Origin: Candidatus Cloacimonadales bacterium
GTDB taxonomy: Bacteria; Cloacimonadota; Cloacimonadia; Cloacimonadales; JAIOQZ01
DNA length: 64,000 nt
Assembly (NCBI GenBank): GCA_963674825.1
Contig: OY771587.1
Coordinates: 2,112,001-2,176,000 of the forward strand
Direction of reading: 5' to 3'
Positions 1 through 64,000 of the stretch are shown here, one piece after another. Position 1 is the first letter of the stretch. The number at the start of each line of letters is the position of its first letter. The notes under the pieces were generated by a model that worked only from the letters and a program-made list of their open reading frames with translations, was not told the origin of the DNA and made no database searches. The translations under genes and the position numbers were made by a program.

Positions 1-2229
1 CGGGATCAGCCTGTCGATGATCTTCAGGAGCAAGCGGACCGGTTATTCCTGCTTACGCTGGTCAGCTTCTACGACGAGGATGAACGCAAGGTTATAGAGT
101 ATTTCACGCAGGCGAAAGAAATTCTCTTTCGGATGGGTGAGAACGACCAAGCGCACATGATGAATGACATCATGGTGGGAATCCATACAGATGCCCAAGA
201 GTTTAAGGACTCGATCCCGTACGCTCTTGAAAGTATGCGGAACTACGAAAAGCTCAACGACGAATACCATCTTGCGCACATTTTAAACAACCTCGGGGTT
301 GCCTATTCGTGTTTGCATCGATTTTCGGAAGCCTTGCCGATTCTGAATCGTGGGCTTGCCCTGAATCTGAAAAACAACGAGCCGGATATCGTCAACTCAT
401 ACAACAATATTGCGAGTCTCTATCTTCGCATGAGGCTTTATAACAAGGCCCTCGCTACCTACAAGCTTGCCTTGGAAGCCTGCGATACATTTGGGCTTGA
501 TGGCATGCAGCACATGATATTGAACAACATTGCCAATATCAACACCGACCTGCAAAACTACCCGGAAGCGCTGGATTATTACCGGCAAGCGCTACAGAAT
601 TGTACCGACAACAGGAATAAGGCGATCACAATCAACAACATCGGGATGGTTTACTATTTCCAGGAGAAATACAGCGAAGCGATCGAGAACTTCGAGAAAT
701 CGCTCACGGTATGCCTGGACAACCGATTCTCCTATACCGAGGCGAAGAATCTCTATAACCTTGGTCACACGTACACAATGATTAACAGCTTTGATAAGGC
801 TCAGGCACTATTGCAGGAGGCCCGTCCGAAGATTGAGAAAACGGGCGATCTGCGGCTGCTTACAAATCTCGATGTCAGCCTGGCGGAGCTTTATATTGCA
901 CTCAAGCGCTATAAAGATGCGCTCGAGCTTCTGGAAGATATCTATCAACGTCCCCATGACGAGTACAAGGACATGGGGAATATCGAAAAAGCCTTTATCA
1001 TGCTTTTTCGCGAGACTGGTGATAGGGAGAAACTGGTTTATCATCAGAGCAAGTTGATCGAAAAGTATGAGCTCAAGCACGAGGTTGAGTTTGTTCAAAT
1101 GGTTGCGGAGATGCAAGTCGCGCTGGATTTGGAGCTGAAGGAGAAAGAAGCTGAGATGCAGCGCCAGAAGGCGTTGGAGCTTCAGCAGAAAAACGAGGAA
1201 ATTCTTGCGCAGAAACAGCAGATCGAGAAGACACTCGAAGAGTTGCGGAAGTCCGAGATCAGCTACGAATTCCTGCAGAAGGAATACCGCGAACAGCTCG
1301 GTTCCATGATCATCGGTGCAAGCGAACCGATGCAAAGGCTACTGTCACTCATCAGCATGGTGGCTGCCGCCAGCGATACTTCGGTTCTCATTACCGGTGA
1401 GACCGGTACGGGCAAGGAACTGGTGGCACGGGCGATTCACGAATTGAGTAACCGTAGCCATCGAACATTTTGTGCAGTCAATGCTTCGAGCATTCCTGAA
1501 ACCCTTTTCGAAAGCGAATTCTTCGGTTACCGAAAGAACGCCTTCACGGGTGCTGATCGGGATAAGGCCGGCTGGTTTGAAATCGCTAACGAAGGAACAC
1601 TGTTCCTGGATGAGGTGGGAACCTGGCGCTACGACATCCAATCCAAGTTTTTACGTGTACTGGAGAGCCGTAAGGTTATCCCCGTAGGTGGCGACCGGGA
1701 AATCCCCGTCGATTTTCGGCTAATCAGCGCAACAAATGATGATCTACAAAGCATGATCAAAGACAATAGCTTCCGGCCCGATCTCTACTACCGGCTGTCG
1801 TCTTTCATCATCCATATCCCACCGCTCCGTGAGCGCATCGAAGACATCCCACCGCTGCTCGAGTATTTTGTGAACTATTTCAACCAGCGTATGAACAAGA
1901 AGATTACTCGAATCGAGAAACAGATCGAAACAGCCCTTTGCCAGTACTCGTTTCCCGGCAATGTTCGCGAGCTGAAGAACATGGTTGAGCACGCAATGAT
2001 TATCTCCAATACCTCGACGCTACGGCTGTCGTCATTCTCAATTCCTCAGCAACAGGTTTTTGACGATATCGTCATTCCTTTGGATGAACACGAAAAGGCG
2101 ATGATTCTGAAGGCTCTGAAGCACACAGGATACCATCAGAGCAATGCCGCGGCGCTTTTGGGCCTGACACCGAAATCGATGGAGCGTCGCATGAAGAAGT
2201 ACAATATCGTCAATCCCAAAAAGCAATAA
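1..2229 (+). CDS. TPR-repeat sigma-54-dependent transcriptional activator (TPR-coiled coil-AAA+-Fis HTH), 5' end probably outside window
   Basis: Frame is open from base 1. TPR repeats (NNLGVAY, NNIASLY, NNIGMVY), Walker A GETGTGKE, ESEFFG, NAFTGA (GAFTGA variant), Walker B LFLDE, FRPDLYYRL, FPGNVREL, C-terminal HTH AAALLGL. Confidence 0.93.
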   Translation, partial: RDQPVDDLQEQADRLFLLTLVSFYDEDERKVIEYFTQAKEILFRMGENDQAHMMNDIMVGIHTDAQEFKDSIPYALESMRNYEKLNDEYHLAHILNNLGVAYSCLHRFSEALPILNRGLALNLKNNEPDIVNSYNNIASLYLRMRLYNKALATYKLALEACDTFGLDGMQHMILNNIANINTDLQNYPEALDYYRQALQNCTDNRNKAITINNIGMVYYFQEKYSEAIENFEKSLTVCLDNRFSYTEAKNLYNLGHTYTMINSFDKAQALLQEARPKIEKTGDLRLLTNLDVSLAELYIALKRYKDALELLEDIYQRPHDEYKDMGNIEKAFIMLFRETGDREKLVYHQSKLIEKYELKHEVEFVQMVAEMQVALDLELKEKEAEMQRQKALELQQKNEEILAQKQQIEKTLEELRKSEISYEFLQKEYREQLGSMIIGASEPMQRLLSLISMVAAASDTSVLITGETGTGKELVARAIHELSNRSHRTFCAVNASSIPETLFESEFFGYRKNAFTGADRDKAGWFEIANEGTLFLDEVGTWRYDIQSKFLRVLESRKVIPVGGDREIPVDFRLISATNDDLQSMIKDNSFRPDLYYRLSSFIIHIPPLRERIEDIPPLLEYFVNYFNQRMNKKITRIEKQIETALCQYSFPGNVRELKNMVEHAMIISNTSTLRLSSFSIPQQQVFDDIVIPLDEHEKAMILKALKHTGYHQSNAAALLGLTPKSMERRMKKYNIVNPKKQ

Positions 2230-2245
2230 TTGACGAAATCGTCAA
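2230..2245. promoter_or_regulatory. Putative upstream activator site (TTGACGA-AA-TCGTCAA; core GACG-W4-CGTC)
   Basis: Perfect 7-2-7 inverted repeat about 90 bp upstream of a sigma-54 promoter. The same core occurs three times in the mirror cassette. Confidence 0.7.
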
Positions 2246-2328
2246 AAATCGAACGTTTTACCGGCTCTGCTATCTGAAATTTTCTATATACAATCCGTAA
2301 TATGCTGCTATATCATATGATACAATAG

Positions 2329-2345
2329 TGGCATCGAACATGCAT
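2329..2345 (+). promoter_or_regulatory. Sigma-54 -24/-12 promoter TGGCATCGAACATGCAT
   Basis: GG(2330-2331)-N10-GC(2342-2343), followed by AAGGAG RBS and ATG 2370, directly downstream of a bEBP gene. Confidence 0.8.
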
Positions 2346-2369
2346 ATTCCTTCAATAAAGGAGTACTGC

Positions 2370-2708
2370 ATGCAAATATTACTGTTCAACTGCTTAGAAC
2401 GAATCAAGAGAGATCTGACTCGGCTTCTGCAATCACCGGAAGTGAGTGTTTATCTCTCCGTTTCAAAAAGCGATATCATCAGGATATTAAATTCGACGCA
2501 CATCGACATCGCCATGCTGTCCATACCGGATATCGATACAAACTTGCTCAACGTATTGCACGCATATAAGAACACCAAATTCTACTTCTTTGGTACTCCT
2601 TCATCCATGCTGACGCGCTACGATAACCTTCACGCCGTCGGTATGGATTACTCGGAGTCCGTTTTTCAACCTACCGTTATGCCTGAATGCGATAACTTGC
2701 TGCCATGA
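2370..2708 (+). CDS. Small degenerate receiver (REC)-like protein, 112 aa
   Basis: Start moved to ATG 2370 (AAGGAG RBS). MQILLFN...ILNSTHIDIAMLS resembles the CheY beta1-alpha2-beta3 pattern but lacks the acidic pocket and phosphoacceptor Asp. Confidence 0.6.
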   Translation: MQILLFNCLERIKRDLTRLLQSPEVSVYLSVSKSDIIRILNSTHIDIAMLSIPDIDTNLLNVLHAYKNTKFYFFGTPSSMLTRYDNLHAVGMDYSESVFQPTVMPECDNLLP

Positions 2709-2748
2709 AGATAAATAACACATTAATACCTATACTCGGGAGGAGTAA

Positions 2749-5700
2749 ATGAGATTTCACACAATGATTCTTGTATTGATCATGGTTTCCGTCGCTCAGC
2801 TTTCTGCCTTTGCAGGAGGTGATGGTTCATCCGAATCTCCTTATCAGGTCAGCAACATTGCTGAGCTTCAGGATGTGGAAAACAATCTGGACGCTCACTT
2901 TATTCAGACTGGAAATATTGATGCCAGCGCGACGACTACCTGGAATAACAACCATGGGTTCAATCCCATCGGCAGTAGCACGACACCATTCACCGGTAGC
3001 TACGATGGCCAGGGATACAGTATCAACGAATTGTATATCTATTCCACTGACGGAGATATCGGCCTGTTCGGCTCGTCAAACAGCGCAACGCTGTCGAACA
3101 TCGTTCTCACCGATTGCAGCGTTCGCGGTAACGACGGCACGGGCGGTTTGGTGGGCGACTCCCATAACGACACCATTACCAATTGCTGCGTGTCCGGATC
3201 TGTTGACGGAGATTATGCTAACGGTGGCCTGATTGGAAGGCTAACGGGTGGAGCCATCAGCAGTTGCTATAGTATTGCCAATGTGACCTGCATCAGTACC
3301 GGCGATCGAACAGGTGGCCTGGTGGGCAATGTCACTAGTGGCGCAAGCATCGATAACTGCTACGCTCATGGTACGGTTAGCGGAGATAATAAGGTTGGTG
3401 GCCTGGTGGGGCAAATCGATGCTTCCACAGTTACGAATTGCTACAGCACAGCCGTTGTGACGTGCGTGAACGAATTTGTCGGCGGCCTGATCAGTATATC
3501 CGAAAACGATGCCACAATCACGAATTCATACTGGAATACCGAGACCTCTGGGCAATCGACCAGCGCGGGTGGTGCAGGGAAGACCACTGACGAGATGAAA
3601 AACCTATACATGTACCACGGAGACGGATGGGATTTTGAATCGGAAACCCAGAACGGAACATCCAACACATGGGACATGGACATCAGCGGTTCGTCCAACG
3701 ACGGCTACCCCTGTCTGGCATGGGAAAACGACCAGATTTTCCTTCCGACTGCCTCGGGTACCGGTACCTCAACCGATCCTTATCAGATCGGCACCCTATA
3801 CGAACTTTTCTGGGTATCGGCGAATCAAGGTATCTGGTCCAGTGATTTCATGCAAACTGACGATATCGACGCGAACGACACCCGAAACTGGAATAACGGA
3901 ATGGGTTACAGGCCAATCGGCAAAAACAGTCCCAATCTTAACGGCGATTACGATGGGCAGGGTTTTACGATCGATGGTCTCTATATTAATCGTCCCTCTA
4001 TGGATTATGTAGGACTCTTTGGGAAATCAAGCGCAAATATCTGGATCAAGAATGTTCATATGACCAATATTGATATCACTGGGAACAATTATGTGGGGGG
4101 GATTACAGGCGAGTGCCATAATAACGCACATATCTACGATTGTTCTGTCCAGGGAGTTGTTAATGGCAATCGATATGTTGCTTGTATTGCTGGAAGGATG
4201 GAAGGCAGCAATATTACTCGATGCCGTTGTGAGGGAACCGTGAATGCATCAACCGTGAACAGTGGTGGAATCACAGGTTTCTTCTCAAGTAGTGCATCCG
4301 TTAATTATTGCGTTAGTTCAGCGACTATAAATGGAAGCGAAAATACCGGTGGTCTGGCTGGATTGGCTGCTACTGGCTCACATATCAATTATTCATATTG
4401 TACAGGACAAGTGACTGGCGGCAGTCAAGTCGGTGGATTGGTGGGCTATGCTTTCTCTACGACAATCCAATATTGTTATAGTTGTGGCCCCCTTTCGGGC
4501 GGCAGTCATGTCGGTGGATTGATTGGCGTTACTAGTGGCTCAAGTGTAAGCCATTCATTTTGGGATATGGAAGCATCAGGCAAAGCTACCAGTCCAGCAG
4601 GAACGGGACTCACAACCGCTGAGATGACATCGCTGCAGACTTTTCTCGATGATGGCTGGGATTTTGTTTCCGAAACCGCTAACGGTACGGCTGATCGCTG
4701 GGATATCGACTTGAAGGGAGATGTCAATAATGGATATCCCGTCCTTGCCTGGGAAGATGGGGACGTGTGCCTACTCGAAATCCCCTCTGGAAGCGGAACC
4801 GAAGCAGATCCCTATCAGATCGAAACCCTGATCCAGCTATGCTGGGTTTCATGTACACCTTCGACGTGGAGCAGCCATTTTGTGCAGATTGCCGATATCG
4901 ATGCCGCCGACACCGAAACATGGTTCGGGGGCCTTGGTTTCAAGCCCATCGGTAACGACGATACAGTATTCTCTGGATCATATGATGGACAATTTTATAC
5001 CATCGATGGGCTCTTCATCAATAGACCAGCCAGCGACGAGAATGGCCTGTTTGGCCAGGTCACCGGTGGGCAGATTTCCAATCTTCATGTGCTGAACTGC
5101 GACATCACAGGCAGGTATCGCACAGCCCCGATCGCCGCATCCTGCAACAATGTTACGATAACGAACTGCCATACATCCGGTACGATCAGCTCCTCAAATG
5201 GTGGTGGCGGTATCGCAGGACGAGTTTATACAACCGAAATAACAGGATGTTATTCCTCGGTCGGTGTATCCTCATATAATGAAGGTAGTTACTATGGAGG
5301 CATTACCGGAGGAGCTACGATCAACTCGACAATCGCAAATTGTTATGCAGTAGGCAACATCAGTTCAGGTAGCACGTGTGGCGGCCTGGTTGGATTGTTG
5401 GATAGTTCGACGGTTGAACACTGCTACAGTATCGGCTCCGTAACGGCTGACTCGGATGTCGGTGGACTTATCGGTGTTGCTTCTGGAACCTACTCAGTCG
5501 TTGGAGGTTTCTGGGATGTTACGACCTCAGGCCAGTCTTCCAGCGCAGGTGGTGAAGGTAAGACGACCTCATATATGAGATGCTCTATGACATACATCGA
5601 TGCCGGCTGGGACTTTGTGTCCGAGACAGCAAACGGTACGGACGACGTATGGGACATGGACCTCTTTAACAATTACAACGCTTCTTATCCGTTTCTTTCC

Positions 5701-8700
5701 TGGCAGAATGGCGACACTGAATTGTTATCTTTACCGTTGGGAAGTGGTACTGAAACGGATCCGTACCAGATCATGAACCTGATGCATCTTGTCTGGCTTT
5801 CTGCATCACCATCGGTTTGGGGCCAATACTTTCTGCAAACTGCCGATATCGACGCCAATGATACCCAGAACTGGAACAATGGAGCCGGTTTCTGGCCCAT
5901 CGGAAATAGCACGACGAATTTCACCGGTTACTACGATGGTGGCGAACACGTGATTGATGGACTTTACATTCATCCAGGAATAATGGATGTCGGTTTTTTC
6001 GGTGCAACGAATAACGCCACAATCGAGAACCTGAGCTTGACCAATGCCGATATTGATGCAAACGACGATGGAGGCGTACTTGCCGGTGAACTCAGATACT
6101 CGACCGCTACAAACTGTCACAGCAGCGGAACGGTAAGTGCCAATTACGCTGGGGGATTGATTGGATACCCTTATGACTCAATGATCACGCTCTGCTCCAG
6201 CTCGGCAAGTGCATTCGGTGATAGTGATGCCGGTGGATTGATTGGTTATTGTAGCTCTTCAGCGATCATCCAATCATTCGCAACGGGCAGTGTGGAAAGT
6301 GACGATGAAACTGGAGGCCTGGTTGGTGACTTGCTAACATCATCCATCAGCTTGTCTTTCGCAACGGGCCATGTGGAGGGAGATGACAACGTCGGTGGTC
6401 TGGCTGGTCATGTAGAGAACTCGACAATCAACCAGTCATACGCCACCGGTAACGTTACCGGTGGCCAGGATGCCGGAGGACTGGTTGGTTATCTGGAATC
6501 GGGCAATGCGTACGATTGTTTTAGCACAGGCGATACGGAAGGAGATTGGGCAGGTGGTCTGGTAAGTGATCTTGAAGGTACTGTCAATCGCTGCTATAGC
6601 ACGGGATATGTGTCCGGTAGTAATGATGAAGGAGGCCTGGTCGGGTATTTTCGAATTAGCGGCAACACGATCGCATCGTTTTGGGATGTAGAGACTTCCG
6701 GCCAGAGCACTAGTTACGGAGGTAAAGGGCTGACGTCTACAGAGATGAGGACTTCATTGGTATATATCTTGAGTGGCTGGGATTTTCCGGGTGAAACCGT
6801 AAATGGTTTTGATGATATCTGGGTGCTGGACAGCTCCATGAATGACGGTTACCCGACCTTTGCCTGGCAGGGCGGTACATCGGAATCGTTCGCTGCACCC
6901 GAAGGTGAGGGAACAACGGGTAATCCTTACTTGATCGACAGCTTGGACGATCTCATCTGGTTATCGGTAAACACGAATGCCTGGAACGGAAATATCCTGC
7001 AAATAGCCGACATCGACGCAAGTGAAACTCAGAGCTGGGTTGGAGGCAATGGCTTCATCCCGATCGGAAAAGAGGGGGACGCATTCCTCGGTAGCTATAA
7101 CGGTCAGGGATTTACGATCAGTGGACTCTACATCAATCGGAGCGATACGGAAAACGTAGGGCTTTGGGGCTATACCGACGGTGCCGAAATCACAGATGTC
7201 AACCTGACCAATGTAGTGATACGCGGCTCGGTGCAAGTCGGAGCGCTTGTTGGCACCACGACATATTCCACGGTTGTTTCCGGTTGTTCGAGCAGCGGAA
7301 GTGTGGAAGGCGCTAGTATCATCGGTGGACTCATTGGATCCTCTTACACCACTTCTATCATAGATTGCCATACTGACGGCAGTGTCGAGAGTCGTACAAC
7401 AAATGGCTGGACGGTAGGCGGCTTGGTCGGAGCGCATCGGCTTAATGGTACCATGGTTGGGTGTTATAGCGAGGCGACCGTTTCGGGAGGCTCTCAAGTT
7501 GGAGGATTAATCGGGAAGACCAACAACTCCAGCCTGTCAACGGTCGCGAAGTGCCATTGCACAGGCGACGTTACCGGAACGGGCGAATTTGCTGGTGGTC
7601 TGATCGGATATAGCGAGGACTATACATATCTTACGGATTCGTATTGCACCGGGAGTGTGACAGGCGTGAGCAACGTAGGTGGTTTGGCGGGTTCTGCTGC
7701 TTCCAGCGATACGATTACAAATTGCTACAGCAATGGTTATGTTACCGGTACTTCTTCTGTCGGTGGATTCCTGAGCGTTAACCATGGGGCGAGTATCAAT
7801 GCGTCATTCTGGGACACCGAGACTTCCGGTCAAAGCATCAGCGCTGGCGGAACTGGCAAGACAACTGCCGAAATGAAGACAATATATCCTTACATGAATG
7901 CTGGCTGGGATTTTGTTGGTGAGGTGCAAAACGGAACAGAAGATATCTGGGTCATCTTTGCTAACGAGTATCCGAGCTTCGCGATTGAATCCTCATCACC
8001 TGTCATCACGGGTGTAAACGACGTCCCGGGTGACCAGGGGCATCAGGTCGATATCGTATGGAACAAGGCATCTCATGATTGGATCTATAGCCCGAACAAC
8101 TTCTACACCGTGTGGCGTCTGGTGGTAAATACACGCTCCATTGGTTCGGAGGCAGTTATTATCGAAAATCCCGAGCAATTCGTTGAACCGAATCATGACC
8201 AAACACTGATTCTGCATCAACGGGATAACTACTGGACATGGCTGGCAACAATCCCGGCCATGATGCACAATCAATACTCCTTCATCTCGCCGACTCTGAT
8301 CGATTCCTGCGCTTCGCTTTCACCGGAGGAGTACCTGTCTACTTACATGGTTAACTACCATTTCGTAAGTGGTTACTTTGCCTCAACCGAAGCCTCTGGC
8401 TACTCGGTAGACAACATTGCGCCGTACGCTACGTCCGGAGTAACGCTTTCTTTCAATAACACGCGCACAGGGTCTGCAACGAGGTTGCCCAGTAGCACCC
8501 GAACAAATACAGCGACTCTCAGCTGGAACGAAGTCACCGAAGGCGGCCTCAACGGCAATAGCTACCCTGAAGAAAATGGTGTCTGGTACCGTGTCTATGC
8601 AGGTGAATCTCCTGATTTCTATTGTGATGACACATCTCTGCTCCAGACGACGCAGGCTACCAGTATCAATCTCAATCCCGCAGACGCGGAGAGAAGATTC

Positions 8701-8730
8701 TTCAAGATTGTGGTAAGCGATCAGCCGTAA
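2749..8730 (+). CDS. Large secreted GLUG-motif repeat protein, five tandem modules, 1993 aa
   Basis: GGAGGAG RBS and signal peptide. Five modules each begin GxGxxxxPYxI/V and contain QxxDIDA, PIG, Y(D/N)G, many GGLVG repeats and WDxETSGQ. The C-terminus is not of the FlgD type. Confidence 0.88.
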   Translation: MRFHTMILVLIMVSVAQLSAFAGGDGSSESPYQVSNIAELQDVENNLDAHFIQTGNIDASATTTWNNNHGFNPIGSSTTPFTGSYDGQGYSINELYIYSTDGDIGLFGSSNSATLSNIVLTDCSVRGNDGTGGLVGDSHNDTITNCCVSGSVDGDYANGGLIGRLTGGAISSCYSIANVTCISTGDRTGGLVGNVTSGASIDNCYAHGTVSGDNKVGGLVGQIDASTVTNCYSTAVVTCVNEFVGGLISISENDATITNSYWNTETSGQSTSAGGAGKTTDEMKNLYMYHGDGWDFESETQNGTSNTWDMDISGSSNDGYPCLAWENDQIFLPTASGTGTSTDPYQIGTLYELFWVSANQGIWSSDFMQTDDIDANDTRNWNNGMGYRPIGKNSPNLNGDYDGQGFTIDGLYINRPSMDYVGLFGKSSANIWIKNVHMTNIDITGNNYVGGITGECHNNAHIYDCSVQGVVNGNRYVACIAGRMEGSNITRCRCEGTVNASTVNSGGITGFFSSSASVNYCVSSATINGSENTGGLAGLAATGSHINYSYCTGQVTGGSQVGGLVGYAFSTTIQYCYSCGPLSGGSHVGGLIGVTSGSSVSHSFWDMEASGKATSPAGTGLTTAEMTSLQTFLDDGWDFVSETANGTADRWDIDLKGDVNNGYPVLAWEDGDVCLLEIPSGSGTEADPYQIETLIQLCWVSCTPSTWSSHFVQIADIDAADTETWFGGLGFKPIGNDDTVFSGSYDGQFYTIDGLFINRPASDENGLFGQVTGGQISNLHVLNCDITGRYRTAPIAASCNNVTITNCHTSGTISSSNGGGGIAGRVYTTEITGCYSSVGVSSYNEGSYYGGITGGATINSTIANCYAVGNISSGSTCGGLVGLLDSSTVEHCYSIGSVTADSDVGGLIGVASGTYSVVGGFWDVTTSGQSSSAGGEGKTTSYMRCSMTYIDAGWDFVSETANGTDDVWDMDLFNNYNASYPFLSWQNGDTELLSLPLGSGTETDPYQIMNLMHLVWLSASPSVWGQYFLQTADIDANDTQNWNNGAGFWPIGNSTTNFTGYYDGGEHVIDGLYIHPGIMDVGFFGATNNATIENLSLTNADIDANDDGGVLAGELRYSTATNCHSSGTVSANYAGGLIGYPYDSMITLCSSSASAFGDSDAGGLIGYCSSSAIIQSFATGSVESDDETGGLVGDLLTSSISLSFATGHVEGDDNVGGLAGHVENSTINQSYATGNVTGGQDAGGLVGYLESGNAYDCFSTGDTEGDWAGGLVSDLEGTVNRCYSTGYVSGSNDEGGLVGYFRISGNTIASFWDVETSGQSTSYGGKGLTSTEMRTSLVYILSGWDFPGETVNGFDDIWVLDSSMNDGYPTFAWQGGTSESFAAPEGEGTTGNPYLIDSLDDLIWLSVNTNAWNGNILQIADIDASETQSWVGGNGFIPIGKEGDAFLGSYNGQGFTISGLYINRSDTENVGLWGYTDGAEITDVNLTNVVIRGSVQVGALVGTTTYSTVVSGCSSSGSVEGASIIGGLIGSSYTTSIIDCHTDGSVESRTTNGWTVGGLVGAHRLNGTMVGCYSEATVSGGSQVGGLIGKTNNSSLSTVAKCHCTGDVTGTGEFAGGLIGYSEDYTYLTDSYCTGSVTGVSNVGGLAGSAASSDTITNCYSNGYVTGTSSVGGFLSVNHGASINASFWDTETSGQSISAGGTGKTTAEMKTIYPYMNAGWDFVGEVQNGTEDIWVIFANEYPSFAIESSSPVITGVNDVPGDQGHQVDIVWNKASHDWIYSPNNFYTVWRLVVNTRSIGSEAVIIENPEQFVEPNHDQTLILHQRDNYWTWLATIPAMMHNQYSFISPTLIDSCASLSPEEYLSTYMVNYHFVSGYFASTEASGYSVDNIAPYATSGVTLSFNNTRTGSATRLPSSTRTNTATLSWNEVTEGGLNGNSYPEENGVWYRVYAGESPDFYCDDTSLLQTTQATSINLNPADAERRFFKIVVSDQP

Positions 8731-8754
8731 AACAGGGACTCCTTACGTAAAGGA

Positions 8755-8781
8755 AAAGGGCAGCCGATCTGGCTGCCCTTT
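8755..8781. terminator. Bidirectional intrinsic terminator
   Basis: AAAGGGCAGCC-GATCT-GGCTGCCCTTT hairpin between convergent genes. Confidence 0.8.
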
Positions 8782-8800
8782 GTCGCATCGGAAGGTTGCG

Positions 8801-11800
8801 TTATTTGAGCAACAGTGATTTCCCTGTGCATGTTCTGGTCTGTGTTTTCAACCGATAGAAGAAGATACCGCTGGAAACCGGTTTCTCATTCTCGTCGGTA
8901 CCATTCCACATGACTTTGTGGTTCTTTCCTGCAGGATAAAGACCATTGACGAGTGTCTTTACCTTCTGGCCGCGAACGTTGAATATCTCGAGTGTAACGG
9001 GAACCATTTCCCCAGCTTCTCCTGCAAGGTCGAAGCAAATATTGGTCTCGGGATTGAACGGGTTGGGGAAATTGCCATTGAGCTGTGTCACGACAATAAC
9101 TTCCGGGGCTTCCGGTTCGTCGCCACCGTCCTCGAGAACGACCGATACCGGCCCGTACATCTGAGACGCTCCACTCAGCTCCAGGCTGACGACCCAGTAG
9201 AAGAGTTCCGATTCATCGGAGATGTCTTCGTCCTGATAATAGTAGCGATTCTCGGTTGTCTGGTTCTGGCCGGGAATGATACTCGATGTAAGGTAGATGG
9301 CATCTGATTCGCTATTGGTTGTACCGCGAAGCAGCTGATAGCCGAGTATCCCGCTTTCGGAAGCCGTTACCCAAGAAATCATGACCTGCGAATCATCAAC
9401 CACGGATGCGCAGAAAGATGTGAGTTCGACGGGCAATGTCTGTTCGTTACCGAGTTCGCCAGGTGTCGCGTTAGCAGGTGTGGATGCCGTCCAAATATTG
9501 GATGTTTCCTGTACCATGTCATCGCCAGCGTAAACGACCGGTGATGCGTCGATCTCTCCTGCTCGTGCATTTGGATCGTAGATTTCATATGCACAGTCGT
9601 TTGTGATCGGCATGGCAGATGTTCCGGGCAGATAATTCAAATCACCGCTAATGCCCCATGCATTGCGAAAATCAATATCTGAAGCGCCACATCCAATTAC
9701 CAGGATACCTCCTGATTTTTGGATAAATGTTCCATCGGGTATGTCGTAGGAAACCTCGGGTGAATCGGCGACAAAGTTACCGCCGAAAGCGTCAGCCGTA
9801 CCGGTATGGATTCTATAGCCACTCAAATCAAGACTATAGCTTGTATTGTTCACCAGTTCGATGAAGCCTGTATTGTCAGCTTGTCCTGTAAGATTATCGC
9901 ATACTTCGGAAATGTAGAGACCACCTGCTGTAGGTGTGGATGCGACAATCTGGAAGGCATCGACCAGAATGGCATATCCGCTGAACATGGAGGTAGAAAG
10001 CATACCGATATACATGCTTGGCGAATCGGCCAGATCTGTAAGATCGATCACATGCTTTTTCCAGTAGGGCGCTGGTGCAGACGCATCAGCGCGGGGAATG
10101 AACGCGCCGATATCATACCAGTTGTTTTCATCTGTCGAGTATTGGATTTGAATACCTTCCTGATCGTAAGGAGATCCGCTCATGTCCGCGCTGTGCATGA
10201 CCCACAGTTCGAGCCGCAGGGCAGCGTATGTACTAAGGTCCAGGCTTGGTGTGTAATATCTACCCTGACCACCGGCCCGGCTTAATCCATTGACAATACC
10301 CATCGAGTCACCTTCATAGGGTTCGCAATTCGGATATGTGTTCTGTATAACAGCAGACCACTCAGGATCGTAACCAGGACCGCTTCCATAATTGACGATT
10401 TCCTCACTCCAGCCTGTAGCCGGGAATCCACAAGAGTCGAACATTTCCTCACAGGGCAGGTCGTCTTGCGGTTCGGCAACTGCATCCGTGATTTCGATGT
10501 TGTCGATGAGGATACTCTGGTATTGTTCAGTTGGGCACATCTTGAATGCTATATATGAAGCTCCTCGGAGAACATTTAAGAGATTGACTTCGTAGTTCAT
10601 GTATCCAGATGTGAGTTGAAAAGTGTCCAGTGTTATGAACATGTCCGGATCAGATGGATCTGTCATATAGCCAACCTTAAGAGAGGGAAAAGACTCGGAA
10701 TACTCGGAAGAGTATGACTCGAAATAAAGGCTATTGGTACCATTGAAATCTTCGTCGGAAATAGCCGGTCCAACCGCGATCAGAAGTAATTCCTCCGAGG
10801 TGTCGTTGCTGTTGTACATATACATGCAGGGCGAATTATCAACACCATACGATTCGTCGATATTGACCTCGGTATACTCAGAACTCGAACTGACAAGCGC
10901 TTCCCACGGAGATGGCAGATGATTGTACCACGCTTCGTTGAAATTCTCTGCGTATGGTAGTGTGACCGTCTGGATGTCGCCTCCGGGTTCGCCAATGTAA
11001 ACGTCATCCAGTGCCATACCCTGCTCCGCGTCCGTAGAATTAAACCGGAACGCAAGCTGGAATATAGATCGTACGGGATAGAATTCGATTTCAAACTTCT
11101 GCATGTCTTCGGTCAGTTCAAATGAATCGATTTCGTAGTAGCTCTCGGGATCTTCCAGACTATCGAAATAGCCAACGCCGATCGATGGGTAGGTTGAGTT
11201 CGTGTAGCACGATGCCCAGAATGTGAGAACTTGCCCCTCAAGCTGCTCATTATCTAAAAATGGACCGCCGACGAACATATAATCACCAGCCTGCGGTTCG
11301 TCACTTTTCCAGTAATAAATGCAGTTTGGATCAGAGTGAGAATAGTAGCTATAAACATAGATATATTCGTTTGATTCATCGGAGACATACGATTGCCAGT
11401 CATCCGGCATATATTCCGAGTCGTCGAAATCCTGGAAGTAAGGCAGTTCCGCTCCGACGACACCACCAGATTCGCCGATATAGATATCATCCAGCGCCAT
11501 GCCTTGAGTTCCATCATTCGGTACAAACTCGTAGGCAATCTGGTAATCGGTCCGAACCCAGTTGAGATCATACGAGTAATATGACATGTTTCCAGACAAT
11601 GTATAAGAATCGAACTCGGTGAACGATGTTGGGTCATCGGCTGTGGACAGGAAACCGAGTCGCACGCTGGGCATATCGTATTCCGAATACCCCAGTGCCC
11701 AGAACGAAAGGGTGAGATTGCTGAAATCAGACGAATTGATATAGGGTCCCGCTGCGATGATATGGCTGTTCTCTAATGGAGCATTACTGTTCCAGAAATA

Positions 11801-11995
11801 AAGACAGTACGGTTCGGAATGATAATATGCTGGATAGGGTGCGGCATAAGCGCTTGTCCCATCGCTGATATAGATCGTCCAACCTTCTGGAAGACTGGAT
11901 GACGCATCGAAATTTTGAGTGTAGGGCAGTGTCGCTGCTTGTGCCAGTAATACTGCGGAAATGCATAACATAAGGAAAGTGATGATGTTTTTCAT
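8801..11995 (-). CDS. Secreted multidomain adhesin-like protein: four cleaved-adhesin/MAM-like repeats, lamin-tail-like domain, LPVEL motif, FlgD/T9SS-like CTD
   Basis: Signal peptide. Repeats start LPYxQ/ExF and end LDDIxI. GLYISEV...GFIELVN (LTD-like), LPVELTSF, NFPNPFNPET...KSLLLK tail. Confidence 0.8.
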   Translation of the reverse strand: MKNIITFLMLCISAVLLAQAATLPYTQNFDASSSLPEGWTIYISDGTSAYAAPYPAYYHSEPYCLYFWNSNAPLENSHIIAAGPYINSSDFSNLTLSFWALGYSEYDMPSVRLGFLSTADDPTSFTEFDSYTLSGNMSYYSYDLNWVRTDYQIAYEFVPNDGTQGMALDDIYIGESGGVVGAELPYFQDFDDSEYMPDDWQSYVSDESNEYIYVYSYYSHSDPNCIYYWKSDEPQAGDYMFVGGPFLDNEQLEGQVLTFWASCYTNSTYPSIGVGYFDSLEDPESYYEIDSFELTEDMQKFEIEFYPVRSIFQLAFRFNSTDAEQGMALDDVYIGEPGGDIQTVTLPYAENFNEAWYNHLPSPWEALVSSSSEYTEVNIDESYGVDNSPCMYMYNSNDTSEELLLIAVGPAISDEDFNGTNSLYFESYSSEYSESFPSLKVGYMTDPSDPDMFITLDTFQLTSGYMNYEVNLLNVLRGASYIAFKMCPTEQYQSILIDNIEITDAVAEPQDDLPCEEMFDSCGFPATGWSEEIVNYGSGPGYDPEWSAVIQNTYPNCEPYEGDSMGIVNGLSRAGGQGRYYTPSLDLSTYAALRLELWVMHSADMSGSPYDQEGIQIQYSTDENNWYDIGAFIPRADASAPAPYWKKHVIDLTDLADSPSMYIGMLSTSMFSGYAILVDAFQIVASTPTAGGLYISEVCDNLTGQADNTGFIELVNNTSYSLDLSGYRIHTGTADAFGGNFVADSPEVSYDIPDGTFIQKSGGILVIGCGASDIDFRNAWGISGDLNYLPGTSAMPITNDCAYEIYDPNARAGEIDASPVVYAGDDMVQETSNIWTASTPANATPGELGNEQTLPVELTSFCASVVDDSQVMISWVTASESGILGYQLLRGTTNSESDAIYLTSSIIPGQNQTTENRYYYQDEDISDESELFYWVVSLELSGASQMYGPVSVVLEDGGDEPEAPEVIVVTQLNGNFPNPFNPETNICFDLAGEAGEMVPVTLEIFNVRGQKVKTLVNGLYPAGKNHKVMWNGTDENEKPVSSGIFFYRLKTQTRTCTGKSLLLK

Positions 11996-12008
11996 GGTAC
12001 ATACTCCT

Positions 12009-12422
12009 TTATGTGGTTATTACTTGGATGACATTGTAATTATCGGGTTGTTGTTTCCCTGAGATCCCCCGCAAGGTGCTCATGGCTCTATTCTCGGAGA
12101 TACACTTCAGAACGCGAATCAGGTCATCGACAGTTGGGAATCCTTTAAACCTGTAGATTAGGTTTGATGTGTCAGATATTTTGTCTCCGCTGTTTGTAAG
12201 GATGATACGGGTCTTGACCGGATTGGTGTGAATATGATGGATAAGCGAATCATTCTCTTCATGCCTGTCGTCCAATACCACGAAATCCATGCGATTCCTT
12301 TGGATCAGCCGAAGAGCATCCTGCCCTGTAACGGCGAAAAACAGGCTTGTATCGAGACTTTGCTGGATTTTCTGCAAGTCTTCGGATTGCAGATATTCCT
12401 GATTAACCAGTAAAATATTCAT
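12009..12422 (-). CDS. Small atypical receiver (REC)-like protein, 137 aa
   Basis: MNILLVNQE...AVTGQDALRLIQRNRMDFVVLDD...RIILT follows the receiver pattern. The beta3 Asp is kept but the beta1 acidic pair is N/Q. Confidence 0.7.
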   Translation of the reverse strand: MNILLVNQEYLQSEDLQKIQQSLDTSLFFAVTGQDALRLIQRNRMDFVVLDDRHEENDSLIHHIHTNPVKTRIILTNSGDKISDTSNLIYRFKGFPTVDDLIRVLKCISENRAMSTLRGISGKQQPDNYNVIQVITT

Positions 12423-12449
12423 CCATACTCCATTGTTTTCACATTACTA

Positions 12450-12466
12450 ATGCATAATGAATGCCA
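12450..12466 (-). promoter_or_regulatory. Sigma-54 -24/-12 promoter TGGCATTCATTATGCAT
   Basis: GG-N10-GC on the minus strand about 30 nt upstream of the REC-like gene; same TGGCAT-N5-ATGCAT form as 2329-2345. Confidence 0.8.
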
Positions 12467-12543
12467 ATTGATATAATACATTGCAGGATGGTCAATTACG
12501 GCAATACATGGATGGGGTGAAATCATTTACATACGATGCAATA

Positions 12544-12557
12544 AGACGATATCGTCT
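12544..12557. promoter_or_regulatory. Putative upstream activator site AGACG-ATAT-CGTCT
   Basis: Perfect 14-bp palindrome about 85 bp upstream of the -24 element. Confidence 0.7.
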
Positions 12558-12633
12558 GGCTATCATGGGGTGAGAAAGAAAAGATTATTGTAACTGCATG
12601 ATAAGTAATTGGTTGTGATCGATCGGGAGCGCC

Positions 12634-12666
12634 ATAGACGTTTTCGTCTATATAGACGATTTCGTC
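12634..12666. promoter_or_regulatory. Tandem pair of putative upstream activator sites (ATAGACG-TTTT-CGTCTAT and GACG-ATTT-CGTC)
   Basis: Two GACG-W4-CGTC palindromes 18 bp apart just after the bEBP stop. The distal one read on the minus strand (GACGAAATCGTC) is identical to 2232-2243. Confidence 0.72.
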
Positions 12667-12676
12667 CTGTGATGAA

Positions 12677-14935
12677 TTAAAACTCTTCTCGCAGGTTGAA
12701 TTTATTGATGCGGCGTTCCACAGCTTTTTGCGATACACCCAGCAGTTTGGCTGCCTTGGTCTGGTTTCCGCTTGTTCTTTTCAACGCTCGCAGGAGCATG
12801 GTTTTCTCTATTGTTTCCAGCGGGATGATATTCTCGTCATCAGTACAGGGAAGCTCCATGTTATTGATGGGGATGGAAAAATGCTGCAATTGCAGAGTAG
12901 GACTGTCACAGATGATGAGAGCTCGTTCTACCATATTACGTAGTTCCCGAATATTTCCCGGGAAATCATAGGATTCAATCGTGGTGAAGATCTGCGGATC
13001 GATGCGGCGTACGGATTTATTCAGTCTTGGGGCATAGGTATTTACAAAATGCTCGATTAATGGCTGGATATCCTCTTTACGTTCGCGAAGCGGTGGTATC
13101 TGGATCACAAACGCTGCCAGGCGATGGTAGAGGTCTTCCCGAAACTGTTTCTGTGAGACAAGTTCGAGCAGATCCATGTTGGTGGCGGAAATTACTCGCA
13201 CATTGACAGGTATTTCGTGCCGAGCTCCAACCCTGACAATGTTCCGTTCTTCCAGCACCCGCAACAGCTTGATCTGATGATCCAGCGGCATGTTACCGAT
13301 CTCGTCCAGGAAAAGGGTTCCTCCGTTTGCCACTTCGAACCATCCGGCTTTCTGGGAAAGGGCCCCAGTGAATGCCCCCTTCTCATAGCCAAAAAACTCG
13401 CTTTCGAATAGCGTCGATGAGATGGCGGAGGAATTGATGGCGTGGAAATATTTCTGTTTGCGCTGACTCATCTCATGAATTCCGCGCGCGACAAGCTCCT
13501 TGCCGGTACCGCTTTCGCCCATGATCAGTACAGAAGTCGCGTCTGCACGGGCAACTTTTGACATAAGCTGGATGATATTGCGTACGGTTGTGCTGTTGCC
13601 AACGATACGGGTCTGGAAGCTGCTTTTGATCTCATCGGCGAGGAAATCGAGGTTTCGCTCGCTACGACGAAGCTCCTTCAGCGTTTTATCGAGATCTTCT
13701 TTCTGTTGTAGGATAAGCCGGTTCTTCTCTTCGAGTTCATGGTTTTTTTCTTTGAAAAGCTCCGCTTCGCGTTCTCGCTGTTCCAGCTCAAATTTTGTTC
13801 GCATTTCGGCCAACATCTGCTGATTGTCTTCTTTGGCGATCTCGATGTATTTCTTGAGATGCTTCTCCTTGTATGCGAATGCTTTTTCAAAATCCTTCTT
13901 TACATTGTATATTTTTGCGAAAAGGTCGTAAAGCTCCACCCGTATCTGGTTGTCGTCATCAAGATGCTTGCATGCTTCCAGACAAAGCGCTTCCGCTTCA
14001 TCGTATTGCTCTGTCATGAATGCTACATATGCCAGGCGAATCTGTGAACGACTCATCAAAACATCAGCGCCACGATCTTTTCGCAGTTGGAGGGCTTGGG
14101 TGTGGTATTTACGTGCGTTTGGGTAGTCAGCAAGCTGATAATAGACATTTCCAATGCCGTTAAGAGTGTTTGAAATGCGGATCGAGTCTTTCTGATCGCG
14201 TTTGATCTCCAGCGACTGGTGTAAGTATTCAAGTGCTTGTTCATATTGCTTCATGCAATGACAGGTGATACCGACGATATTCAGTGCATTCGCATAATAG
14301 GTAATTTGTCCGGAAGCCTTGAAGATTTCCAGTGCTTGCAAGCCATATTCAAGACCTCGTTCGTATTCGCCGAGATTGTTATATATGCGTGTGATATTAG
14401 TCAGCGATAATCCAACTTTCTCCGTCTGGTTGAGCTTTCTGCGTATTTCAAGAGATTTTTGTGTATAATCAAGCGCAAGGGAATTGCGATTCATGAAGAG
14501 GTAACACTCTCCCATATTGTTCATGATGCTTGCCTGATTATCGATGTCATTCATTTGCACTGCGCAATCGAGCGCTCTATTGAAGCAGATGAGAGCCTGG
14601 TCGTACAAATTTCTGGCAAAGTAGTTACCTGCCTTCTCAAAGTGAACCAGCATCAAGCGGCGAGGATTACCGGTCTGATCAAAATACTCTTTTGCCTTAT
14701 CGAGCCACTGGAGTGCTTCTTCGCCTTTCTCAAGCGCTGATTCCAGTTTGTACTTAACGATGTATAGCAGTCCGTGATCTTCAGGAAATTCCGATCGTTC
14801 AACAATCTCGCGCATTTTTTCGTATTCATGTCTTCCCGTTTCAAGATCGCATCTATGAATTGCATTAAACGATTGATTCATGTGAAGTTTATATTCGTCG
14901 AAAAGTGTTCTGGTTTGCGAATTTTCTGCTTTCAT
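12677..14935 (-). CDS. TPR-repeat sigma-54-dependent transcriptional activator (TPR-coiled coil-AAA+-Fis HTH)
   Basis: TPRs, GESGTGKE, ESEFFG, GAFTGA, LFLDEIG, FREDLYHRL, FPGNIREL, GNQTKAAKLLGV. No signal peptide or TM helix seen. Confidence 0.95.
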   Translation of the reverse strand: MKAENSQTRTLFDEYKLHMNQSFNAIHRCDLETGRHEYEKMREIVERSEFPEDHGLLYIVKYKLESALEKGEEALQWLDKAKEYFDQTGNPRRLMLVHFEKAGNYFARNLYDQALICFNRALDCAVQMNDIDNQASIMNNMGECYLFMNRNSLALDYTQKSLEIRRKLNQTEKVGLSLTNITRIYNNLGEYERGLEYGLQALEIFKASGQITYYANALNIVGITCHCMKQYEQALEYLHQSLEIKRDQKDSIRISNTLNGIGNVYYQLADYPNARKYHTQALQLRKDRGADVLMSRSQIRLAYVAFMTEQYDEAEALCLEACKHLDDDNQIRVELYDLFAKIYNVKKDFEKAFAYKEKHLKKYIEIAKEDNQQMLAEMRTKFELEQREREAELFKEKNHELEEKNRLILQQKEDLDKTLKELRRSERNLDFLADEIKSSFQTRIVGNSTTVRNIIQLMSKVARADATSVLIMGESGTGKELVARGIHEMSQRKQKYFHAINSSAISSTLFESEFFGYEKGAFTGALSQKAGWFEVANGGTLFLDEIGNMPLDHQIKLLRVLEERNIVRVGARHEIPVNVRVISATNMDLLELVSQKQFREDLYHRLAAFVIQIPPLRERKEDIQPLIEHFVNTYAPRLNKSVRRIDPQIFTTIESYDFPGNIRELRNMVERALIICDSPTLQLQHFSIPINNMELPCTDDENIIPLETIEKTMLLRALKRTSGNQTKAAKLLGVSQKAVERRINKFNLREEF

Positions 14936-15036
14936 TCCGGCACTCCCACATTTTAAAAACGAACAAAAACAGATTTGAATCTTGTTGTCAATCTTTTCGG
15001 ATTTAGCGACCTTACAATCTATCGAGTAAAAAACGA

Positions 15037-15062
15037 AAAACGCTCCCTGGTGGGAGCGTTTT
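15037..15062. terminator. Intrinsic terminator
   Basis: AAAACGCTCCC-TGGT-GGGAGCGTTTT downstream of the EF-hand gene. Confidence 0.75.
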
Positions 15063-15081
15063 CAGAGAAAATCAGGCCAGA

Positions 15082-15714
15082 CTATTTATTTGTGCGATAC
15101 TGATCGGCTTCATCTCTTGTAACAATTTTATCGCCATCCTGGTCTTTTTCCAGATGTGATTTCATCATATGCTCGGTCAGTTCTTTTTCGTCCACGTTAC
15201 CGTCTTTGTTTGTGTCGAGTGCTGCGTGGCGTTTCTGGGTAAATGTAAGATACTCTGCCTTATCGATAAATCCATCTTTGTTCAGATCGAGTACCATGAA
15301 TTGGTAGGATGGGTTGTCCGGACATTCGAGCCCTGTAGTATCAATTTCTTCCCAGCCGGGACCTACGAGTGCGGTTTTCATTTCTTCCAGGGTAATGAGT
15401 TTGTCGTTATCGGCATCCCAGTGTTTAAACATGTACGCGATTCTCGCGAGAACTTCGGATTCGTCCTGGACACCGTCGCCGTTAATGTCACGATGATCGT
15501 AAAGACGCATCATGTTGGCTTTGTGTTCTTCGCGTGAGATCAGGCCATCATTGTCGGTATCCTGAAAATCCTGCATCGAAGTGGTAACGAGTTCTTTTTG
15601 TGCTGTCTCAGCTTCTTGTTGGGCAGCTTCCTGCTTGGGCGCTTCCTGCTTTGGTGCACATGCTGCAAAGATTAGTAATGATAGTAAAACAAACGCAGTT
15701 ATTAAACGATTCAT
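15082..15714 (-). CDS. EF-hand calcium-binding lipoprotein
   Basis: Start moved to MNRLITAF (GGAGG RBS). Lipobox FAAC and six DxD/NxDGxI/V...E loops. Confidence 0.82.
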   Translation of the reverse strand: MNRLITAFVLLSLLIFAACAPKQEAPKQEAAQQEAETAQKELVTTSMQDFQDTDNDGLISREEHKANMMRLYDHRDINGDGVQDESEVLARIAYMFKHWDADNDKLITLEEMKTALVGPGWEEIDTTGLECPDNPSYQFMVLDLNKDGFIDKAEYLTFTQKRHAALDTNKDGNVDEKELTEHMMKSHLEKDQDGDKIVTRDEADQYRTNK

Positions 15715-15881
15715 TTGATCCTCCATAGTTCGTTTCCCATATAATGAAAAAGAACTGGAGCTTGTCAAGTTCGCCATGTTGCGTTGATGAATTTCGTTCA
15801 TTTGGTACTGCGGTTTGTTCTCAATTGACACAAAAAGCGAACCCTTTTCGGATCCGCTTTATTTTTGAAATACACGCACTT

Positions 15882-16271
15882 TCAGATCAGCGTTTTTACG
15901 TATTCGGCGATCTGGTCACGCACCTCACGGAATTTCTCGATGGATTGCCCTGCTGGGTCCTCGAAGCTGTGATGAATTCTTTGCCCAACCTTACCAATAA
16001 ATACAGGACAGGTTTCTTTTGCAGAATCGCATACGGTAAGAACGATGTCGAATTCCTGTGTGAGGTACTTTGACACATGCTCCGGTTGCTGCCTGCTTAT
16101 ATCAATACCAACCTCGCGCATCGCCTCGATGGCATGCGAATTGATCCGCTCCGCAGGTTCTGTCCCAGCCGAAAAGGCTTCCACGCCGTCCATCTGCCTC
16201 AAGAATCCTTCCGCCATCTGCGAACGGCAGGAATTGCCGGTACAGAGAACGAGAATTCGCTTGTTAGTCAT
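15882..16271 (-). CDS. arsC: Arsenate reductase, LMW-PTPase fold, thioredoxin type
   Basis: CTGNSCRSQMAEG P-loop, VCD...CP, FEDPA. Confidence 0.9.
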   Translation of the reverse strand: MTNKRILVLCTGNSCRSQMAEGFLRQMDGVEAFSAGTEPAERINSHAIEAMREVGIDISRQQPEHVSKYLTQEFDIVLTVCDSAKETCPVFIGKVGQRIHHSFEDPAGQSIEKFREVRDQIAEYVKTLI

Positions 16272-16644
16272 GGCAGATTTCCCGCTCGATCAATCGGACG
16301 ATTTCATTAACATTTTCGTTGCTGATAGGGCTTTCGCCTTTCTTAAAGCCCATATCGGAAAGCAGGAAATGGTGTGTGACGGTTACGCCGTGACTCTCCA
16401 GGCATTTCTTGGTACAGTTGACAGGGCATCCGTCGATCGCGATTACGCCCGGAGCCTTTTCCGCAGTATCGACGAAACTCATCAAGTTCGCGCCGATTCC
16501 AGCCAGGCAATGCATTTTGCCTACGCCTTTGAGGTTCAGGTATCTTGCCGCACGGTCTGTAAGTCCGCCAACATCCGCGCCTCCAGAGCATGAGTATATC
16601 AACATTTTCTTTTCATCGTTATTGCAACTGCAAGTGCATCCCAT
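16264..16644 (-). CDS. DGC-domain putative zinc-binding protein
   Basis: YSCSGG...HCLAG...AIDGCPxxC motif. Confidence 0.85.
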   Translation of the reverse strand: MGCTCSCNNDEKKMLIYSCSGGADVGGLTDRAARYLNLKGVGKMHCLAGIGANLMSFVDTAEKAPGVIAIDGCPVNCTKKCLESHGVTVTHHFLLSDMGFKKGESPISNENVNEIVRLIEREICHD

Positions 16645-16657
16645 GGTATCTCCTTAT

Positions 16658-17356
16658 TTAAAGAATGATTCGTATAAAGTTATAGAGTCGATAGAGTCCG
16701 TATAGAATCAGGATTGTACCGCTTGCGTACCGGAACCATTTCCCTGTATTCCTGCTTTTACCGAGGAAGGCAAGTCGATCGAAGAATGTACCGAGTAAGA
16801 TAATCACCAGGCAATGACCTAGTCCGAATGAGATGATCAGGCCCCATGCTTTCGGTGGATTGGTGGATACGGCATCCAGAATTATGCCCAGGATCGGTGC
16901 CATAAAGGCGAAGGTGCAGGGTCCCAGCCCGGTACCGAAAAGCAGTCCCGCCAGAAAGATACCGATAAGCCCTCTCTTGCCTGGTTTCATTGTGAAGCCT
17001 GGCATGAGCGGAAAGATGTCGAGCGTTGCCAGCCCGAAATAGAGCAAAACGATTATCAGAAACGCCTCTCCCCATATTCCCAGATTTCCGAGCATCATGC
17101 CCAGCAGGCCAGTGATCAGTCCTACCAGGAGGATCGACAGGAAAATGCCTACCGAAAAGAGGCTGGACATGGCGAGTGTCTTTCCCAGGCCATGCTTCTC
17201 ACGGTTCAGCATGTAGCCAACCATCAACGGGATTCCGGTGAGGTGACAGGGCGAGAAAAGCACGGACACAACGCCCCAAAGGAACGCCGCCCCCAGCAGA
17301 ATGAGACTCTGGTTGGTGTTTGTCAGCTCGGTCAGTCGAGTAAACAGCTCCAGCAT
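16658..17356 (-). CDS. ccdA: CcdA/DsbD-type membrane thiol-disulfide transporter
   Basis: Multi-TM protein with FSPCHL and GPCT redox cysteines. Confidence 0.8.
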   Translation of the reverse strand: MLELFTRLTELTNTNQSLILLGAAFLWGVVSVLFSPCHLTGIPLMVGYMLNREKHGLGKTLAMSSLFSVGIFLSILLVGLITGLLGMMLGNLGIWGEAFLIIVLLYFGLATLDIFPLMPGFTMKPGKRGLIGIFLAGLLFGTGLGPCTFAFMAPILGIILDAVSTNPPKAWGLIISFGLGHCLVIILLGTFFDRLAFLGKSRNTGKWFRYASGTILILYGLYRLYNFIRIIL

Positions 17357-17367
17357 GTGATTTCCTG

Positions 17368-17760
17368 TTATTCTGCGGAAGTTGACTCGGCAATAGGCTG
17401 GACACCATGTTCCGCAAAGAGTGCAATGATGTCTTTCGATGGCAGGAATCCCTCGTGACGGAAAATCTCCTTGCCGCTTTCATCCAGGAAAACCTGCGTT
17501 GGGATGAGGTTGACGTCGTACTGCTCGACGTACTTACGGTGTTCGGCTGTCCAAACATCGTAAATGATCACTTCGACCTGATCGCCGAATTTCGTCTCGA
17601 TTTCTTCCATTACAGGCACCATCTGCTTGCAAGGAATGCAGTTGTGGGATCCGAGCTCGATAAAGGTGATTTTAGGTGCTACTGCCTCCGGCTCCGTGGC
17701 CAGTAAAACAGTACTCAAAGCCAATACAATCAGTACAAGAATCATCTGTTTCATATGCAT
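17368..17760 (-). CDS. Exported thioredoxin-family protein
   Basis: Start moved to MHMKQM (AGGAGA RBS). Signal peptide, CIPC active site, IPTQVF...RHEG. Confidence 0.85.
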   Translation of the reverse strand: MHMKQMILVLIVLALSTVLLATEPEAVAPKITFIELGSHNCIPCKQMVPVMEEIETKFGDQVEVIIYDVWTAEHRKYVEQYDVNLIPTQVFLDESGKEIFRHEGFLPSKDIIALFAEHGVQPIAESTSAE

Positions 17761-17771
17761 AATATCTCCTG

Positions 17772-19073
17772 TCATGAGAAAATCAATCCATAAGCAAATC
17801 CACTGATTGTCGCCATAACGATTACCAGCGACACAAACACGACGGTCTTTTTCGTACCCATCACGCTGCGAATTACCAGCATGTTTGGCAGACTCAGTGC
17901 CGGGCCGGCAAGCAGCAACGCCAGTGCGGGGCCTTTGTCCATACCGTTGCCGATCAGCCCTTGAAGAATGGGAACTTCGGTAAGTGTTGCGAAATACATG
18001 AACGCGCCGGCAAAGGATGCGAAGAAGTTTGCCATGAGGCTGTTTCCGCCAACCGCGCGATCGATCCATTCAGATGGGATCAACCCTTCTTTACCGACTC
18101 TTCCCAGAAGCAAACCCGCGACCAGGACGCCAAAGAGTAGCAACGGAAGGATTTGCTTCGCGAAATCCCAAGTCGATTCCAGCCACTCTTTCTCTTCATC
18201 CTTGCCCTGCATGAGAACAACGGAGAGTCCTATGATTCCAGCCGAGAACGCGAAAACGGGCTGCGACGGCAGGGCAAACGCCAGGATCGCTACCGGAATG
18301 GCTACCAGCAGCAGTTTCCACCATTTGACGTTGAACCACGCGGTGAGGATAACACCCAGTCCAGCGGAAAAGAGCGCTGTAACAAGCCATTTCATCTGGT
18401 AGATCGCGTGCCACACACCGGTGTCGTGCATCGGCTTACCCCAGTTTGCAAAGATCAGGATTCCGACGAGCGACAGGAAATAGAGTCCGTTCTGCCACAG
18501 CGTGCGGCCTTCGCCGTCATCCGGCATAGCAAGCTGAACCTGCTGACGCGCGGTCTCTTCCTTGCGGAAAATAAGCTGCATCATGACGCCGATTACGATA
18601 CTGAACACCACCGCGCCGATCGCCCGTGCGATACCGAGTTCGAGGCCCAGAATCCGGGCCGTCAGGATGATAGCCAGGACATTCACGGCAGGTCCCGCAT
18701 AGAGGAACGCCACCGCGGGACCGAGTCCGGCACCCATACGGTAAATTCCGCTGAACAATGGCAGTACTGTGCAGGAGCACACCGCCAGCACCGATCCCGA
18801 GACCGATGCCACCCCGTAAGCGACCACTTTCTTCGCCTGTCCGCCAAGGTATTTCATTACGGCCGACTGATTGACGAAAACTGCGATCGCACCTGCGATG
18901 AAGAACGCCGGGATCAGGCACAGGAGAACATGCTCGCGTGCATACCAGCGAACCAGGTGAAACGATTCCAGTACCGCGTTCTGAAAGCGCGAAGCGTCCA
19001 CCGGCATGAAATACGCCGCCAGGAAGATCGCCGCGATCAGAAGGAATACCTTCCACTCCTTCGACCAATCCAT
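17772..19073 (-). CDS. ArsP/DUF318-family permease
   Basis: Polytopic; LAVCSCTVLPLF, AGPAVN, YFATLTEVP, AGPALSLP motifs. Confidence 0.87.
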   Translation of the reverse strand: MDWSKEWKVFLLIAAIFLAAYFMPVDASRFQNAVLESFHLVRWYAREHVLLCLIPAFFIAGAIAVFVNQSAVMKYLGGQAKKVVAYGVASVSGSVLAVCSCTVLPLFSGIYRMGAGLGPAVAFLYAGPAVNVLAIILTARILGLELGIARAIGAVVFSIVIGVMMQLIFRKEETARQQVQLAMPDDGEGRTLWQNGLYFLSLVGILIFANWGKPMHDTGVWHAIYQMKWLVTALFSAGLGVILTAWFNVKWWKLLLVAIPVAILAFALPSQPVFAFSAGIIGLSVVLMQGKDEEKEWLESTWDFAKQILPLLLFGVLVAGLLLGRVGKEGLIPSEWIDRAVGGNSLMANFFASFAGAFMYFATLTEVPILQGLIGNGMDKGPALALLLAGPALSLPNMLVIRSVMGTKKTVVFVSLVIVMATISGFAYGLIFS

Positions 19074-19077
19074 AGTG

Positions 19078-19317
19078 CTACTCCGCTTTTTTGATCAGAT
19101 CGACGATTTTATCGACAGCGAGGGCTTTGCCGATGGAGACGACTTTCTCATTGATAACCAGCGCGGGGATAGTCATCACGCCGTAGGAGACGATTTTATC
19201 CAGGTCGGTCTCTTTGTTGACTTCGATGCCCAGTCCAAGCTGTTCAACCGCCTGGCGCGCGTTCTTCAAGAGGTTTTCGCACTTGACGCAGTTCGATCCT
19301 AAAACCTTGATATCCAT
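19078..19317 (-). CDS. Small redox-active disulfide protein (TM0996/MTH895, Thioredoxin_3 family)
   Basis: IKVLGSNCVKC...YGVMTIPALVIN. Confidence 0.88.
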   Translation of the reverse strand: MDIKVLGSNCVKCENLLKNARQAVEQLGLGIEVNKETDLDKIVSYGVMTIPALVINEKVVSIGKALAVDKIVDLIKKAE

Positions 19318-19328
19318 TTTAAACTCCT

Positions 19329-19643
19329 TTATAGTATATTGTTGTTTCGCTCAATGTTGCTGCGCAGAATGGACATGGCGGCCTCGAAATACCGGCGCAC
19401 GCAGTCGCACTGAATCCGGTAGTACACACAATTGCCTTCACGCTCGTCGAGCAGCAGCCCACTGGCCTTCATCTGCTGTAAATGGCGCGAGATGGTGCTT
19501 ATATCGTTTGGCAGCATGTCCGCCAGTTCCTTAACGCAATATCGTTCGTTCATCAGCGCTTGCAGGATGAACAGCCGCACGGGATGCGCGGTTGCCCTGA
19601 TTATCGCAGCGAGCTGATCGAACTTGTTTCGTTCGTATTCCAT
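19329..19643 (-). CDS. arsR: ArsR/SmtB-family transcriptional repressor
   Basis: Start at MEYERN (AAGGAG RBS). AHPVRLFIL, CVKEL, STISRHL, REGNCVYY. Confidence 0.87.
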   Translation of the reverse strand: MEYERNKFDQLAAIIRATAHPVRLFILQALMNERYCVKELADMLPNDISTISRHLQQMKASGLLLDEREGNCVYYRIQCDCVRRYFEAAMSILRSNIERNNNIL

Positions 19644-19656
19644 AGAATCTCCTTGT

Positions 19657-19692
19657 GTGTTTGCGGTATTTCGCAAACACGAAATATGTCAA
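19657..19692 (-). promoter_or_regulatory. Putative ArsR operator overlapping a sigma-70 promoter
   Basis: GTGTTTGCG-N6-CGCAAACAC (19657-19680) and overlapping TATTTCG-N6-CGAAATA (19667-19686), next to minus-strand TTGACA (19687-19692). Confidence 0.6.
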
Positions 19693-19850
19693 GGAGTTTT
19701 TTGCTTTCCGTTTTTATTGCTGCGACCACTCGCATGTTGAGCATATCTCATTTATTGTCGAAAAAAGACTTCATGGTTTCAAATAAATTAATTTGACAAT
19801 AATATAATCGTTTTGTACTTTTATGAAAAGTAAGCAAAGGGGGGATTTCA

Positions 19851-20258
19851 ATGGTGGCAGATTTTTCAGCTTGGTACAATGAGGCAAGAATGATGAACTT
19901 CGAAGTTCCTTACGCGAAGAAGTACTATTTGAATGCCGTTGAGGATAAACTGAATAAAATGATTCGGGATGAAGCCAATAAAGAAGAACTTGGCGATTTC
20001 TCAATAACCAACGTCTGGACAGAATTCGTAAAAAGTCGTAAAGTATTCAAAATTGATGGATTCGAAATTGATGACAAGAAAAATAACTACTTCACCAGTA
20101 TAAGCAGTATAATAAAGATGCTTAAGGATGAATCCGATCCCAAGAAGAAGCACATTTATACCGCTTCTGAAGGCACTTTTCTTTCTGCTGAGAACCCCGA
20201 AATACTTCGAGCAATAGCTAAAGGTGCCCAAAAAGCCAGAGAGTGGGCAATATGGTAA
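19851..20258 (+). CDS. Hypothetical protein, 135 aa, AT-rich
   Basis: ORF with a G-rich RBS and upstream TTGACA; no family recognised. Confidence 0.6.
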   Translation: MVADFSAWYNEARMMNFEVPYAKKYYLNAVEDKLNKMIRDEANKEELGDFSITNVWTEFVKSRKVFKIDGFEIDDKKNNYFTSISSIIKMLKDESDPKKKHIYTASEGTFLSAENPEILRAIAKGAQKAREWAIW

Positions 20259-20388
20259 GATAGCTTATCATTATCTGAGCCACTAATCACAAGCTCTCGC
20301 GCACAATATTCAAACATTGCTCCATTCAACAATTTCCTTGACGCATCGTAATCAAAAACGTTTTTCAAGAAAAAACTGGGAATTGTGA

Positions 20389-21141
20389 ATGGAACAGACG
20401 ATTATCACCTGCATGAACTGCGGAAACCAGTATGAAGGAGACTACTGCCCTTCGTGCGGACAGCCGGCTTCGACCGGGAAATTCACCTGGAAATCCTTGC
20501 TTCTTTCCTTTCTGCATGCGTGGGACTTCGAGAGCGGCTTTCTCTACGTTTTTCGCGAACTCTGGCTCCATCCCCGGCAACTGATACGCGGTTACCTCGA
20601 CGGCAAACGGGTGAATGTATATCCGCCGATCAAGTACATGCTGATATCGATCGCCATCACCACAGCCCTGCACTATTTTTACAAGCCTGAAGACCTCGGC
20701 ATGAGACAAATCATGATCGATGGCGTGGAACACAACATCGACATGTGGACCTCCACAAACCTGTCTATCTTCCACTTCCTTATGTTGCCATTCTATGCAC
20801 TTTCAACGAGGCTTTTCTTCAAAAACTGGAAGCTGACGTTACCCGAACATATCGTGCTGAACATGTTCGCGTTCGGGCAAATGAACTGCCTGGAGTTCCT
20901 TGTATTGGTGATCTTCTACTGGGTGCCTAATATCGTGGTCTACAGCACACTTTTATCGATGGTTATTCCGACCTATCTATACTTCATGATGAGCAAGCCA
21001 AGAACAGCCGGCTCGTTGTTCAAGTCAATCGCTGCCAGCGTTACCGCTATGTTCACGTTCCTGATACTTATCATGATTCTGAGCTTCTTGTACATGGTGC
21101 TATCGCATGGTGGACTCGCTGTCGCACCTACTGCATCCTGA
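20389..21141 (+). CDS. DUF3667-like membrane protein with N-terminal zinc ribbon
   Basis: CMNCG...YCPSCGQ, LWLHP...YLDGKR...PP, followed by TM helices. Confidence 0.8.
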   Translation: MEQTIITCMNCGNQYEGDYCPSCGQPASTGKFTWKSLLLSFLHAWDFESGFLYVFRELWLHPRQLIRGYLDGKRVNVYPPIKYMLISIAITTALHYFYKPEDLGMRQIMIDGVEHNIDMWTSTNLSIFHFLMLPFYALSTRLFFKNWKLTLPEHIVLNMFAFGQMNCLEFLVLVIFYWVPNIVVYSTLLSMVIPTYLYFMMSKPRTAGSLFKSIAASVTAMFTFLILIMILSFLYMVLSHGGLAVAPTAS

Positions 21142-21150
21142 TCGTGGGCG

Positions 21151-21906
21151 TTGAGATTGAATACTGTAATCTGGCTATGGTTTTTTGGAGTCCTGGGCAT
21201 GCAAATCATACCCTGGACAATATCGGGGATTGCCGGGCTATTTCAGCAGATCCCGGAGCAATTACCGCCGGTTGATCTCAAGAAGCGCCGCTTCGCGAGG
21301 TTCTTTCGCGAATTGATGCAGAACCAGGTGTCGATTCTCCTCATCGTACCCGCTGGGGTTCTGCTGCTTAATGGTCAACAGGATTATGGGCTGATCCCAT
21401 CCATGGCTTGCTATTGGTATCCAGTCGCGTTCATGGCTGGCGTGTTGCTGCTTGGCGTGGGTATGGGCACGAGCACCCTGACGACTCGGCTCATGCAGCG
21501 CTACATCCCGGGGCAGCTTGAACACGACTACCGACAATATGTTTTCAACATGCAGGAAATTAGCGCCAAGAATACAATGCAGAGTATCCTTCTGGGTCTT
21601 TGTAACGGCTTTTCCGAAGAGATGATCATGCGGGTGTTCCTGATGGGATTCTTGATCAACTACTTGCATGTTTCGCCGATATGGGCTTTTATCCTATCTG
21701 TTTCGCTCAACGGTCTGCATCACACGCATCAGGGCAGGATCATGGGCGTAGTATCGGTCATCGTGATCCAATCCTTATACGCCGGGGCGTATCTTATCTG
21801 GAACGACTTCCTGTTTATTGGTATCATGCACGTAGGCACGGACATCTCAGGCCTGATTCTCGCGAAGATACTGCAACAGAGGCAAGCCGAATCTACAGAA
21901 GAATAA
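21151..21906 (+). CDS. CPBP/Abi (CAAX type II) intramembrane protease
   Basis: EEMIMR, GLHH and IMH...D motifs in a hydrophobic protein; start uncertain. Confidence 0.75.
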   Translation: MRLNTVIWLWFFGVLGMQIIPWTISGIAGLFQQIPEQLPPVDLKKRRFARFFRELMQNQVSILLIVPAGVLLLNGQQDYGLIPSMACYWYPVAFMAGVLLLGVGMGTSTLTTRLMQRYIPGQLEHDYRQYVFNMQEISAKNTMQSILLGLCNGFSEEMIMRVFLMGFLINYLHVSPIWAFILSVSLNGLHHTHQGRIMGVVSVIVIQSLYAGAYLIWNDFLFIGIMHVGTDISGLILAKILQQRQAESTEE

Positions 21907-22768
21907 TCATCGTGGCACCGGCGATGAGGATCGCCGTGGCGATTGCCTTGCGAAGTAAAAAATGCTCCCGAAAATACTGACCGCCTATTACCACCGCAAT
22001 AAACACCGAAATACGTTTCAACGCCAGCGTTAGCGCGACGGATCCCGCCTTGATGGACAGAATCTGCGTGTAGCGATAAACGATCGTGAAGATGGAAACG
22101 AGCAGAATCGGTTTCCAGGAACGAATCAGGGTGACGCGAAGCGGAGCGAGGCTTTTATGCGTGATGAGCGTGAGGACCAGGAAGTTGAATCCCAGGAAAA
22201 TATGCTGGAAATAGAGCATCGTATAGGGCTGCAACTTGAAGCCCTTCAGCAACCATTTATCGAGCAGCGAGGTAAGGGTGAAGATAAACAGGGCACCGAG
22301 CAGGAAGCGATGCGCTCTTGATTTGCCCATGCTCAGGAAAGGTTCGAGCAGGTTCTTGCGGTGGCCCATCTGTAGGACGTAGGTTCCCGCGAGTAGCAGC
22401 AGCATGCCGGCTACCTGCAAGCCAGTGAGTGATTCTCCGAGTAGCAGGAAAGCGAAGATGGCGACCAGTCCGGGGGTAAGCACCAGGATTGGTAGTGCGC
22501 CGCTGAGCTCTATGCTTTTTAGTCCCTTCATGATGAACAGAAACGCGGTCATACCGAGGATGGATTTACCGTAGAGTACTGCCAAAGCCGGGTAGGAGAG
22601 ATTAGCGAAATCGATGGAGAAGATGAACGGCGTGCTCAGGACGATGTTGAAAATCGCGAGCGTAGCGGAAAAATCCAACGCCTCCTCTTTCAGGAGCGAT
22701 TTCTTTTCGAAGATCGCGGCTCCAGCGGAAAACACCGCGGAGATCAAAGCAAGTAGCTGCCACTGCAT
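21893..22768 (-). CDS. EamA/DMT-family transporter
   Basis: About 10 TM helices in two repeats, LLGESL and FRE motifs. Confidence 0.85.
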   Translation of the reverse strand: MQWQLLALISAVFSAGAAIFEKKSLLKEEALDFSATLAIFNIVLSTPFIFSIDFANLSYPALAVLYGKSILGMTAFLFIMKGLKSIELSGALPILVLTPGLVAIFAFLLLGESLTGLQVAGMLLLLAGTYVLQMGHRKNLLEPFLSMGKSRAHRFLLGALFIFTLTSLLDKWLLKGFKLQPYTMLYFQHIFLGFNFLVLTLITHKSLAPLRVTLIRSWKPILLVSIFTIVYRYTQILSIKAGSVALTLALKRISVFIAVVIGGQYFREHFLLRKAIATAILIAGATMIILL

Positions 22769-22908
22769 AAGGTTACCTTTCTACTATAAGTTAGGGCAAG
22801 ATATAAAACACCGGAATCCGCAATGTGTGGCAAGGATAATTCTTCTGGGGCGATAGCGGAAAAAAAACGCCGGTGATTGCTCGCCGGCGTTATCATTGTG
22901 CAGGAAGG

Positions 22909-23247
22909 CTATATCGAGGCGTGAATTTTATCCAGCAGGGATTTGCTGTCTGGAACGAATTCGAAGAATTTTTGAATCTTCTCACAACCGTAATCATCAC
23001 AGTACGCGCAGTTCTCCACTTCACGCTCAATGGCGCAGAGTCTGATCTCGCAGACTTTGCAATGGCTGAAGAGGTCACCGGTTGCCAGGCAGCCACGGCA
23101 GTTGATATCTTCCGGTTTGATCTCAGCGCCATAGAGCCTGGACCATTCCTCCGAAACATGTTTTCTCAGTTCGTTATCGTTTGCGAGCGTAGCCTTGTAA
23201 GCTCCGCAATCGGTGCAGATCAAGCCGCATTTTGCAATCATTTCCAT
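22909..23247 (-). CDS. DUF3795-like cysteine-rich protein
   Basis: CGLICTDC...CRGC...CKVCEIRLC...NCAYC. Confidence 0.8.
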   Translation of the reverse strand: MEMIAKCGLICTDCGAYKATLANDNELRKHVSEEWSRLYGAEIKPEDINCRGCLATGDLFSHCKVCEIRLCAIEREVENCAYCDDYGCEKIQKFFEFVPDSKSLLDKIHASI

Positions 23248-23259
23248 GGTATGTCTCCG

Positions 23260-24174
23260 TTATCCGTTTATTTCATTGAGGATTCGATTCAGTACGATTC
23301 CTGCTTCACCCGCCATCACCTGGCAGGTTCCCACTCTGGGATGACCGCCACCACCGAACTGAAGTAGCATCGAGCCGACATTGATTGTCGAAGATCGATT
23401 GATGGTACTGTGTCCCACCGAGATCATCACGCGCTGACGATCTCTCGAGTCGATCAACCTGACGGAAATGTTCTGTTCCGGGAAGAGGACGTACTCGATA
23501 AAGCGATTGCCAGTGGGAAGATCGTGCATTCCGCGAAAATCGAGGATGATGGCATCGCCTTCAGTGCGTGCATGTTTGCGCAGGAAGGTTTTGTATTCTT
23601 CGATCTGTTCTTTATAAACATCGATGCGCTCGAGGAAATCGGGAGACCCCATGATCTCTTCGATTGTTTGATGACGCAATCTGGAGGGCAGCGATTTCAT
23701 GAGATCGAAATTACTGATACGGAATGTACGCTGGTAACCGAATCCAGTTCGAGGATCCGCGATAAAAGCCAGCATCATCCAGTCTTTTGGATCAAGGATG
23801 TCTTCGCGGGTATAGTTACCGCCATCGGCTTTATCAACGGCTGTTATCATTTCGCTGAAGCGTTCCAGTTTGTCCCGGTGCTTGGGCATGAAGTAGTCGA
23901 AAATTACGCGTGCGCAGCTTTCTTTGGGTTCGCTAGCGCCGTCGAAATCAAAATCGATTCGCTGGCGTTCGTGCTCGCTCAGGTGATGGTCGAACCACAT
24001 GCCGCAACCCTTGGCGTAGGGAACGTTGGCGAGGATGTCGTTACGTGTTACATCGATTTTTCCATCCTGAATGTCTTTGGGATGCGTGTAAAAAATCTCG
24101 TCGATCAAGCCGAGTTCTTCAAGCAGGGCGGCGCAGGCGAGTCCATCGAAATCGGAACGTGTGATCAGTCTCAT
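23260..24174 (-). CDS. DHH-family phosphoesterase (exopolyphosphatase-like)
   Basis: RLITRSDFDG, FDHH, GGGGH motifs. Confidence 0.85.
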   Translation of the reverse strand: MRLITRSDFDGLACAALLEELGLIDEIFYTHPKDIQDGKIDVTRNDILANVPYAKGCGMWFDHHLSEHERQRIDFDFDGASEPKESCARVIFDYFMPKHRDKLERFSEMITAVDKADGGNYTREDILDPKDWMMLAFIADPRTGFGYQRTFRISNFDLMKSLPSRLRHQTIEEIMGSPDFLERIDVYKEQIEEYKTFLRKHARTEGDAIILDFRGMHDLPTGNRFIEYVLFPEQNISVRLIDSRDRQRVMISVGHSTINRSSTINVGSMLLQFGGGGHPRVGTCQVMAGEAGIVLNRILNEING

Positions 24175-24344
24175 GCTTCCTCCAAACAGATTATTCCATA
24201 GCCTGAATTCTGCTCATCATGGAGGATTCGTCCAGAAAAAAATTATAACGTAATAAAGAAATCCCGTTATGCATCGAAAAAGGTTGATTGACAGAATGTA
24301 ATCCCGAGGGATACTTCGCTTGAAAACAGCCGTGGGAGGAATCA

Positions 24345-25226
24345 ATGATTATCAGAGATAAACGGCAAGCGATCATACTATCGCTGCTTCTATTTGTGCC
24401 GATGCTTTATGCTCAATCGAAAGGTTTTTTCTGGGAAGTGAAATCGAAAACTGCCACAGTCTATCTGTTGGGTTCGATTCACGTGGCAAACGAGGGATTC
24501 TACCCGATGCCGGATAAAATCGAGAACGCGTTCGCGAATTCGGACAGCCTTGTTGTCGAAGCCGATCTGGACAGTGCGAATCAGAGCTTGATCCAGCAGG
24601 AGATGATCACGATGGCGACCTATCCCTATGGCGAGACAATCAAAGATCATATCTCCTATGAGACGCTTGGTTTGCTGAAGGCCCGTTTTGAGGAATACGG
24701 AATGAACCTTGCCGCCATGCAGATTTATAAGCCGTGGATGGTCTCCATGACAATCCAGATGAACGAAATCGCAAAGGCAGGTTTCACCGCCGATCATGGG
24801 ATCGATCAATACTTCATGAACCGGGCACGTCGTGAGGGAAAGGGTATTGTTGAGCTGGAGGGTTTGATCTATCAGCTCAAGCTATTCAATTCATTCTCCG
24901 ATTCCTTGCAGGAGCTCAGCTTAATCGACGCACTCACCAACCAGACGGAGGTTTATAAAGAAATAGACCGAATACTTGATGCTTGGAAAGCCGGTGATGT
25001 CGGTGTTTTGCAGGAGTTCTTCCTCAAAGATATGGACGAGCCGGAGATGAAGCCGCTTTACGAGGCTGTTCTCTATGGTCGCCACCCGGGAATGGTTGAG
25101 AAGCTGGAACGCTTTCTGAAGACCGACAAGACCTATTTCGTGGTCGTGGGTGCAGGTCATATGATCGGAGAACGCGGGTTGGTTCAGATGCTCAAGGATA
25201 AAGGCTACGAAGTCAATCGCAGATAG
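24345..25226 (+). CDS. TraB/GumN (Tiki-like) family exported protein
   Basis: Signal peptide, VYLLGSIH, GID, ELE, FVVVGAGH. Confidence 0.88.
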   Translation: MIIRDKRQAIILSLLLFVPMLYAQSKGFFWEVKSKTATVYLLGSIHVANEGFYPMPDKIENAFANSDSLVVEADLDSANQSLIQQEMITMATYPYGETIKDHISYETLGLLKARFEEYGMNLAAMQIYKPWMVSMTIQMNEIAKAGFTADHGIDQYFMNRARREGKGIVELEGLIYQLKLFNSFSDSLQELSLIDALTNQTEVYKEIDRILDAWKAGDVGVLQEFFLKDMDEPEMKPLYEAVLYGRHPGMVEKLERFLKTDKTYFVVVGAGHMIGERGLVQMLKDKGYEVNRR

Positions 25227-25271
25227 TTATGCCTGCGATCCAAGAGAAGGTAATCCAACGACATAATTAAA

Positions 25272-25303
25272 GCCGCCCCTCGTTCGAAGGGCGGCAATTT
25301 TTT
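25272..25303. terminator. Intrinsic terminator between convergent genes
   Basis: GCCGCCC...GGGCGGC stem followed by a T tract. Confidence 0.6.
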
Positions 25304-25328
25304 CAGACTCCCGTCTCCAGGATTCTGA

Positions 25329-28300
25329 CTACTTAATCATAATCGCACGTTTGACCAGCTTCTGGCCTTCGGATTCCATCACGAACAGATATACACCTGA
25401 ACCAGCGTTCTTGCCGTTATCTGTGTCACCGTGCCAGGTCATGTTGTGATATCCACCGTCGAGTACTTCGTTAGCGAGCCGCTTCACGCGCTGACCGCGG
25501 ATGTTGTACACATCGATCGAAACATGGCTGCGGTTCGGGATAGAGAAGCGGATATTGGCATCCGGATTGAACGGATTAGGATAGATCGAATCGATCGTGG
25601 GAAGGCTCGGCGCATTGCCGGGCTGTTCATCGCCAATCTCGTTATAGAATTCCACAAAGACCAGGTTCTGGAACATCTCGTAGATGAACAGCACTTCGGT
25701 GTTGTCCTGTGTGATGTTGAGCTGAAGATTGCCGGATGTGCTCTGATCCCAGTTATTGTTGAGCACGATCTTGAATTCGTAATTACCCTGCGGTATCGCG
25801 ATCTTGCGTGAGAATTGTCCATCTCCTGCATTCTGATCACCGTCTGTTCCATCATCGTTCAGGTAGGTGAGAGTAGTGGCCTGATCCCAGTCGGTTCCAC
25901 CGATCTCAGATAGGAAATCACCCACGACGCAGGGAGGATTCAAACTGTGACAGACGTATTCGTCGCCAGATTTTTCTTCCGGCATCAGGCCGCAGTTTGC
26001 CCAGAAAGTAACGACCGTCTCTTCATCGAGTGTGAAGGTCTGGTTCTCGCCAGGCCAGTCGTTATCGTTCCACTCGTCGGTCTCGATGACCTTATACTCG
26101 TACGTACCAGCAGGGAGCAGCGCAGATAATGACCACATACCATTGGCTGGTACCAGATCGAAGTAGTGATCGTCCGGTGTCCAGCTGTTCATGGTTCCCA
26201 CCAGATGCGGTTTGATCATGGTAGTGAATACAGCCTCGTTATCGCCGGTCTGAATGGTGTTTCCGTTCATGTCTTCCACGCCTGTAACCACTACGTGGCC
26301 GGTTTCGGTATCCAGCAGCGGCCCATCGACCGTAAGGATGACCTTGCGGTTGTGGGTCAGCATGGCATCAAGGATCTCGAAATCCGAGCTGAAGCCTTCA
26401 AGCGCGTAGTTTTCGATATTTTCGGCAGTTGCCTGGTTTACGTCTTCGCTGAAGATTATATTGAGCTGGTTATAGAACGCGTAGTAGGCAGCTCCGTTCA
26501 CGATGGTCGGTGTGATATCGTCACCAAGTTGGTCCGCGAGATCGTCCAGTTCAACAACCTTGTTGTAGTAGTCGTCGTACGGATCGGAAGTGTAACCGGC
26601 GTAAAGCAGGAAGCGGAATGTTCCGCCGCCTACGATCTCGTCACCCATGACCAGCGTACCTTCGAAGGTACCATTGTGTGAACCACCGGCAGAACCCAGT
26701 ACGTAGGCCGCGGTTGCGCCGGTTGCGCTGTTGCGACGTCCCGCGTATGCGCCGTTATCGCCCCACATGCGCTGAAGATGTGATTTTCCCGACCAGATCA
26801 GGTCAAGGAGATCTGGGGTCCAGCCGGATTTGACGTAGACATCGCCAGAGGCGACGCTGTAGGTCACATCGAGGTAATCGGTACCGGTCTGAAGAACGCA
26901 GGTGCGCGATACATCTTCGTGGCTGAATTCGACGATCAATTCGTCTCCGCTGCCCTGTACGATGTTCATATCGTAGATGCTGTGCTGATAATTCGGCGAA
27001 ACATCCGAGAATGCTGCAACGTGATTGCTTGAACCTTCGTTATAGTCACCGTCCGTCTCTGAGTAATATACGACATCGGAGCCGACAATCGAGCAAATGT
27101 TGCCGGTATTGTTTTTAGCGTACATCCACTGCGCGCGTCCGCCGATTGATTCGAAGACGACGAAGATCTTGTCGTTGTGCATGACCAGCTCGTCCACGCC
27201 GTCGCGATCGATATCGGAGAAATAAGCAGCGGTTGTTTCCTGGTAGTCTCCATTTGCCCAGCGTGCGGCTTCGGCATAGACGTTCGCGTTTTTCATATGC
27301 GCGGAGTAGCGGTGTTCCCAGTCCGCGATTTCCCCGCTGGTATGCCATGCGGTTTCATGCAGATTGATCATCAAAACATACCATGCGAGTTGTGAGAGTC
27401 CATTGTCGGGTGCGGACATGATGTTCTCCCAGGCGTTGTTCCATACGTAACCATAAGTCCAGGGAGTATCGTGGTAATCTGAGTGGGAAGCTGTTCCAGC
27501 CCAGTTTGTATACCAGGAATTATTACTTCCGCCGTAGCCGTCACCACCGCCGCAAAGGCCGTAGGTTCCGGGGGTGATATCGATTCCGGTTCCATTGAAA
27601 TCAGCGTTGTTGATAGCGGAATCGAGCGCCCAGACGTTCACGGCCGGGTAGTTGTCATTGCAATACCAGAGCACGCTTTCGTAGTTGTCGAGGAAAAAGC
27701 TGTCGTGGTGCTCGTTCATCTCGGCTGCCACTTCCCAGTCGGTACCGTAAGTGCAGATGTTATATTGGCCTGTACTGTTGATGTAATTCATGGCACCGCT
27801 GGCGTCGTAGTGCATGTAGCCGACGAACGAGTTATCGATCGGGATGGCGCGCAAAACGATGCCCTGATCGTTGTTCATCCAGTGGATCTTTTTATTGTCG
27901 CCAGTCCATAGGTGTGGATTGTCGTCGAGGATCACGGCGTTGATGCCGTGCTGGGTCCAGTTGTCACCGAGCCAGTCGATAACGCCGGCTTCAGGGTATT
28001 GTCCCGGGTTGAGCCAGACGCGTTCCGGCACCCAGGCAACGTGGGGTTCGTAACCGTAGCGGTAGGCGACCATATCGCTTTCGACGGACACGGACCAGTT
28101 ATTCATATCGTTCTGGACAAAAGGCATGATGTGTTGACCAAGCGCGGATGACAGCATGGCGCAATAGCCGTCCTGCACACCGCTGGCAAGCCAATCGTTA
28201 AATTCAGGATTGTGCCAGGCTGCTGCCGGCATGAGGGTGCCGGACATATGGAAGTTACCGGGGATACCAGTTGCCTGATGCACTTCGAGCACCTCATCGA

Positions 28301-28904
28301 AGCCGCTGGTTTCCTGCGGATACTGTCCGTAGAATACTTCCGTGTAGGTAAGACCCTGGTTTCCGTGGTGAACGAAGGCGCAATTACCACCGCGCGAACC
28401 TTCGCGGCCGTTTTCGGTAAGCGGATCCGTGAAGCTCTCGATGATTTGCTCATTCTGCACAACCTCGCAGTCGAAACGGATCTCGTCGATGGAGGGCGCC
28501 CCATTCCAGGGCATTGCGAATTCGATCATGTTGCTCTGGGGTGAGCGCAGGGAGGTCATTTGGCCGCTGCGTTGGGAAATCGGTGCGAGGCCAATGCTGT
28601 AGACCTGACGTGTACCATTCTGGCTTATATAGAGATTCATGCTGGCGTCAGTATTGCTGAAGGCATCTCCCGTTACACGGTTGTCCTTGCGGAGTGTCAT
28701 GTCGGTGAATGTGACGCGGTAGAAGAGTTGTCCGTCCTCGATACGGGCATAGGTCGAGGATATATCGGCGAAGTCGGCGTCTCCCACCTGATCGAATCCG
28801 ATAAAGTCGTCGATCGACCAGCTTTTGGGATCGCCACTCAGTTGCATCGCGAAAATAGGCAGCATTGCCGTGGCGATGATGAGAATCCATATTGCTTTTT
28901 TCAT
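25329..28904 (-). CDS. Secreted GH57-like glycoside hydrolase with starch-binding/X25-like modules and FlgD/T9SS-like CTD
   Basis: Signal peptide, HHGNQ, WVPERVW (nucleophile-like Glu), YGTDWE, two G-x-YE(Y/F)K modules, YPNPFNP tail. Confidence 0.72.
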   Translation of the reverse strand: MKKAIWILIIATAMLPIFAMQLSGDPKSWSIDDFIGFDQVGDADFADISSTYARIEDGQLFYRVTFTDMTLRKDNRVTGDAFSNTDASMNLYISQNGTRQVYSIGLAPISQRSGQMTSLRSPQSNMIEFAMPWNGAPSIDEIRFDCEVVQNEQIIESFTDPLTENGREGSRGGNCAFVHHGNQGLTYTEVFYGQYPQETSGFDEVLEVHQATGIPGNFHMSGTLMPAAAWHNPEFNDWLASGVQDGYCAMLSSALGQHIMPFVQNDMNNWSVSVESDMVAYRYGYEPHVAWVPERVWLNPGQYPEAGVIDWLGDNWTQHGINAVILDDNPHLWTGDNKKIHWMNNDQGIVLRAIPIDNSFVGYMHYDASGAMNYINSTGQYNICTYGTDWEVAAEMNEHHDSFFLDNYESVLWYCNDNYPAVNVWALDSAINNADFNGTGIDITPGTYGLCGGGDGYGGSNNSWYTNWAGTASHSDYHDTPWTYGYVWNNAWENIMSAPDNGLSQLAWYVLMINLHETAWHTSGEIADWEHRYSAHMKNANVYAEAARWANGDYQETTAAYFSDIDRDGVDELVMHNDKIFVVFESIGGRAQWMYAKNNTGNICSIVGSDVVYYSETDGDYNEGSSNHVAAFSDVSPNYQHSIYDMNIVQGSGDELIVEFSHEDVSRTCVLQTGTDYLDVTYSVASGDVYVKSGWTPDLLDLIWSGKSHLQRMWGDNGAYAGRRNSATGATAAYVLGSAGGSHNGTFEGTLVMGDEIVGGGTFRFLLYAGYTSDPYDDYYNKVVELDDLADQLGDDITPTIVNGAAYYAFYNQLNIIFSEDVNQATAENIENYALEGFSSDFEILDAMLTHNRKVILTVDGPLLDTETGHVVVTGVEDMNGNTIQTGDNEAVFTTMIKPHLVGTMNSWTPDDHYFDLVPANGMWSLSALLPAGTYEYKVIETDEWNDNDWPGENQTFTLDEETVVTFWANCGLMPEEKSGDEYVCHSLNPPCVVGDFLSEIGGTDWDQATTLTYLNDDGTDGDQNAGDGQFSRKIAIPQGNYEFKIVLNNNWDQSTSGNLQLNITQDNTEVLFIYEMFQNLVFVEFYNEIGDEQPGNAPSLPTIDSIYPNPFNPDANIRFSIPNRSHVSIDVYNIRGQRVKRLANEVLDGGYHNMTWHGDTDNGKNAGSGVYLFVMESEGQKLVKRAIMIK

Positions 28905-29306
28905 GCTTCTATCCTTGAGTGTATTTTCTTACATCATAATATCTACTTCGCAGCAAAAAAATGTCAATGAAAATCGATTCGATTCCCCTACCGGCTCAAT
29001 TACATAGCAGAATCAGAAATCTTAATGGATTTTGAAAATTGACTTGACACGCAAATATCTTTATGTCGGTTTTCAAATATCCTGAACTTGTTATACAACT
29101 GGAACGGTAGGGCAATCCAAAGATATTTATTAGCGAATATTCGCGGTTCTTGTTTACTCCATGGAAACTGTCGGAGCAGAATGTATCTTGTGTGCTTAAC
29201 TGTCAAAATGGTGCTGTTGTCTTAATCTATCGATATTGAATCTACCACTGTGACCAATGAATATCACAAATGATCAATCAATATTCACACGCAAAATGGG
29301 GGAACT

Positions 29307-32285
29307 ATGAAATCCGTTTTATCTATTCTGTTTGTCCTGATCGCCAGCGTATGTTTGGCCCAGGGAGTTCTTGAGATTAATGCTGACACTCAAATTACAG
29401 CAGATGTTGCATACGACCGAGTTGAATTTCGAGGTTCATACACACTTCACGTGATGCCCAATGTGAGCTTGAGTATCTACAATGTTTCGGACGACACCGA
29501 TTATGCTGGAAAGCTTCTTATGGTTAATGGTTCACAGGTATGGGTTCATGATGGTGCTTCTGTGCACATTTACCATACAACGAATGACTATTATGGCGAA
29601 ATCGTGATGGGTATACCTGACCCAGGTGAGCGACTTGCTAACATCAAGAATGATGGTTTCATCGAAACCGAGATCATGCGCAATAATTATGCATATGATA
29701 TCAGAGTCGAGAATCTATCCCAGACAGACGGTATCACCGAAATTGCAAGTTTTCGTACTTCAGGAGGAGCCGGTAACGAATTGTTGATCGTTGCATCGAA
29801 GGTGTATATTACTGAAGACGTACCGGAGAATGGGTTCATGCACTGGGGTATTCAGATTGTCGATCAAGGGGCTTTGCATCTATCACCTGGGATCGAATTC
29901 TGGGGTCCGCACCAGCCGATGGATATCCAAGATGGCGGCGAATTTTACAGCGATCCAGGAGTCGTGTTTCATGTTGCCGAAAACATTAATGTTTATGGAT
30001 TTGCCTATATATCAGGATCGACGTTTAATGAGTTGGGGACAAGCGCAATTATTGCTGAGGATGGTGGTGTTGTCAATATTACTAACTCTACCATAGGATG
30101 TGGGATTGGTGTAGATGAGGGTGGTTCATGCTCTTTTCTGGGTAGTACCTCATTAACGCGTATGAATGTTGATGGGCTTCTGATTGCTGAAGAGTCGACG
30201 ATTGAAGGTACTCTTTCCGTTGGAGGTAGTGCCGAGTTTGCGACACAAAGTGTTCTTAATCTTACGCAGTCGTGTTCAGTTGATGGAACTATATACCTGC
30301 GTGACTCAGATATACACCTTACGTGTGAAATGAACCTGAATACGGGCTCGTTGTTATCTCTGAGTTCGTGTTCGGACGTCCATGTGGAGTATGTCGAAGA
30401 ATGGGTATATGGCTCTCTCATCATGCGTAGTGGCAGCGTGATCGAAGGTAGCACACGCCCGACTACAACGTCACCTGGTGATCGAATTCTTGTAGATCAG
30501 GGCGGATGGTTTGGAACTGAACAAGATCCTGGGATCGCTCCAGTAATCAGGCTAAAAGAAGGCCTTACGTATAACTGGACGGGAATAACAATCAAGACAG
30601 GCGAAGTGCCAAGTGTATACCGGTTTGACAACGCAGATATCTCCGGAATTGAGCAATTCGTCTTCGCCAGTAGACAAAACGCGACTGAGAATGAGGCGTT
30701 GCTTCTTGAGGGCTGCTATTTCCACGACATGGGTGAAGTGCTCATCACAAAATTCGCACGCTGCGATGCTAAGCCACTCAATCTGAATTCAACTACTTTC
30801 GATCAAGTGGAACGAGGTGTTATCGTAGATGAATATTCTAATTTCAAATCTGATGGGTGCATCTATGCAGATTGTGCGAAGGGAGCTATAACGGCATTCA
30901 GATCCACCATCGGTGTTGGAGGGTACTACGAAAATAGCCAATACTACAGGCTTGGAGGAAACCAGTTCTACGGCAATGGTGGTATAGCGGCAATTTCTAC
31001 GTTCTATGAACCGTTAAACATAGATAGCCATTCAGTTATTGCGCGCAATGAAATCGGAAATGCGCTATTGTCCAATACCGGTTCAGGATTGAATTGTGAA
31101 AACTCGGTTGTTTACCTCAACAGCAACAATATAGACTACAACCGGGGGCATGGGTTTATCGGCAAGTCCAACAACGTGGTAGGGATAAGTCGCAACCATT
31201 TCACCAACAATGGCGGTGCGGAGCTCTTCACTGATTTGCGCGACATGATTGGTCTGGAAGATGGGGCTAACAGCATCGTAGATAATACGATCAATCCTAA
31301 CGGAGTACCTCTTCCGGCACCTCCATTGGCGTATGGCTCCTATCGGTATGCTAATTGTGACCTTTATTTCCTCGTACTTACCGATGTTTTCCCCTTCCCG
31401 AGGATGGCAGATGTGAGCGGTAATCAGTTCAATGGTTACTTCGATCCTATCCCGAGTGATCAGCCGCGTTTCTACCCCGATTTCGATTGTTACATCTTTG
31501 GACGGGATTGTTATGAGCTTCTCGATGAGGCTGTTGACCTGTTTAACAGCCAGATGTATTGGGAAGCAGAAGACCTTTTCAAGGAGATCGTTGAAGAATA
31601 TCCTGATTCGTCAGCCGCGATCGCAGCATGTTCATACCTGTTCGATACAAAGTTCTGTACCGACGCAAAATACGAGAAACTTCGTGACTACATGCAGGGT
31701 CTTGAAATTCAGAATTCCAATCGTTGCTATACGGAAGCCCTGAACACGATCTCGCGCTGCTATATGGCTGAGGGACTCTATGCAGAGGCCTTACCGCTTT
31801 ATGAACAGATTATGGATCATCCACAAAATGGTCTCGATTCGCTTTACGCAGCAATAAACGTCGGATATTGCTACTATAAACTATGTACTGACGATGGAGA
31901 AGCTCCAGAAGATTGCTACGTACAAACGGAGACGATCGAAGAGCTCGTGGACTTCATCGCTACCTTGTACATTGGGGAAGAAGAAAAAAAACGTAGTACT
32001 TCTGTTCCCGAATCAATAGCGCTTTCCAATTACCCGAATCCGTTCAATCCTACGACAACAATCGCCTACAGCTTACCTGAATGTCAGAGGGTTGAGGTGT
32101 CGGTTTACAACATCAAGGGCCAGAAAGTAAGAACCCTGGTCAGCGACGTTCAGGATCCGGGTGTGCATACTGTCACATGGGATGGAACCGACCGTGCAGA
32201 AAAAACGGTTGCCTCCGGTGTGTATTTCTGTAAGGTTGAATCCGGCGACAATGTTACTGTCCGCAAAATGCTGATGATCAAATAA
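29307..32285 (+). CDS. Secreted beta-helix plus TPR protein with FlgD/T9SS-like CTD
   Basis: Signal peptide, beta-helix-like repeats, helical FKEIVEEYPDS/ALPLYEQI segment, NYPNPFNP...KMLMIK. Confidence 0.75.
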   Translation: MKSVLSILFVLIASVCLAQGVLEINADTQITADVAYDRVEFRGSYTLHVMPNVSLSIYNVSDDTDYAGKLLMVNGSQVWVHDGASVHIYHTTNDYYGEIVMGIPDPGERLANIKNDGFIETEIMRNNYAYDIRVENLSQTDGITEIASFRTSGGAGNELLIVASKVYITEDVPENGFMHWGIQIVDQGALHLSPGIEFWGPHQPMDIQDGGEFYSDPGVVFHVAENINVYGFAYISGSTFNELGTSAIIAEDGGVVNITNSTIGCGIGVDEGGSCSFLGSTSLTRMNVDGLLIAEESTIEGTLSVGGSAEFATQSVLNLTQSCSVDGTIYLRDSDIHLTCEMNLNTGSLLSLSSCSDVHVEYVEEWVYGSLIMRSGSVIEGSTRPTTTSPGDRILVDQGGWFGTEQDPGIAPVIRLKEGLTYNWTGITIKTGEVPSVYRFDNADISGIEQFVFASRQNATENEALLLEGCYFHDMGEVLITKFARCDAKPLNLNSTTFDQVERGVIVDEYSNFKSDGCIYADCAKGAITAFRSTIGVGGYYENSQYYRLGGNQFYGNGGIAAISTFYEPLNIDSHSVIARNEIGNALLSNTGSGLNCENSVVYLNSNNIDYNRGHGFIGKSNNVVGISRNHFTNNGGAELFTDLRDMIGLEDGANSIVDNTINPNGVPLPAPPLAYGSYRYANCDLYFLVLTDVFPFPRMADVSGNQFNGYFDPIPSDQPRFYPDFDCYIFGRDCYELLDEAVDLFNSQMYWEAEDLFKEIVEEYPDSSAAIAACSYLFDTKFCTDAKYEKLRDYMQGLEIQNSNRCYTEALNTISRCYMAEGLYAEALPLYEQIMDHPQNGLDSLYAAINVGYCYYKLCTDDGEAPEDCYVQTETIEELVDFIATLYIGEEEKKRSTSVPESIALSNYPNPFNPTTTIAYSLPECQRVEVSVYNIKGQKVRTLVSDVQDPGVHTVTWDGTDRAEKTVASGVYFCKVESGDNVTVRKMLMIK

Positions 32286-32354
32286 AACCATCAGTGTTTC
32301 AGACTATATTGGGAAGGCGGTCTTTATCGCCTTCCCGTTTTCTGGAGACAATAC

Positions 32355-34439
32355 ATGAAGAACGTTCTGATCGGATTCCTGGCTTTCTTCGCAACCTTCT
32401 GTTTCGCAATCGAGGTCGGTGGGCATTTGAGTACCGATACGACCTGGTTTCCGGAGGACAGCCCTCACATCGTTGTCCAGAATATCTATGTCGATGAAGG
32501 CGTTACGCTGACCATCATGCCCGGAACGACGGTCTTGTTCGGTGCAGCTCCGGCATCGTACGAGAATGTTGAGGATTTTCTGATACAGGACGAGGATTCG
32601 GTGGCCAAGATCATGTATGTGCGCGGAACGGTTCACGCGATTGGGACGGTACAGGATTCGATTGTATTCGATCGTAACGAACGGGAGCCTGATAACATGC
32701 GTTGGGGCAACATCGTTTTCGATGAACAAGCGCCCCAATCCATCTTCAGATACTGCAAGATTGCCTATGCATTCATTTCGCATCCAAGCCTACTGAGCAA
32801 GTGGGAGGGGGCGTTATGCTGCCAGAACGGACGTGTTGACATATCGCATTGCCTGTTTCACAACAACATAACCAGCATCTGGATTGACGACATTACCGAT
32901 CCGCTGCTGATCGCAAACAATCGATTCGAGCAATTCATCGTGTGTGATTCATTCTGGCCAATTGGCATTTGGAACAGATCCGCGAACAACGATGCTGAAT
33001 TCATCATCGCATACAACGAATTCTACGGCCTTGGGATTACTTTCATCAACGATCAGCCGGATGAGCTCCTGTCCTATCCTGTTCCGCAGCTTTTCAACTA
33101 TTACAATATGACGATGCAGGCTCGTGATGACGAAGATGAACGTGAAATTCGAACGAATATGACGGGTGATGTATTCGGAAATCTGGTGATTGATAGCGAG
33201 GAAGTAGGATTCAGCTGTTTTGCTATTGGTACGCATGCCAAAGGATATGTCCGAAGGAATACCATGGTCAATGGCGGTAGTGTTATCGCGAACGGAGAAT
33301 GCGAGATATCGGACAACCAGTTTACCGAAAGTGGTGTCATCGAGATGAACGAGGAAAGCAGCGGTGATGTGAGGAACAACTACTTCTACGACACCTATCT
33401 GGAGCATCACGGTGAGGGGAGCATCGAGAACAACGTCTTCAGAAAGATGGGGCTCGATGGCATGGGAATCGATGTAGGGACGTTGTTTGTTCGTAATAAT
33501 ACCGTGGATTCATGCCATTTTCAGCCTCTCAGTCCAGAATCGGCTCATGTTGGAGCCATAATAGAGAATAACATCTTCAGCGACGTGCATTTGTTCCCTG
33601 GTATGCTTGATTACAGCGAGATGACATTTCGTTATAACTACATGAACATCGCGCTCCCGAGTGATTGCATCGATGGCGGTGGAAACATCATTGGGGACGA
33701 TCCGATGTTTGTTGATCCCACAGAAGGTGACTACCATCTTCTGCCCGAAAGCCCATGCATCGATGCCGGATATGATTCGACCGGTTACATGCCATGCGAT
33801 GTAGATAATTTCATTCGTGTTATCGATGGTGACGACGATGGCATTGCATTGATCGATATCGGCGCATATGAATATAGCTCTCACTTTCAGGGTGGATTCG
33901 AAGGGCACATTTACAATACGGTTAATAACGAGCCGATTGCGCTCGCGAAGGTGGATATCGGTGATTACTCACGCGAATATACCGACAGCCTGGGCTATTT
34001 CCATTTCAGCGCGCCTCCGGAAACTTATACGCTCAATGTGCATCATATCTTTGAGGGTGACAGGGTCTTCAGCGTGGAAATCACCGAAGGCGAGACCTCT
34101 CAATCCGATTTCTACTACAACCTTGCGATTCCCGAGGATGGTAATGTTGTCCCCGGGATGCCCGGCGTATTATTGCGCAACTACCCCAATCCATTCAATC
34201 CCACGACGACCATCTCTTTCTCATTATCGCAGGCGAGCAAAATAGAACTGGATATCTACAACATCAAAGGTCAGCTCGTAAAGAGGCTCGTGAACGATTT
34301 TTATCCGAGCGGAAAACACGAAATCGTATGGTGTGGCATGAACGAGATTGGACATGAAGTATCGTCCGGTGTCTATTTATGCCGGTTGAAGTCCAACGGC
34401 GAAGCAATCGGCATTAAGAAGATGATGCTGATGAAATAG
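32355..34439 (+). CDS. Secreted right-handed beta-helix protein with carboxypeptidase-regulatory-like domain and FlgD/T9SS-like CTD
   Basis: DTTW..., DPMFVD...SPCIDAG, DIGAYE, TDSLGYF, NYPNPFNP tail. Confidence 0.8.
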   Translation: MKNVLIGFLAFFATFCFAIEVGGHLSTDTTWFPEDSPHIVVQNIYVDEGVTLTIMPGTTVLFGAAPASYENVEDFLIQDEDSVAKIMYVRGTVHAIGTVQDSIVFDRNEREPDNMRWGNIVFDEQAPQSIFRYCKIAYAFISHPSLLSKWEGALCCQNGRVDISHCLFHNNITSIWIDDITDPLLIANNRFEQFIVCDSFWPIGIWNRSANNDAEFIIAYNEFYGLGITFINDQPDELLSYPVPQLFNYYNMTMQARDDEDEREIRTNMTGDVFGNLVIDSEEVGFSCFAIGTHAKGYVRRNTMVNGGSVIANGECEISDNQFTESGVIEMNEESSGDVRNNYFYDTYLEHHGEGSIENNVFRKMGLDGMGIDVGTLFVRNNTVDSCHFQPLSPESAHVGAIIENNIFSDVHLFPGMLDYSEMTFRYNYMNIALPSDCIDGGGNIIGDDPMFVDPTEGDYHLLPESPCIDAGYDSTGYMPCDVDNFIRVIDGDDDGIALIDIGAYEYSSHFQGGFEGHIYNTVNNEPIALAKVDIGDYSREYTDSLGYFHFSAPPETYTLNVHHIFEGDRVFSVEITEGETSQSDFYYNLAIPEDGNVVPGMPGVLLRNYPNPFNPTTTISFSLSQASKIELDIYNIKGQLVKRLVNDFYPSGKHEIVWCGMNEIGHEVSSGVYLCRLKSNGEAIGIKKMMLMK

Positions 34440-34469
34440 GGGATGCTCTCGGTAGTTTCGCTTTTGGTT

Positions 34470-36557
34470 CTATTTCAACAGCAGCATCTTCCTTGCGATA
34501 GCTCTTCTACCCGATTCGAGGCGGTACAAGTAGATGCCCGACGACACACTCTTACCAAGCTGGTTATCGCCATTCCAGACAGCCTTGTGCGATCCGGCTT
34601 CGAGGTGGTCGTTCACCAATGTCTTCACGAGCTGCCCTTTGATGTTGTACACCTTCAACTCGACCTTGTCGTACTTCGGGATCGAGAACGAGATCGTCGT
34701 GGTAGGATTGAACGGGTTAGGCGAGTTCTGCTCCATGGTGATGGTGTATTGCTGGATGAAGTTGTCGTAGTCGTGCGCTGCGAGGCTTTGCAAGGTGATT
34801 TCGCGGTAGGTTGCCGCGCCCTGCTCCACCACGATGCCGCTGACCTGCTGGCCCTCGTAATACATGCGTTCCACATTGAGGGTGAAGGTACCGGGCCCGG
34901 TGAGAATGCGGAACCAGCCGGTGCTGTCGCTCCACTCGGGGAACTGAACGCCATCGACGGTTATTTTGGCTATGTCCAGCGGTGTTTCGCCGTCCTCTTC
35001 GTACACATACCCCTCGATGCCGCCCCAGAAGGGTGCGCCGTACTCGAAAGCGCCGATATCGATGGTTGCGGTTCCGTCACCGTCGCCGTCCCATACACGG
35101 ACGTTACCCAAGATGTCCGTGGGCGGATAATCACCGTCCGGCATACCGGCATCAATGCACGGGCTGCTCTCTGCAAGGCTGTAGTCACCGTTCAGCGTAT
35201 CGGCGAACATCGGGTCATCCCCAATGATATTGCCGCCGCCGTCGGTGACGTAATCAGGTAACGGGTGGTTCATGAAATTGTAGCTAAATATTGTTGCTGG
35301 ACCGCCCCATGCCATTGTCTCCTCTGCCGCATGCAGAATATTGTTATACACTAAGCAATCATAGTTTTCTGTTCCGAAACAGGATGTATGATTGGTGTTA
35401 TATGTGTTATTAAACATAGTACAGTCGGCAAAAGTTGGATACAAAAACGAATAACCGGTAAAGAGATTATTGTAGATTATATTGGGATTTTCCGGTTGAT
35501 AAAATGTATCGCTGGATGATGTATACACCACATTATTACACACAACTGTCGAATCGGCAAATCTGTCGTCAATGTCCAGGTTGCCAATAAAGAGGTTGTC
35601 GGATAGAACACTATAGTCTCTGTTATAGGTCGTCATCGGATTTCCTGTTGATGTATCATAAACATAGTTCTTCCGAAAATAACTCATTGTGTCCGGAACG
35701 CCTCCACTGATACCTGCTCCCCAATGTATATAAACACTACCATACACACTTGTCGATATTTCCTCTCTGCGATCCTCATTCATATCAATACATATATCCG
35801 AATCATTCGTATTGTAATGATAATTATAAGTCCATACTTGATTTGCTCTTCCTTCGCGATAGATTCCAGCATATGGCCTATCAATATTTACAAGACGATT
35901 TCTGGCAATAATGATTTGCGGGTATGAATTATAATCCCAATCGGAGTAGCCATTGATGGCATCGTAGTAAATATCGGTGGCGTATTGCCCCGGCTCCGTC
36001 TTTGTGAATGTGTTGCCGTAGATCATTACATCGCACGGCAGGTTCTGATACGTGATGCCAGCTTTGCAGTTCGTGAAAGTGCAGTATTTGATCCGGAAAT
36101 CGCAGCCACGTACGCAAATACCGCCAACCGTTTTTGATCCGTCGGTGAACACATTGCGATACACGCCCATTAGTTCGCAGTATTCAAATACCGGGGTATC
36201 CGCCGTTTCGTCAACGAAGATACCGCCCCAGGCAAAGCCTTCCGTATCTGGATTGCGGGTGAATGTGATCGGCTCGTCTTCTGTTCCGATCGCGACGATT
36301 TTTCCATATACATGAAAGATCTTCGCATGGGCTTCTCCGCTGTCCGTGACATAGAAAAGTCCGCTGGCTCCGGAGGGCATAGCTTTCATCAGGATTTCGC
36401 ATCCTGGGAGAATGGTTAACGTAGCGCCTTCGAGCACATTGACGTTCTCATCGAAGATATACGGGTTGTTTTCTGGACCCCATGTCGTGTCTTCGTAGAT
36501 ATCGAGGGCGTGCAACAGTGTGATTGAGAGCAGGATGAAAAACAGGGTTCGTTTCAT
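34470..36557 (-). CDS. Paralogue of 32355-34439 (secreted beta-helix protein with CTD)
   Basis: Same motif order: DTTW, GGGNIIGDDPMF, SPCIDAG, DIGAFE, SDSTGWF, PNPFNP tail. Confidence 0.8.
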   Translation of the reverse strand: MKRTLFFILLSITLLHALDIYEDTTWGPENNPYIFDENVNVLEGATLTILPGCEILMKAMPSGASGLFYVTDSGEAHAKIFHVYGKIVAIGTEDEPITFTRNPDTEGFAWGGIFVDETADTPVFEYCELMGVYRNVFTDGSKTVGGICVRGCDFRIKYCTFTNCKAGITYQNLPCDVMIYGNTFTKTEPGQYATDIYYDAINGYSDWDYNSYPQIIIARNRLVNIDRPYAGIYREGRANQVWTYNYHYNTNDSDICIDMNEDRREEISTSVYGSVYIHWGAGISGGVPDTMSYFRKNYVYDTSTGNPMTTYNRDYSVLSDNLFIGNLDIDDRFADSTVVCNNVVYTSSSDTFYQPENPNIIYNNLFTGYSFLYPTFADCTMFNNTYNTNHTSCFGTENYDCLVYNNILHAAEETMAWGGPATIFSYNFMNHPLPDYVTDGGGNIIGDDPMFADTLNGDYSLAESSPCIDAGMPDGDYPPTDILGNVRVWDGDGDGTATIDIGAFEYGAPFWGGIEGYVYEEDGETPLDIAKITVDGVQFPEWSDSTGWFRILTGPGTFTLNVERMYYEGQQVSGIVVEQGAATYREITLQSLAAHDYDNFIQQYTITMEQNSPNPFNPTTTISFSIPKYDKVELKVYNIKGQLVKTLVNDHLEAGSHKAVWNGDNQLGKSVSSGIYLYRLESGRRAIARKMLLLK

Positions 36558-36645
36558 TTAATGTCTCCATATTCCGCTAACATGAATTCATTGTGCGAAT
36601 TCACAACGCTCATGTTTTCGTTTTGACTGCGTCAAAGCCGAAAAG

Positions 36646-36681
36646 CCCTCACCCCGGCCCTCTCCCGTAAACGGGAGAGGG
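36646..36681. repeat. REP-like palindromic element CCCTCACCCC...CCCTCTCCCG-TAAA-CGGGAGAGGG
   Basis: Perfect 10-bp stem; resembles a widespread intergenic repeat of this form (recognition only). Confidence 0.6.
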
Positions 36682-36725
36682 AAGAGAGAGGTAGATTGTA
36701 GTCTATGCTTTGATAAACTCGTGTT

Positions 36726-36751
36726 GTCCTTCGACTACGCTCAGGATGACA
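36726..36751. repeat. REP-like element (minus strand TGTCATCCTGAGCGTAGTCGAAGGAC)
   Basis: Resembles the widespread GTCATCCTGAGC...GTCGAAG intergenic repeat (recognition only). Confidence 0.55.
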
Positions 36752-36779
36752 CACGAGTTTCTCAGCATGACGCGTTATG

Positions 36780-38084
36780 TTACTTGAGTAACAGCATCTT
36801 CTGTGCCTTCGATTTCCCGCCGGACTCGAGGCGGTACAGATAGATACCTGACGAAACGTTCTTGCCGGATTGGTTATCACCATTCCATACGGCCTTGTGC
36901 ATTCCGGCTTCGAGGTGGTCGTTTACCAGCGTTTTCACCAACTGCCCTTTGATGTTGTACACCTTCAACTCAACCTTGTCGTCCTTCGGGATCGAGAACG
37001 ATATCGTCGTGGTGGGATTGAACGGGTTGGGCGAGTTCTGACAGAGCATCAAGCCTGAAACTGGTGGCATGAAATCCTGCTCATCCTGGATCCCGACCGT
37101 ATAGGATAGGACGGGATAGCCATTATTGAGATTATATTTGGTGTCGGCTGTCCAGACATCGATGAAATCCCAGTCGAGGTAGGTATCACTTCCATGCGGA
37201 TAGGTCATCTCTTCGGTTGTGCGCCCTTCGCCGCCACTGCTGACATCCACTCCACTTGTTTCAACATCCCAATAGCTGGATTCGACAGACGAGCCACTAT
37301 TGTATCCAAATAGGCCTCCGGCACTATTTTCTCCCATGACAACACCTGTGGAATAAATTTTTGCGATTTGGCTGTTTAACATCCTTCCAATGAAGCCGCC
37401 CACATACCAATTCCCGAACACATCGCCAGTGGCATAACTGTTATTTATCGTTGTTTCCAAGCAAAAACCTGCCAATCCACCGCCATTATTATGGCAAATC
37501 GTTTCTCCCATCGCCACGCAACCTGTAATCGTGGATGTGGATACCCATCCGACCAGGCAGCCTACATTGTCGTAGCCGCTAACAACACCGCTTACCCGGC
37601 AGTTCTCCATGGTCGATCCGGTGAAAAGGATTCCCACGAGCCCCCCGACGCATCGGTCGCCTGTGATATTCATGTCGATAAGCTCCAGGTTTCGTATCGC
37701 AGCGCCAAGCGTATAGCCGAAGAATCCTGCGTAGTCGTCGTTGGGGCGGTCGATAGACAGACCGGAAATGGTATGGTCCTGCCCATCGTATTGGCCGGTG
37801 AACGGTAGATTGTCCGGCTCTTCGTATCCTTCGTAAACGCCTATCGGAATCCATCCCGAGCTTTCAAACCAGCTTGATGTTTCTGTAGCGTCGATATCAG
37901 CAATCTGGATGTAATTCTTGTCCCAGTGTTCTTCCGAACAGTACATCCAGAAGAGGTTTTCCATCGTTTCGATCTGATATGGGTTCGCTTGTGATCCATC
38001 ACCTTCCGAAGGAGCAAGTGCGTTCTGGCAGAAAAGCATTGCAGCGGAGATCAGAATGAGTATGCTAAGTATCGAGTGCTTCAT
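36780..38084 (-). CDS. Secreted single-module GLUG protein with FlgD/T9SS-like CTD
   Basis: EGDGSQANPYQI, QIADIDA, PIG, YDGQ, GGLVG, WDVETSG; same module as in 2749-8730. Confidence 0.85.
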   Translation of the reverse strand: MKHSILSILILISAAMLFCQNALAPSEGDGSQANPYQIETMENLFWMYCSEEHWDKNYIQIADIDATETSSWFESSGWIPIGVYEGYEEPDNLPFTGQYDGQDHTISGLSIDRPNDDYAGFFGYTLGAAIRNLELIDMNITGDRCVGGLVGILFTGSTMENCRVSGVVSGYDNVGCLVGWVSTSTITGCVAMGETICHNNGGGLAGFCLETTINNSYATGDVFGNWYVGGFIGRMLNSQIAKIYSTGVVMGENSAGGLFGYNSGSSVESSYWDVETSGVDVSSGGEGRTTEEMTYPHGSDTYLDWDFIDVWTADTKYNLNNGYPVLSYTVGIQDEQDFMPPVSGLMLCQNSPNPFNPTTTISFSIPKDDKVELKVYNIKGQLVKTLVNDHLEAGMHKAVWNGDNQSGKNVSSGIYLYRLESGGKSKAQKMLLLK

Positions 38085-38095
38085 GGTTACCTCGG

Positions 38096-39670
38096 CTATT
38101 TCATCAGCGTTATTTTCTTACTGGAGAGTACTTTCCCATCAGCCTTCAGCATGCACATGTAAACACCAGAAGCAAATGTCTCCGGCCTCCATGTTACAGT
38201 AGAGGAGTGGGCATTCAGTTGGAGTGTATCGACTAATTGCCCCTTGATATTGAAAATATCGAGCTGGATTTCACGGTAATTCTGGGCCTGGATATCGAAA
38301 CATATCTCCGGATTGAACGGGTTGGGGTAAGCGTTGAACCAGATTGAGACTTCCGGAACCGTCTGGTCATCGACAGGATTGGGATCACTCTCTTCCAGGT
38401 CGGTGTTTCCGGCATAAACATAGGCTATACCGTTGTAATATGTGTGAGAATCGTCGTCTCCGTCGTCTCCTACTGCAACATCATCACAGCCATCCCCATT
38501 GAAATCGCCAACTGCGAATTGAGGGTAGAAATCGTCATTGTCGTCGTAGTTAAAGTAAATGTCCTGCGTTCCGTTCTGCCCACCGAGGATCCCCCTGATG
38601 TAGGGATCGTCCCCGTAGATAATATCCGAATAGCCGTCGTTGTTGAAGTCACCGGGAAGCGGCCTGAAATAAGACCAGTTGCACTCCAGGATAGTGGTCC
38701 ATTCCCAGTGAATCTCTTCGCCACCCCGCCAGAGCTCCATGCCGGGAAAGTCAGCGTTCATGTTGTAATTCGTGTTGCAGGCGAAGTCATCGTACCCGTC
38801 GGCATTGAAATCACCGACTGACCTTAGCAAAAATCCCTGTCGTGAAGTCCGAAGCACTTCACGGCAGATATCCGGCTCGGTATCGATGACAGGAGCTCCG
38901 AGGAAAATCCAGTCGTTATATGGAAATACGGTGTGCCCGTCAGGTTGGGGAGTTCCTTCAGCAGTGAAATGGTAATAGAAATCGTCGTACCCATCTCCGT
39001 TGATATCGCCCAGTCCCCTGAAATCGCTATCTCCCCGGTTATAGAGGTCGTAAACCATGATCAATGTTTCAAATGTACCACCGTAGATCAGGGTATATGT
39101 GGAGCTATCTGTCACATCGTCGGTAATGCCTGCATCGCAATATCCATCTCCATTAACATCGCCCAAGGGCTCGATTGTCGATAGAGACTGGCTGGTCTCG
39201 AAGGTGTAATCAACCAGAGTGTCGTTTACGGTGTTTCCCAATAGAATTTCGATGCCTTGACTCCAATCTCTTGAAGTTGAGGACCAGTGAAAATAACACC
39301 CCAGGTCTTCGCAGCCATCACCGTTCATGTCGCCGAGATTGCGGATTTCTCGCCAGCGAGAAATATATGTTTTGGTTGTATCGATTTCCGTCGTGACCGA
39401 GTAGCTGCATGAATCGCTCAGCCCATTAGCGCTTCCCCAGTATATATATAACTTCCCCCAGAAAGTTGGGTAGTTCTCATCAGGATGATAGGCTGATGCT
39501 GTGACAGCCAGGTCGTCGTACCCGTCACCATTGAAATCCAACGCCGCGATATAAGATCCGAAATGGTCGTTTTGCTGCTCAGCATTCATAGTCCAGACGA
39601 GATGCATAATATTGACGCAAGATAGGCTCAGGACACCAGCCAGCATGATCAGAACGGTTATCAGTCTCAT
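38096..39670 (-). CDS. Secreted FG-GAP (integrin-alpha-like propeller) repeat protein with T9SS-like CTD
   Basis: About seven (G)D(F/V/I/M)N(G/A/N)DGxxD repeats; AYPNPFNP...SGVY...KKITLMK. Confidence 0.85.
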   Translation of the reverse strand: MRLITVLIMLAGVLSLSCVNIMHLVWTMNAEQQNDHFGSYIAALDFNGDGYDDLAVTASAYHPDENYPTFWGKLYIYWGSANGLSDSCSYSVTTEIDTTKTYISRWREIRNLGDMNGDGCEDLGCYFHWSSTSRDWSQGIEILLGNTVNDTLVDYTFETSQSLSTIEPLGDVNGDGYCDAGITDDVTDSSTYTLIYGGTFETLIMVYDLYNRGDSDFRGLGDINGDGYDDFYYHFTAEGTPQPDGHTVFPYNDWIFLGAPVIDTEPDICREVLRTSRQGFLLRSVGDFNADGYDDFACNTNYNMNADFPGMELWRGGEEIHWEWTTILECNWSYFRPLPGDFNNDGYSDIIYGDDPYIRGILGGQNGTQDIYFNYDDNDDFYPQFAVGDFNGDGCDDVAVGDDGDDDSHTYYNGIAYVYAGNTDLEESDPNPVDDQTVPEVSIWFNAYPNPFNPEICFDIQAQNYREIQLDIFNIKGQLVDTLQLNAHSSTVTWRPETFASGVYMCMLKADGKVLSSKKITLMK

Positions 39671-39695
39671 ATTCATTTCCTCCACATCCTTTCCG

Positions 39696-41861
39696 TTATT
39701 GCAATAGCAGCATTTTTTTCGTCAGGTTCGTTGTTCCGCTCGACAGCCGGTACAGGTAAACGCCGCTGGATACGGATTTGCCCTGGTCATCTTTGCCTGT
39801 CCACACTACGCTGTGGTTGCCTTTCTGTTCCATTTGGTTCACGAGTGTCCTGACAAGCTGTCCTTTGATATTGTACACCTGCAAGTTTACGTGGTTATCT
39901 TCCTGAATCGAATATGAGATCGTCGTTTGCGGATTGAACGGATTGGGGTAGTTGGTCAATGCAAATTCCGGTCTCGGGATCTCATCCTCATCATTATCAA
40001 CAGCCTCTATCTTGAGGACGCTGATCCCTCCATAGCGGTTGTTCAGGATGAGATATTCGCTCTGCTTGAAAATCTGGCTTGTGGATTGATTCCAGCAATA
40101 TGAGTTGGATAACGCCGGATGTTCCGGTGATGTCAGATCGAAAAGTAACAACCGGTTCCACATATTGTCCGCTACAATGAGCTCGCTTTCCATTCTGTAT
40201 GCCGCACCGAACTGATTGCCGCCATCCATGGTAATCGTGTCGGTATGAATCGGGGCAGCTGGATCGAGCAGGTTATAAACCTTGATCGAGGATTCCGTCG
40301 TTACATAGAGATAGTTCAGCATAACGCATACATCCTGGATGACTCCCGGCAATATTGTACAACGGAGTACGGGCGTATTGGCGCTGGCATCGTACACCTG
40401 CAAGACGTTCTCTGTGTTCCAAGCGTATAGAAATTGATTGGCCCAGATGATCCGGTCAAAACCAATGGGCGTCTCGATACTGGTGATCATGGACAGGTCT
40501 TCGGGATCTGTGGCGTCCAGCACAACGATGTGCCCTTCTGAAGTGAGGTAAATTGTATGGTCAACGATCTCTATATCTTTGAAGGTATCGAATCCATACG
40601 GCGAGTAATTATCAATTTCCACAGGGTTTTCCGGATCGCTGTTATCGAAAAGAATGATTCCCATACCGTATTTTGACATGTATATAATGTCGTCGATGAA
40701 ATCAATGTCCAAAGGTCTATACTGAGAGTACATATCGAGTACCAGTTCGGGATTGGCAATATCCCTGTAATCGACGATCCATATATCCGAATACTGCACG
40801 ATATAGAGGTAATCGCCATATTTCTTGATGTAATTGTCTTCTACATAGTCTTCATTTAGCTCGTAATCCGAAAAAACACTGACCAGACGATAGTTTTCAG
40901 GATCTGAGTAATCGATGTAACGCCAGAATCCATTGTCGAGCATTTTCAATCGCTGGTTTCCCAAATCGATAACTCCATTCATGACGGAGCCGTAGCTACA
41001 TATAAGCTCCAAATGGTTTGGGTCTGAGATGTCGATAAGCTTGGTGCTTGTATCGTAATAATAGACGATGGCGAGATCATCCGAAAATTCGACACGCCCG
41101 ACCCCGATCGGGATATCGTCCAACCTTACAGGATTCACGGGATCGGATATATCGATCGAGATCAGGACATCTTCATCCCAACTCGAAGCGAATAGGTAAT
41201 TGTCGCGAATGTAGAGAAAGCCATCGGCATCGACCTGGGATATTTGCACGATGTTATCCGGGTCGCTGATATCATATGCTCTGACAACCGAATTCTTGGC
41301 AGCATATACGATATTGTCCTTAATCACGACATCATCAACATCTGAGCAGACGTAACTTGGGAGCAGTACGGGATTCGTCGGATCGCTGATATCCCATAAA
41401 TCATTAACATAGTATTCCTCCCATTCATCATAATCATAGTAAGACGAGCAGTACAGGATATGGTTATCAGATATTGCCAGGGCATCGTAATAGCCACCAT
41501 TATCCCCACCGCTATATAGATTCTCTTCGACGACAAGTTCCGGACTTGTAATATCACTGATATCATACACTATTAGGCTGCTCACATAAGTTGTGACAAG
41601 ATAATCTCCTTTTATAACTGCATGGAACATATAGGAATGGTAAACGTGGAAATTCAAGAAGCTCAGCTCAACAATGTTCTCCGGATCGGAGACATCGAAA
41701 AGGTACGGATAACCGCCATATTCTTTTGTGGCGATCATCAGGTCGCCGTCTCGGAAACATATCTGATAAATATCCGCTTCACTGCATCGATACTGATGAA
41801 CAACAGCCAGCAGGTTATACGACAGCAAGCATGCGATTGCTAAAACCAATATCCGTTTCAT
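39696..41861 (-). CDS. Secreted LVIVD-repeat beta-propeller protein with FlgD/T9SS-like CTD
   Basis: Many DISDPxNP repeats; NYPNPFNP tail. Confidence 0.85.
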   Translation of the reverse strand: MKRILVLAIACLLSYNLLAVVHQYRCSEADIYQICFRDGDLMIATKEYGGYPYLFDVSDPENIVELSFLNFHVYHSYMFHAVIKGDYLVTTYVSSLIVYDISDITSPELVVEENLYSGGDNGGYYDALAISDNHILYCSSYYDYDEWEEYYVNDLWDISDPTNPVLLPSYVCSDVDDVVIKDNIVYAAKNSVVRAYDISDPDNIVQISQVDADGFLYIRDNYLFASSWDEDVLISIDISDPVNPVRLDDIPIGVGRVEFSDDLAIVYYYDTSTKLIDISDPNHLELICSYGSVMNGVIDLGNQRLKMLDNGFWRYIDYSDPENYRLVSVFSDYELNEDYVEDNYIKKYGDYLYIVQYSDIWIVDYRDIANPELVLDMYSQYRPLDIDFIDDIIYMSKYGMGIILFDNSDPENPVEIDNYSPYGFDTFKDIEIVDHTIYLTSEGHIVVLDATDPEDLSMITSIETPIGFDRIIWANQFLYAWNTENVLQVYDASANTPVLRCTILPGVIQDVCVMLNYLYVTTESSIKVYNLLDPAAPIHTDTITMDGGNQFGAAYRMESELIVADNMWNRLLLFDLTSPEHPALSNSYCWNQSTSQIFKQSEYLILNNRYGGISVLKIEAVDNDEDEIPRPEFALTNYPNPFNPQTTISYSIQEDNHVNLQVYNIKGQLVRTLVNQMEQKGNHSVVWTGKDDQGKSVSSGVYLYRLSSGTTNLTKKMLLLQ

Positions 41862-41877
41862 TACCCCTCCCAGAGTG

Positions 41878-44040
41878 TCACTTCATGAGTATCATCTTGT
41901 TCGTAATATCGTGCTTATTGCACCGGATGCGGTAGAGGTAGATACCTGATGGCATTGATGTATCCGTATCGTCCATGCCATCCCACGCAATCTGGTGATT
42001 TCCGGCTTCCAGCCTTTCATTAACCAGCGTTCTTACGCGTTGGCCCTTGATGTTGTAGATCGTCAATTCGGTATGTCCTTCCTGTGGCAGGTCCATCCAG
42101 ATTGTCGTGGATGGATTGAAGGGATTCGGGAAGTTGCCTGCGCTGATATCGGGTCTGACAATATCTTGCGGATCGGTATCGACCGCAGAGAGCGAGAAAA
42201 CATCGATAATTGGATAACCGGAGCAAACATAGAGGCAGTCGTCCTTCTTCTGCATTGTATGCGTGGGGCGGCTCCAGCGATAGGACTCTTCAAGAACAGG
42301 CTCCTGTGGATTGCTGATATCATAGGTCAGAATTCTATACCACAGATTGTCAGCAATTATCAGTTTGTCGCCGTCCGGCAGGCATGTACCGAAATTACAG
42401 CCATTGTTCATCGTAATACTGCTCAGCAGAATTGGATTTGCCGGGTCATTGACATCATATAAATCCACATGGGAATCGCATACAACAATCAACGTTGTTC
42501 CGGAAATGGCGACGTCATTGATCGTTCCAGGCTGAAGCGATGCCTGAAAGACCGGTATGACTACGTTTGTCAGGGAGAAGATGTTCAATCCATCGTTCTC
42601 ATTCCATAGTAACATGGTATCATCATCGATCAGGATATGGTCGTTCGGGCCGAAGTTATCCAGATGAGAATGTAGAAGCGGGTTGTCCAGATTGTTAATG
42701 AAGATTATACCTAGTTTGTCATCGTGAGTGCAATATAGATAATCGCCGTGTATCGCGAGTTCTTTCATATTATTGAAGAAGCTGTTACAATACGTTGCTA
42801 TATTTACGAAGTTTGAATGGTTACTGACATCGTATATGAAGATAGCTCCTTCGCCATCGTAGTACGAAGTATAGAACAGGTGGTCGTTGTCAATAAGGGC
42901 ATCGGTAATCGGATAAACATTCAATTCTCTGATACTCGTTGGGTTTGACGGATCTTCAAGAGAAAAAATCCTTACTCTCCCCAACGTGCTGTTACCGTAG
43001 ATTGCTATTAAATAGTCTTCCATAACTTTGAAAGTGCAGTTCGATTCAGGGAAAGTTGTCAATCCTCCAATATCACGAATCAAGCCGTCGGTTTGTGGAT
43101 CGGAGTAATCGAAGCACGTCCAATAACCTTCGATAGGCATGAAGATGTTCTCTCTATCAAGGAAGCATTGCTTGGTAGGTCCGACAAACGATCCAATGAC
43201 CTGCGGATTCGTGGAATCCTCGACGTTTACGATTGAGTAGGGAATAATATTGTTATTGAACCGCCCGATGACAATCATGTCATCAACAAGATGGATTGTT
43301 CCTCCATAAACGGAGATTTGCATGAGCTCGACAGGGTTTTCATTCGACGAGAAATCAAATGTCGTCAACGAACCGCCGCAAGAAGTATACAGGATGTCAT
43401 TAGCAATGAACAGGTCGATCGTATTGTAATCCAGCCCGATTGTGTGAGAATAGCTCAATCCCTGTTGTGACATATTATATGCAGAGATGGTGTAGCCTTC
43501 GAGAACGTAGGCCATATTGTTATATAATGCGATCGCTTTGGTATCTCCCGATATGACAGAAAAACCATTCAGTAACGGTTGTGTCGGATCGGATACATCC
43601 CAACTCAGCCATCGGGGGCTGTAACCGGATGGTCTGTATACGTAACACAAATGCCCGTTATGAACCTCGAACAGGAATAGGCTGACCGCGTACGAATGCT
43701 CTCCGATATCGATTACCTGGACGATCTCCGGGATTTCAGGATTCTGTATGTTTACGATGGATATCTGCCCGGACATATCCAATGCATAAAGGTACTCGCC
43801 ATCAATAACGGCACTATCGCAATCGACGATTTCTGGGACAGTTGAAATCACGACCGGATTTTGTTTATCCGCAATGCTGTACAGCGTCAGGACTCCATCC
43901 TGGCGATTGCCTGCCAGCAAATCACCATCCCATGTCAATATCTTGTCCATGTCTGTTGGTGTTGCGTCCGAAATATAGATCGCGCCATACAGACCAATAC
44001 ACAATACTACCAGCGATACAGTTATCAATGCCCTTCCCAT
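41878..44040 (-). CDS. Secreted LVIVD-repeat beta-propeller protein with FlgD/T9SS-like CTD (paralogue of 39696-41861)
   Basis: DVSDPTQP/DVNDPANP repeats, shared LI(I/V)ADNxWxR motif, NFPNPFNP tail. Confidence 0.85.
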   Translation of the reverse strand: MGRALITVSLVVLCIGLYGAIYISDATPTDMDKILTWDGDLLAGNRQDGVLTLYSIADKQNPVVISTVPEIVDCDSAVIDGEYLYALDMSGQISIVNIQNPEIPEIVQVIDIGEHSYAVSLFLFEVHNGHLCYVYRPSGYSPRWLSWDVSDPTQPLLNGFSVISGDTKAIALYNNMAYVLEGYTISAYNMSQQGLSYSHTIGLDYNTIDLFIANDILYTSCGGSLTTFDFSSNENPVELMQISVYGGTIHLVDDMIVIGRFNNNIIPYSIVNVEDSTNPQVIGSFVGPTKQCFLDRENIFMPIEGYWTCFDYSDPQTDGLIRDIGGLTTFPESNCTFKVMEDYLIAIYGNSTLGRVRIFSLEDPSNPTSIRELNVYPITDALIDNDHLFYTSYYDGEGAIFIYDVSNHSNFVNIATYCNSFFNNMKELAIHGDYLYCTHDDKLGIIFINNLDNPLLHSHLDNFGPNDHILIDDDTMLLWNENDGLNIFSLTNVVIPVFQASLQPGTINDVAISGTTLIVVCDSHVDLYDVNDPANPILLSSITMNNGCNFGTCLPDGDKLIIADNLWYRILTYDISNPQEPVLEESYRWSRPTHTMQKKDDCLYVCSGYPIIDVFSLSAVDTDPQDIVRPDISAGNFPNPFNPSTTIWMDLPQEGHTELTIYNIKGQRVRTLVNERLEAGNHQIAWDGMDDTDTSMPSGIYLYRIRCNKHDITNKMILMK

Positions 44041-44249
44041 GATTTCTCCTGATGGTTAATGAACAAATATCGAAAGATTTTTAGAGCTCTGTCAAGAAAA
44101 ATCCATTGGAAACATGTTATTCTTTAAAAAAAACATGAATACCTAAATAATGACTGCGATCGGCATTTTGAAGATGCTGTTGATGATGCAGGATGTCTCT
44201 AAGCATTGATTTCTCTGGACAAGCATTTCCCTGCTTCCACACTTGCTTC

Positions 44250-44798
44250 ATGAGTAATGTAAAGGCAAAACTACTGGTCCACATCTGTTGCGGCCCTTGT
44301 TTCATCGCACCGCATCAGCATTTGAAAGCGGAAGGTGAGTACGACATCCATGGCTTTTGGTTCAATCCGAACATCCATCCGTGGACGGAAAACCGGAAAA
44401 GGTTGGAGACGCTTCAGGCGTATGCAGGGAAGGAAGGTGTCCCTCTGATCGTGAAGGACGAATATCTCCTGGAGGAGTTCCTTCGGCAGAGCGCGTTCCG
44501 TGAGCAGGATCGCTGCCGCAGTTGTTACTATGACCGCTTGAAATACGCCGCAATCATCGCGAAGAAGGGTGATTTCGACTTTTTCACCACCACGCTGCTG
44601 TACAGCAAGTTCCAGAAGCACAACCTGATCCGCGAAATCGGCGAAGCGCTTGGACGCGAATATGGCGTACCGTTTCTCTACCGCGATTTCCGCGAGTACT
44701 GGAAAGAAGGAATCGAGCTGTCCAGGCAGGAAGAGATGTACCGGCAGCAGTATTGCGGCTGCATCTACAGCGAAAAAGACCGCTACCTGGGAAAATGA
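44250..44798 (+). CDS. queH: Epoxyqueuosine reductase QueH (DUF208)
   Basis: LLVHICCGPC, FNPNIHP, RCxxCY, FTTTL, YRQQYCGC; start placed at MSNVK. Confidence 0.9.
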   Translation: MSNVKAKLLVHICCGPCFIAPHQHLKAEGEYDIHGFWFNPNIHPWTENRKRLETLQAYAGKEGVPLIVKDEYLLEEFLRQSAFREQDRCRSCYYDRLKYAAIIAKKGDFDFFTTTLLYSKFQKHNLIREIGEALGREYGVPFLYRDFREYWKEGIELSRQEEMYRQQYCGCIYSEKDRYLGK

Positions 44799-45502
44799 GC
44801 GAGCCCCAGAAGGAAACCGAACTTTTCGACCCAGTCAAAGTCTGGCTGGAAAAGAGAGGCTATACCGTTCGCGGCGAGGTCCGTGGATGCGATCTGATCG
44901 CGAAGAAAGACGACGAGGTGATCGCCATCGAGCTCAAGCTACGGCTTAACCTCGAGCTTCTGATTCAGGCTGCGAAACGGCAACGTCTCTCTGAGGCCGT
45001 GTATGTGGCGGTGCCTGCGAAGCAACGGAAGAATCGCAATTGGCGCGGAATCCGGCATTTACTTCGACGGCTGGAACTGGGCTTGATTCTGGTGCATTAC
45101 AGCCTTAAGGAACCACAGGTAGAAATCATTTTTCACCCGATTCCGTTGCAACGCAGGAAGATCAAGCGTGATCGTGCGCTTGTTATACGCGAGGTGGAAG
45201 GACGCGAGACAAACTACAACAAAGGCGGATCGGTTCGGAAAGAGATTGTCACCGCGTACCGGCAGGAGGCGATTCACATCGCGTGCTGCCTTGACCGCTT
45301 CGGCGAACTAAGCCCGAAAAGCTTGCGCGAGATGGGGACAGGGGATCGCACGGGCTCGATTCTCAGCAGCAATTTCTATGGTTGGTTCAGCCGGGTCAGT
45401 CACGGAATATACGCCTTGACAGGCAAAGGCCGGGACGATCTTGTACGCTTCGCGCATGTAGCGCAGAGTTTCTACGAAAGGATGGACGAAACCAATGGAT
45501 AG
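44795..45502 (+). CDS. DUF2161-family putative PD-(D/E)XK phosphodiesterase
   Basis: KETELF, GYTVRGEV, CD, IELK, QA, TAYRQ, NFYGWF; ATGA overlap with queH. Confidence 0.82.
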   Translation: MSEPQKETELFDPVKVWLEKRGYTVRGEVRGCDLIAKKDDEVIAIELKLRLNLELLIQAAKRQRLSEAVYVAVPAKQRKNRNWRGIRHLLRRLELGLILVHYSLKEPQVEIIFHPIPLQRRKIKRDRALVIREVEGRETNYNKGGSVRKEIVTAYRQEAIHIACCLDRFGELSPKSLREMGTGDRTGSILSSNFYGWFSRVSHGIYALTGKGRDDLVRFAHVAQSFYERMDETNG

Positions 45503-46208
45503 AAGAGAACAAGCACTTGAGATATTGCGCAAAGATCCTGTCTGGAACGCGAATATCATCAATTATATTGAAGATCACTCGGTCACGAATATCGACATCG
45601 AAGGCGAATCGGTGATGGCGGTTGGGAAATTGATCCAGCCGAGGGCTTTTATCGCCAGCAAGAATGCCGACGAAGTCAGAGCCTTGATGGAGCGCTTTCC
45701 GGAAACTGTTACCCGGTTTTCCGCACTGGAAGAGTGGATATTGCCGCTTGTGGCTCGAGGCCGGGAGCTTCCGCACTATGTTCCAGCCGATCAGTACATC
45801 CTGCTGGAAGACGTTCGTTTCGACCCACCCAAAGAACAAATCGAGCCGCTCGTTTCCGAAGATACCGACACGATTTTACAGCATATGACATTCACCAGCG
45901 ATTCCCTTCGGGCGAATATCGAAGATCGCATCCATACAGGCATTACGGCTGGCATCCGCAAGGATGGGAGGCTGATTGCCTGGAGCATGACACATCGCGA
46001 TGGAGCACTGGGATTTCTGGGCGTTTTACCGGAATACCGTCGGCAGGGACTGGCCTGGGATCTGACGGTCTATCTTATCGAAAAAGTTCGTGAACGTGGT
46101 CGTATCCCAATGGTTCAGGTACAACCAAAGAGTGTAGAATCAAAGCATCTTGGCCAGAAGATGGGATTCGTTTATCAGAAATCATTGGTCTGGATCGACC
46201 TGCAATAG
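45495..46208 (+). CDS. GNAT-family acetyltransferase
   Basis: VLPEYRRQGLA acetyl-CoA motif and KMGF. Confidence 0.85.
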   Translation: MDRREQALEILRKDPVWNANIINYIEDHSVTNIDIEGESVMAVGKLIQPRAFIASKNADEVRALMERFPETVTRFSALEEWILPLVARGRELPHYVPADQYILLEDVRFDPPKEQIEPLVSEDTDTILQHMTFTSDSLRANIEDRIHTGITAGIRKDGRLIAWSMTHRDGALGFLGVLPEYRRQGLAWDLTVYLIEKVRERGRIPMVQVQPKSVESKHLGQKMGFVYQKSLVWIDLQ

Positions 46209-46264
46209 CCGTTCGATATCGTGTTCTGTCTGTTCGTAGATGGACAGATCGCTGGCTAAGAGGA

Positions 46265-46726
46265 CTATTCTTTAGGCTTTGAATACCATGGCTTTTCGCC
46301 TTCGAGGAACTCCTTGATTCCCTTTCGTTTGATCTTTCTCATATTTTTAATATGCGCGTCACCATGCCCAACCTTCAGGAAATCAAGCTTGCTGCACGTG
46401 ACGAAATCATTGCACTCCCAGCAGCCTTCATATCCTTTCTTCTCAGCGCATAATTTGATAGCGCATCGAGGATTGCCTCCTCCATCGCGGCAGACTTTTC
46501 CGCAGCGCATCTTCACAAACAGGCCCAGCGTTTCGTAACAGGTCTGGTAGTTTTCGAATCCTTTGAAATATGGTATCGTAGCAAGGAGTTCGGCAGTCTT
46601 TTCCGTTCGGTTTTTCCGGAGTTCAGCTCGCAGATCTCTGGCCAGATCGGCGATTTTCCCAACATGAAATGGGCATTCGGCACAATAGAGTCCGCATGGA
46701 GAAACAGCGTTTTGAGAATCGGTCAT
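46265..46726 (-). CDS. DUF3795-like cysteine-rich protein
   Basis: CGLYCAEC...CGKVCR...CAIKLC...GCWEC...C. Confidence 0.78.
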   Translation of the reverse strand: MTDSQNAVSPCGLYCAECPFHVGKIADLARDLRAELRKNRTEKTAELLATIPYFKGFENYQTCYETLGLFVKMRCGKVCRDGGGNPRCAIKLCAEKKGYEGCWECNDFVTCSKLDFLKVGHGDAHIKNMRKIKRKGIKEFLEGEKPWYSKPKE

Positions 46727-46878
46727 ACTTCACCTCCCGTATGGGGCCTTATGAAAGAACGATAATGAGTCTTGACAAGAAAAACCTTTTGCGCCTGAAT
46801 GGACCGCGAAATGCATTCCACCATTCTTGATCGTAACATCGTAATACCCGTTTGACCCACAACCAGAGCAAGAAAAGG

Positions 46879-49041
46879 ATGATCTACTTGAAAACGACAC
46901 TGGTATTATTGTTTGTAATTGTGTCCTCGATATGTCTGGCAAAACCGGAAATTCCGATCGTCAGGGTGCATCAGCCCATCACGGTGGATGGATATGAAAA
47001 CGATTGGGAAGGCATCGAGCCTCTTCCGCAGCCTATAACCTATAATCCTGTGGAAGGCAACAAACCGGTCTACGAGACCGAAGCACGCATCGCGTATGAC
47101 GATGACTATTTTTACACTCTCTTCATCAGTGAAATCGAAGATCCGGATAATCTTATTGCCACCGTCGCCACGCGCGAAAACTGGGACAGCGATGAGCAGG
47201 TGGCTTTCGCGATTGACGTGTTCAATTCCGACCGCGGTGCGTATCTGTTCAACTTCAATCCGTACGGCAACCCGAAGGACTGGATCTCTTCCGCGGCGGG
47301 GTACTCGGATATGAACTGGAATGTGCCGCTCAAGGTAAAATCGCGCATCTACCAGGATCACTATGTAGTCGAGGTGGCAATACCCTTTGCGTCGCTTCCC
47401 TTTGACGATACCCTGGAAGAGCAGCGTTGGGGGTTCTACTACTTCCGTCTGGACAAGACCCACAACGAGCAATCGCTCTATCCGCAGCGAACGCATCAAT
47501 TGCAGAATATCTATGCGCAATCCGGCGTTCTTTCCGGCTTGCGTGGCATCAAATCAGGTAAGCAGATCGAGCTGTTGCCTTACGTATTCTCGTCGTACAT
47601 ACGTGATGAAGACGAATGGAAAACGGATGCCGGTATCGACGCTTCCAGTGCAATCAGTACGAATCTGACGCTTTCTGCGACGATCAATCCCGATTATTCG
47701 CAGATTGAATCGGATCCCATGAATGTCGATATCAACCAGCGGGATCCGCAGTACCTCTCGGAGAAACGACCGTTCTTTACACGAGGTATGGATTTCTTCA
47801 GCACCGGGCAGTTCGACCTCGTCTATACACGCAACATCGTCAATCCTGTGGCGGGTGTTAAGCTCAGTGGGAAGTATCCAACTGCATGTATCGGCTTTGT
47901 TTCCGCCCTGGACGAAGGTATCCACGAGAACAAAGAACATCTCTACAACCTCTTCCGCTACCGCAAAGATATCCTGGAAGAATCGACTGTAGGTGTGCTG
48001 CTGACCGACAAAGAGGATATGGCTTCTTCCAGCTACAACCGGGTTGCAGCGGTCGACGGCTTCTTTTCGCTACCGTCCAATATCCGCATTAAAACACAAA
48101 CAGCCTGGAGTTTCGATAGCCTCCGAACCGATGTCGAGAACCAGATCGAAGGCTACAACGACGATGGCTGGGCTCATAACACGACGGTTGAGCATAACGG
48201 CGAACACAGCTACAACGATTTCTACTTCGAGGCTGTAAGTGAATACTTCGAGCCGGGAACGGGCTACATGAGTCGAATGAAGAAACACCGTTACCAGCTT
48301 GGTACGCATAACAAATACGATATGCTGGGCAGAAACAGCCTTTGGAACGAGGTTGAAGTCTTTTTCGGCATGAAGAATCGTTACAGCATGGAAAGCGATC
48401 CGCTCGACCAGTATATCTGGGTCGGTATTTCGAGTGACTGGCGGAGTGTTGGCAACTCCGAATTCAAGATCGAGATCAACAACGAGACGTACGATTATCT
48501 GGATGAAAACGGAGATCCTCAGTCGCGCAAGCTTAATTCGCTTCGCTATGTTATCACGAACTGGAAGATGTTCAGCGGATCGTTCAATGCCTGGCTGAAC
48601 GGAAACTTCGGTTCCGATCCCTATTACGGCGGCGAGGGATTCGAAGGGTGGAGCGTCTTTGCCGAAGTCGGGTGTAACCTCGACCTGTTCGATCGGCTCT
48701 CCATCAAGCCCAATTTCCAGTACTCCGACTTCTACAAGGAATGTGGTGGCGCTCGCGTTTATCAGTGGTACACACTGTGGAATCAGACGACACTGCTCCT
48801 TTCGCAAAACCTGTATGTTCGCAACATTACTCAGGGCATGTATCAGAAGGTTTACGACATGGATACCGGGCAACTGGCATACAAATCAACGGAATATTCG
48901 AACAGCCTGCTTATGACTTGGGAATATAGTCCGCTCAGCAACATCTATTTCGGTGTTAACTTCATCGATTTCGATCGATGGGACAACATATCCAATCACG
49001 CACAGCTCTTTTTCAAGGGTAATTATTTGTGGACATTATAA
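46879..49041 (+). CDS. CBM9-like plus DUF5916 outer-membrane protein
   Basis: Signal peptide, ITVDG...W, EVAIPF, TINPDYSQIE, EKRPFF, barrel-type C-terminus FFKGNYLW. Confidence 0.78.
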   Translation: MIYLKTTLVLLFVIVSSICLAKPEIPIVRVHQPITVDGYENDWEGIEPLPQPITYNPVEGNKPVYETEARIAYDDDYFYTLFISEIEDPDNLIATVATRENWDSDEQVAFAIDVFNSDRGAYLFNFNPYGNPKDWISSAAGYSDMNWNVPLKVKSRIYQDHYVVEVAIPFASLPFDDTLEEQRWGFYYFRLDKTHNEQSLYPQRTHQLQNIYAQSGVLSGLRGIKSGKQIELLPYVFSSYIRDEDEWKTDAGIDASSAISTNLTLSATINPDYSQIESDPMNVDINQRDPQYLSEKRPFFTRGMDFFSTGQFDLVYTRNIVNPVAGVKLSGKYPTACIGFVSALDEGIHENKEHLYNLFRYRKDILEESTVGVLLTDKEDMASSSYNRVAAVDGFFSLPSNIRIKTQTAWSFDSLRTDVENQIEGYNDDGWAHNTTVEHNGEHSYNDFYFEAVSEYFEPGTGYMSRMKKHRYQLGTHNKYDMLGRNSLWNEVEVFFGMKNRYSMESDPLDQYIWVGISSDWRSVGNSEFKIEINNETYDYLDENGDPQSRKLNSLRYVITNWKMFSGSFNAWLNGNFGSDPYYGGEGFEGWSVFAEVGCNLDLFDRLSIKPNFQYSDFYKECGGARVYQWYTLWNQTTLLLSQNLYVRNITQGMYQKVYDMDTGQLAYKSTEYSNSLLMTWEYSPLSNIYFGVNFIDFDRWDNISNHAQLFFKGNYLWTL

Positions 49042-49105
49042 ATTGTGTAACCATGAAATGGATTCATCATTTTACTTTGTGAGACCGAATTACCGGAGGG
49101 GAAAT

Positions 49106-51928
49106 ATGAAAAAGCTTCTTGTTTTTCTTATGTTGAGCTGGCTTGCGCTTGCAATAGCGGCTGAGCCGGTTCTCAATCTGGTCAAGCTGCCAGATAATGC
49201 ACTTTCCGATTGCGACATCCTGTATCGTTCGAGCCAGGTAACCATCGCCGGTTGCGATGTTGTCCCGCAGGGATCACAGTCGCTTTTCCAGACGGCAGAC
49301 TATGCCGATCTGTATCTCGTACGCCATAAGGGCGGCTTCACGCCGGATATCCCCACATCTTGGGGAAAAGTCGTCTATCGCGATAACGATGCAGTGATTC
49401 TGTATGCTCCATCGCTACCGAAAGAAGAAGTATGGCAATCGGCGTACACCGCGCAAGCGCTTCGTCCGATGCCGAAGATCGATTCGCAAAGAATCTGGCC
49501 TGCACAAGATCGCGCCAACAGAACCGATATAGACGATATGATCGACGAGATTGCCAGCGAGAACATCGGTAGTAATATCCAGTCGCTGCAGGATTTCGTG
49601 ACGCGATACGCCTATGCGGACAACCGTAAGGATGTTGCGATGTGGATTCGAAGCCAGTATCTGTCGTATGGATTCGATGAGGAGAATACGATTATCGATT
49701 CTTTTTATTGGGATCAAACCTGGCACTACAATGTTGTCGCTTACATTGAAGGAACGCAGCAAGCCGATTCATACATCGTATTCGGCGGGCATCATGATTC
49801 CATCAGCGGTGTGCCGTTCGATGATGCTCCGGGAGCGGACGATAACGGAAGCAGCGCTTCCTCCGTGATGGAAGTGGCTCGCGTCCTGAAACAGGAAGGA
49901 TATGAACCGGATCGCACTCTTGTATTCTGCACGTTTGCGGCTGAAGAGATCGGTCTTGTCGGTTCATGGTTCCTGTCTTCCGCATTTGCTGAGGTGGAAC
50001 TGAATATTGTGATGATGCTCAACAACGATATGATTTCGACGAACTCACAGGCTCCTGGCGAGTGGGAACTGCGCATCGACCAGTATATCGGGTACGAATT
50101 CTACGCTAACATGGCGGTTGATCTGATGGATGATTACACCTCGCTGCAGCTCGGATCGATCTCCGAGAACAGCAGTTCATCCGACAGTTATCCCTTCTAC
50201 ATGAACGGATTTCCAACGGTTTACTTTGCCGAACAGGAGTTCTCGCCCTACTACCATTCACCGCAGGACATCATCGATAACTGCGATCTCGATTATTGCG
50301 AGCAGGTCGCACGGCTCGACCTGGCCATGATCGTCACGCGCGACAAGATGCCGTCTGACCCGGCAGAAGTGGCGGTTTATGACGTCGGTGACGGTGAATC
50401 GCTTCTGGTCGAATGGGCCGATGCTACCGACAGTGATTTCGATCACTACGAGATATACTGGGGAACCGATCCCGACAATATGGAACAAACTGCGACCCTC
50501 GACGAATCACAATACACGATCGAAGGACTCGAAGACGGTGTGGAGCTATATATCGGTGTCTGCACGGTCGATACGGATGGCTTCAACAGCCTGACTGTCG
50601 TTGTAACCGGGACACCGAATGAAGTCCCCGTTGCTCCTACAGAATTCATGGCAACACCTATCTGGGATGGGGTAGCCCTCGATTGGGCGGACAACCAGGA
50701 TCTTGATCTGGAGGGATACAATCTTTATCGCGCGGAATCGGAAGATGGTGAAATGACGTTGCTCAATCAGAGCCTTATCACGGATACCCAATATTCTGAT
50801 GAGACTACCGAAACGGTGCAATTCTACTGGTATGCTGTCGCGGCTGTGGATGAAGATGGCAACGAGAGTATCCAGACAGAACGGATGCGCTCCAGATGCG
50901 TCTCCATGGATCAGAATATCCTGCTGGTGGACGATACAATTGATGGATCCGGTGCGCCCATGCAGCCGACAGACGCTGATTGCGACGCGTTCTACAACTA
51001 CCTGATGCAAGGCGCTGAGTTTACGCAGATGGAAGCCGATGATCCTATCCGCCTGGACGACCTCTGTGCCTATTCGTCGGTTGTGTGGTATATGGATAAC
51101 TTCAATAGCGAAGGCCATGCATTCGAATCACTCGAGGCGATCAGGAACTATCTGGAATTGGGCGGTAATGTGCTGGTTTCTGGTTTTAAATCGCTTTCGA
51201 GACTCCTGGATATCCCCGGATACCCGGCGGCGTTTGCAGAGGGTGACGTGGAATACGACATCTTCGGTGTCGAAGGCGTCCAATTCTCGCCGCAGGCTCG
51301 TTTCTATCGTGCTGAAAGCATGCTTGAGGAAGGCTACGACATCGATGTCGATACACTCAAAACCTCAAGCGCGATGAATTTCCATCTGATCAACGTGGAA
51401 GGCGTCCAACCTGCGCAGCAGGTGGGTGGCTACTACACCTACGGTACCCTATACGATACAGCACCATACAACGAACTTGCCGGTGAGCAGGTGATGCTGG
51501 TGAAGTCGGCAGATAACTACAATTTCTGCGCCTTCACGTTCCCCATGTTTTACATGGAAGCCGGCCCGATGCGGGATGCGCTACGCTCGATTCTGACCGG
51601 ATTCTTCGAAGAGGATATCAACCCGGTCTCGGAAGATGTTCCTTCGATTCAGGCGGTTACGCTGCACGCGAACTACCCGAATCCGTTCAATCCCGAGACG
51701 AATATCTCGTTCAGCCTTCCTTCAGCGCAAGATGCTACGCTGAGTGTCTATAACGTTCGCGGCGAAAAGGTCTGCACGCTTGCGGATGGTCCTTTCGATC
51801 CCGGAAATCATACAGTTACCTGGCATGGCCGCGATTCTTCAGGGAAGCAGGTCTCCACGGGCGTTTATTTCTATCGACTGCAATCGAATAGAGTTAACCA
51901 GGTACGCAAGATGTTGCTGCTGAAGTAG
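49106..51928 (+). CDS. Secreted M28-family aminopeptidase with FN3 domains and FlgD/T9SS-like CTD
   Basis: Start MKKLLV (GGAGG RBS). GGHHDS, PGADDNGS, AEEIGLVGS, NNDM, YHSPQD, FN3 repeats, NYPNPFNP. Confidence 0.9.
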   Translation: MKKLLVFLMLSWLALAIAAEPVLNLVKLPDNALSDCDILYRSSQVTIAGCDVVPQGSQSLFQTADYADLYLVRHKGGFTPDIPTSWGKVVYRDNDAVILYAPSLPKEEVWQSAYTAQALRPMPKIDSQRIWPAQDRANRTDIDDMIDEIASENIGSNIQSLQDFVTRYAYADNRKDVAMWIRSQYLSYGFDEENTIIDSFYWDQTWHYNVVAYIEGTQQADSYIVFGGHHDSISGVPFDDAPGADDNGSSASSVMEVARVLKQEGYEPDRTLVFCTFAAEEIGLVGSWFLSSAFAEVELNIVMMLNNDMISTNSQAPGEWELRIDQYIGYEFYANMAVDLMDDYTSLQLGSISENSSSSDSYPFYMNGFPTVYFAEQEFSPYYHSPQDIIDNCDLDYCEQVARLDLAMIVTRDKMPSDPAEVAVYDVGDGESLLVEWADATDSDFDHYEIYWGTDPDNMEQTATLDESQYTIEGLEDGVELYIGVCTVDTDGFNSLTVVVTGTPNEVPVAPTEFMATPIWDGVALDWADNQDLDLEGYNLYRAESEDGEMTLLNQSLITDTQYSDETTETVQFYWYAVAAVDEDGNESIQTERMRSRCVSMDQNILLVDDTIDGSGAPMQPTDADCDAFYNYLMQGAEFTQMEADDPIRLDDLCAYSSVVWYMDNFNSEGHAFESLEAIRNYLELGGNVLVSGFKSLSRLLDIPGYPAAFAEGDVEYDIFGVEGVQFSPQARFYRAESMLEEGYDIDVDTLKTSSAMNFHLINVEGVQPAQQVGGYYTYGTLYDTAPYNELAGEQVMLVKSADNYNFCAFTFPMFYMEAGPMRDALRSILTGFFEEDINPVSEDVPSIQAVTLHANYPNPFNPETNISFSLPSAQDATLSVYNVRGEKVCTLADGPFDPGNHTVTWHGRDSSGKQVSTGVYFYRLQSNRVNQVRKMLLLK

Positions 51929-51950
51929 TGATAAGCGGATAACACGTTTG

Positions 51951-51990
51951 GCACCCGATTTCGCATGGCGCGAGATCGGGTGTTCTTCTT
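51951..51990. terminator. Hairpin terminator between convergent genes
   Basis: GCACCCGATTTCGC...GCGAGATCGGGTGT stem followed by T-rich sequence. Confidence 0.6.
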
Positions 51991-51999
51991 ATGATGAGT

Positions 52000-52803
52000 T
52001 TACAGGTATTGCAGTGGTTCGTTGTCATTTACACCGGCGAAAAGCTCGATGTAAGGTTTGACCGGGCTTGAAGCGATCTTCGTGAGGAGCACTTCTTCTA
52101 CCTGGAAAAATCCCACCGACTGGGTCATTTCGATCATGATGCGGATGGGTTTTTCTTTTCCTTTGGTAATTTTCACATTCTGGATTGCACCGGCTGAATA
52201 GCGATGGATATCGCCAACGCGCGGTTCGTTACGGATAAGCTGCGGGATTCGGGCGCGGCCTTTTTCCATGTCGCAGCCGTCACCGATGAGCACGAGTCCG
52301 GCTTCAAGAGTGTGAATCTTGGTTGTCGCCATATGCCCCAGAATACCTTCCGCGACCAATGAGCGCATGATGACCTGCTGTGTCAGGTCGCCGGGATAGA
52401 GCTCCTTCAGGAGCCGTTCTGTGATGGGCATCGCCAGGATCACGCTGAGTTGTTCGTGTGAATTCCGGGCGACAGTCATACCGAAGTCATGGAAAAGAGA
52501 CGCCATGAGCACGGCCACACGGCTATCCTCGACAGTTCCGATTCCTTCCTTCTCCAGATTGAATTTGATGCTGGCACTTTCCAACAGTTTGAACATCTTC
52601 ATCGCGTTTAAGGCTGCGACCCTCATGTGTACGGGGCCATGATCATTGAATCCCAATCGGCGGATCGATACTACATTTGCATAATCATGCATGATCTGGA
52701 TCTCCGGATCATCGAAGATCATCTTCGCCGTCTGCTGCGCTTTTCCATCCAGCATCTTGAGCAGTCTTTGCTCCAGCGCACTTTGTTTCTGTGATTTTTT
52801 CAT
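52000..52803 (-). CDS. HD-domain phosphohydrolase
   Basis: FNDHGPVH, FHDFG, GDGCDM, DIH motifs. Confidence 0.85.
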   Translation of the reverse strand: MKKSQKQSALEQRLLKMLDGKAQQTAKMIFDDPEIQIMHDYANVVSIRRLGFNDHGPVHMRVAALNAMKMFKLLESASIKFNLEKEGIGTVEDSRVAVLMASLFHDFGMTVARNSHEQLSVILAMPITERLLKELYPGDLTQQVIMRSLVAEGILGHMATTKIHTLEAGLVLIGDGCDMEKGRARIPQLIRNEPRVGDIHRYSAGAIQNVKITKGKEKPIRIMIEMTQSVGFFQVEEVLLTKIASSPVKPYIELFAGVNDNEPLQYL

Positions 52804-53022
52804 CTTTTTTTACCTCGTCGGATAAGTTACTGAGGGTCGGTTGTTTCGTCAAATGAAATTGATGGGACAGGGATGTTCTTAGCGTCAGTTCTTCACCGGA
52901 ATGAATCTGATTACAGTGATTCGATACGGCTTGTGAAACGTTTTTCGGAATAATTCTTGCACACAATTTAGATATATCTTATCATAGCATTCACACTAAA
53001 ATAGCCATTAAAAGGATGTTAT

Positions 53023-56000
53023 ATGAAGCGAGCAGGATTCATTATGGCATTATTTGCCATGATCGTGCTATCAGCACAGACGATTGATCTATCACCCGAT
53101 AAAACGGCACTAACCGTCGTTTCCGACCAACCCGGTATGCTGGATTTGCATCTCGAAATCGATGCGATATCCACGGGTGAGGTCACGATCGGCGGAACAA
53201 GCTACAACACTCTATCGGTCGCAGATTGGGGCGGTCTTACGCAGATCGGTTACCCGGCGCTTCCGCAGTTCGGCAAGCGAATCGCGATTCCCGGTCAGTC
53301 CGACATCAAGATTTCGATCAGTAACATCAAGAGACAGATAATCCAGGGATTCACGCCATACCCGGCACAGCCTCCGGCAGTGGACGAAGTTGGCGCAAAG
53401 ACACCAGCGTTCACGGTGGACAGCCGATTCTACAAGAGTGGAGCCACCTACCCCGAGCAAAGTGTATGGGAAGAGAATCGCGGAGACATTCGCGGTGTGG
53501 AAATGGCGTTGATCCGGTTTGCACCGGTATCCTGGGATCCGGCTACACGTGAACTCACCGTTATCGAATCCTGCGACATTACAATCCAGTATTCCACGGG
53601 TAATATCTACGACGAACGGCTGCACAGCCGCTGGTTCGATTCGCTCTACCAAAGCCGTGTGCTCAATCGCGCGCAGCTTACGCCAGCTCCCATCATCACG
53701 CGCAATCGCGATACCGGCTGCGATTTCCTGATCATCACCAGCACAGAGATGCAGGAAGCGGCCGAGCAGCTTCGGGACTGGAAACAGATGATGGGCTACA
53801 TCAGCCAGATCGCATATGTTGAAGATATTGGCGAAGATAGCGACGATATTCACGACTACCTCGAAGAAGCCTATGACACATGGGATTTCCTGCCATCATT
53901 TGTGGCCATTCTCGGCGATGCCGACATTGTGGCCTGTGACTACGTCTGGAGCGCGATCGAAAACAATACGGTCGGAACCGACCTGACCATGTTTTGCATG
54001 GGCGGTTACTACGACTACTATCCCGACTTCGCGGCAGGACGCATCTCGGTGAACGACGCCAGCCAGGCGCTGACCACCGTGTCCAAGATGATCCAGTATG
54101 AAGCGAATCCTCCGACGCAGGCATCGTTCTACCAGAACGCAACCGTGTGTGCCTATTTTCAGGATAACAATGACGACTACAATAACATGGACGGCTATGA
54201 AGACCGACGTTTCGTGAAGACCTCCGAAGAAATTCGCGACGGACTCATGGACGAAGGTTACACGGTCGAGCGCATCTACTATACGCCTTACGACCGCACT
54301 CCGACCCATTACAACAACGGCAGTTACGCCAATGGCGAAGCGATTCCTTCCGAGCTTCTCCGAGCCAACGGCTTTGCTTGGGATGGCAATGAGACAGATA
54401 TCACCAACGCTATCGAAAGCGGAACTTTCCTCGTGAATCACCGCGATCACGGTATCTCGCGTAACTACACCTACGATAGCGGCGCTGATCCATCGTTCGA
54501 CGGTTGGGGCGATCCCTACTACGATTCCTGGGATGCCGCCGCACTTACCAACGGCGACCTGCTTCCGTTCGTATTCAGTATCAATTGCCAGACCGGCTGG
54601 TTTGATGGCGAAACGGACAGTGACGATAGCAAGAACTACGAAAGCTTCTGCGAGGAATTCATCCGCAACGAAAACGGTGGCGCAGTTGGAGCATACGGAG
54701 CGTCACGCTCCTCGCTCAGCGGCTACAACGACTTCTTTGTGCGTGGCTACATCGATTCGATGTGGGAAGATTTCATGCCTGATTTCTTCGTCATGGATTC
54801 GGGTGGTTCGACCAGCTTGATGATGATCACCGGTCTGCTGGCGATGGAAGAATTCTGGGGTCAGGGGATGTATTCAGAATACGAATTCCAGATATTCCAC
54901 AATTTCTGCGACCCGACGCTGCGTATCTGGCGTCAGCAGCCGCAAGCCATTACCGTGGAACATCCGGTATCTCTGGATCTGGTCACAACATCCGTTCCGG
55001 TAACTGTGTCTGAAATCGGCGGTGTTGCGACACTTGTGTACGATGGTCAGATTCGTGGCCGTGCCGAGATCACACAGACCAACTTCTCGATCGCACTGGA
55101 TGAACCGATCGAGTTACCTGGCACAGCGACGATCGTAGTCAATACACGCGATTGCCTGGTTTACACCGGTGAAATCGAATTCATCCCCCCGGCAACAGGT
55201 TATGTCGTGATCGACAGCCTTGTTGTTTCGGATCCGAATGGAAACAATGACGGAGAATGGGATGTCGGCGAAGAGCTGAATCTCCAGTTTTTCTATCGCA
55301 ATGCCGGAACAGAGACCTGTGACGCGGTTACAGCAAATCTTTCATCGGACCAAATGATTGATCTCGATGACGATTCTACAGGAATCGAAAGCCTGGATGC
55401 AGGCGAAATGGGATCCTTTGAGATTACGGGTACGCTTACAACCCTGTATGAGGACGATCACGAAGCTGGGGTAACCGTCAGCATCGAGAATACAACCGGA
55501 ACCTTTGAAGAGCAGTTTATAATCCTGGCTGTGTATCGTGCGAAGTTGGTATGTGCGATCGATTCGGTCAATACACAGATCGACGCACCCGAGCAAATGC
55601 AGATTCCTGTTACAGTGCAAAACGTAGGTCCTGCACCGTTGGAAATCAGCGTAACGAATTTCAGCAATCAGGCAGCAGACCTGACGGGTGTTGGTAGCTA
55701 CATTACCGCGCCGTCTTCAGCGGAGTTCGAGAATCTTGAAGAGATGACCATGATGATGTGGTTCTATATCCCGGCAGGCTATAGTCCCGGGTATCTCATT
55801 TACAAGGGTGAGAGCTTCCAGAACCGCACGTTCCAGGTTGCCATTCCGAGCCTGAGTCTGCTCAATTATGGCGTAATGAACATCGATGGTACGAATTTCT
55901 CCATGAATGTGGACCACGATTTCGAAGAGGATAGATGGTATCACTTCGCGATAACAGTGTCCCAAGAAGCTATCCGCTCCTATCTGGATGGAGCACTACT

Positions 56001-56793
56001 TGCGGAAGAAGATTTCATGCCGCCGGTACGTTATAACGAAGAGGCGTTCTTCTTCGGTAGCGCGATGAACGGAACATTCGAGTTCGACGGATACCTGGAT
56101 TGTGTCGCGTTTTACTCCCGTGAGCTCAGCGATGTGGAAATCATGGAAAAGAGCTGCCATCTTATTCCATGGCAGGAGACAGGCTTGATCGGATATTTCC
56201 CGCTGGACGAGGAATACGGTGCGACTAATGTCGTGACTGGCGTCGAAGGAACTGAAATCGGCGATGTGGTCTACGATCAGGCAGGTGCGCCGATACCGAC
56301 GTGGTTCTACACAGACAATACGACACTGGAAATCGATGGTTACAGTCAGATGGATATCAATTTGATATTCACACCTGAAGATTATCAGGGAGGTCTGTAC
56401 GATTCGTATATACGACTGAACAGTAATTCCAGTTATGGTGAATCGATCGACATCCCCGTGACGATGAATTATACTTATTACTCGGTCAACGATCAGCCGC
56501 AACCGGAAGAGGCGTTCGCGGTGAGTCTGCTTTCGAATCCATTCACACCGGGCGTGCGTCCGGGCGGCTTCCGGTTCGATCTCCCCGAACCGACCAACGT
56601 TGAGATAACCCTATACAACATCAAAGGTCAACGAGTTCGTAAACTCGTGTCCGAAAAACTCACACAGGGGAATCATCGAATTGTTTGGGATGGAAGAGAT
56701 CAGACCGGAAAGACAGCGCGATCTGGCATCTATTTTGCACGGATAACTGCCGGCAAACACACCACGACACGGAAAATGTTGCTAATCAGATAA
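53023..56793 (+). CDS. Secreted C25 (gingipain-like) cysteine protease with propeptide, Ig-like, LamG and FlgD/T9SS-like CTD
   Basis: GYPALP propeptide, LGD, GRIS, NHRDHG and SINCQTG catalytic His/Cys, CDP, WYHFAIT (LamG), YNIKGQ tail. Confidence 0.9.
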   Translation: MKRAGFIMALFAMIVLSAQTIDLSPDKTALTVVSDQPGMLDLHLEIDAISTGEVTIGGTSYNTLSVADWGGLTQIGYPALPQFGKRIAIPGQSDIKISISNIKRQIIQGFTPYPAQPPAVDEVGAKTPAFTVDSRFYKSGATYPEQSVWEENRGDIRGVEMALIRFAPVSWDPATRELTVIESCDITIQYSTGNIYDERLHSRWFDSLYQSRVLNRAQLTPAPIITRNRDTGCDFLIITSTEMQEAAEQLRDWKQMMGYISQIAYVEDIGEDSDDIHDYLEEAYDTWDFLPSFVAILGDADIVACDYVWSAIENNTVGTDLTMFCMGGYYDYYPDFAAGRISVNDASQALTTVSKMIQYEANPPTQASFYQNATVCAYFQDNNDDYNNMDGYEDRRFVKTSEEIRDGLMDEGYTVERIYYTPYDRTPTHYNNGSYANGEAIPSELLRANGFAWDGNETDITNAIESGTFLVNHRDHGISRNYTYDSGADPSFDGWGDPYYDSWDAAALTNGDLLPFVFSINCQTGWFDGETDSDDSKNYESFCEEFIRNENGGAVGAYGASRSSLSGYNDFFVRGYIDSMWEDFMPDFFVMDSGGSTSLMMITGLLAMEEFWGQGMYSEYEFQIFHNFCDPTLRIWRQQPQAITVEHPVSLDLVTTSVPVTVSEIGGVATLVYDGQIRGRAEITQTNFSIALDEPIELPGTATIVVNTRDCLVYTGEIEFIPPATGYVVIDSLVVSDPNGNNDGEWDVGEELNLQFFYRNAGTETCDAVTANLSSDQMIDLDDDSTGIESLDAGEMGSFEITGTLTTLYEDDHEAGVTVSIENTTGTFEEQFIILAVYRAKLVCAIDSVNTQIDAPEQMQIPVTVQNVGPAPLEISVTNFSNQAADLTGVGSYITAPSSAEFENLEEMTMMMWFYIPAGYSPGYLIYKGESFQNRTFQVAIPSLSLLNYGVMNIDGTNFSMNVDHDFEEDRWYHFAITVSQEAIRSYLDGALLAEEDFMPPVRYNEEAFFFGSAMNGTFEFDGYLDCVAFYSRELSDVEIMEKSCHLIPWQETGLIGYFPLDEEYGATNVVTGVEGTEIGDVVYDQAGAPIPTWFYTDNTTLEIDGYSQMDINLIFTPEDYQGGLYDSYIRLNSNSSYGESIDIPVTMNYTYYSVNDQPQPEEAFAVSLLSNPFTPGVRPGGFRFDLPEPTNVEITLYNIKGQRVRKLVSEKLTQGNHRIVWDGRDQTGKTARSGIYFARITAGKHTTTRKMLLIR

Positions 56794-56808
56794 AACAAAG
56801 AGGTGATT

Positions 56809-58140
56809 ATGAAAGAATTGATCAGGGAAAACCTCCTCAAAATCGTTTCGGACTACCCGGATTTAAAGTTCGATTTCGAATACCGAATCTGGCAGACCGA
56901 CTTCCTGCGCTTCTTTAGAAGCCAGATAAACTACAATATCTCCAACCAGATCAGCCGGCTGAACGCGGTGGTCCATAAAGGAAAACGTTCCTATACATTC
57001 GGAATCACCGATCCCGATCTGCGGAAGATCAGACAGCATGTTGCCGATGCGATGGATATCATCGACAAGCTGCCGCCGGATCCCGATTTCAACGATATCG
57101 AAGATGACACTGAAATCATTGACCTGACCGACAAACCGAGTAGCATCGAAACTCTGCCTCTCGAGAAGAAGATCGACATACTGGAAGCCGTATCCAAGGC
57201 TGTGGAGCCATACGGATTCCGTATCTATGGTACATTTATCTGCAACCACATCGAGGATATCATCATCAACAGCAACGGTCTGGACAAGCGCTCGGTTCTC
57301 AGCCCCATCATGCTGGAGCTGAAGGCGGTTTCGGACGAAAACCATGTGACCGTGCTCCAATCGTTCGGAGGTGAAAACTTCGGGTTGTTCAACCAGGAGA
57401 AGTTCATCAACGATATGGTAATGAAGGTCAAGGCCGCTGGCAGCGAAATCGTGGACGTAGAGCCCGGTGAATATGAAGTGGTACTCGCTCCTCGCGTTAT
57501 TGGCGAATTGATTTTCTACCTCTCGTATGGAATGTCCGCCAGTTCGCTGGACATGAAACGATCCTTCTTTGAGGGTAAGCTCGACCAGAAGATATTCCCG
57601 GAATCGATCACGTTGCGTGACAATCCCGATTATCCAGGCCTCATCCAGTATGCCTACAATCACGACGGACACATCTACAAGCCTGTCACGCTGATTGAGA
57701 ACGGTGTGTTCAAGAACTTCTTCGTCGATAACTACTATGGACGCAAGCTGAACATGGAGAAGAATGGCGCCGGTGGACTCTGCATCGTGCTGGAACCGGG
57801 TGAAGAGACGCTGGAAGAGCTGATCAAGCCTATCAAGCGCGGTCTGTACATCTCCAGCCTGCACTACATGAACTTCATCAATCCGAAAGAGACCTCCGTG
57901 ACTGGTCTCACGCGAGACGGAACCTTCCTGATCGAAGATGGGGAAATCACTCGCGTGGTCAATAACCTGCGCTACACGCAGCGTATCGCGGAAATCGTGG
58001 AGCGTATTACCGGTATCGAGAACGCCAACACGGTCGTGCCTTTCTCCGATAATTACGAGGACTTCGACATCGAAACCGCCAGTATGCCGCACGTGCGGGT
58101 CAATGGATTTAAAATCAGTTCCTCGACGGAAACGATATAA
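56809..58140 (+). CDS. tldE: TldE/PmbA-family protein
   Basis: EPGEYEVVLAP, LIENGV, TGLTRDG; no HExxxH; adjacent to tldD. Confidence 0.8.
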   Translation: MKELIRENLLKIVSDYPDLKFDFEYRIWQTDFLRFFRSQINYNISNQISRLNAVVHKGKRSYTFGITDPDLRKIRQHVADAMDIIDKLPPDPDFNDIEDDTEIIDLTDKPSSIETLPLEKKIDILEAVSKAVEPYGFRIYGTFICNHIEDIIINSNGLDKRSVLSPIMLELKAVSDENHVTVLQSFGGENFGLFNQEKFINDMVMKVKAAGSEIVDVEPGEYEVVLAPRVIGELIFYLSYGMSASSLDMKRSFFEGKLDQKIFPESITLRDNPDYPGLIQYAYNHDGHIYKPVTLIENGVFKNFFVDNYYGRKLNMEKNGAGGLCIVLEPGEETLEELIKPIKRGLYISSLHYMNFINPKETSVTGLTRDGTFLIEDGEITRVVNNLRYTQRIAEIVERITGIENANTVVPFSDNYEDFDIETASMPHVRVNGFKISSSTETI

Positions 58141-58149
58141 GGAGTCACC

Positions 58150-59589
58150 ATGAAAAAGATCGTTTATGATATTATCAATCGTCTGAATATCCCGTCGATT
58201 ACCTTTGCCGATGTGCGCCTGACCGTCTCCGACAGCCAGGGCATCTTCTTTCAAAAGGGCGAGCTGAAGAGATTTGGAACCGAAATGGACTCTCTTGCGC
58301 TTGGCGTACGGGTTCTCATCGATGGTTGCTGGGGGTTTGCCGGAACTACAGAGGTTGGCCACGCAGCAATCGAACGCATGATAAAACAGGCTATTTCCAA
58401 CGCAAAGCACGGAAGCCGTTTCCGCAAAGAGAAGATCGCGTTTCCGGCGATCGAACCCTTTACCGGAAGCTATCTATACAAACCGGCGGAAGATCCCTTC
58501 CTGATGCCGGACGAAGAGAAGATCGCATACGTCGAGAAGATCGCGAAGAAGATGACGACCAATCCAAAGATCGTCCATTCTCACGCATCCGTGGTATTCT
58601 CACGGCAGTATAAGGTTTACGCGAACAGCGAAGGCACCTTTGCCGATTCGCTGGTTTACGACACACTTCCCGAGATCATGGTTCTCGCGTCTGACGGCGG
58701 TGGTGTCTATTCCCGTACGTATCCCGGACACATGACAGCAAAACGCGGTGGTTTCGAAGCACTGCGTGCCTGCGACTTCGAGAAAAACGCAGATGTCATC
58801 ATGGAAGAAGCCATTGCACTTATCGATGCTCCCACCGTTGAAGAAGAGCACACCGATATCATCATCGGAAGCGGACATCTTGCGCTCCAGTTGCACGAAT
58901 CGGTAGGCCACGCAACCGAAGCCGACCGTATCTTCGGAATGGAAATATCCTACGCTGGCAAGACATTCATCAAGCCGGAAATGCTGGGCAATTTCCGCTA
59001 CGGCTCTGACATCGTGAACATCTACAGCGATAGCACGGATCCCCGCGGTATCGGCTACCACCTGGTGGACGACGAAGGCGTCCCGGGCAGAAGAGTCGAT
59101 ATCATCAAAAACGGTATCCTGGTCGATCAGCAGACCTCGCGTGAAATCGCACCCAAGCTCGGTCTCCAGCCCAGCTCGAACATGATGGCCTCCCACGCGA
59201 ACGATTTCCCGCTGGTACGTATGACAAACTTCTGCCTCGCGCCGGGACAGGGTTCGCTGGACGAGATGATCAAGAATACCGAAAAGGGTTACTACATCGA
59301 CTACACTAAGACCTGGTCGATCGACGACAATCGCTACAACTTCCAGTTTACCACGGAAATCGGGTGGCGGATCGAGAACGGCGAGATCAAGAATATCGTC
59401 AAAGAACCGACCTACTACGGCATCACACCGAAGTTCTGGGCGTCATGCGATCGCATCTGCGGGGACGAGGAATGGACATTCCACGGAACCTTCAATTGCG
59501 GCAAGGGCGAACCCGGACAGGCGATGCACCTCTCGCACGGCGTTGCCCCGGCACGCTTCACGAATGTGCTGGTTGGTATAAAGGCGTAA
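58150..59589 (+). CDS. tldD: TldD metalloprotease
   Basis: GVRVL...WGFA, HESVGH zinc motif, DDEG, RMTN, CGKGEPGQ. Confidence 0.9.
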   Translation: MKKIVYDIINRLNIPSITFADVRLTVSDSQGIFFQKGELKRFGTEMDSLALGVRVLIDGCWGFAGTTEVGHAAIERMIKQAISNAKHGSRFRKEKIAFPAIEPFTGSYLYKPAEDPFLMPDEEKIAYVEKIAKKMTTNPKIVHSHASVVFSRQYKVYANSEGTFADSLVYDTLPEIMVLASDGGGVYSRTYPGHMTAKRGGFEALRACDFEKNADVIMEEAIALIDAPTVEEEHTDIIIGSGHLALQLHESVGHATEADRIFGMEISYAGKTFIKPEMLGNFRYGSDIVNIYSDSTDPRGIGYHLVDDEGVPGRRVDIIKNGILVDQQTSREIAPKLGLQPSSNMMASHANDFPLVRMTNFCLAPGQGSLDEMIKNTEKGYYIDYTKTWSIDDNRYNFQFTTEIGWRIENGEIKNIVKEPTYYGITPKFWASCDRICGDEEWTFHGTFNCGKGEPGQAMHLSHGVAPARFTNVLVGIKA

Positions 59590-59605
59590 TAAACTCACTA
59601 CCAAA

Positions 59606-59637
59606 CCCCTCTCTTTGCAAAAAGAGAGGGGCTTTTT
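59606..59637 (+). terminator. Intrinsic terminator
   Basis: CCCCTCTCTTT-GCAA-AAAGAGAGGGG followed by CTTTTT. Confidence 0.75.
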
Positions 59638-59690
59638 GTGCCCCTCCAAAGTTGTCTACTTGGATCGCCAAGCACCAGCTTGGCATCTCA

Positions 59691-60623
59691 TTAACTCTCT
59701 TGATCCTCGAATGAAACCATCTGCGTATCTTCGGTGTAGTCACTGAATGTGATTGAATCCATTTGATGGAATTTCTGCATGATCTCGCTGATTTTGGTTA
59801 CCGACAGCTCGATCTTTTGGAGATGATTCTTTTGCTGTTCAGTGAACGCCTTGATATCCGGAGACATGTTGATCAAGTCCATGGAACCTTTGATCACCAT
59901 CAGCGGTTGATTGATCTCGTGGCTGGTGGTGACAGCCATGGCGAGAGCGGTATTTTTACGTTCCAGATTGATAATTTCCTGCTGTGCGTCCTTGAGCTCG
60001 GTGAGCGATTTCTCCAGCTCCAGTGTACGCTCTTTCACCTTGCGCTCAAGGTTCATTCTGTATGCGTAGATGGTCACCATCGCCTCGTAGGTGCGCAAGC
60101 TGGCGAGTACGGCGGTATAGAGCTTGTCGGATGTTAACTCCGTCTTGGTCTTGTAGTCGTTGATCTGGTAGGTTTTGACAACGTCCTTTTCCGGGGCTTC
60201 GCCGGGTTGCCCGGTACGCAGGATAATACGTGTGAACGTGTTCTTCAATTCGTTGCGGATATAGCGTACCAGATCCAGTCCCGCCTGGCTTGTTTCCATT
60301 ACCACGTCGAGCAACACGATCGCAATATCGGGATGTTCACACATGATTTCTTTCGCTTCTTCAGCGGAATAGGCATCGAGGAATTCAATATTCCTTTGCT
60401 GAAGCTCGAAGCCGTCCAGCGCAAGCTTGGTCACGGTATGCACGTCACTTTCATCATCGACGACCAGTACCTTCCAGACCGGGCCGATGTATGGGTCCGA
60501 CATTTCATGCTCAGCCGGCTTCTCCGCAGCGAATGTCAGCGTGTCCTGACTATCTTCTTCTTTTAGGCCGAACTGGAAGAGGTCGGCCTCGTTCGTGTCA
60601 TGTCTGTCATCTCTATTGTCCAT
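59691..60623 (-). CDS. Response regulator with REC, coiled coil and a HisKA-like H-box but no ATPase domain
   Basis: VLVVDDE, LLDVVME, RIILRTGQPG, DYKTK, then SHEINQPL about 70 aa before the stop. Confidence 0.82.
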   Translation of the reverse strand: MDNRDDRHDTNEADLFQFGLKEEDSQDTLTFAAEKPAEHEMSDPYIGPVWKVLVVDDESDVHTVTKLALDGFELQQRNIEFLDAYSAEEAKEIMCEHPDIAIVLLDVVMETSQAGLDLVRYIRNELKNTFTRIILRTGQPGEAPEKDVVKTYQINDYKTKTELTSDKLYTAVLASLRTYEAMVTIYAYRMNLERKVKERTLELEKSLTELKDAQQEIINLERKNTALAMAVTTSHEINQPLMVIKGSMDLINMSPDIKAFTEQQKNHLQKIELSVTKISEIMQKFHQMDSITFSDYTEDTQMVSFEDQES

Positions 60624-60624
60624 C

Positions 60625-62877
60625 TCAACTCTCCATGGTAACGGGTATGGTTATCGTGAAGCTGACACCCGCACCGGGCTGGCTTTCGCAGTGGATTTCT
60701 CCATGCAGCTTCTGCACGATCTGGTTATAGACTATATGCAATCCCAGGCCGGAACCCAGTTGCTTGTTGGTCGTAAAGAATGGGTCGAAGATCTTCGACT
60801 GGATTTCCTTCGGAATGCCGCGTCCATTGTCGTGATACTCAATCTTAAGTTTGTCGTTTTCCATGAACGCCTTGATATCGATACGACCTTCGGAGCGATC
60901 CTTGAATCCATGCACGGCGGAATTGACCAGCAGGTTGGTAAAGATGCTGGCAAATGCGCCCGGATAGCTGCTGATCGTAAGGCCTTCCGGTGCATCGATC
61001 TGCACGTCGATGTTTTTCTCCTTCATGCGTGGCCCCACACTGAAAAGCAGGTCTTGCAGGTAGTCTTTCACATCGAAAGAACGTTCTTGTTCGGTGGATT
61101 GGTCAATCGACACCTGCTTGAAGCTCTGTACCAGATCGCCGGTACGTTGCAGATTCTTCAGGATCAGGCTCATGCTCTCGTAGGCAGTACGGAGATAGCC
61201 TTCGAGTTCGGTACGCTTCATGGTGTTGTCCTGGTAGTTCCGGGCCAGTGAGACGGTTTTGTCTTTCAGTGCGGAGGCAGCGGTGATACCGATTCCCACT
61301 GGTGTGTTGATCTCGTGTGCCACGCCGGTAACGAGGCTACCCAGGGAGGCCATCTTTTCCGCTTCGATCAACTGTTTCTGCGTCTCTTTCAATTCGGACA
61401 GAGTCTTCGACAACTGGTCGCGTTGCTGCGAGATATGCTCGTTCTTTTCGCGCAACATTTCGTTGATTTTCTGTTTCGCGCGATATCTGCGGTAAAGCAC
61501 GAATGCGAGCAGCAGAATCAGGAGCGCGATCGCGTATGTATATGTCTGCTGTATCTGCTTCCTGTGCAGTTCCAGCTCTTTGATCTCGTTATTCTTGCGA
61601 AGAAGAAGGTTTTCCTTTTCCTTTTTTTCTGTCTCATATTTGACATTCATCTCAGCGATTTTCTTCGATTTTTCCTCATTGAAGAGAGAATCGCGTAATA
61701 CAGAAGATCTTTTAAACCATGAAAGGGCTTTGGCATAGTTTTTCTTGCCTGCGTAAATATCGGCAAGCAAACGGTAATCCAGCTGCACAAGATCTTTAAT
61801 CCCTGCGGTATTGGCAAGTTCGAGACTTTTATTTGCATACTGAAGCGCTTTATCGAATTGTCCTAAATTGAGGGCTACTTCCCCTTTATGCCGATAAGCG
61901 CGTGCCTCGCCTTCGTAAAAGGCCATTTCCTTGAATATTCTGAGTGCTTCGTCGAGGTAGCGGCTCGCTTTGTCGTATTCGCCAAGTCGCAGCCAGGCCT
62001 CTCCAAGGCCGATATTTGCTACTCCCATGTACTGAAGATTCTGCGCGAGAGTTCCCAGCCTTAGCGATTCGGAATAATAGGTGATCGCTTTTCTATATTC
62101 TCCCTCATCCTTGTATATCTCGCCAATATTGTTGAGTGGGATCGCAACGCCGAGAGAATCGCCGGTTTCACGATACATATCAGCTGCTTGCTCGTAGCAT
62201 TCAAGCGCTTTTTGAGTATTTCCCCAGGCATGATAGAGAACCGCTACGTTGTTTAATCCGCGTTTCACCAGTTCGGTCTGTCCTGTGTTTTCGAAAGTCT
62301 GGATGGAGTTGAGGAAATAACCGAGCGCGGTCTCATACTGCCCGCGATTCATGAGGAGTCCGGCGACATTGAATTGGATGGTTGCCACCCGCAGGCTGTC
62401 GCCTCGTTCCTTCTCGATCTCGATCGATTGGAGGAATGTCTCCAATGCGCCGTCATAATCGCCAATGCTCATTGCGACCGATGCCAGTGAATTGAGCGTG
62501 CTGGAGATGAGCTTCTTTGACCCAATTTCAACACCGATCTGATGGCTCTTGATGAGGTAGTCGTCGCGTGCGGTTTCAAATTTACCGGTCATCAGGTACG
62601 CGTTACCGATCATCATAAGCGCCATACCTTCGTTCTCACGATCGCGTATTTCACGGGCACGTTTGAGTGCTTTTTCACCGAGCAGGATGCATTCATCAGG
62701 CGCGGTATAGAGGAGCTCTTTGGCGAGATCGTTTACTTTGGTCAGGTAGGGGCTGTTGATCTCACCTTTTTTCTCGTATTCGTCGATGCAGGCGCGGAGG
62801 CTATCCACTTTGGATTGGGCGATCAATGGCATTACGAAGAAGCTAAGTACAAGCAGAAAAGCGATTAGCCGAGACAT
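60625..62877 (-). CDS. Membrane sensor histidine kinase with extracytoplasmic TPR sensor
   Basis: Signal peptide, TPRs, one TM helix, EKMASLG...AHEINTP, NLLVNS, DNGRG, FDPFFTT, GSGLGL. Confidence 0.92.
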
Positions 62878-63065
62878 CAATATCTTCCTCCGGACGAGTT
62901 TTTGCATATAATAACCCTATATTGCCCTGACAGTGCTAACGACAATATAACTCCATCAGCGAAAACATGTAGTATTTTTCACGATTGATCCATATTTACG
63001 GGAATTGAGATCAAGTTGTCAATAGCTAATGTTCACCTTCGGACAGCGGTCAAACGTTTTCGAAC

Positions 63066-63098
63066 AAAAAGGCAGGCTCCCGATTTTCACCGGGAGCC
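63066..63098 (-). terminator. Intrinsic terminator
   Basis: GGCTCCCG-N8-CGGGAGCC hairpin with a minus-strand U tract. Confidence 0.7.
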
Positions 63099-63106
63099 GA
63101 GTGTAG

Positions 63107-63164
63107 GGTAGATGCATGTCGTGTGAAAAGTCGTGCTTTCTGGTAGATGCATGTCGTGTGAAAA
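63107..63164. repeat. Exact 23-bp direct repeat x2 (GGTAGATGCATGTCGTGTGAAAA), period 35 bp
   Basis: Copies at 63107-63129 and 63142-63164; a third degenerate copy lies near 63178-63199. Confidence 0.85.
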
Positions 63165-63201
63165 TGTTCTTCGATCAGGTAATTGCATCCTGTGAGGAAG
63201 T

Positions 63202-63468
63202 CTATTCTTTCACTTTTCTGAATACAAGCGGGATCTTGTCTTTCTCGGGGATCCCGATCTGTATCAGTTTCCAGTCTTTATCGTATTCTTGGATTTTATG
63301 CCGAAGGGTCATGATCTTGCTGTCAGTTGTGGGCGTATTTTCTTCCCACTGAACAAGTTCAACCCGGTAATGGAGTTTATCGACCTTTCCGTTAATACGG
63401 ACTTCGATCTCCAGATTGTGCTCTCCTTCCATTTTCGGAAGCGTCAATACAACCTCGCGCATATCCAT
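63202..63468 (-). CDS. Hypothetical protein, about 88 aa
   Basis: GAGGAG RBS before MDMREVV; plausible globular composition; no family recognised. Confidence 0.7.
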   Translation of the reverse strand: MDMREVVLTLPKMEGEHNLEIEVRINGKVDKLHYRVELVQWEENTPTTDSKIMTLRHKIQEYDKDWKLIQIGIPEKDKIPLVFRKVKE

Positions 63469-63485
63469 TCTCCTCTTTTTTTCGT

Positions 63486-63513
63486 TTGACAATCAGAGCC
63501 CGTGTCTTATCTT
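63486..63513 (+). promoter_or_regulatory. Putative sigma-70 promoter TTGACA-N16-TATCTT
   Basis: Consensus -35 and near-consensus -10 about 100 nt upstream of the TM1266-like gene. Confidence 0.55.
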
Positions 63514-63615
63514 AACTCAGATCGCACTTCCATTCCTGCGATGAAGGACGGAATCTGACATTAAGGGGATGGCGGCAGGACAACTATGTCATACCTCCAT
63601 CCTATTGGAGGTTAA

Positions 63616-63864
63616 ATGCAAAAACGAAACCACTTGATTTCTATCACTGTTTACGACCGCGAAAAAGCGTTTCATTCCGTAAGTGAACTATTACACAACT
63701 ACGCGAAATACATCCACCTGAGGGTTGGATATCCCATGCCCGACAAGAACTGCGCTGTCATCTTCCTGGTTACCGAAATGACCACCGATGAACTGGGCGC
63801 ACTCACCGGCAGGCTTGGGCAAATCCCTTCCGTCAGTGCAAAATCGACCACCCTCAAGGTGTAG
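63616..63864 (+). CDS. TM1266-family iron-only hydrogenase system putative regulator (ACT-like)
   Basis: ISITVYDR...LLH...RVGYP...GALTGRLGQIPSV pattern; GGAGG RBS. Confidence 0.82.
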   Translation: MQKRNHLISITVYDREKAFHSVSELLHNYAKYIHLRVGYPMPDKNCAVIFLVTEMTTDELGALTGRLGQIPSVSAKSTTLKV

Positions 63865-63900
63865 AAGCATGTTTATATTTGTGATGATAAAGGAGATACA

Positions 63901-64000
63901 ATGAAGATCACACCTCAGCCCGAATCGTTTATCCCTACAGAAACGATCGAATCGTTGCTCGAACAGCATCGCCATCCTGACCGCATTCGCGTCAGAGACA
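63901..64000 (+). CDS. 5' fragment of a probable [FeFe]-hydrogenase maturase HydG-like gene
   Basis: AAGGAG RBS, open MKITPQPESFIPTETIESLLE..., position after a TM1266-like gene; only 33 codons visible. Confidence 0.45.
   Translation, partial: MKITPQPESFIPTETIESLLEQHRHPDRIRVRD

Follow-up and report, generated by a model that had tools for sequence, protein, structure and literature searches.

Sigma-54 activator cassettes with TPR input and a receiver-like gene: probable private switches for predicted surface proteins in Cloacimonadota

Results

Gene and feature content of the two cassettes

The window, a 64,000-nt stretch of the complete 3.89-Mb chromosome of a Cloacimonadales bacterium, contains two convergent cassettes, here termed module G and module B, with the following features:

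1..2229, + strand: activator 1 (module G), with TPR array, long helix, sigma-54 AAA+ domain and HTH_8; truncated by the window edge
2061..2074, unstranded: module G distal palindrome TGACGATATCGTCA, inside the coding region of activator 1, near its 3' end
2230..2245, unstranded: module G proximal palindrome TTGACGAAATCGTCAA, directly after the activator 1 stop codon; predicted enhancer (UAS)
2329..2344, + strand: predicted module G -24/-12 promoter TGGCATCGAACATGCA, TGGCAT-N5-ATGCA, 25 nt before an SD-preceded ATG
2370..2708, + strand: pseudo-receiver gene 1, 112 aa; profile match (E 2.0e-25) and alignment with paralogues
2749..8730, + strand: cargo 1, 1993 aa, with signal-peptide-like N-terminus, Glug repeats and a Peptidase_M26_N-like stretch
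8755..8781, unstranded: hairpin shared by the convergent cargo genes, 11-bp G+C-rich stem and 5-nt loop
8801..11995, - strand: cargo 2, 1064 aa, with signal-peptide-like N-terminus, choice-of-anchor J, LTD and a near-threshold T9SS-type C-terminal domain
12009..12422, - strand: pseudo-receiver gene 2, 137 aa; AF2 model, Foldseek matches, orthologues in loci L034 and L035
12451..12466, - strand: predicted module B -24/-12 promoter TGGCATTCATTATGCA, TGGCAT-N5-ATGCA, 28 nt before an SD-preceded ATG; conserved in orthologous loci
12545..12556, unstranded: module B proximal palindrome AGACGATATCGTCT (core), ~135 nt before the ATG of the small gene
12637..12666, unstranded: two module B distal palindromes GACGTTTTCGTC and GACGATTTCGTC (+ strand letters), right behind the activator 2 stop codon
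12677..14935, - strand: activator 2 (module B), 752 aa, with TPRs, long helix, AAA+ domain and HTH_8

The initial annotation had proposed two convergent cassettes with the same order of parts, and each part was located where it had been placed, including the two small genes, of which only gene 1 differs in its start, by one base. Its further claims of a -24/-12 promoter and of GACG-W4-CGTC palindromes in each cassette, of TPR-AAA+-HTH activators at both ends, of unrelated cargo under conserved regulatory parts and of one bidirectional terminator at the meeting point are borne out by the results below.

Activators and their TPR input

The complete gene of activator 1 starts 135 nt upstream of the window and encodes 787 aa. 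Both activators matched the Pfam domains TPR_12, Sigma54_activat (E 4.7e-62 for activator 1 and 1.4e-65 for activator 2), AAA_lid_14 and HTH_8, and they share 41% identity across 665 aa. Activator 2 comprises ~8.5 TPRs (residues 12-345), a single 88-residue helix (349-436) and GAFTGA in its AAA+ domain, and alignment with it placed a NAFTGA loop, the Walker A motif GETGTGKE and LFLDE in activator 1; ATPase motifs and GAFTGA-type loops are intact in both. All NCBIfam equivalog models remained below their own cut-offs against the activator, the PrsR model TIGR02915 with 325 bits (cut-off 502.6).

The structure model of the TPR input (pLDDT 91) retrieved LGN/Pins, Rap and NprR in Foldseek. The N-terminal 440 residues of the activator match Bacteroidota TPR_12-plus-long-helix proteins along most of that length (E down to 1.4e-93), and since this input was found joined to histidine kinase, GGDEF, cyclase, GerE and SpoIIE outputs in the Bacteroidota sample, it can be regarded as a signalling input module. 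A sigma-54 domain was present in none of the ten best Bacteroidota matches, and the fusion of TPR_12/long helix with an AAA+ activator was encountered here only in Cloacimonadota. The LGN/Rap-like superhelix is likely a sensor for a peptide or protein in the cytoplasm.

Small receiver-like proteins

The product of pseudo-receiver gene 1 gave no match in a Pfam scan; Response_reg reached E 0.006 with one of the small proteins of the window (17.2 bits, cut-off 30.2) and did not match the other. The AF2 model of pseudo-receiver 2 (pLDDT 86) displays a CheY-like fold without helix 4, and its best Foldseek matches were receiver domains, including those of NtrC1, LuxO, HupR, NtrX and FleR, with the pseudo-receivers of CikA and KaiA also among the matches. 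The designation as degenerate REC thus holds for the fold, but not at the level of Pfam. In a set of 1.84 billion proteins the family is represented by 93 clusters, and almost every cluster representative is 80-160 aa long. A phospho-acceptor Asp was retained in 12 of 67 relatives, whereas S26, S32, D35 and R38 are conserved in these 67 sequences and specific to the family (signature S-x5-S-x2-D-x2-R); paralogues are 16-27% identical, with variable C-terminal halves. By model and alignment, the small protein is a CheY-like fold whose catalytic positions are not conserved.

Cargo proteins and shared hairpin

The two cargo proteins are unrelated (BLASTP E = 3.2). Their signal-peptide-like N-termini and adhesin-type domains suggest surface proteins; the word is used in this predictive sense because no C-terminal sorting signal was recognised in five of the six cargo proteins of the modules described below, cargo 1 among them, and only the 1064-aa protein has a T9SS-like C-terminus. 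A PEP-CTERM domain was absent from the matches in the cargo Pfam scans. The hairpin between the cargo genes can form on either strand (-29.1 and -28.3 kcal/mol; z -3.6 and -4.0) and is likely a bidirectional terminator, which was missed by a simple terminator scan because its U-run is short, most of all on the + strand.

Palindromes and promoters

GACG-W4-CGTC occurs six times in the window versus 0.13 expected (none of 100 shuffles attained six) and only 19 times across the genome; five of the six window matches, at 2062, 2232, 12545, 12637 and 12655, belong to the cassettes. The module G proximal palindrome lies ~139 nt upstream of the ATG of the small gene, a distance of 125-153 nt being found in most modules, and its 14-mer core recurs in module D and in a unit termed O1. 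One distal palindrome of module G sits in coding sequence, which was counted against the main reading.

In the orthologous loci L034 and L035 (73% and 65% activator identity) the cassette order is unchanged, and within the intergenic DNA only three AGACG-N4-CGTCT sites, promoter, SD and start codon are conserved between diverged flanks. A recognition helix of the form K-[SAG]-x-E-R-R goes with GACG-N4-CGTC in 11 of 11 modules, and R-K/R-x-x-E-R-K/R with palindromes of the TGGTCA-N4-TGACCA or GGACA-N4-TGTCC types. Because they are kept in otherwise diverged intergenic DNA and co-vary with the HTH helix, the palindromes are marked here as predicted cognate enhancers of the activators. The strict promoter pattern matched 44 times genome-wide, as opposed to 25-30 times in three mononucleotide shuffles; owing to this modest enrichment, the case for the predicted promoters before both small genes rests on position and conservation and not on motif count.

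Copies in the genome and distribution in the phylum

The genome possesses rpoN and 23 sigma-54 activators, ten of them TPR-type. Six of these ten are followed by palindromes, -24/-12 promoter, receiver-like gene (~100-137 aa) and signal-peptide protein (1064-3160 aa), so that the full cassette is present in at least six copies, two of which lie in the window. The cargo proteins of the six modules carry LamG, Ig-like, FG-GAP or Glug domains, the small genes were confirmed by profile and the promoters read TGGCAY-N5-NTGCA. The other four TPR activators depart from this pattern: H, I and J have no small gene, and in module F a doubtful small gene is followed by a BrkB-type membrane protein. Two further units of small gene and cargo, the orphans (one being O1), have no adjoining activator. 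Gene order is kept between modules although the activators are only 34-47% identical, and it is kept across ten families.

Strong matches to the small protein (E <= 1.3e-9) were patchily distributed over 33 of 232 Cloacimonadota genomes in ten families, and genomes with a single match were common among the 33. Contexts were examined in 20 of the 32 other genomes with a strong match. A TPR activator lies directly upstream of the small gene in 12 of the 20, and an activator gene adjoins it in 18, with none in the examined stretch at L148 and L158. TGG-N10-GC was found within 100 nt upstream of the small gene in 18 contexts as well (absent at L148 and L161), where simple arithmetic gives a chance expectation of ~1.7. 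A large ORF (425 to >3000 aa, N-terminus signal-peptide-like by eye) directly follows the small gene in 15 of the 20 contexts, and the same holds in this genome for each of the six modules and the two orphan units. At L160, L162 and L161 the small gene stands beside a REC-type activator and no cargo follows, and at L159 and L036 pairs of TPR-kinase and REC-activator precede units of small gene and cargo; for both reasons the small gene appears to be linked to activators and not to cargo.

Among the checks suggested with the initial annotation, presence of rpoN, non-random neighbourhoods of homologous activators, and adjoining activators and GG-N10-GC across the phylum were thus answered positively. 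Its pointer to Cloacimonadota also proved correct. The term duplicated applied there understates a multi-copy, phylum-wide module family. No earlier description of this module was found in a literature search.

Discussion

Each cassette likely serves to turn on a single predicted surface protein of its own. We consider it rather probable that the cassettes act as dedicated one-component sigma-54 switches, leading from activator via palindromes and -24/-12 promoter to an operon of pseudo-receiver and giant protein. The TPR-AAA+-HTH activator would bind the palindromes immediately behind its stop codon and fire the promoter ~100 bp further on, whereby pseudo-receiver gene and giant signal-peptide protein gene would be transcribed as one operon. 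Coiled-coil linkers control AAA+ ring assembly in NtrC1/DctD-type activators, and the TPR signal is likely relayed by analogy, through the conserved 88-residue helix, which would govern ring assembly here. Since firing of the switch would be required for synthesis of the pseudo-receiver, this protein likely feeds back on its own activator; we lean towards negative feedback, as exerted by PspA on PspF. Modules with a common palindrome core (G, D and orphan O1: TGACGAAATCGTCA) would be expected to cross-talk, and module B (AGACG-N4-CGTCT) to stay insulated from them.

The same transcriptional switch could be combined with another role of the pseudo-receiver, which might instead assist the giant protein translated right behind it, acting in the cytoplasm as a holdase or as a factor for targeting or export coupling. 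The large ORF directly 3' of the small gene in most contexts, all six modules and both orphans, and gaps of just 13-40 nt between genes inside the window cassettes, would suit such a service. However, the cargo is unrelated, yet the face of S26, S32, D35 and R38 recurs throughout the family and therefore indicates a conserved partner; moreover, the small gene accompanies REC-type activators where cargo is absent, and we know of no precedent for a CheY-fold chaperone, so that this role is held to be unlikely. It is quite unlikely, too, that pseudo-receivers act between modules, inhibiting or priming the activators of others so that a cell would display one or a few giant proteins at a time, a logic similar to that of UpxZ/UpxY across Bacteroides capsule loci. 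Six to nine paralogous units in a single genome, low identity and variable C-terminal halves of the small proteins, as for specificity determinants, the constant first position of the pseudo-receiver in the operon and enhancer cores common to orphan units and linked modules all speak for it, but divergence is equally expected from cognate pairing, and in the many genomes with a single small gene a role between modules would serve no purpose.

Were the palindromes no more than hairpins that terminate or stabilise the activator transcripts, with an order inherited by duplication and no regulatory link, this would explain why they begin a few bases from the activator stop codons and why two were called weak hairpins by the terminator scan. 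Their stems of just 5-6 bp without U-run and their repetition (2-3 copies over <=200 nt, one within coding sequence) do not favour it, nor does the palindrome before O1, which has no upstream activator gene but a separate stronger hairpin. Together with co-variation between palindrome and HTH helix in 11 of 11 cases and an order constant despite the activator divergence and across families, this makes the hairpin explanation very improbable.

Comparison with known systems

The proposed switch resembles NtrC1/DctD-type enhancer-binding proteins in its GAFTGA-type AAA+ sigma-54 interaction domain, C-terminal Fis-type HTH, palindromic sites ~100 bp upstream of a -24/-12 promoter and long helix between input and ATPase. 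It differs in the input, an 8.5-repeat TPR superhelix instead of a phosphorylatable receiver, GAF, PAS or V4R domain, and in a target operon encoding a separate receiver-like protein. Control of activators in trans by a partner protein is known from PspF/PspA, NifA/NifL and HrpS/HrpV. As in PspF/PspA, the activator has no receiver domain and the first gene of the sigma-54 operon encodes a small possible feedback protein; here, however, the candidate partner is CheY-like and not a PspA coiled coil, and the activator has its own sensor domain.

Bacteroidota TPR_12-plus-long-helix proteins (histidine kinases, GGDEF proteins, cyclases) have the input module in common with the activators, as the match over most of the N-terminal 440 residues implies, and the Cloacimonadota TPR-kinase and REC-activator pairs at L159 and L036 recall the TPR histidine kinases among them; the sigma-54 domain, missing from the ten best matches, sets the activators apart. 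According to the account of the PEP-CTERM/EpsH system PrsK-PrsR-PrsT, many genes of sorted exported proteins are preceded by a sigma-54 promoter and, upstream of it, an activator motif, one kinase/response-regulator pair serves many cargo genes and the TPRs reside in a separate lipoprotein (Haft et al., 2006, PMC1569441). Compared with that account, predicted sigma-54 promoters for putatively exported cargo and a TPR protein are shared, whereas in the present modules every cargo is paired with a palindrome and a fused TPR activator not shared with other cargo.

Rap/RRNPP proteins (RapH-Spo0F, RapF-ComA, NprR) resemble the activator in the size and shape of their TPR superhelix (Foldseek E 4.5e-10 to 2e-8), and the Spo0F of the solved Rap TPR-receiver complex 3q15 is among the Foldseek matches of the small protein. 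Sequence-level membership, on the other hand, is lacking, the output is a sigma-54 ATPase, the phylum is different and no pheromone gene as in those systems was seen. With the CikA PsR and the KaiA N-terminal domain the small protein shares a CheY-like fold with lost phospho-acceptor chemistry, but it stands alone with ~100-140 aa, has no helix 4 in the model, and is distinguished by its own serine-aspartate-arginine signature and its genomic tie to sigma-54 activators.

Two convergent cassettes with a shared order

The initial annotation had described a duplicated cassette, in which a TPR sigma-54 activator is followed by palindromes, a -24/-12 promoter, a small receiver-like gene and a giant secreted protein (the cargo). 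This layout was borne out by ORF listing and Pfam in both modules of the window, termed G (forward strand) and B (reverse strand).

Features of modules G and B in the window
1-2229, forward: activator 1 (module G); TPR_12, Sigma54_activat (E 4.7e-62), AAA_lid_14 and C-terminal HTH_8 (Pfam)
2329, forward: TGGCAT-N5-ATGCA of module G, 25 nt before an ATG with Shine-Dalgarno sequence
2370-2708, forward: small gene 1, 112 aa, 40 nt before cargo 1
2749-8730, forward: cargo 1, 1993 aa; Glug, M26_N-like
8755-8781, both strands: G+C-rich 11-bp hairpin between the cargo genes; z-scores -3.6 and -4.0
11995-8801, reverse: cargo 2, 1064 aa; choice-of-anchor J, LTD, T9SS-like tail
12009-12422, reverse: small gene 2, 137 aa, 13 nt before cargo 2
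12466, reverse: TGGCAT-N5-ATGCA of module B, 28 nt before an ATG with Shine-Dalgarno sequence
12677-14935, reverse: activator 2 (module B); TPR_12, Sigma54_activat (E 1.4e-65), AAA_lid_14 and C-terminal HTH_8 (Pfam)

Activator 1 is truncated by the window edge (genomic start 135 nt upstream, full length 787 aa), and the two activators are paralogues with 41% identity over 665 aa. Pairwise comparison of cargo 1 with cargo 2 revealed no similarity (E = 3.2). The hairpin between the cargo genes was missed by a simple terminator scan owing to its short U-run. Directly upstream of activator 2 lies a gene for a 249-aa EF-hand protein (15082-15831, reverse strand) with a strong terminator of its own (15063-15036); EF-hand proteins are uncommon among bacteria. 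A third exact promoter motif, TGGCAT-N5-TTGCA at 56724-56739 on the forward strand, is situated within the end of a 1256-aa ORF (53023-56793) and 69 nt before a 443-aa ORF preceded by a Shine-Dalgarno sequence (from about 56809), and may represent another sigma-54 promoter.

Activators and their TPR input domain

Sigma-54 activators are textbook regulators, and both window proteins carry their hallmarks: the AAA+ domain scores 209 and 220.5 bits (activators 1 and 2; Pfam cut-off 20.2), and HTH_8 is found with E-values of 8e-12 and 2.5e-10, with predicted cognate sites upstream. The motifs which we take to be the GAFTGA loop (GAFTGA in activator 2, NAFTGA in activator 1) and Walker A/B (GE(S/T)GTGKE and LFLDE) are present, and their columns are invariant across 23 aligned TPR activators. 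The genome (single contig, 3.89 Mb, 99.6% complete) encodes one copy of rpoN (Sigma54_DBD, E 7.3e-50), a gene whose presence the initial annotation had left to be confirmed; together with the predicted -24/-12 promoters at the targets this agrees with the activators being enhancer-binding proteins, which would activate the sigma-54 holoenzyme with ATP. Besides one weak AAA match, 23 proteins bearing the sigma-54 interaction domain were counted in this genome, ten of which are of the TPR type (707-831 aa, N-terminal TPR region).

Residues 1-437 of activator 2 were modelled with a pLDDT of 91 as 17 helices, comprising about 8.5 TPRs over residues 12-345 and a single helix of 88 residues (349-436) leading into the AAA+ domain; this helix bears the best-conserved motif outside the ATPase among the 23 aligned TPR activators. 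Foldseek matched the input model to LGN/Pins, Rap proteins and NprR, all of them superhelices binding peptides or proteins. The unit of TPR_12 plus helix was recovered in 122 of 151 genomes of a Bacteroidota sample (E <= 1e-20), and the ten best matches were fused to a histidine kinase (4), GGDEF (2), adenylate/guanylate cyclase (1), GerE (1), SpoIIE (1) or an unrecognised partner (1), none of these ten to a sigma-54 domain. Since it is abundant and joined to varied outputs there, the unit is best read as a general signalling input. Its fusion in Cloacimonadota looks like a short-circuit of a pair of TPR kinase and REC-type activator, which is still found at two loci of other Cloacimonadota genomes (L159, L036). 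A homologue search with the TPR region returned mainly generic TPR/CHAT proteins, and only three of the 120 listed contained Sigma54_activat, namely the query and two orthologues of it; swamped in this way, the search gives no gauge of the spread of TPR activators.

The small protein, a predicted pseudo-receiver

No Pfam family was reached by the seven small proteins of the genome used for a profile: the best score was Response_reg with 17.2 bits (cut-off 30.2) for the 137-aa protein, below the gathering threshold of REC (PF00072), and neither the 112-aa window protein nor the five from other modules gave a match. At E <= 0.001 the profile recovered, out of 1.84 billion, 93 representatives of clusters, which with few exceptions measure 80-160 aa. 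AlphaFold2, run with 67 aligned sequences, predicted (pLDDT 86) the order b1-a1-b2-a2-b3-a3-b4-b5-a5, according to which the protein is modelled as a (beta-alpha)5, CheY-like fold without helix 4. The best PDB matches of this model in Foldseek were receiver domains (TM 0.5-0.64), among them those of the sigma-54 activators NtrC1, LuxO, HupR, NtrX and FleR, as well as the CikA and KaiA pseudo-receivers and Spo0F complexed with the TPR protein RapH.

At the positions which we take over from canonical CheY, Asp occupies the phospho-acceptor column in only 12 of 67 sequences, and the acidic pair after strand 1, Thr/Ser after strand 4 and Lys after strand 5 are variable. The family has a conserved signature of its own on strand 2 and helix 2 (S26, S32, D35, R38). 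Because the phosphorylation positions are unconserved while this signature is conserved, the protein is regarded, as far as the model goes, as a pseudo-receiver, a receiver-fold adaptor rather than a phosphorylatable REC domain. Among canonical receivers, those of the NtrC family are its closest relatives. Against PDB sequences the profile gave weak receiver matches only (ArcA 0.002, NtrC1 0.05); a designed repeat protein ranking first was rejected as spurious, as it consisted of five sub-threshold stretches. Nearest in the ESM Atlas are clusters of hypothetical proteins, or of 'response regulatory domain' proteins with a score of 0.94; they are a lead only and go no further than the fold result. 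If this reading holds, the family is new, being without a Pfam or NCBIfam model.

Modules across the genome

The region downstream of each of the ten TPR activators (A-J) was read and small genes were verified by profile. Six (A, B, C, D, E, G) display the same order: activator stop codon, two to three palindromes, a promoter of the type TGGCAY-N5-NTGCA, a 96-137-aa gene beginning 'MNILL...' and a protein of 1064-3160 aa. Each of the six cargos starts with a signal-peptide-like N-terminus, and the domains recognised are LamG, Ig-like, FG-GAP, Big_5 or Glug; in the promoters of A and C the -12 element deviates, with GG-N10-GC kept or nearly so. The other four activators (F, H, I, J) are off-pattern. 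F is followed only by a doubtful small ORF (95 aa, included in alignment A1 with 17% identity and omitted from A2) and then a BrkB-type membrane protein, and no small gene was present in the regions read downstream of H, I and J.

In addition, two orphan units of small gene and cargo were detected without a neighbouring activator gene (own-genome coordinates, C1).

Orphan units
O1, about C1:1245655-1249420, reverse: small gene at about 1,249,300; cargo of 1102 aa
O2, about C1:1841560-1850728, forward: small gene at about 1,841,630; cargo of 2929 aa

O1 has a GG-N10-GC promoter and bears the 17-mer CGTGACGAAATCGTCAT, identical to the site of module D, the 14-mer core of which is also identical to the proximal site of module G; the activator of D or G probably acts on O1 in trans.

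Some neighbourhoods are worth recording in their own right. Module E, consisting of activator, small gene and a cargo of 3160 aa, is flanked by two runs of the 28-nt repeat GTATTCCCCACGCATGTGGGGGTGAACC (L029:15-625 and L029:13853-13940, within C1:1824015-1837940); one run has 11 copies spaced 61 nt apart, the other has 2. ORFs upstream resemble cas genes as judged by eye. The module seems to lie inside or beside a CRISPR array. Activator H, which has no pseudo-receiver (L031, C1:2953415-2961173), adjoins the T9SS sortase PorU (593 bits, above cut-off) and a Por_Secre_tail protein; via this locus a sigma-54 link to the T9SS secretion machinery itself is possible. The place of the pseudo-receiver is taken, at H as at I, by a different small gene of 67-84 aa (L031:2858-3091, forward; L032:129-383, reverse), for which no Pfam match was obtained and which share a '...SIGFTV...' stretch.

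Palindromes and promoters

GACG-W4-CGTC occurs six times in the 64-kb window, where 0.13 copies were expected and none of 100 shuffles reached six; five of the six lie within the two cassettes, and the whole 3.89-Mb genome holds only 19. Three lines of evidence, namely intergenic footprint, HTH co-variation and geometry, agree that the palindromes are predicted enhancers cognate to the adjacent activator. In two further Cloacimonadales genomes, whose activators are 73% and 65% identical to that of module B, the orthologous modules have an unchanged gene order, and their conserved intergenic blocks are exactly three AGACG-N4-CGTCT sites, the -24/-12 promoter, the Shine-Dalgarno sequence and the start codon. 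Modules with the recognition helix K-[SAG]-x-E-R-R possess GACG-N4-CGTC in 11 of 11 cases (A, B, D, G, L034, L035, and L145, L149, L151, L155 and L163 from other families), and R-[KR]-x-x-E-R-[KR] helices go with TGGTCA-N4-TGACCA (E, L154, L156), GGACA-N4-TGTCC (L152) or related sites (L153). The site of module C is GTCC-N6-GGAC, and no repeated palindrome could be picked out in F, L146 and L157. In most modules the proximal palindrome is located 125-153 nt before the ATG of the small gene, about 100 bp from the promoter. It might be argued that the palindromes are terminator hairpins of the activator genes, which they follow; this fits poorly, as the stems measure only 5-6 bp without a U-run, several copies occur per module, one of them within coding sequence, and one precedes orphan O1, where no activator gene terminates.

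Genome-wide, the strict promoter pattern was found 44 times versus 25-30 in three shuffles, a modest enrichment. A sigma-70 promoter scan, with 22 sites versus 23.1 expected, was uninformative. Strict -24/-12 matches are also placed before three genes for FtsX/MacB-like permeases of about 780 aa (N-termini assessed by eye) and before large signal-peptide proteins of 3238 and 981 aa (example sites C1:1735185, 1752392, 2415249, 3341849 and 1879618). From these predicted sites, the sigma-54 regulon of the genome looks centred on the envelope.

Distribution within and outside Cloacimonadota

At E <= 0.001 the small-protein profile matched 97 of 232 Cloacimonadota genomes, the weak matches being true receiver domains of NtrC-type regulators of about 450 aa; strong matches (E <= 1.3e-9) were confined to 33 of 232 genomes from 10 families, a minority of the phylum's genomes. 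Contexts were examined in 20 of the 32 foreign genomes, with annotation by own HMMs, Pfam and six-frame search. Instead of the random neighbourhoods that the initial annotation had named as speaking against a module, a TPR activator lies directly upstream of the small gene in 12 of the 20.

Contexts of the small gene in 20 foreign genomes
TPR activator directly upstream, same strand, 12/20: L145, L146, L147, L149, L151, L152, L153, L154, L155, L156, L157, L163
Activator upstream, truncated at contig end, 1/20: L144
Divergent TPR activator, 1/20: L150
TPR histidine kinase and REC-type activator upstream, 1/20: L159
Beside a REC-type activator, no cargo after, 3/20: L160, L162, L161
No activator within the stretch examined, 2/20: L148, L158 (contig of L158 only 4.7 kb)

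L036, outside these 20, is arranged as L159. In 15 of 20 the next ORF is 425 to more than 2600 aa long and its start resembles a signal peptide (judged by eye). The 100 nt upstream of the small gene contain TGG-N10-GC in 18 of 20, against about 1.7 expected by rough arithmetic with equal base frequencies. In L160, L162 and L161 the pseudo-receiver gene stands behind its own -24/-12 promoter, without a cargo gene, and is flanked by a PAS histidine kinase and a REC-type sigma-54 activator (L162 is from another order of the class), which suggests an autoregulated unit of kinase, pseudo-receiver and activator.

Outside the phylum, the profile matched none of five single FCB-type genomes (E <= 1e-5). 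Two overlapping samples, centred on genomes G236 and G232, gave the same two marginal matches (2/167 and 2/121 genomes, E <= 1e-7), one of which is inside a 925-aa frame, and 1 of 301 genomes in a Bacteroidota sample matched, inside a 393-aa frame. Stand-alone relatives of the pseudo-receiver outside Cloacimonadota were thus not found in the samples searched, which as samples are no proof of absence.

Possible export of the cargos

The last 120 aa of cargo 2 reach FlgD_ig (28.5 bits) and CHU_C (27.1; cut-off 27) and stay below cut-off for Por_Secre_tail (23.1 versus 27) and TIGR04183 (21.9 versus 23). No recognised C-terminal sorting tail was detected in the other five of the six cargos (cargo 1 and those of A, C, D and E). 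The genome possesses SprA, PorU and at least 150 matches to T9SS-type C-terminal domains; T9SS is reportedly mentioned for Cloacimonadota in one published study (PMC8542988). Between about 25341 and 51913 the window contains a dense run of genes with terminal Por_Secre_tail domains, matched at nine places (25341, 32031, 34182, 34485, 36795, 38111, 39708, 41890 and 51674), and judging by its gene content the window belongs to a secretome-rich region.

Proposed mechanism

The initial annotation had interpreted the module as a one-component, ligand-gated switch for each surface protein, with the pseudo-receiver as feedback modulator. Its observation stood and could be extended; its interpretation was upheld in part, namely for the dedicated sigma-54 switch for each predicted surface protein, which is well supported by comparative sequence evidence. 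The activator would sit on its own palindromes, and its TPR superhelix, according to the model, would bind a cytoplasmic peptide or protein signal. In NtrC1/DctD a coiled-coil linker controls assembly of the AAA+ ring, and by analogy the long helix may relay the TPR signal so that ring assembly is permitted; the ring would then remodel the sigma-54 holoenzyme at the -24/-12 promoter, from which pseudo-receiver and cargo genes are presumably transcribed together.

The role of the pseudo-receiver can be read in several ways. Feedback on the activator is the likeliest, because its gene is tied to activators and not to cargo type and its product would be made only upon firing of the switch; by analogy with PspA/PspF we lean towards negative feedback. 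Its position before the cargo gene would also allow a part in cargo handling, an alternative of low probability. A network across modules, in which the pseudo-receiver of each operon silences or licenses the activators of other modules and therefore only one or few giant proteins are displayed per cell, appears improbable; if true, it would constitute a phosphorylation-free, sigma-54-based surface-variation circuit of orthogonal activator/enhancer pairs.

Feedback on the activator within a dedicated switch is thus preferred, and if this reading holds, the repertoire of enhancer-binding proteins would be widened by an input domain and an accessory protein family, both of them new. It would further explain one-by-one control of giant adhesin-like proteins in a phylum that is uncultured, associated with digesters and equipped with a very large secretome. 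The natural activator/enhancer pairs would have a specificity that can be read from sequence, K-S-x-E-R-R helices being predicted to pair with GACG-N4-CGTC and R-K-x-x-E-R-K helices with TGGTCA-N4-TGACCA, and would be candidates for orthogonal sigma-54 parts.

Comparison with known systems

Sigma-54 is said to control mainly the cell exterior, as Francke and colleagues reportedly proposed in 2011, and the modules, with their predicted surface proteins, fit this proposal. A term search of that work (Francke et al., 2011; PMC3162934) returned no mention of TPR. Neither TPR-input sigma-54 activators nor a linked pseudo-receiver nor sigma-54 control in Cloacimonadota turned up in full-text literature searches outside subscription journals. 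The nearest system in print is PrsK/PrsR/PrsT of PEP-CTERM (PMC1569441). The window activators score only 325 and 284 bits with the PrsR model TIGR02915 (cut-off 502.6), and Pfam scans of the cargos revealed no PEP-CTERM family. As regards RRNPP/Rap regulators, the TPR superhelix resembles Rap and NprR in fold, but the domain architecture differs.
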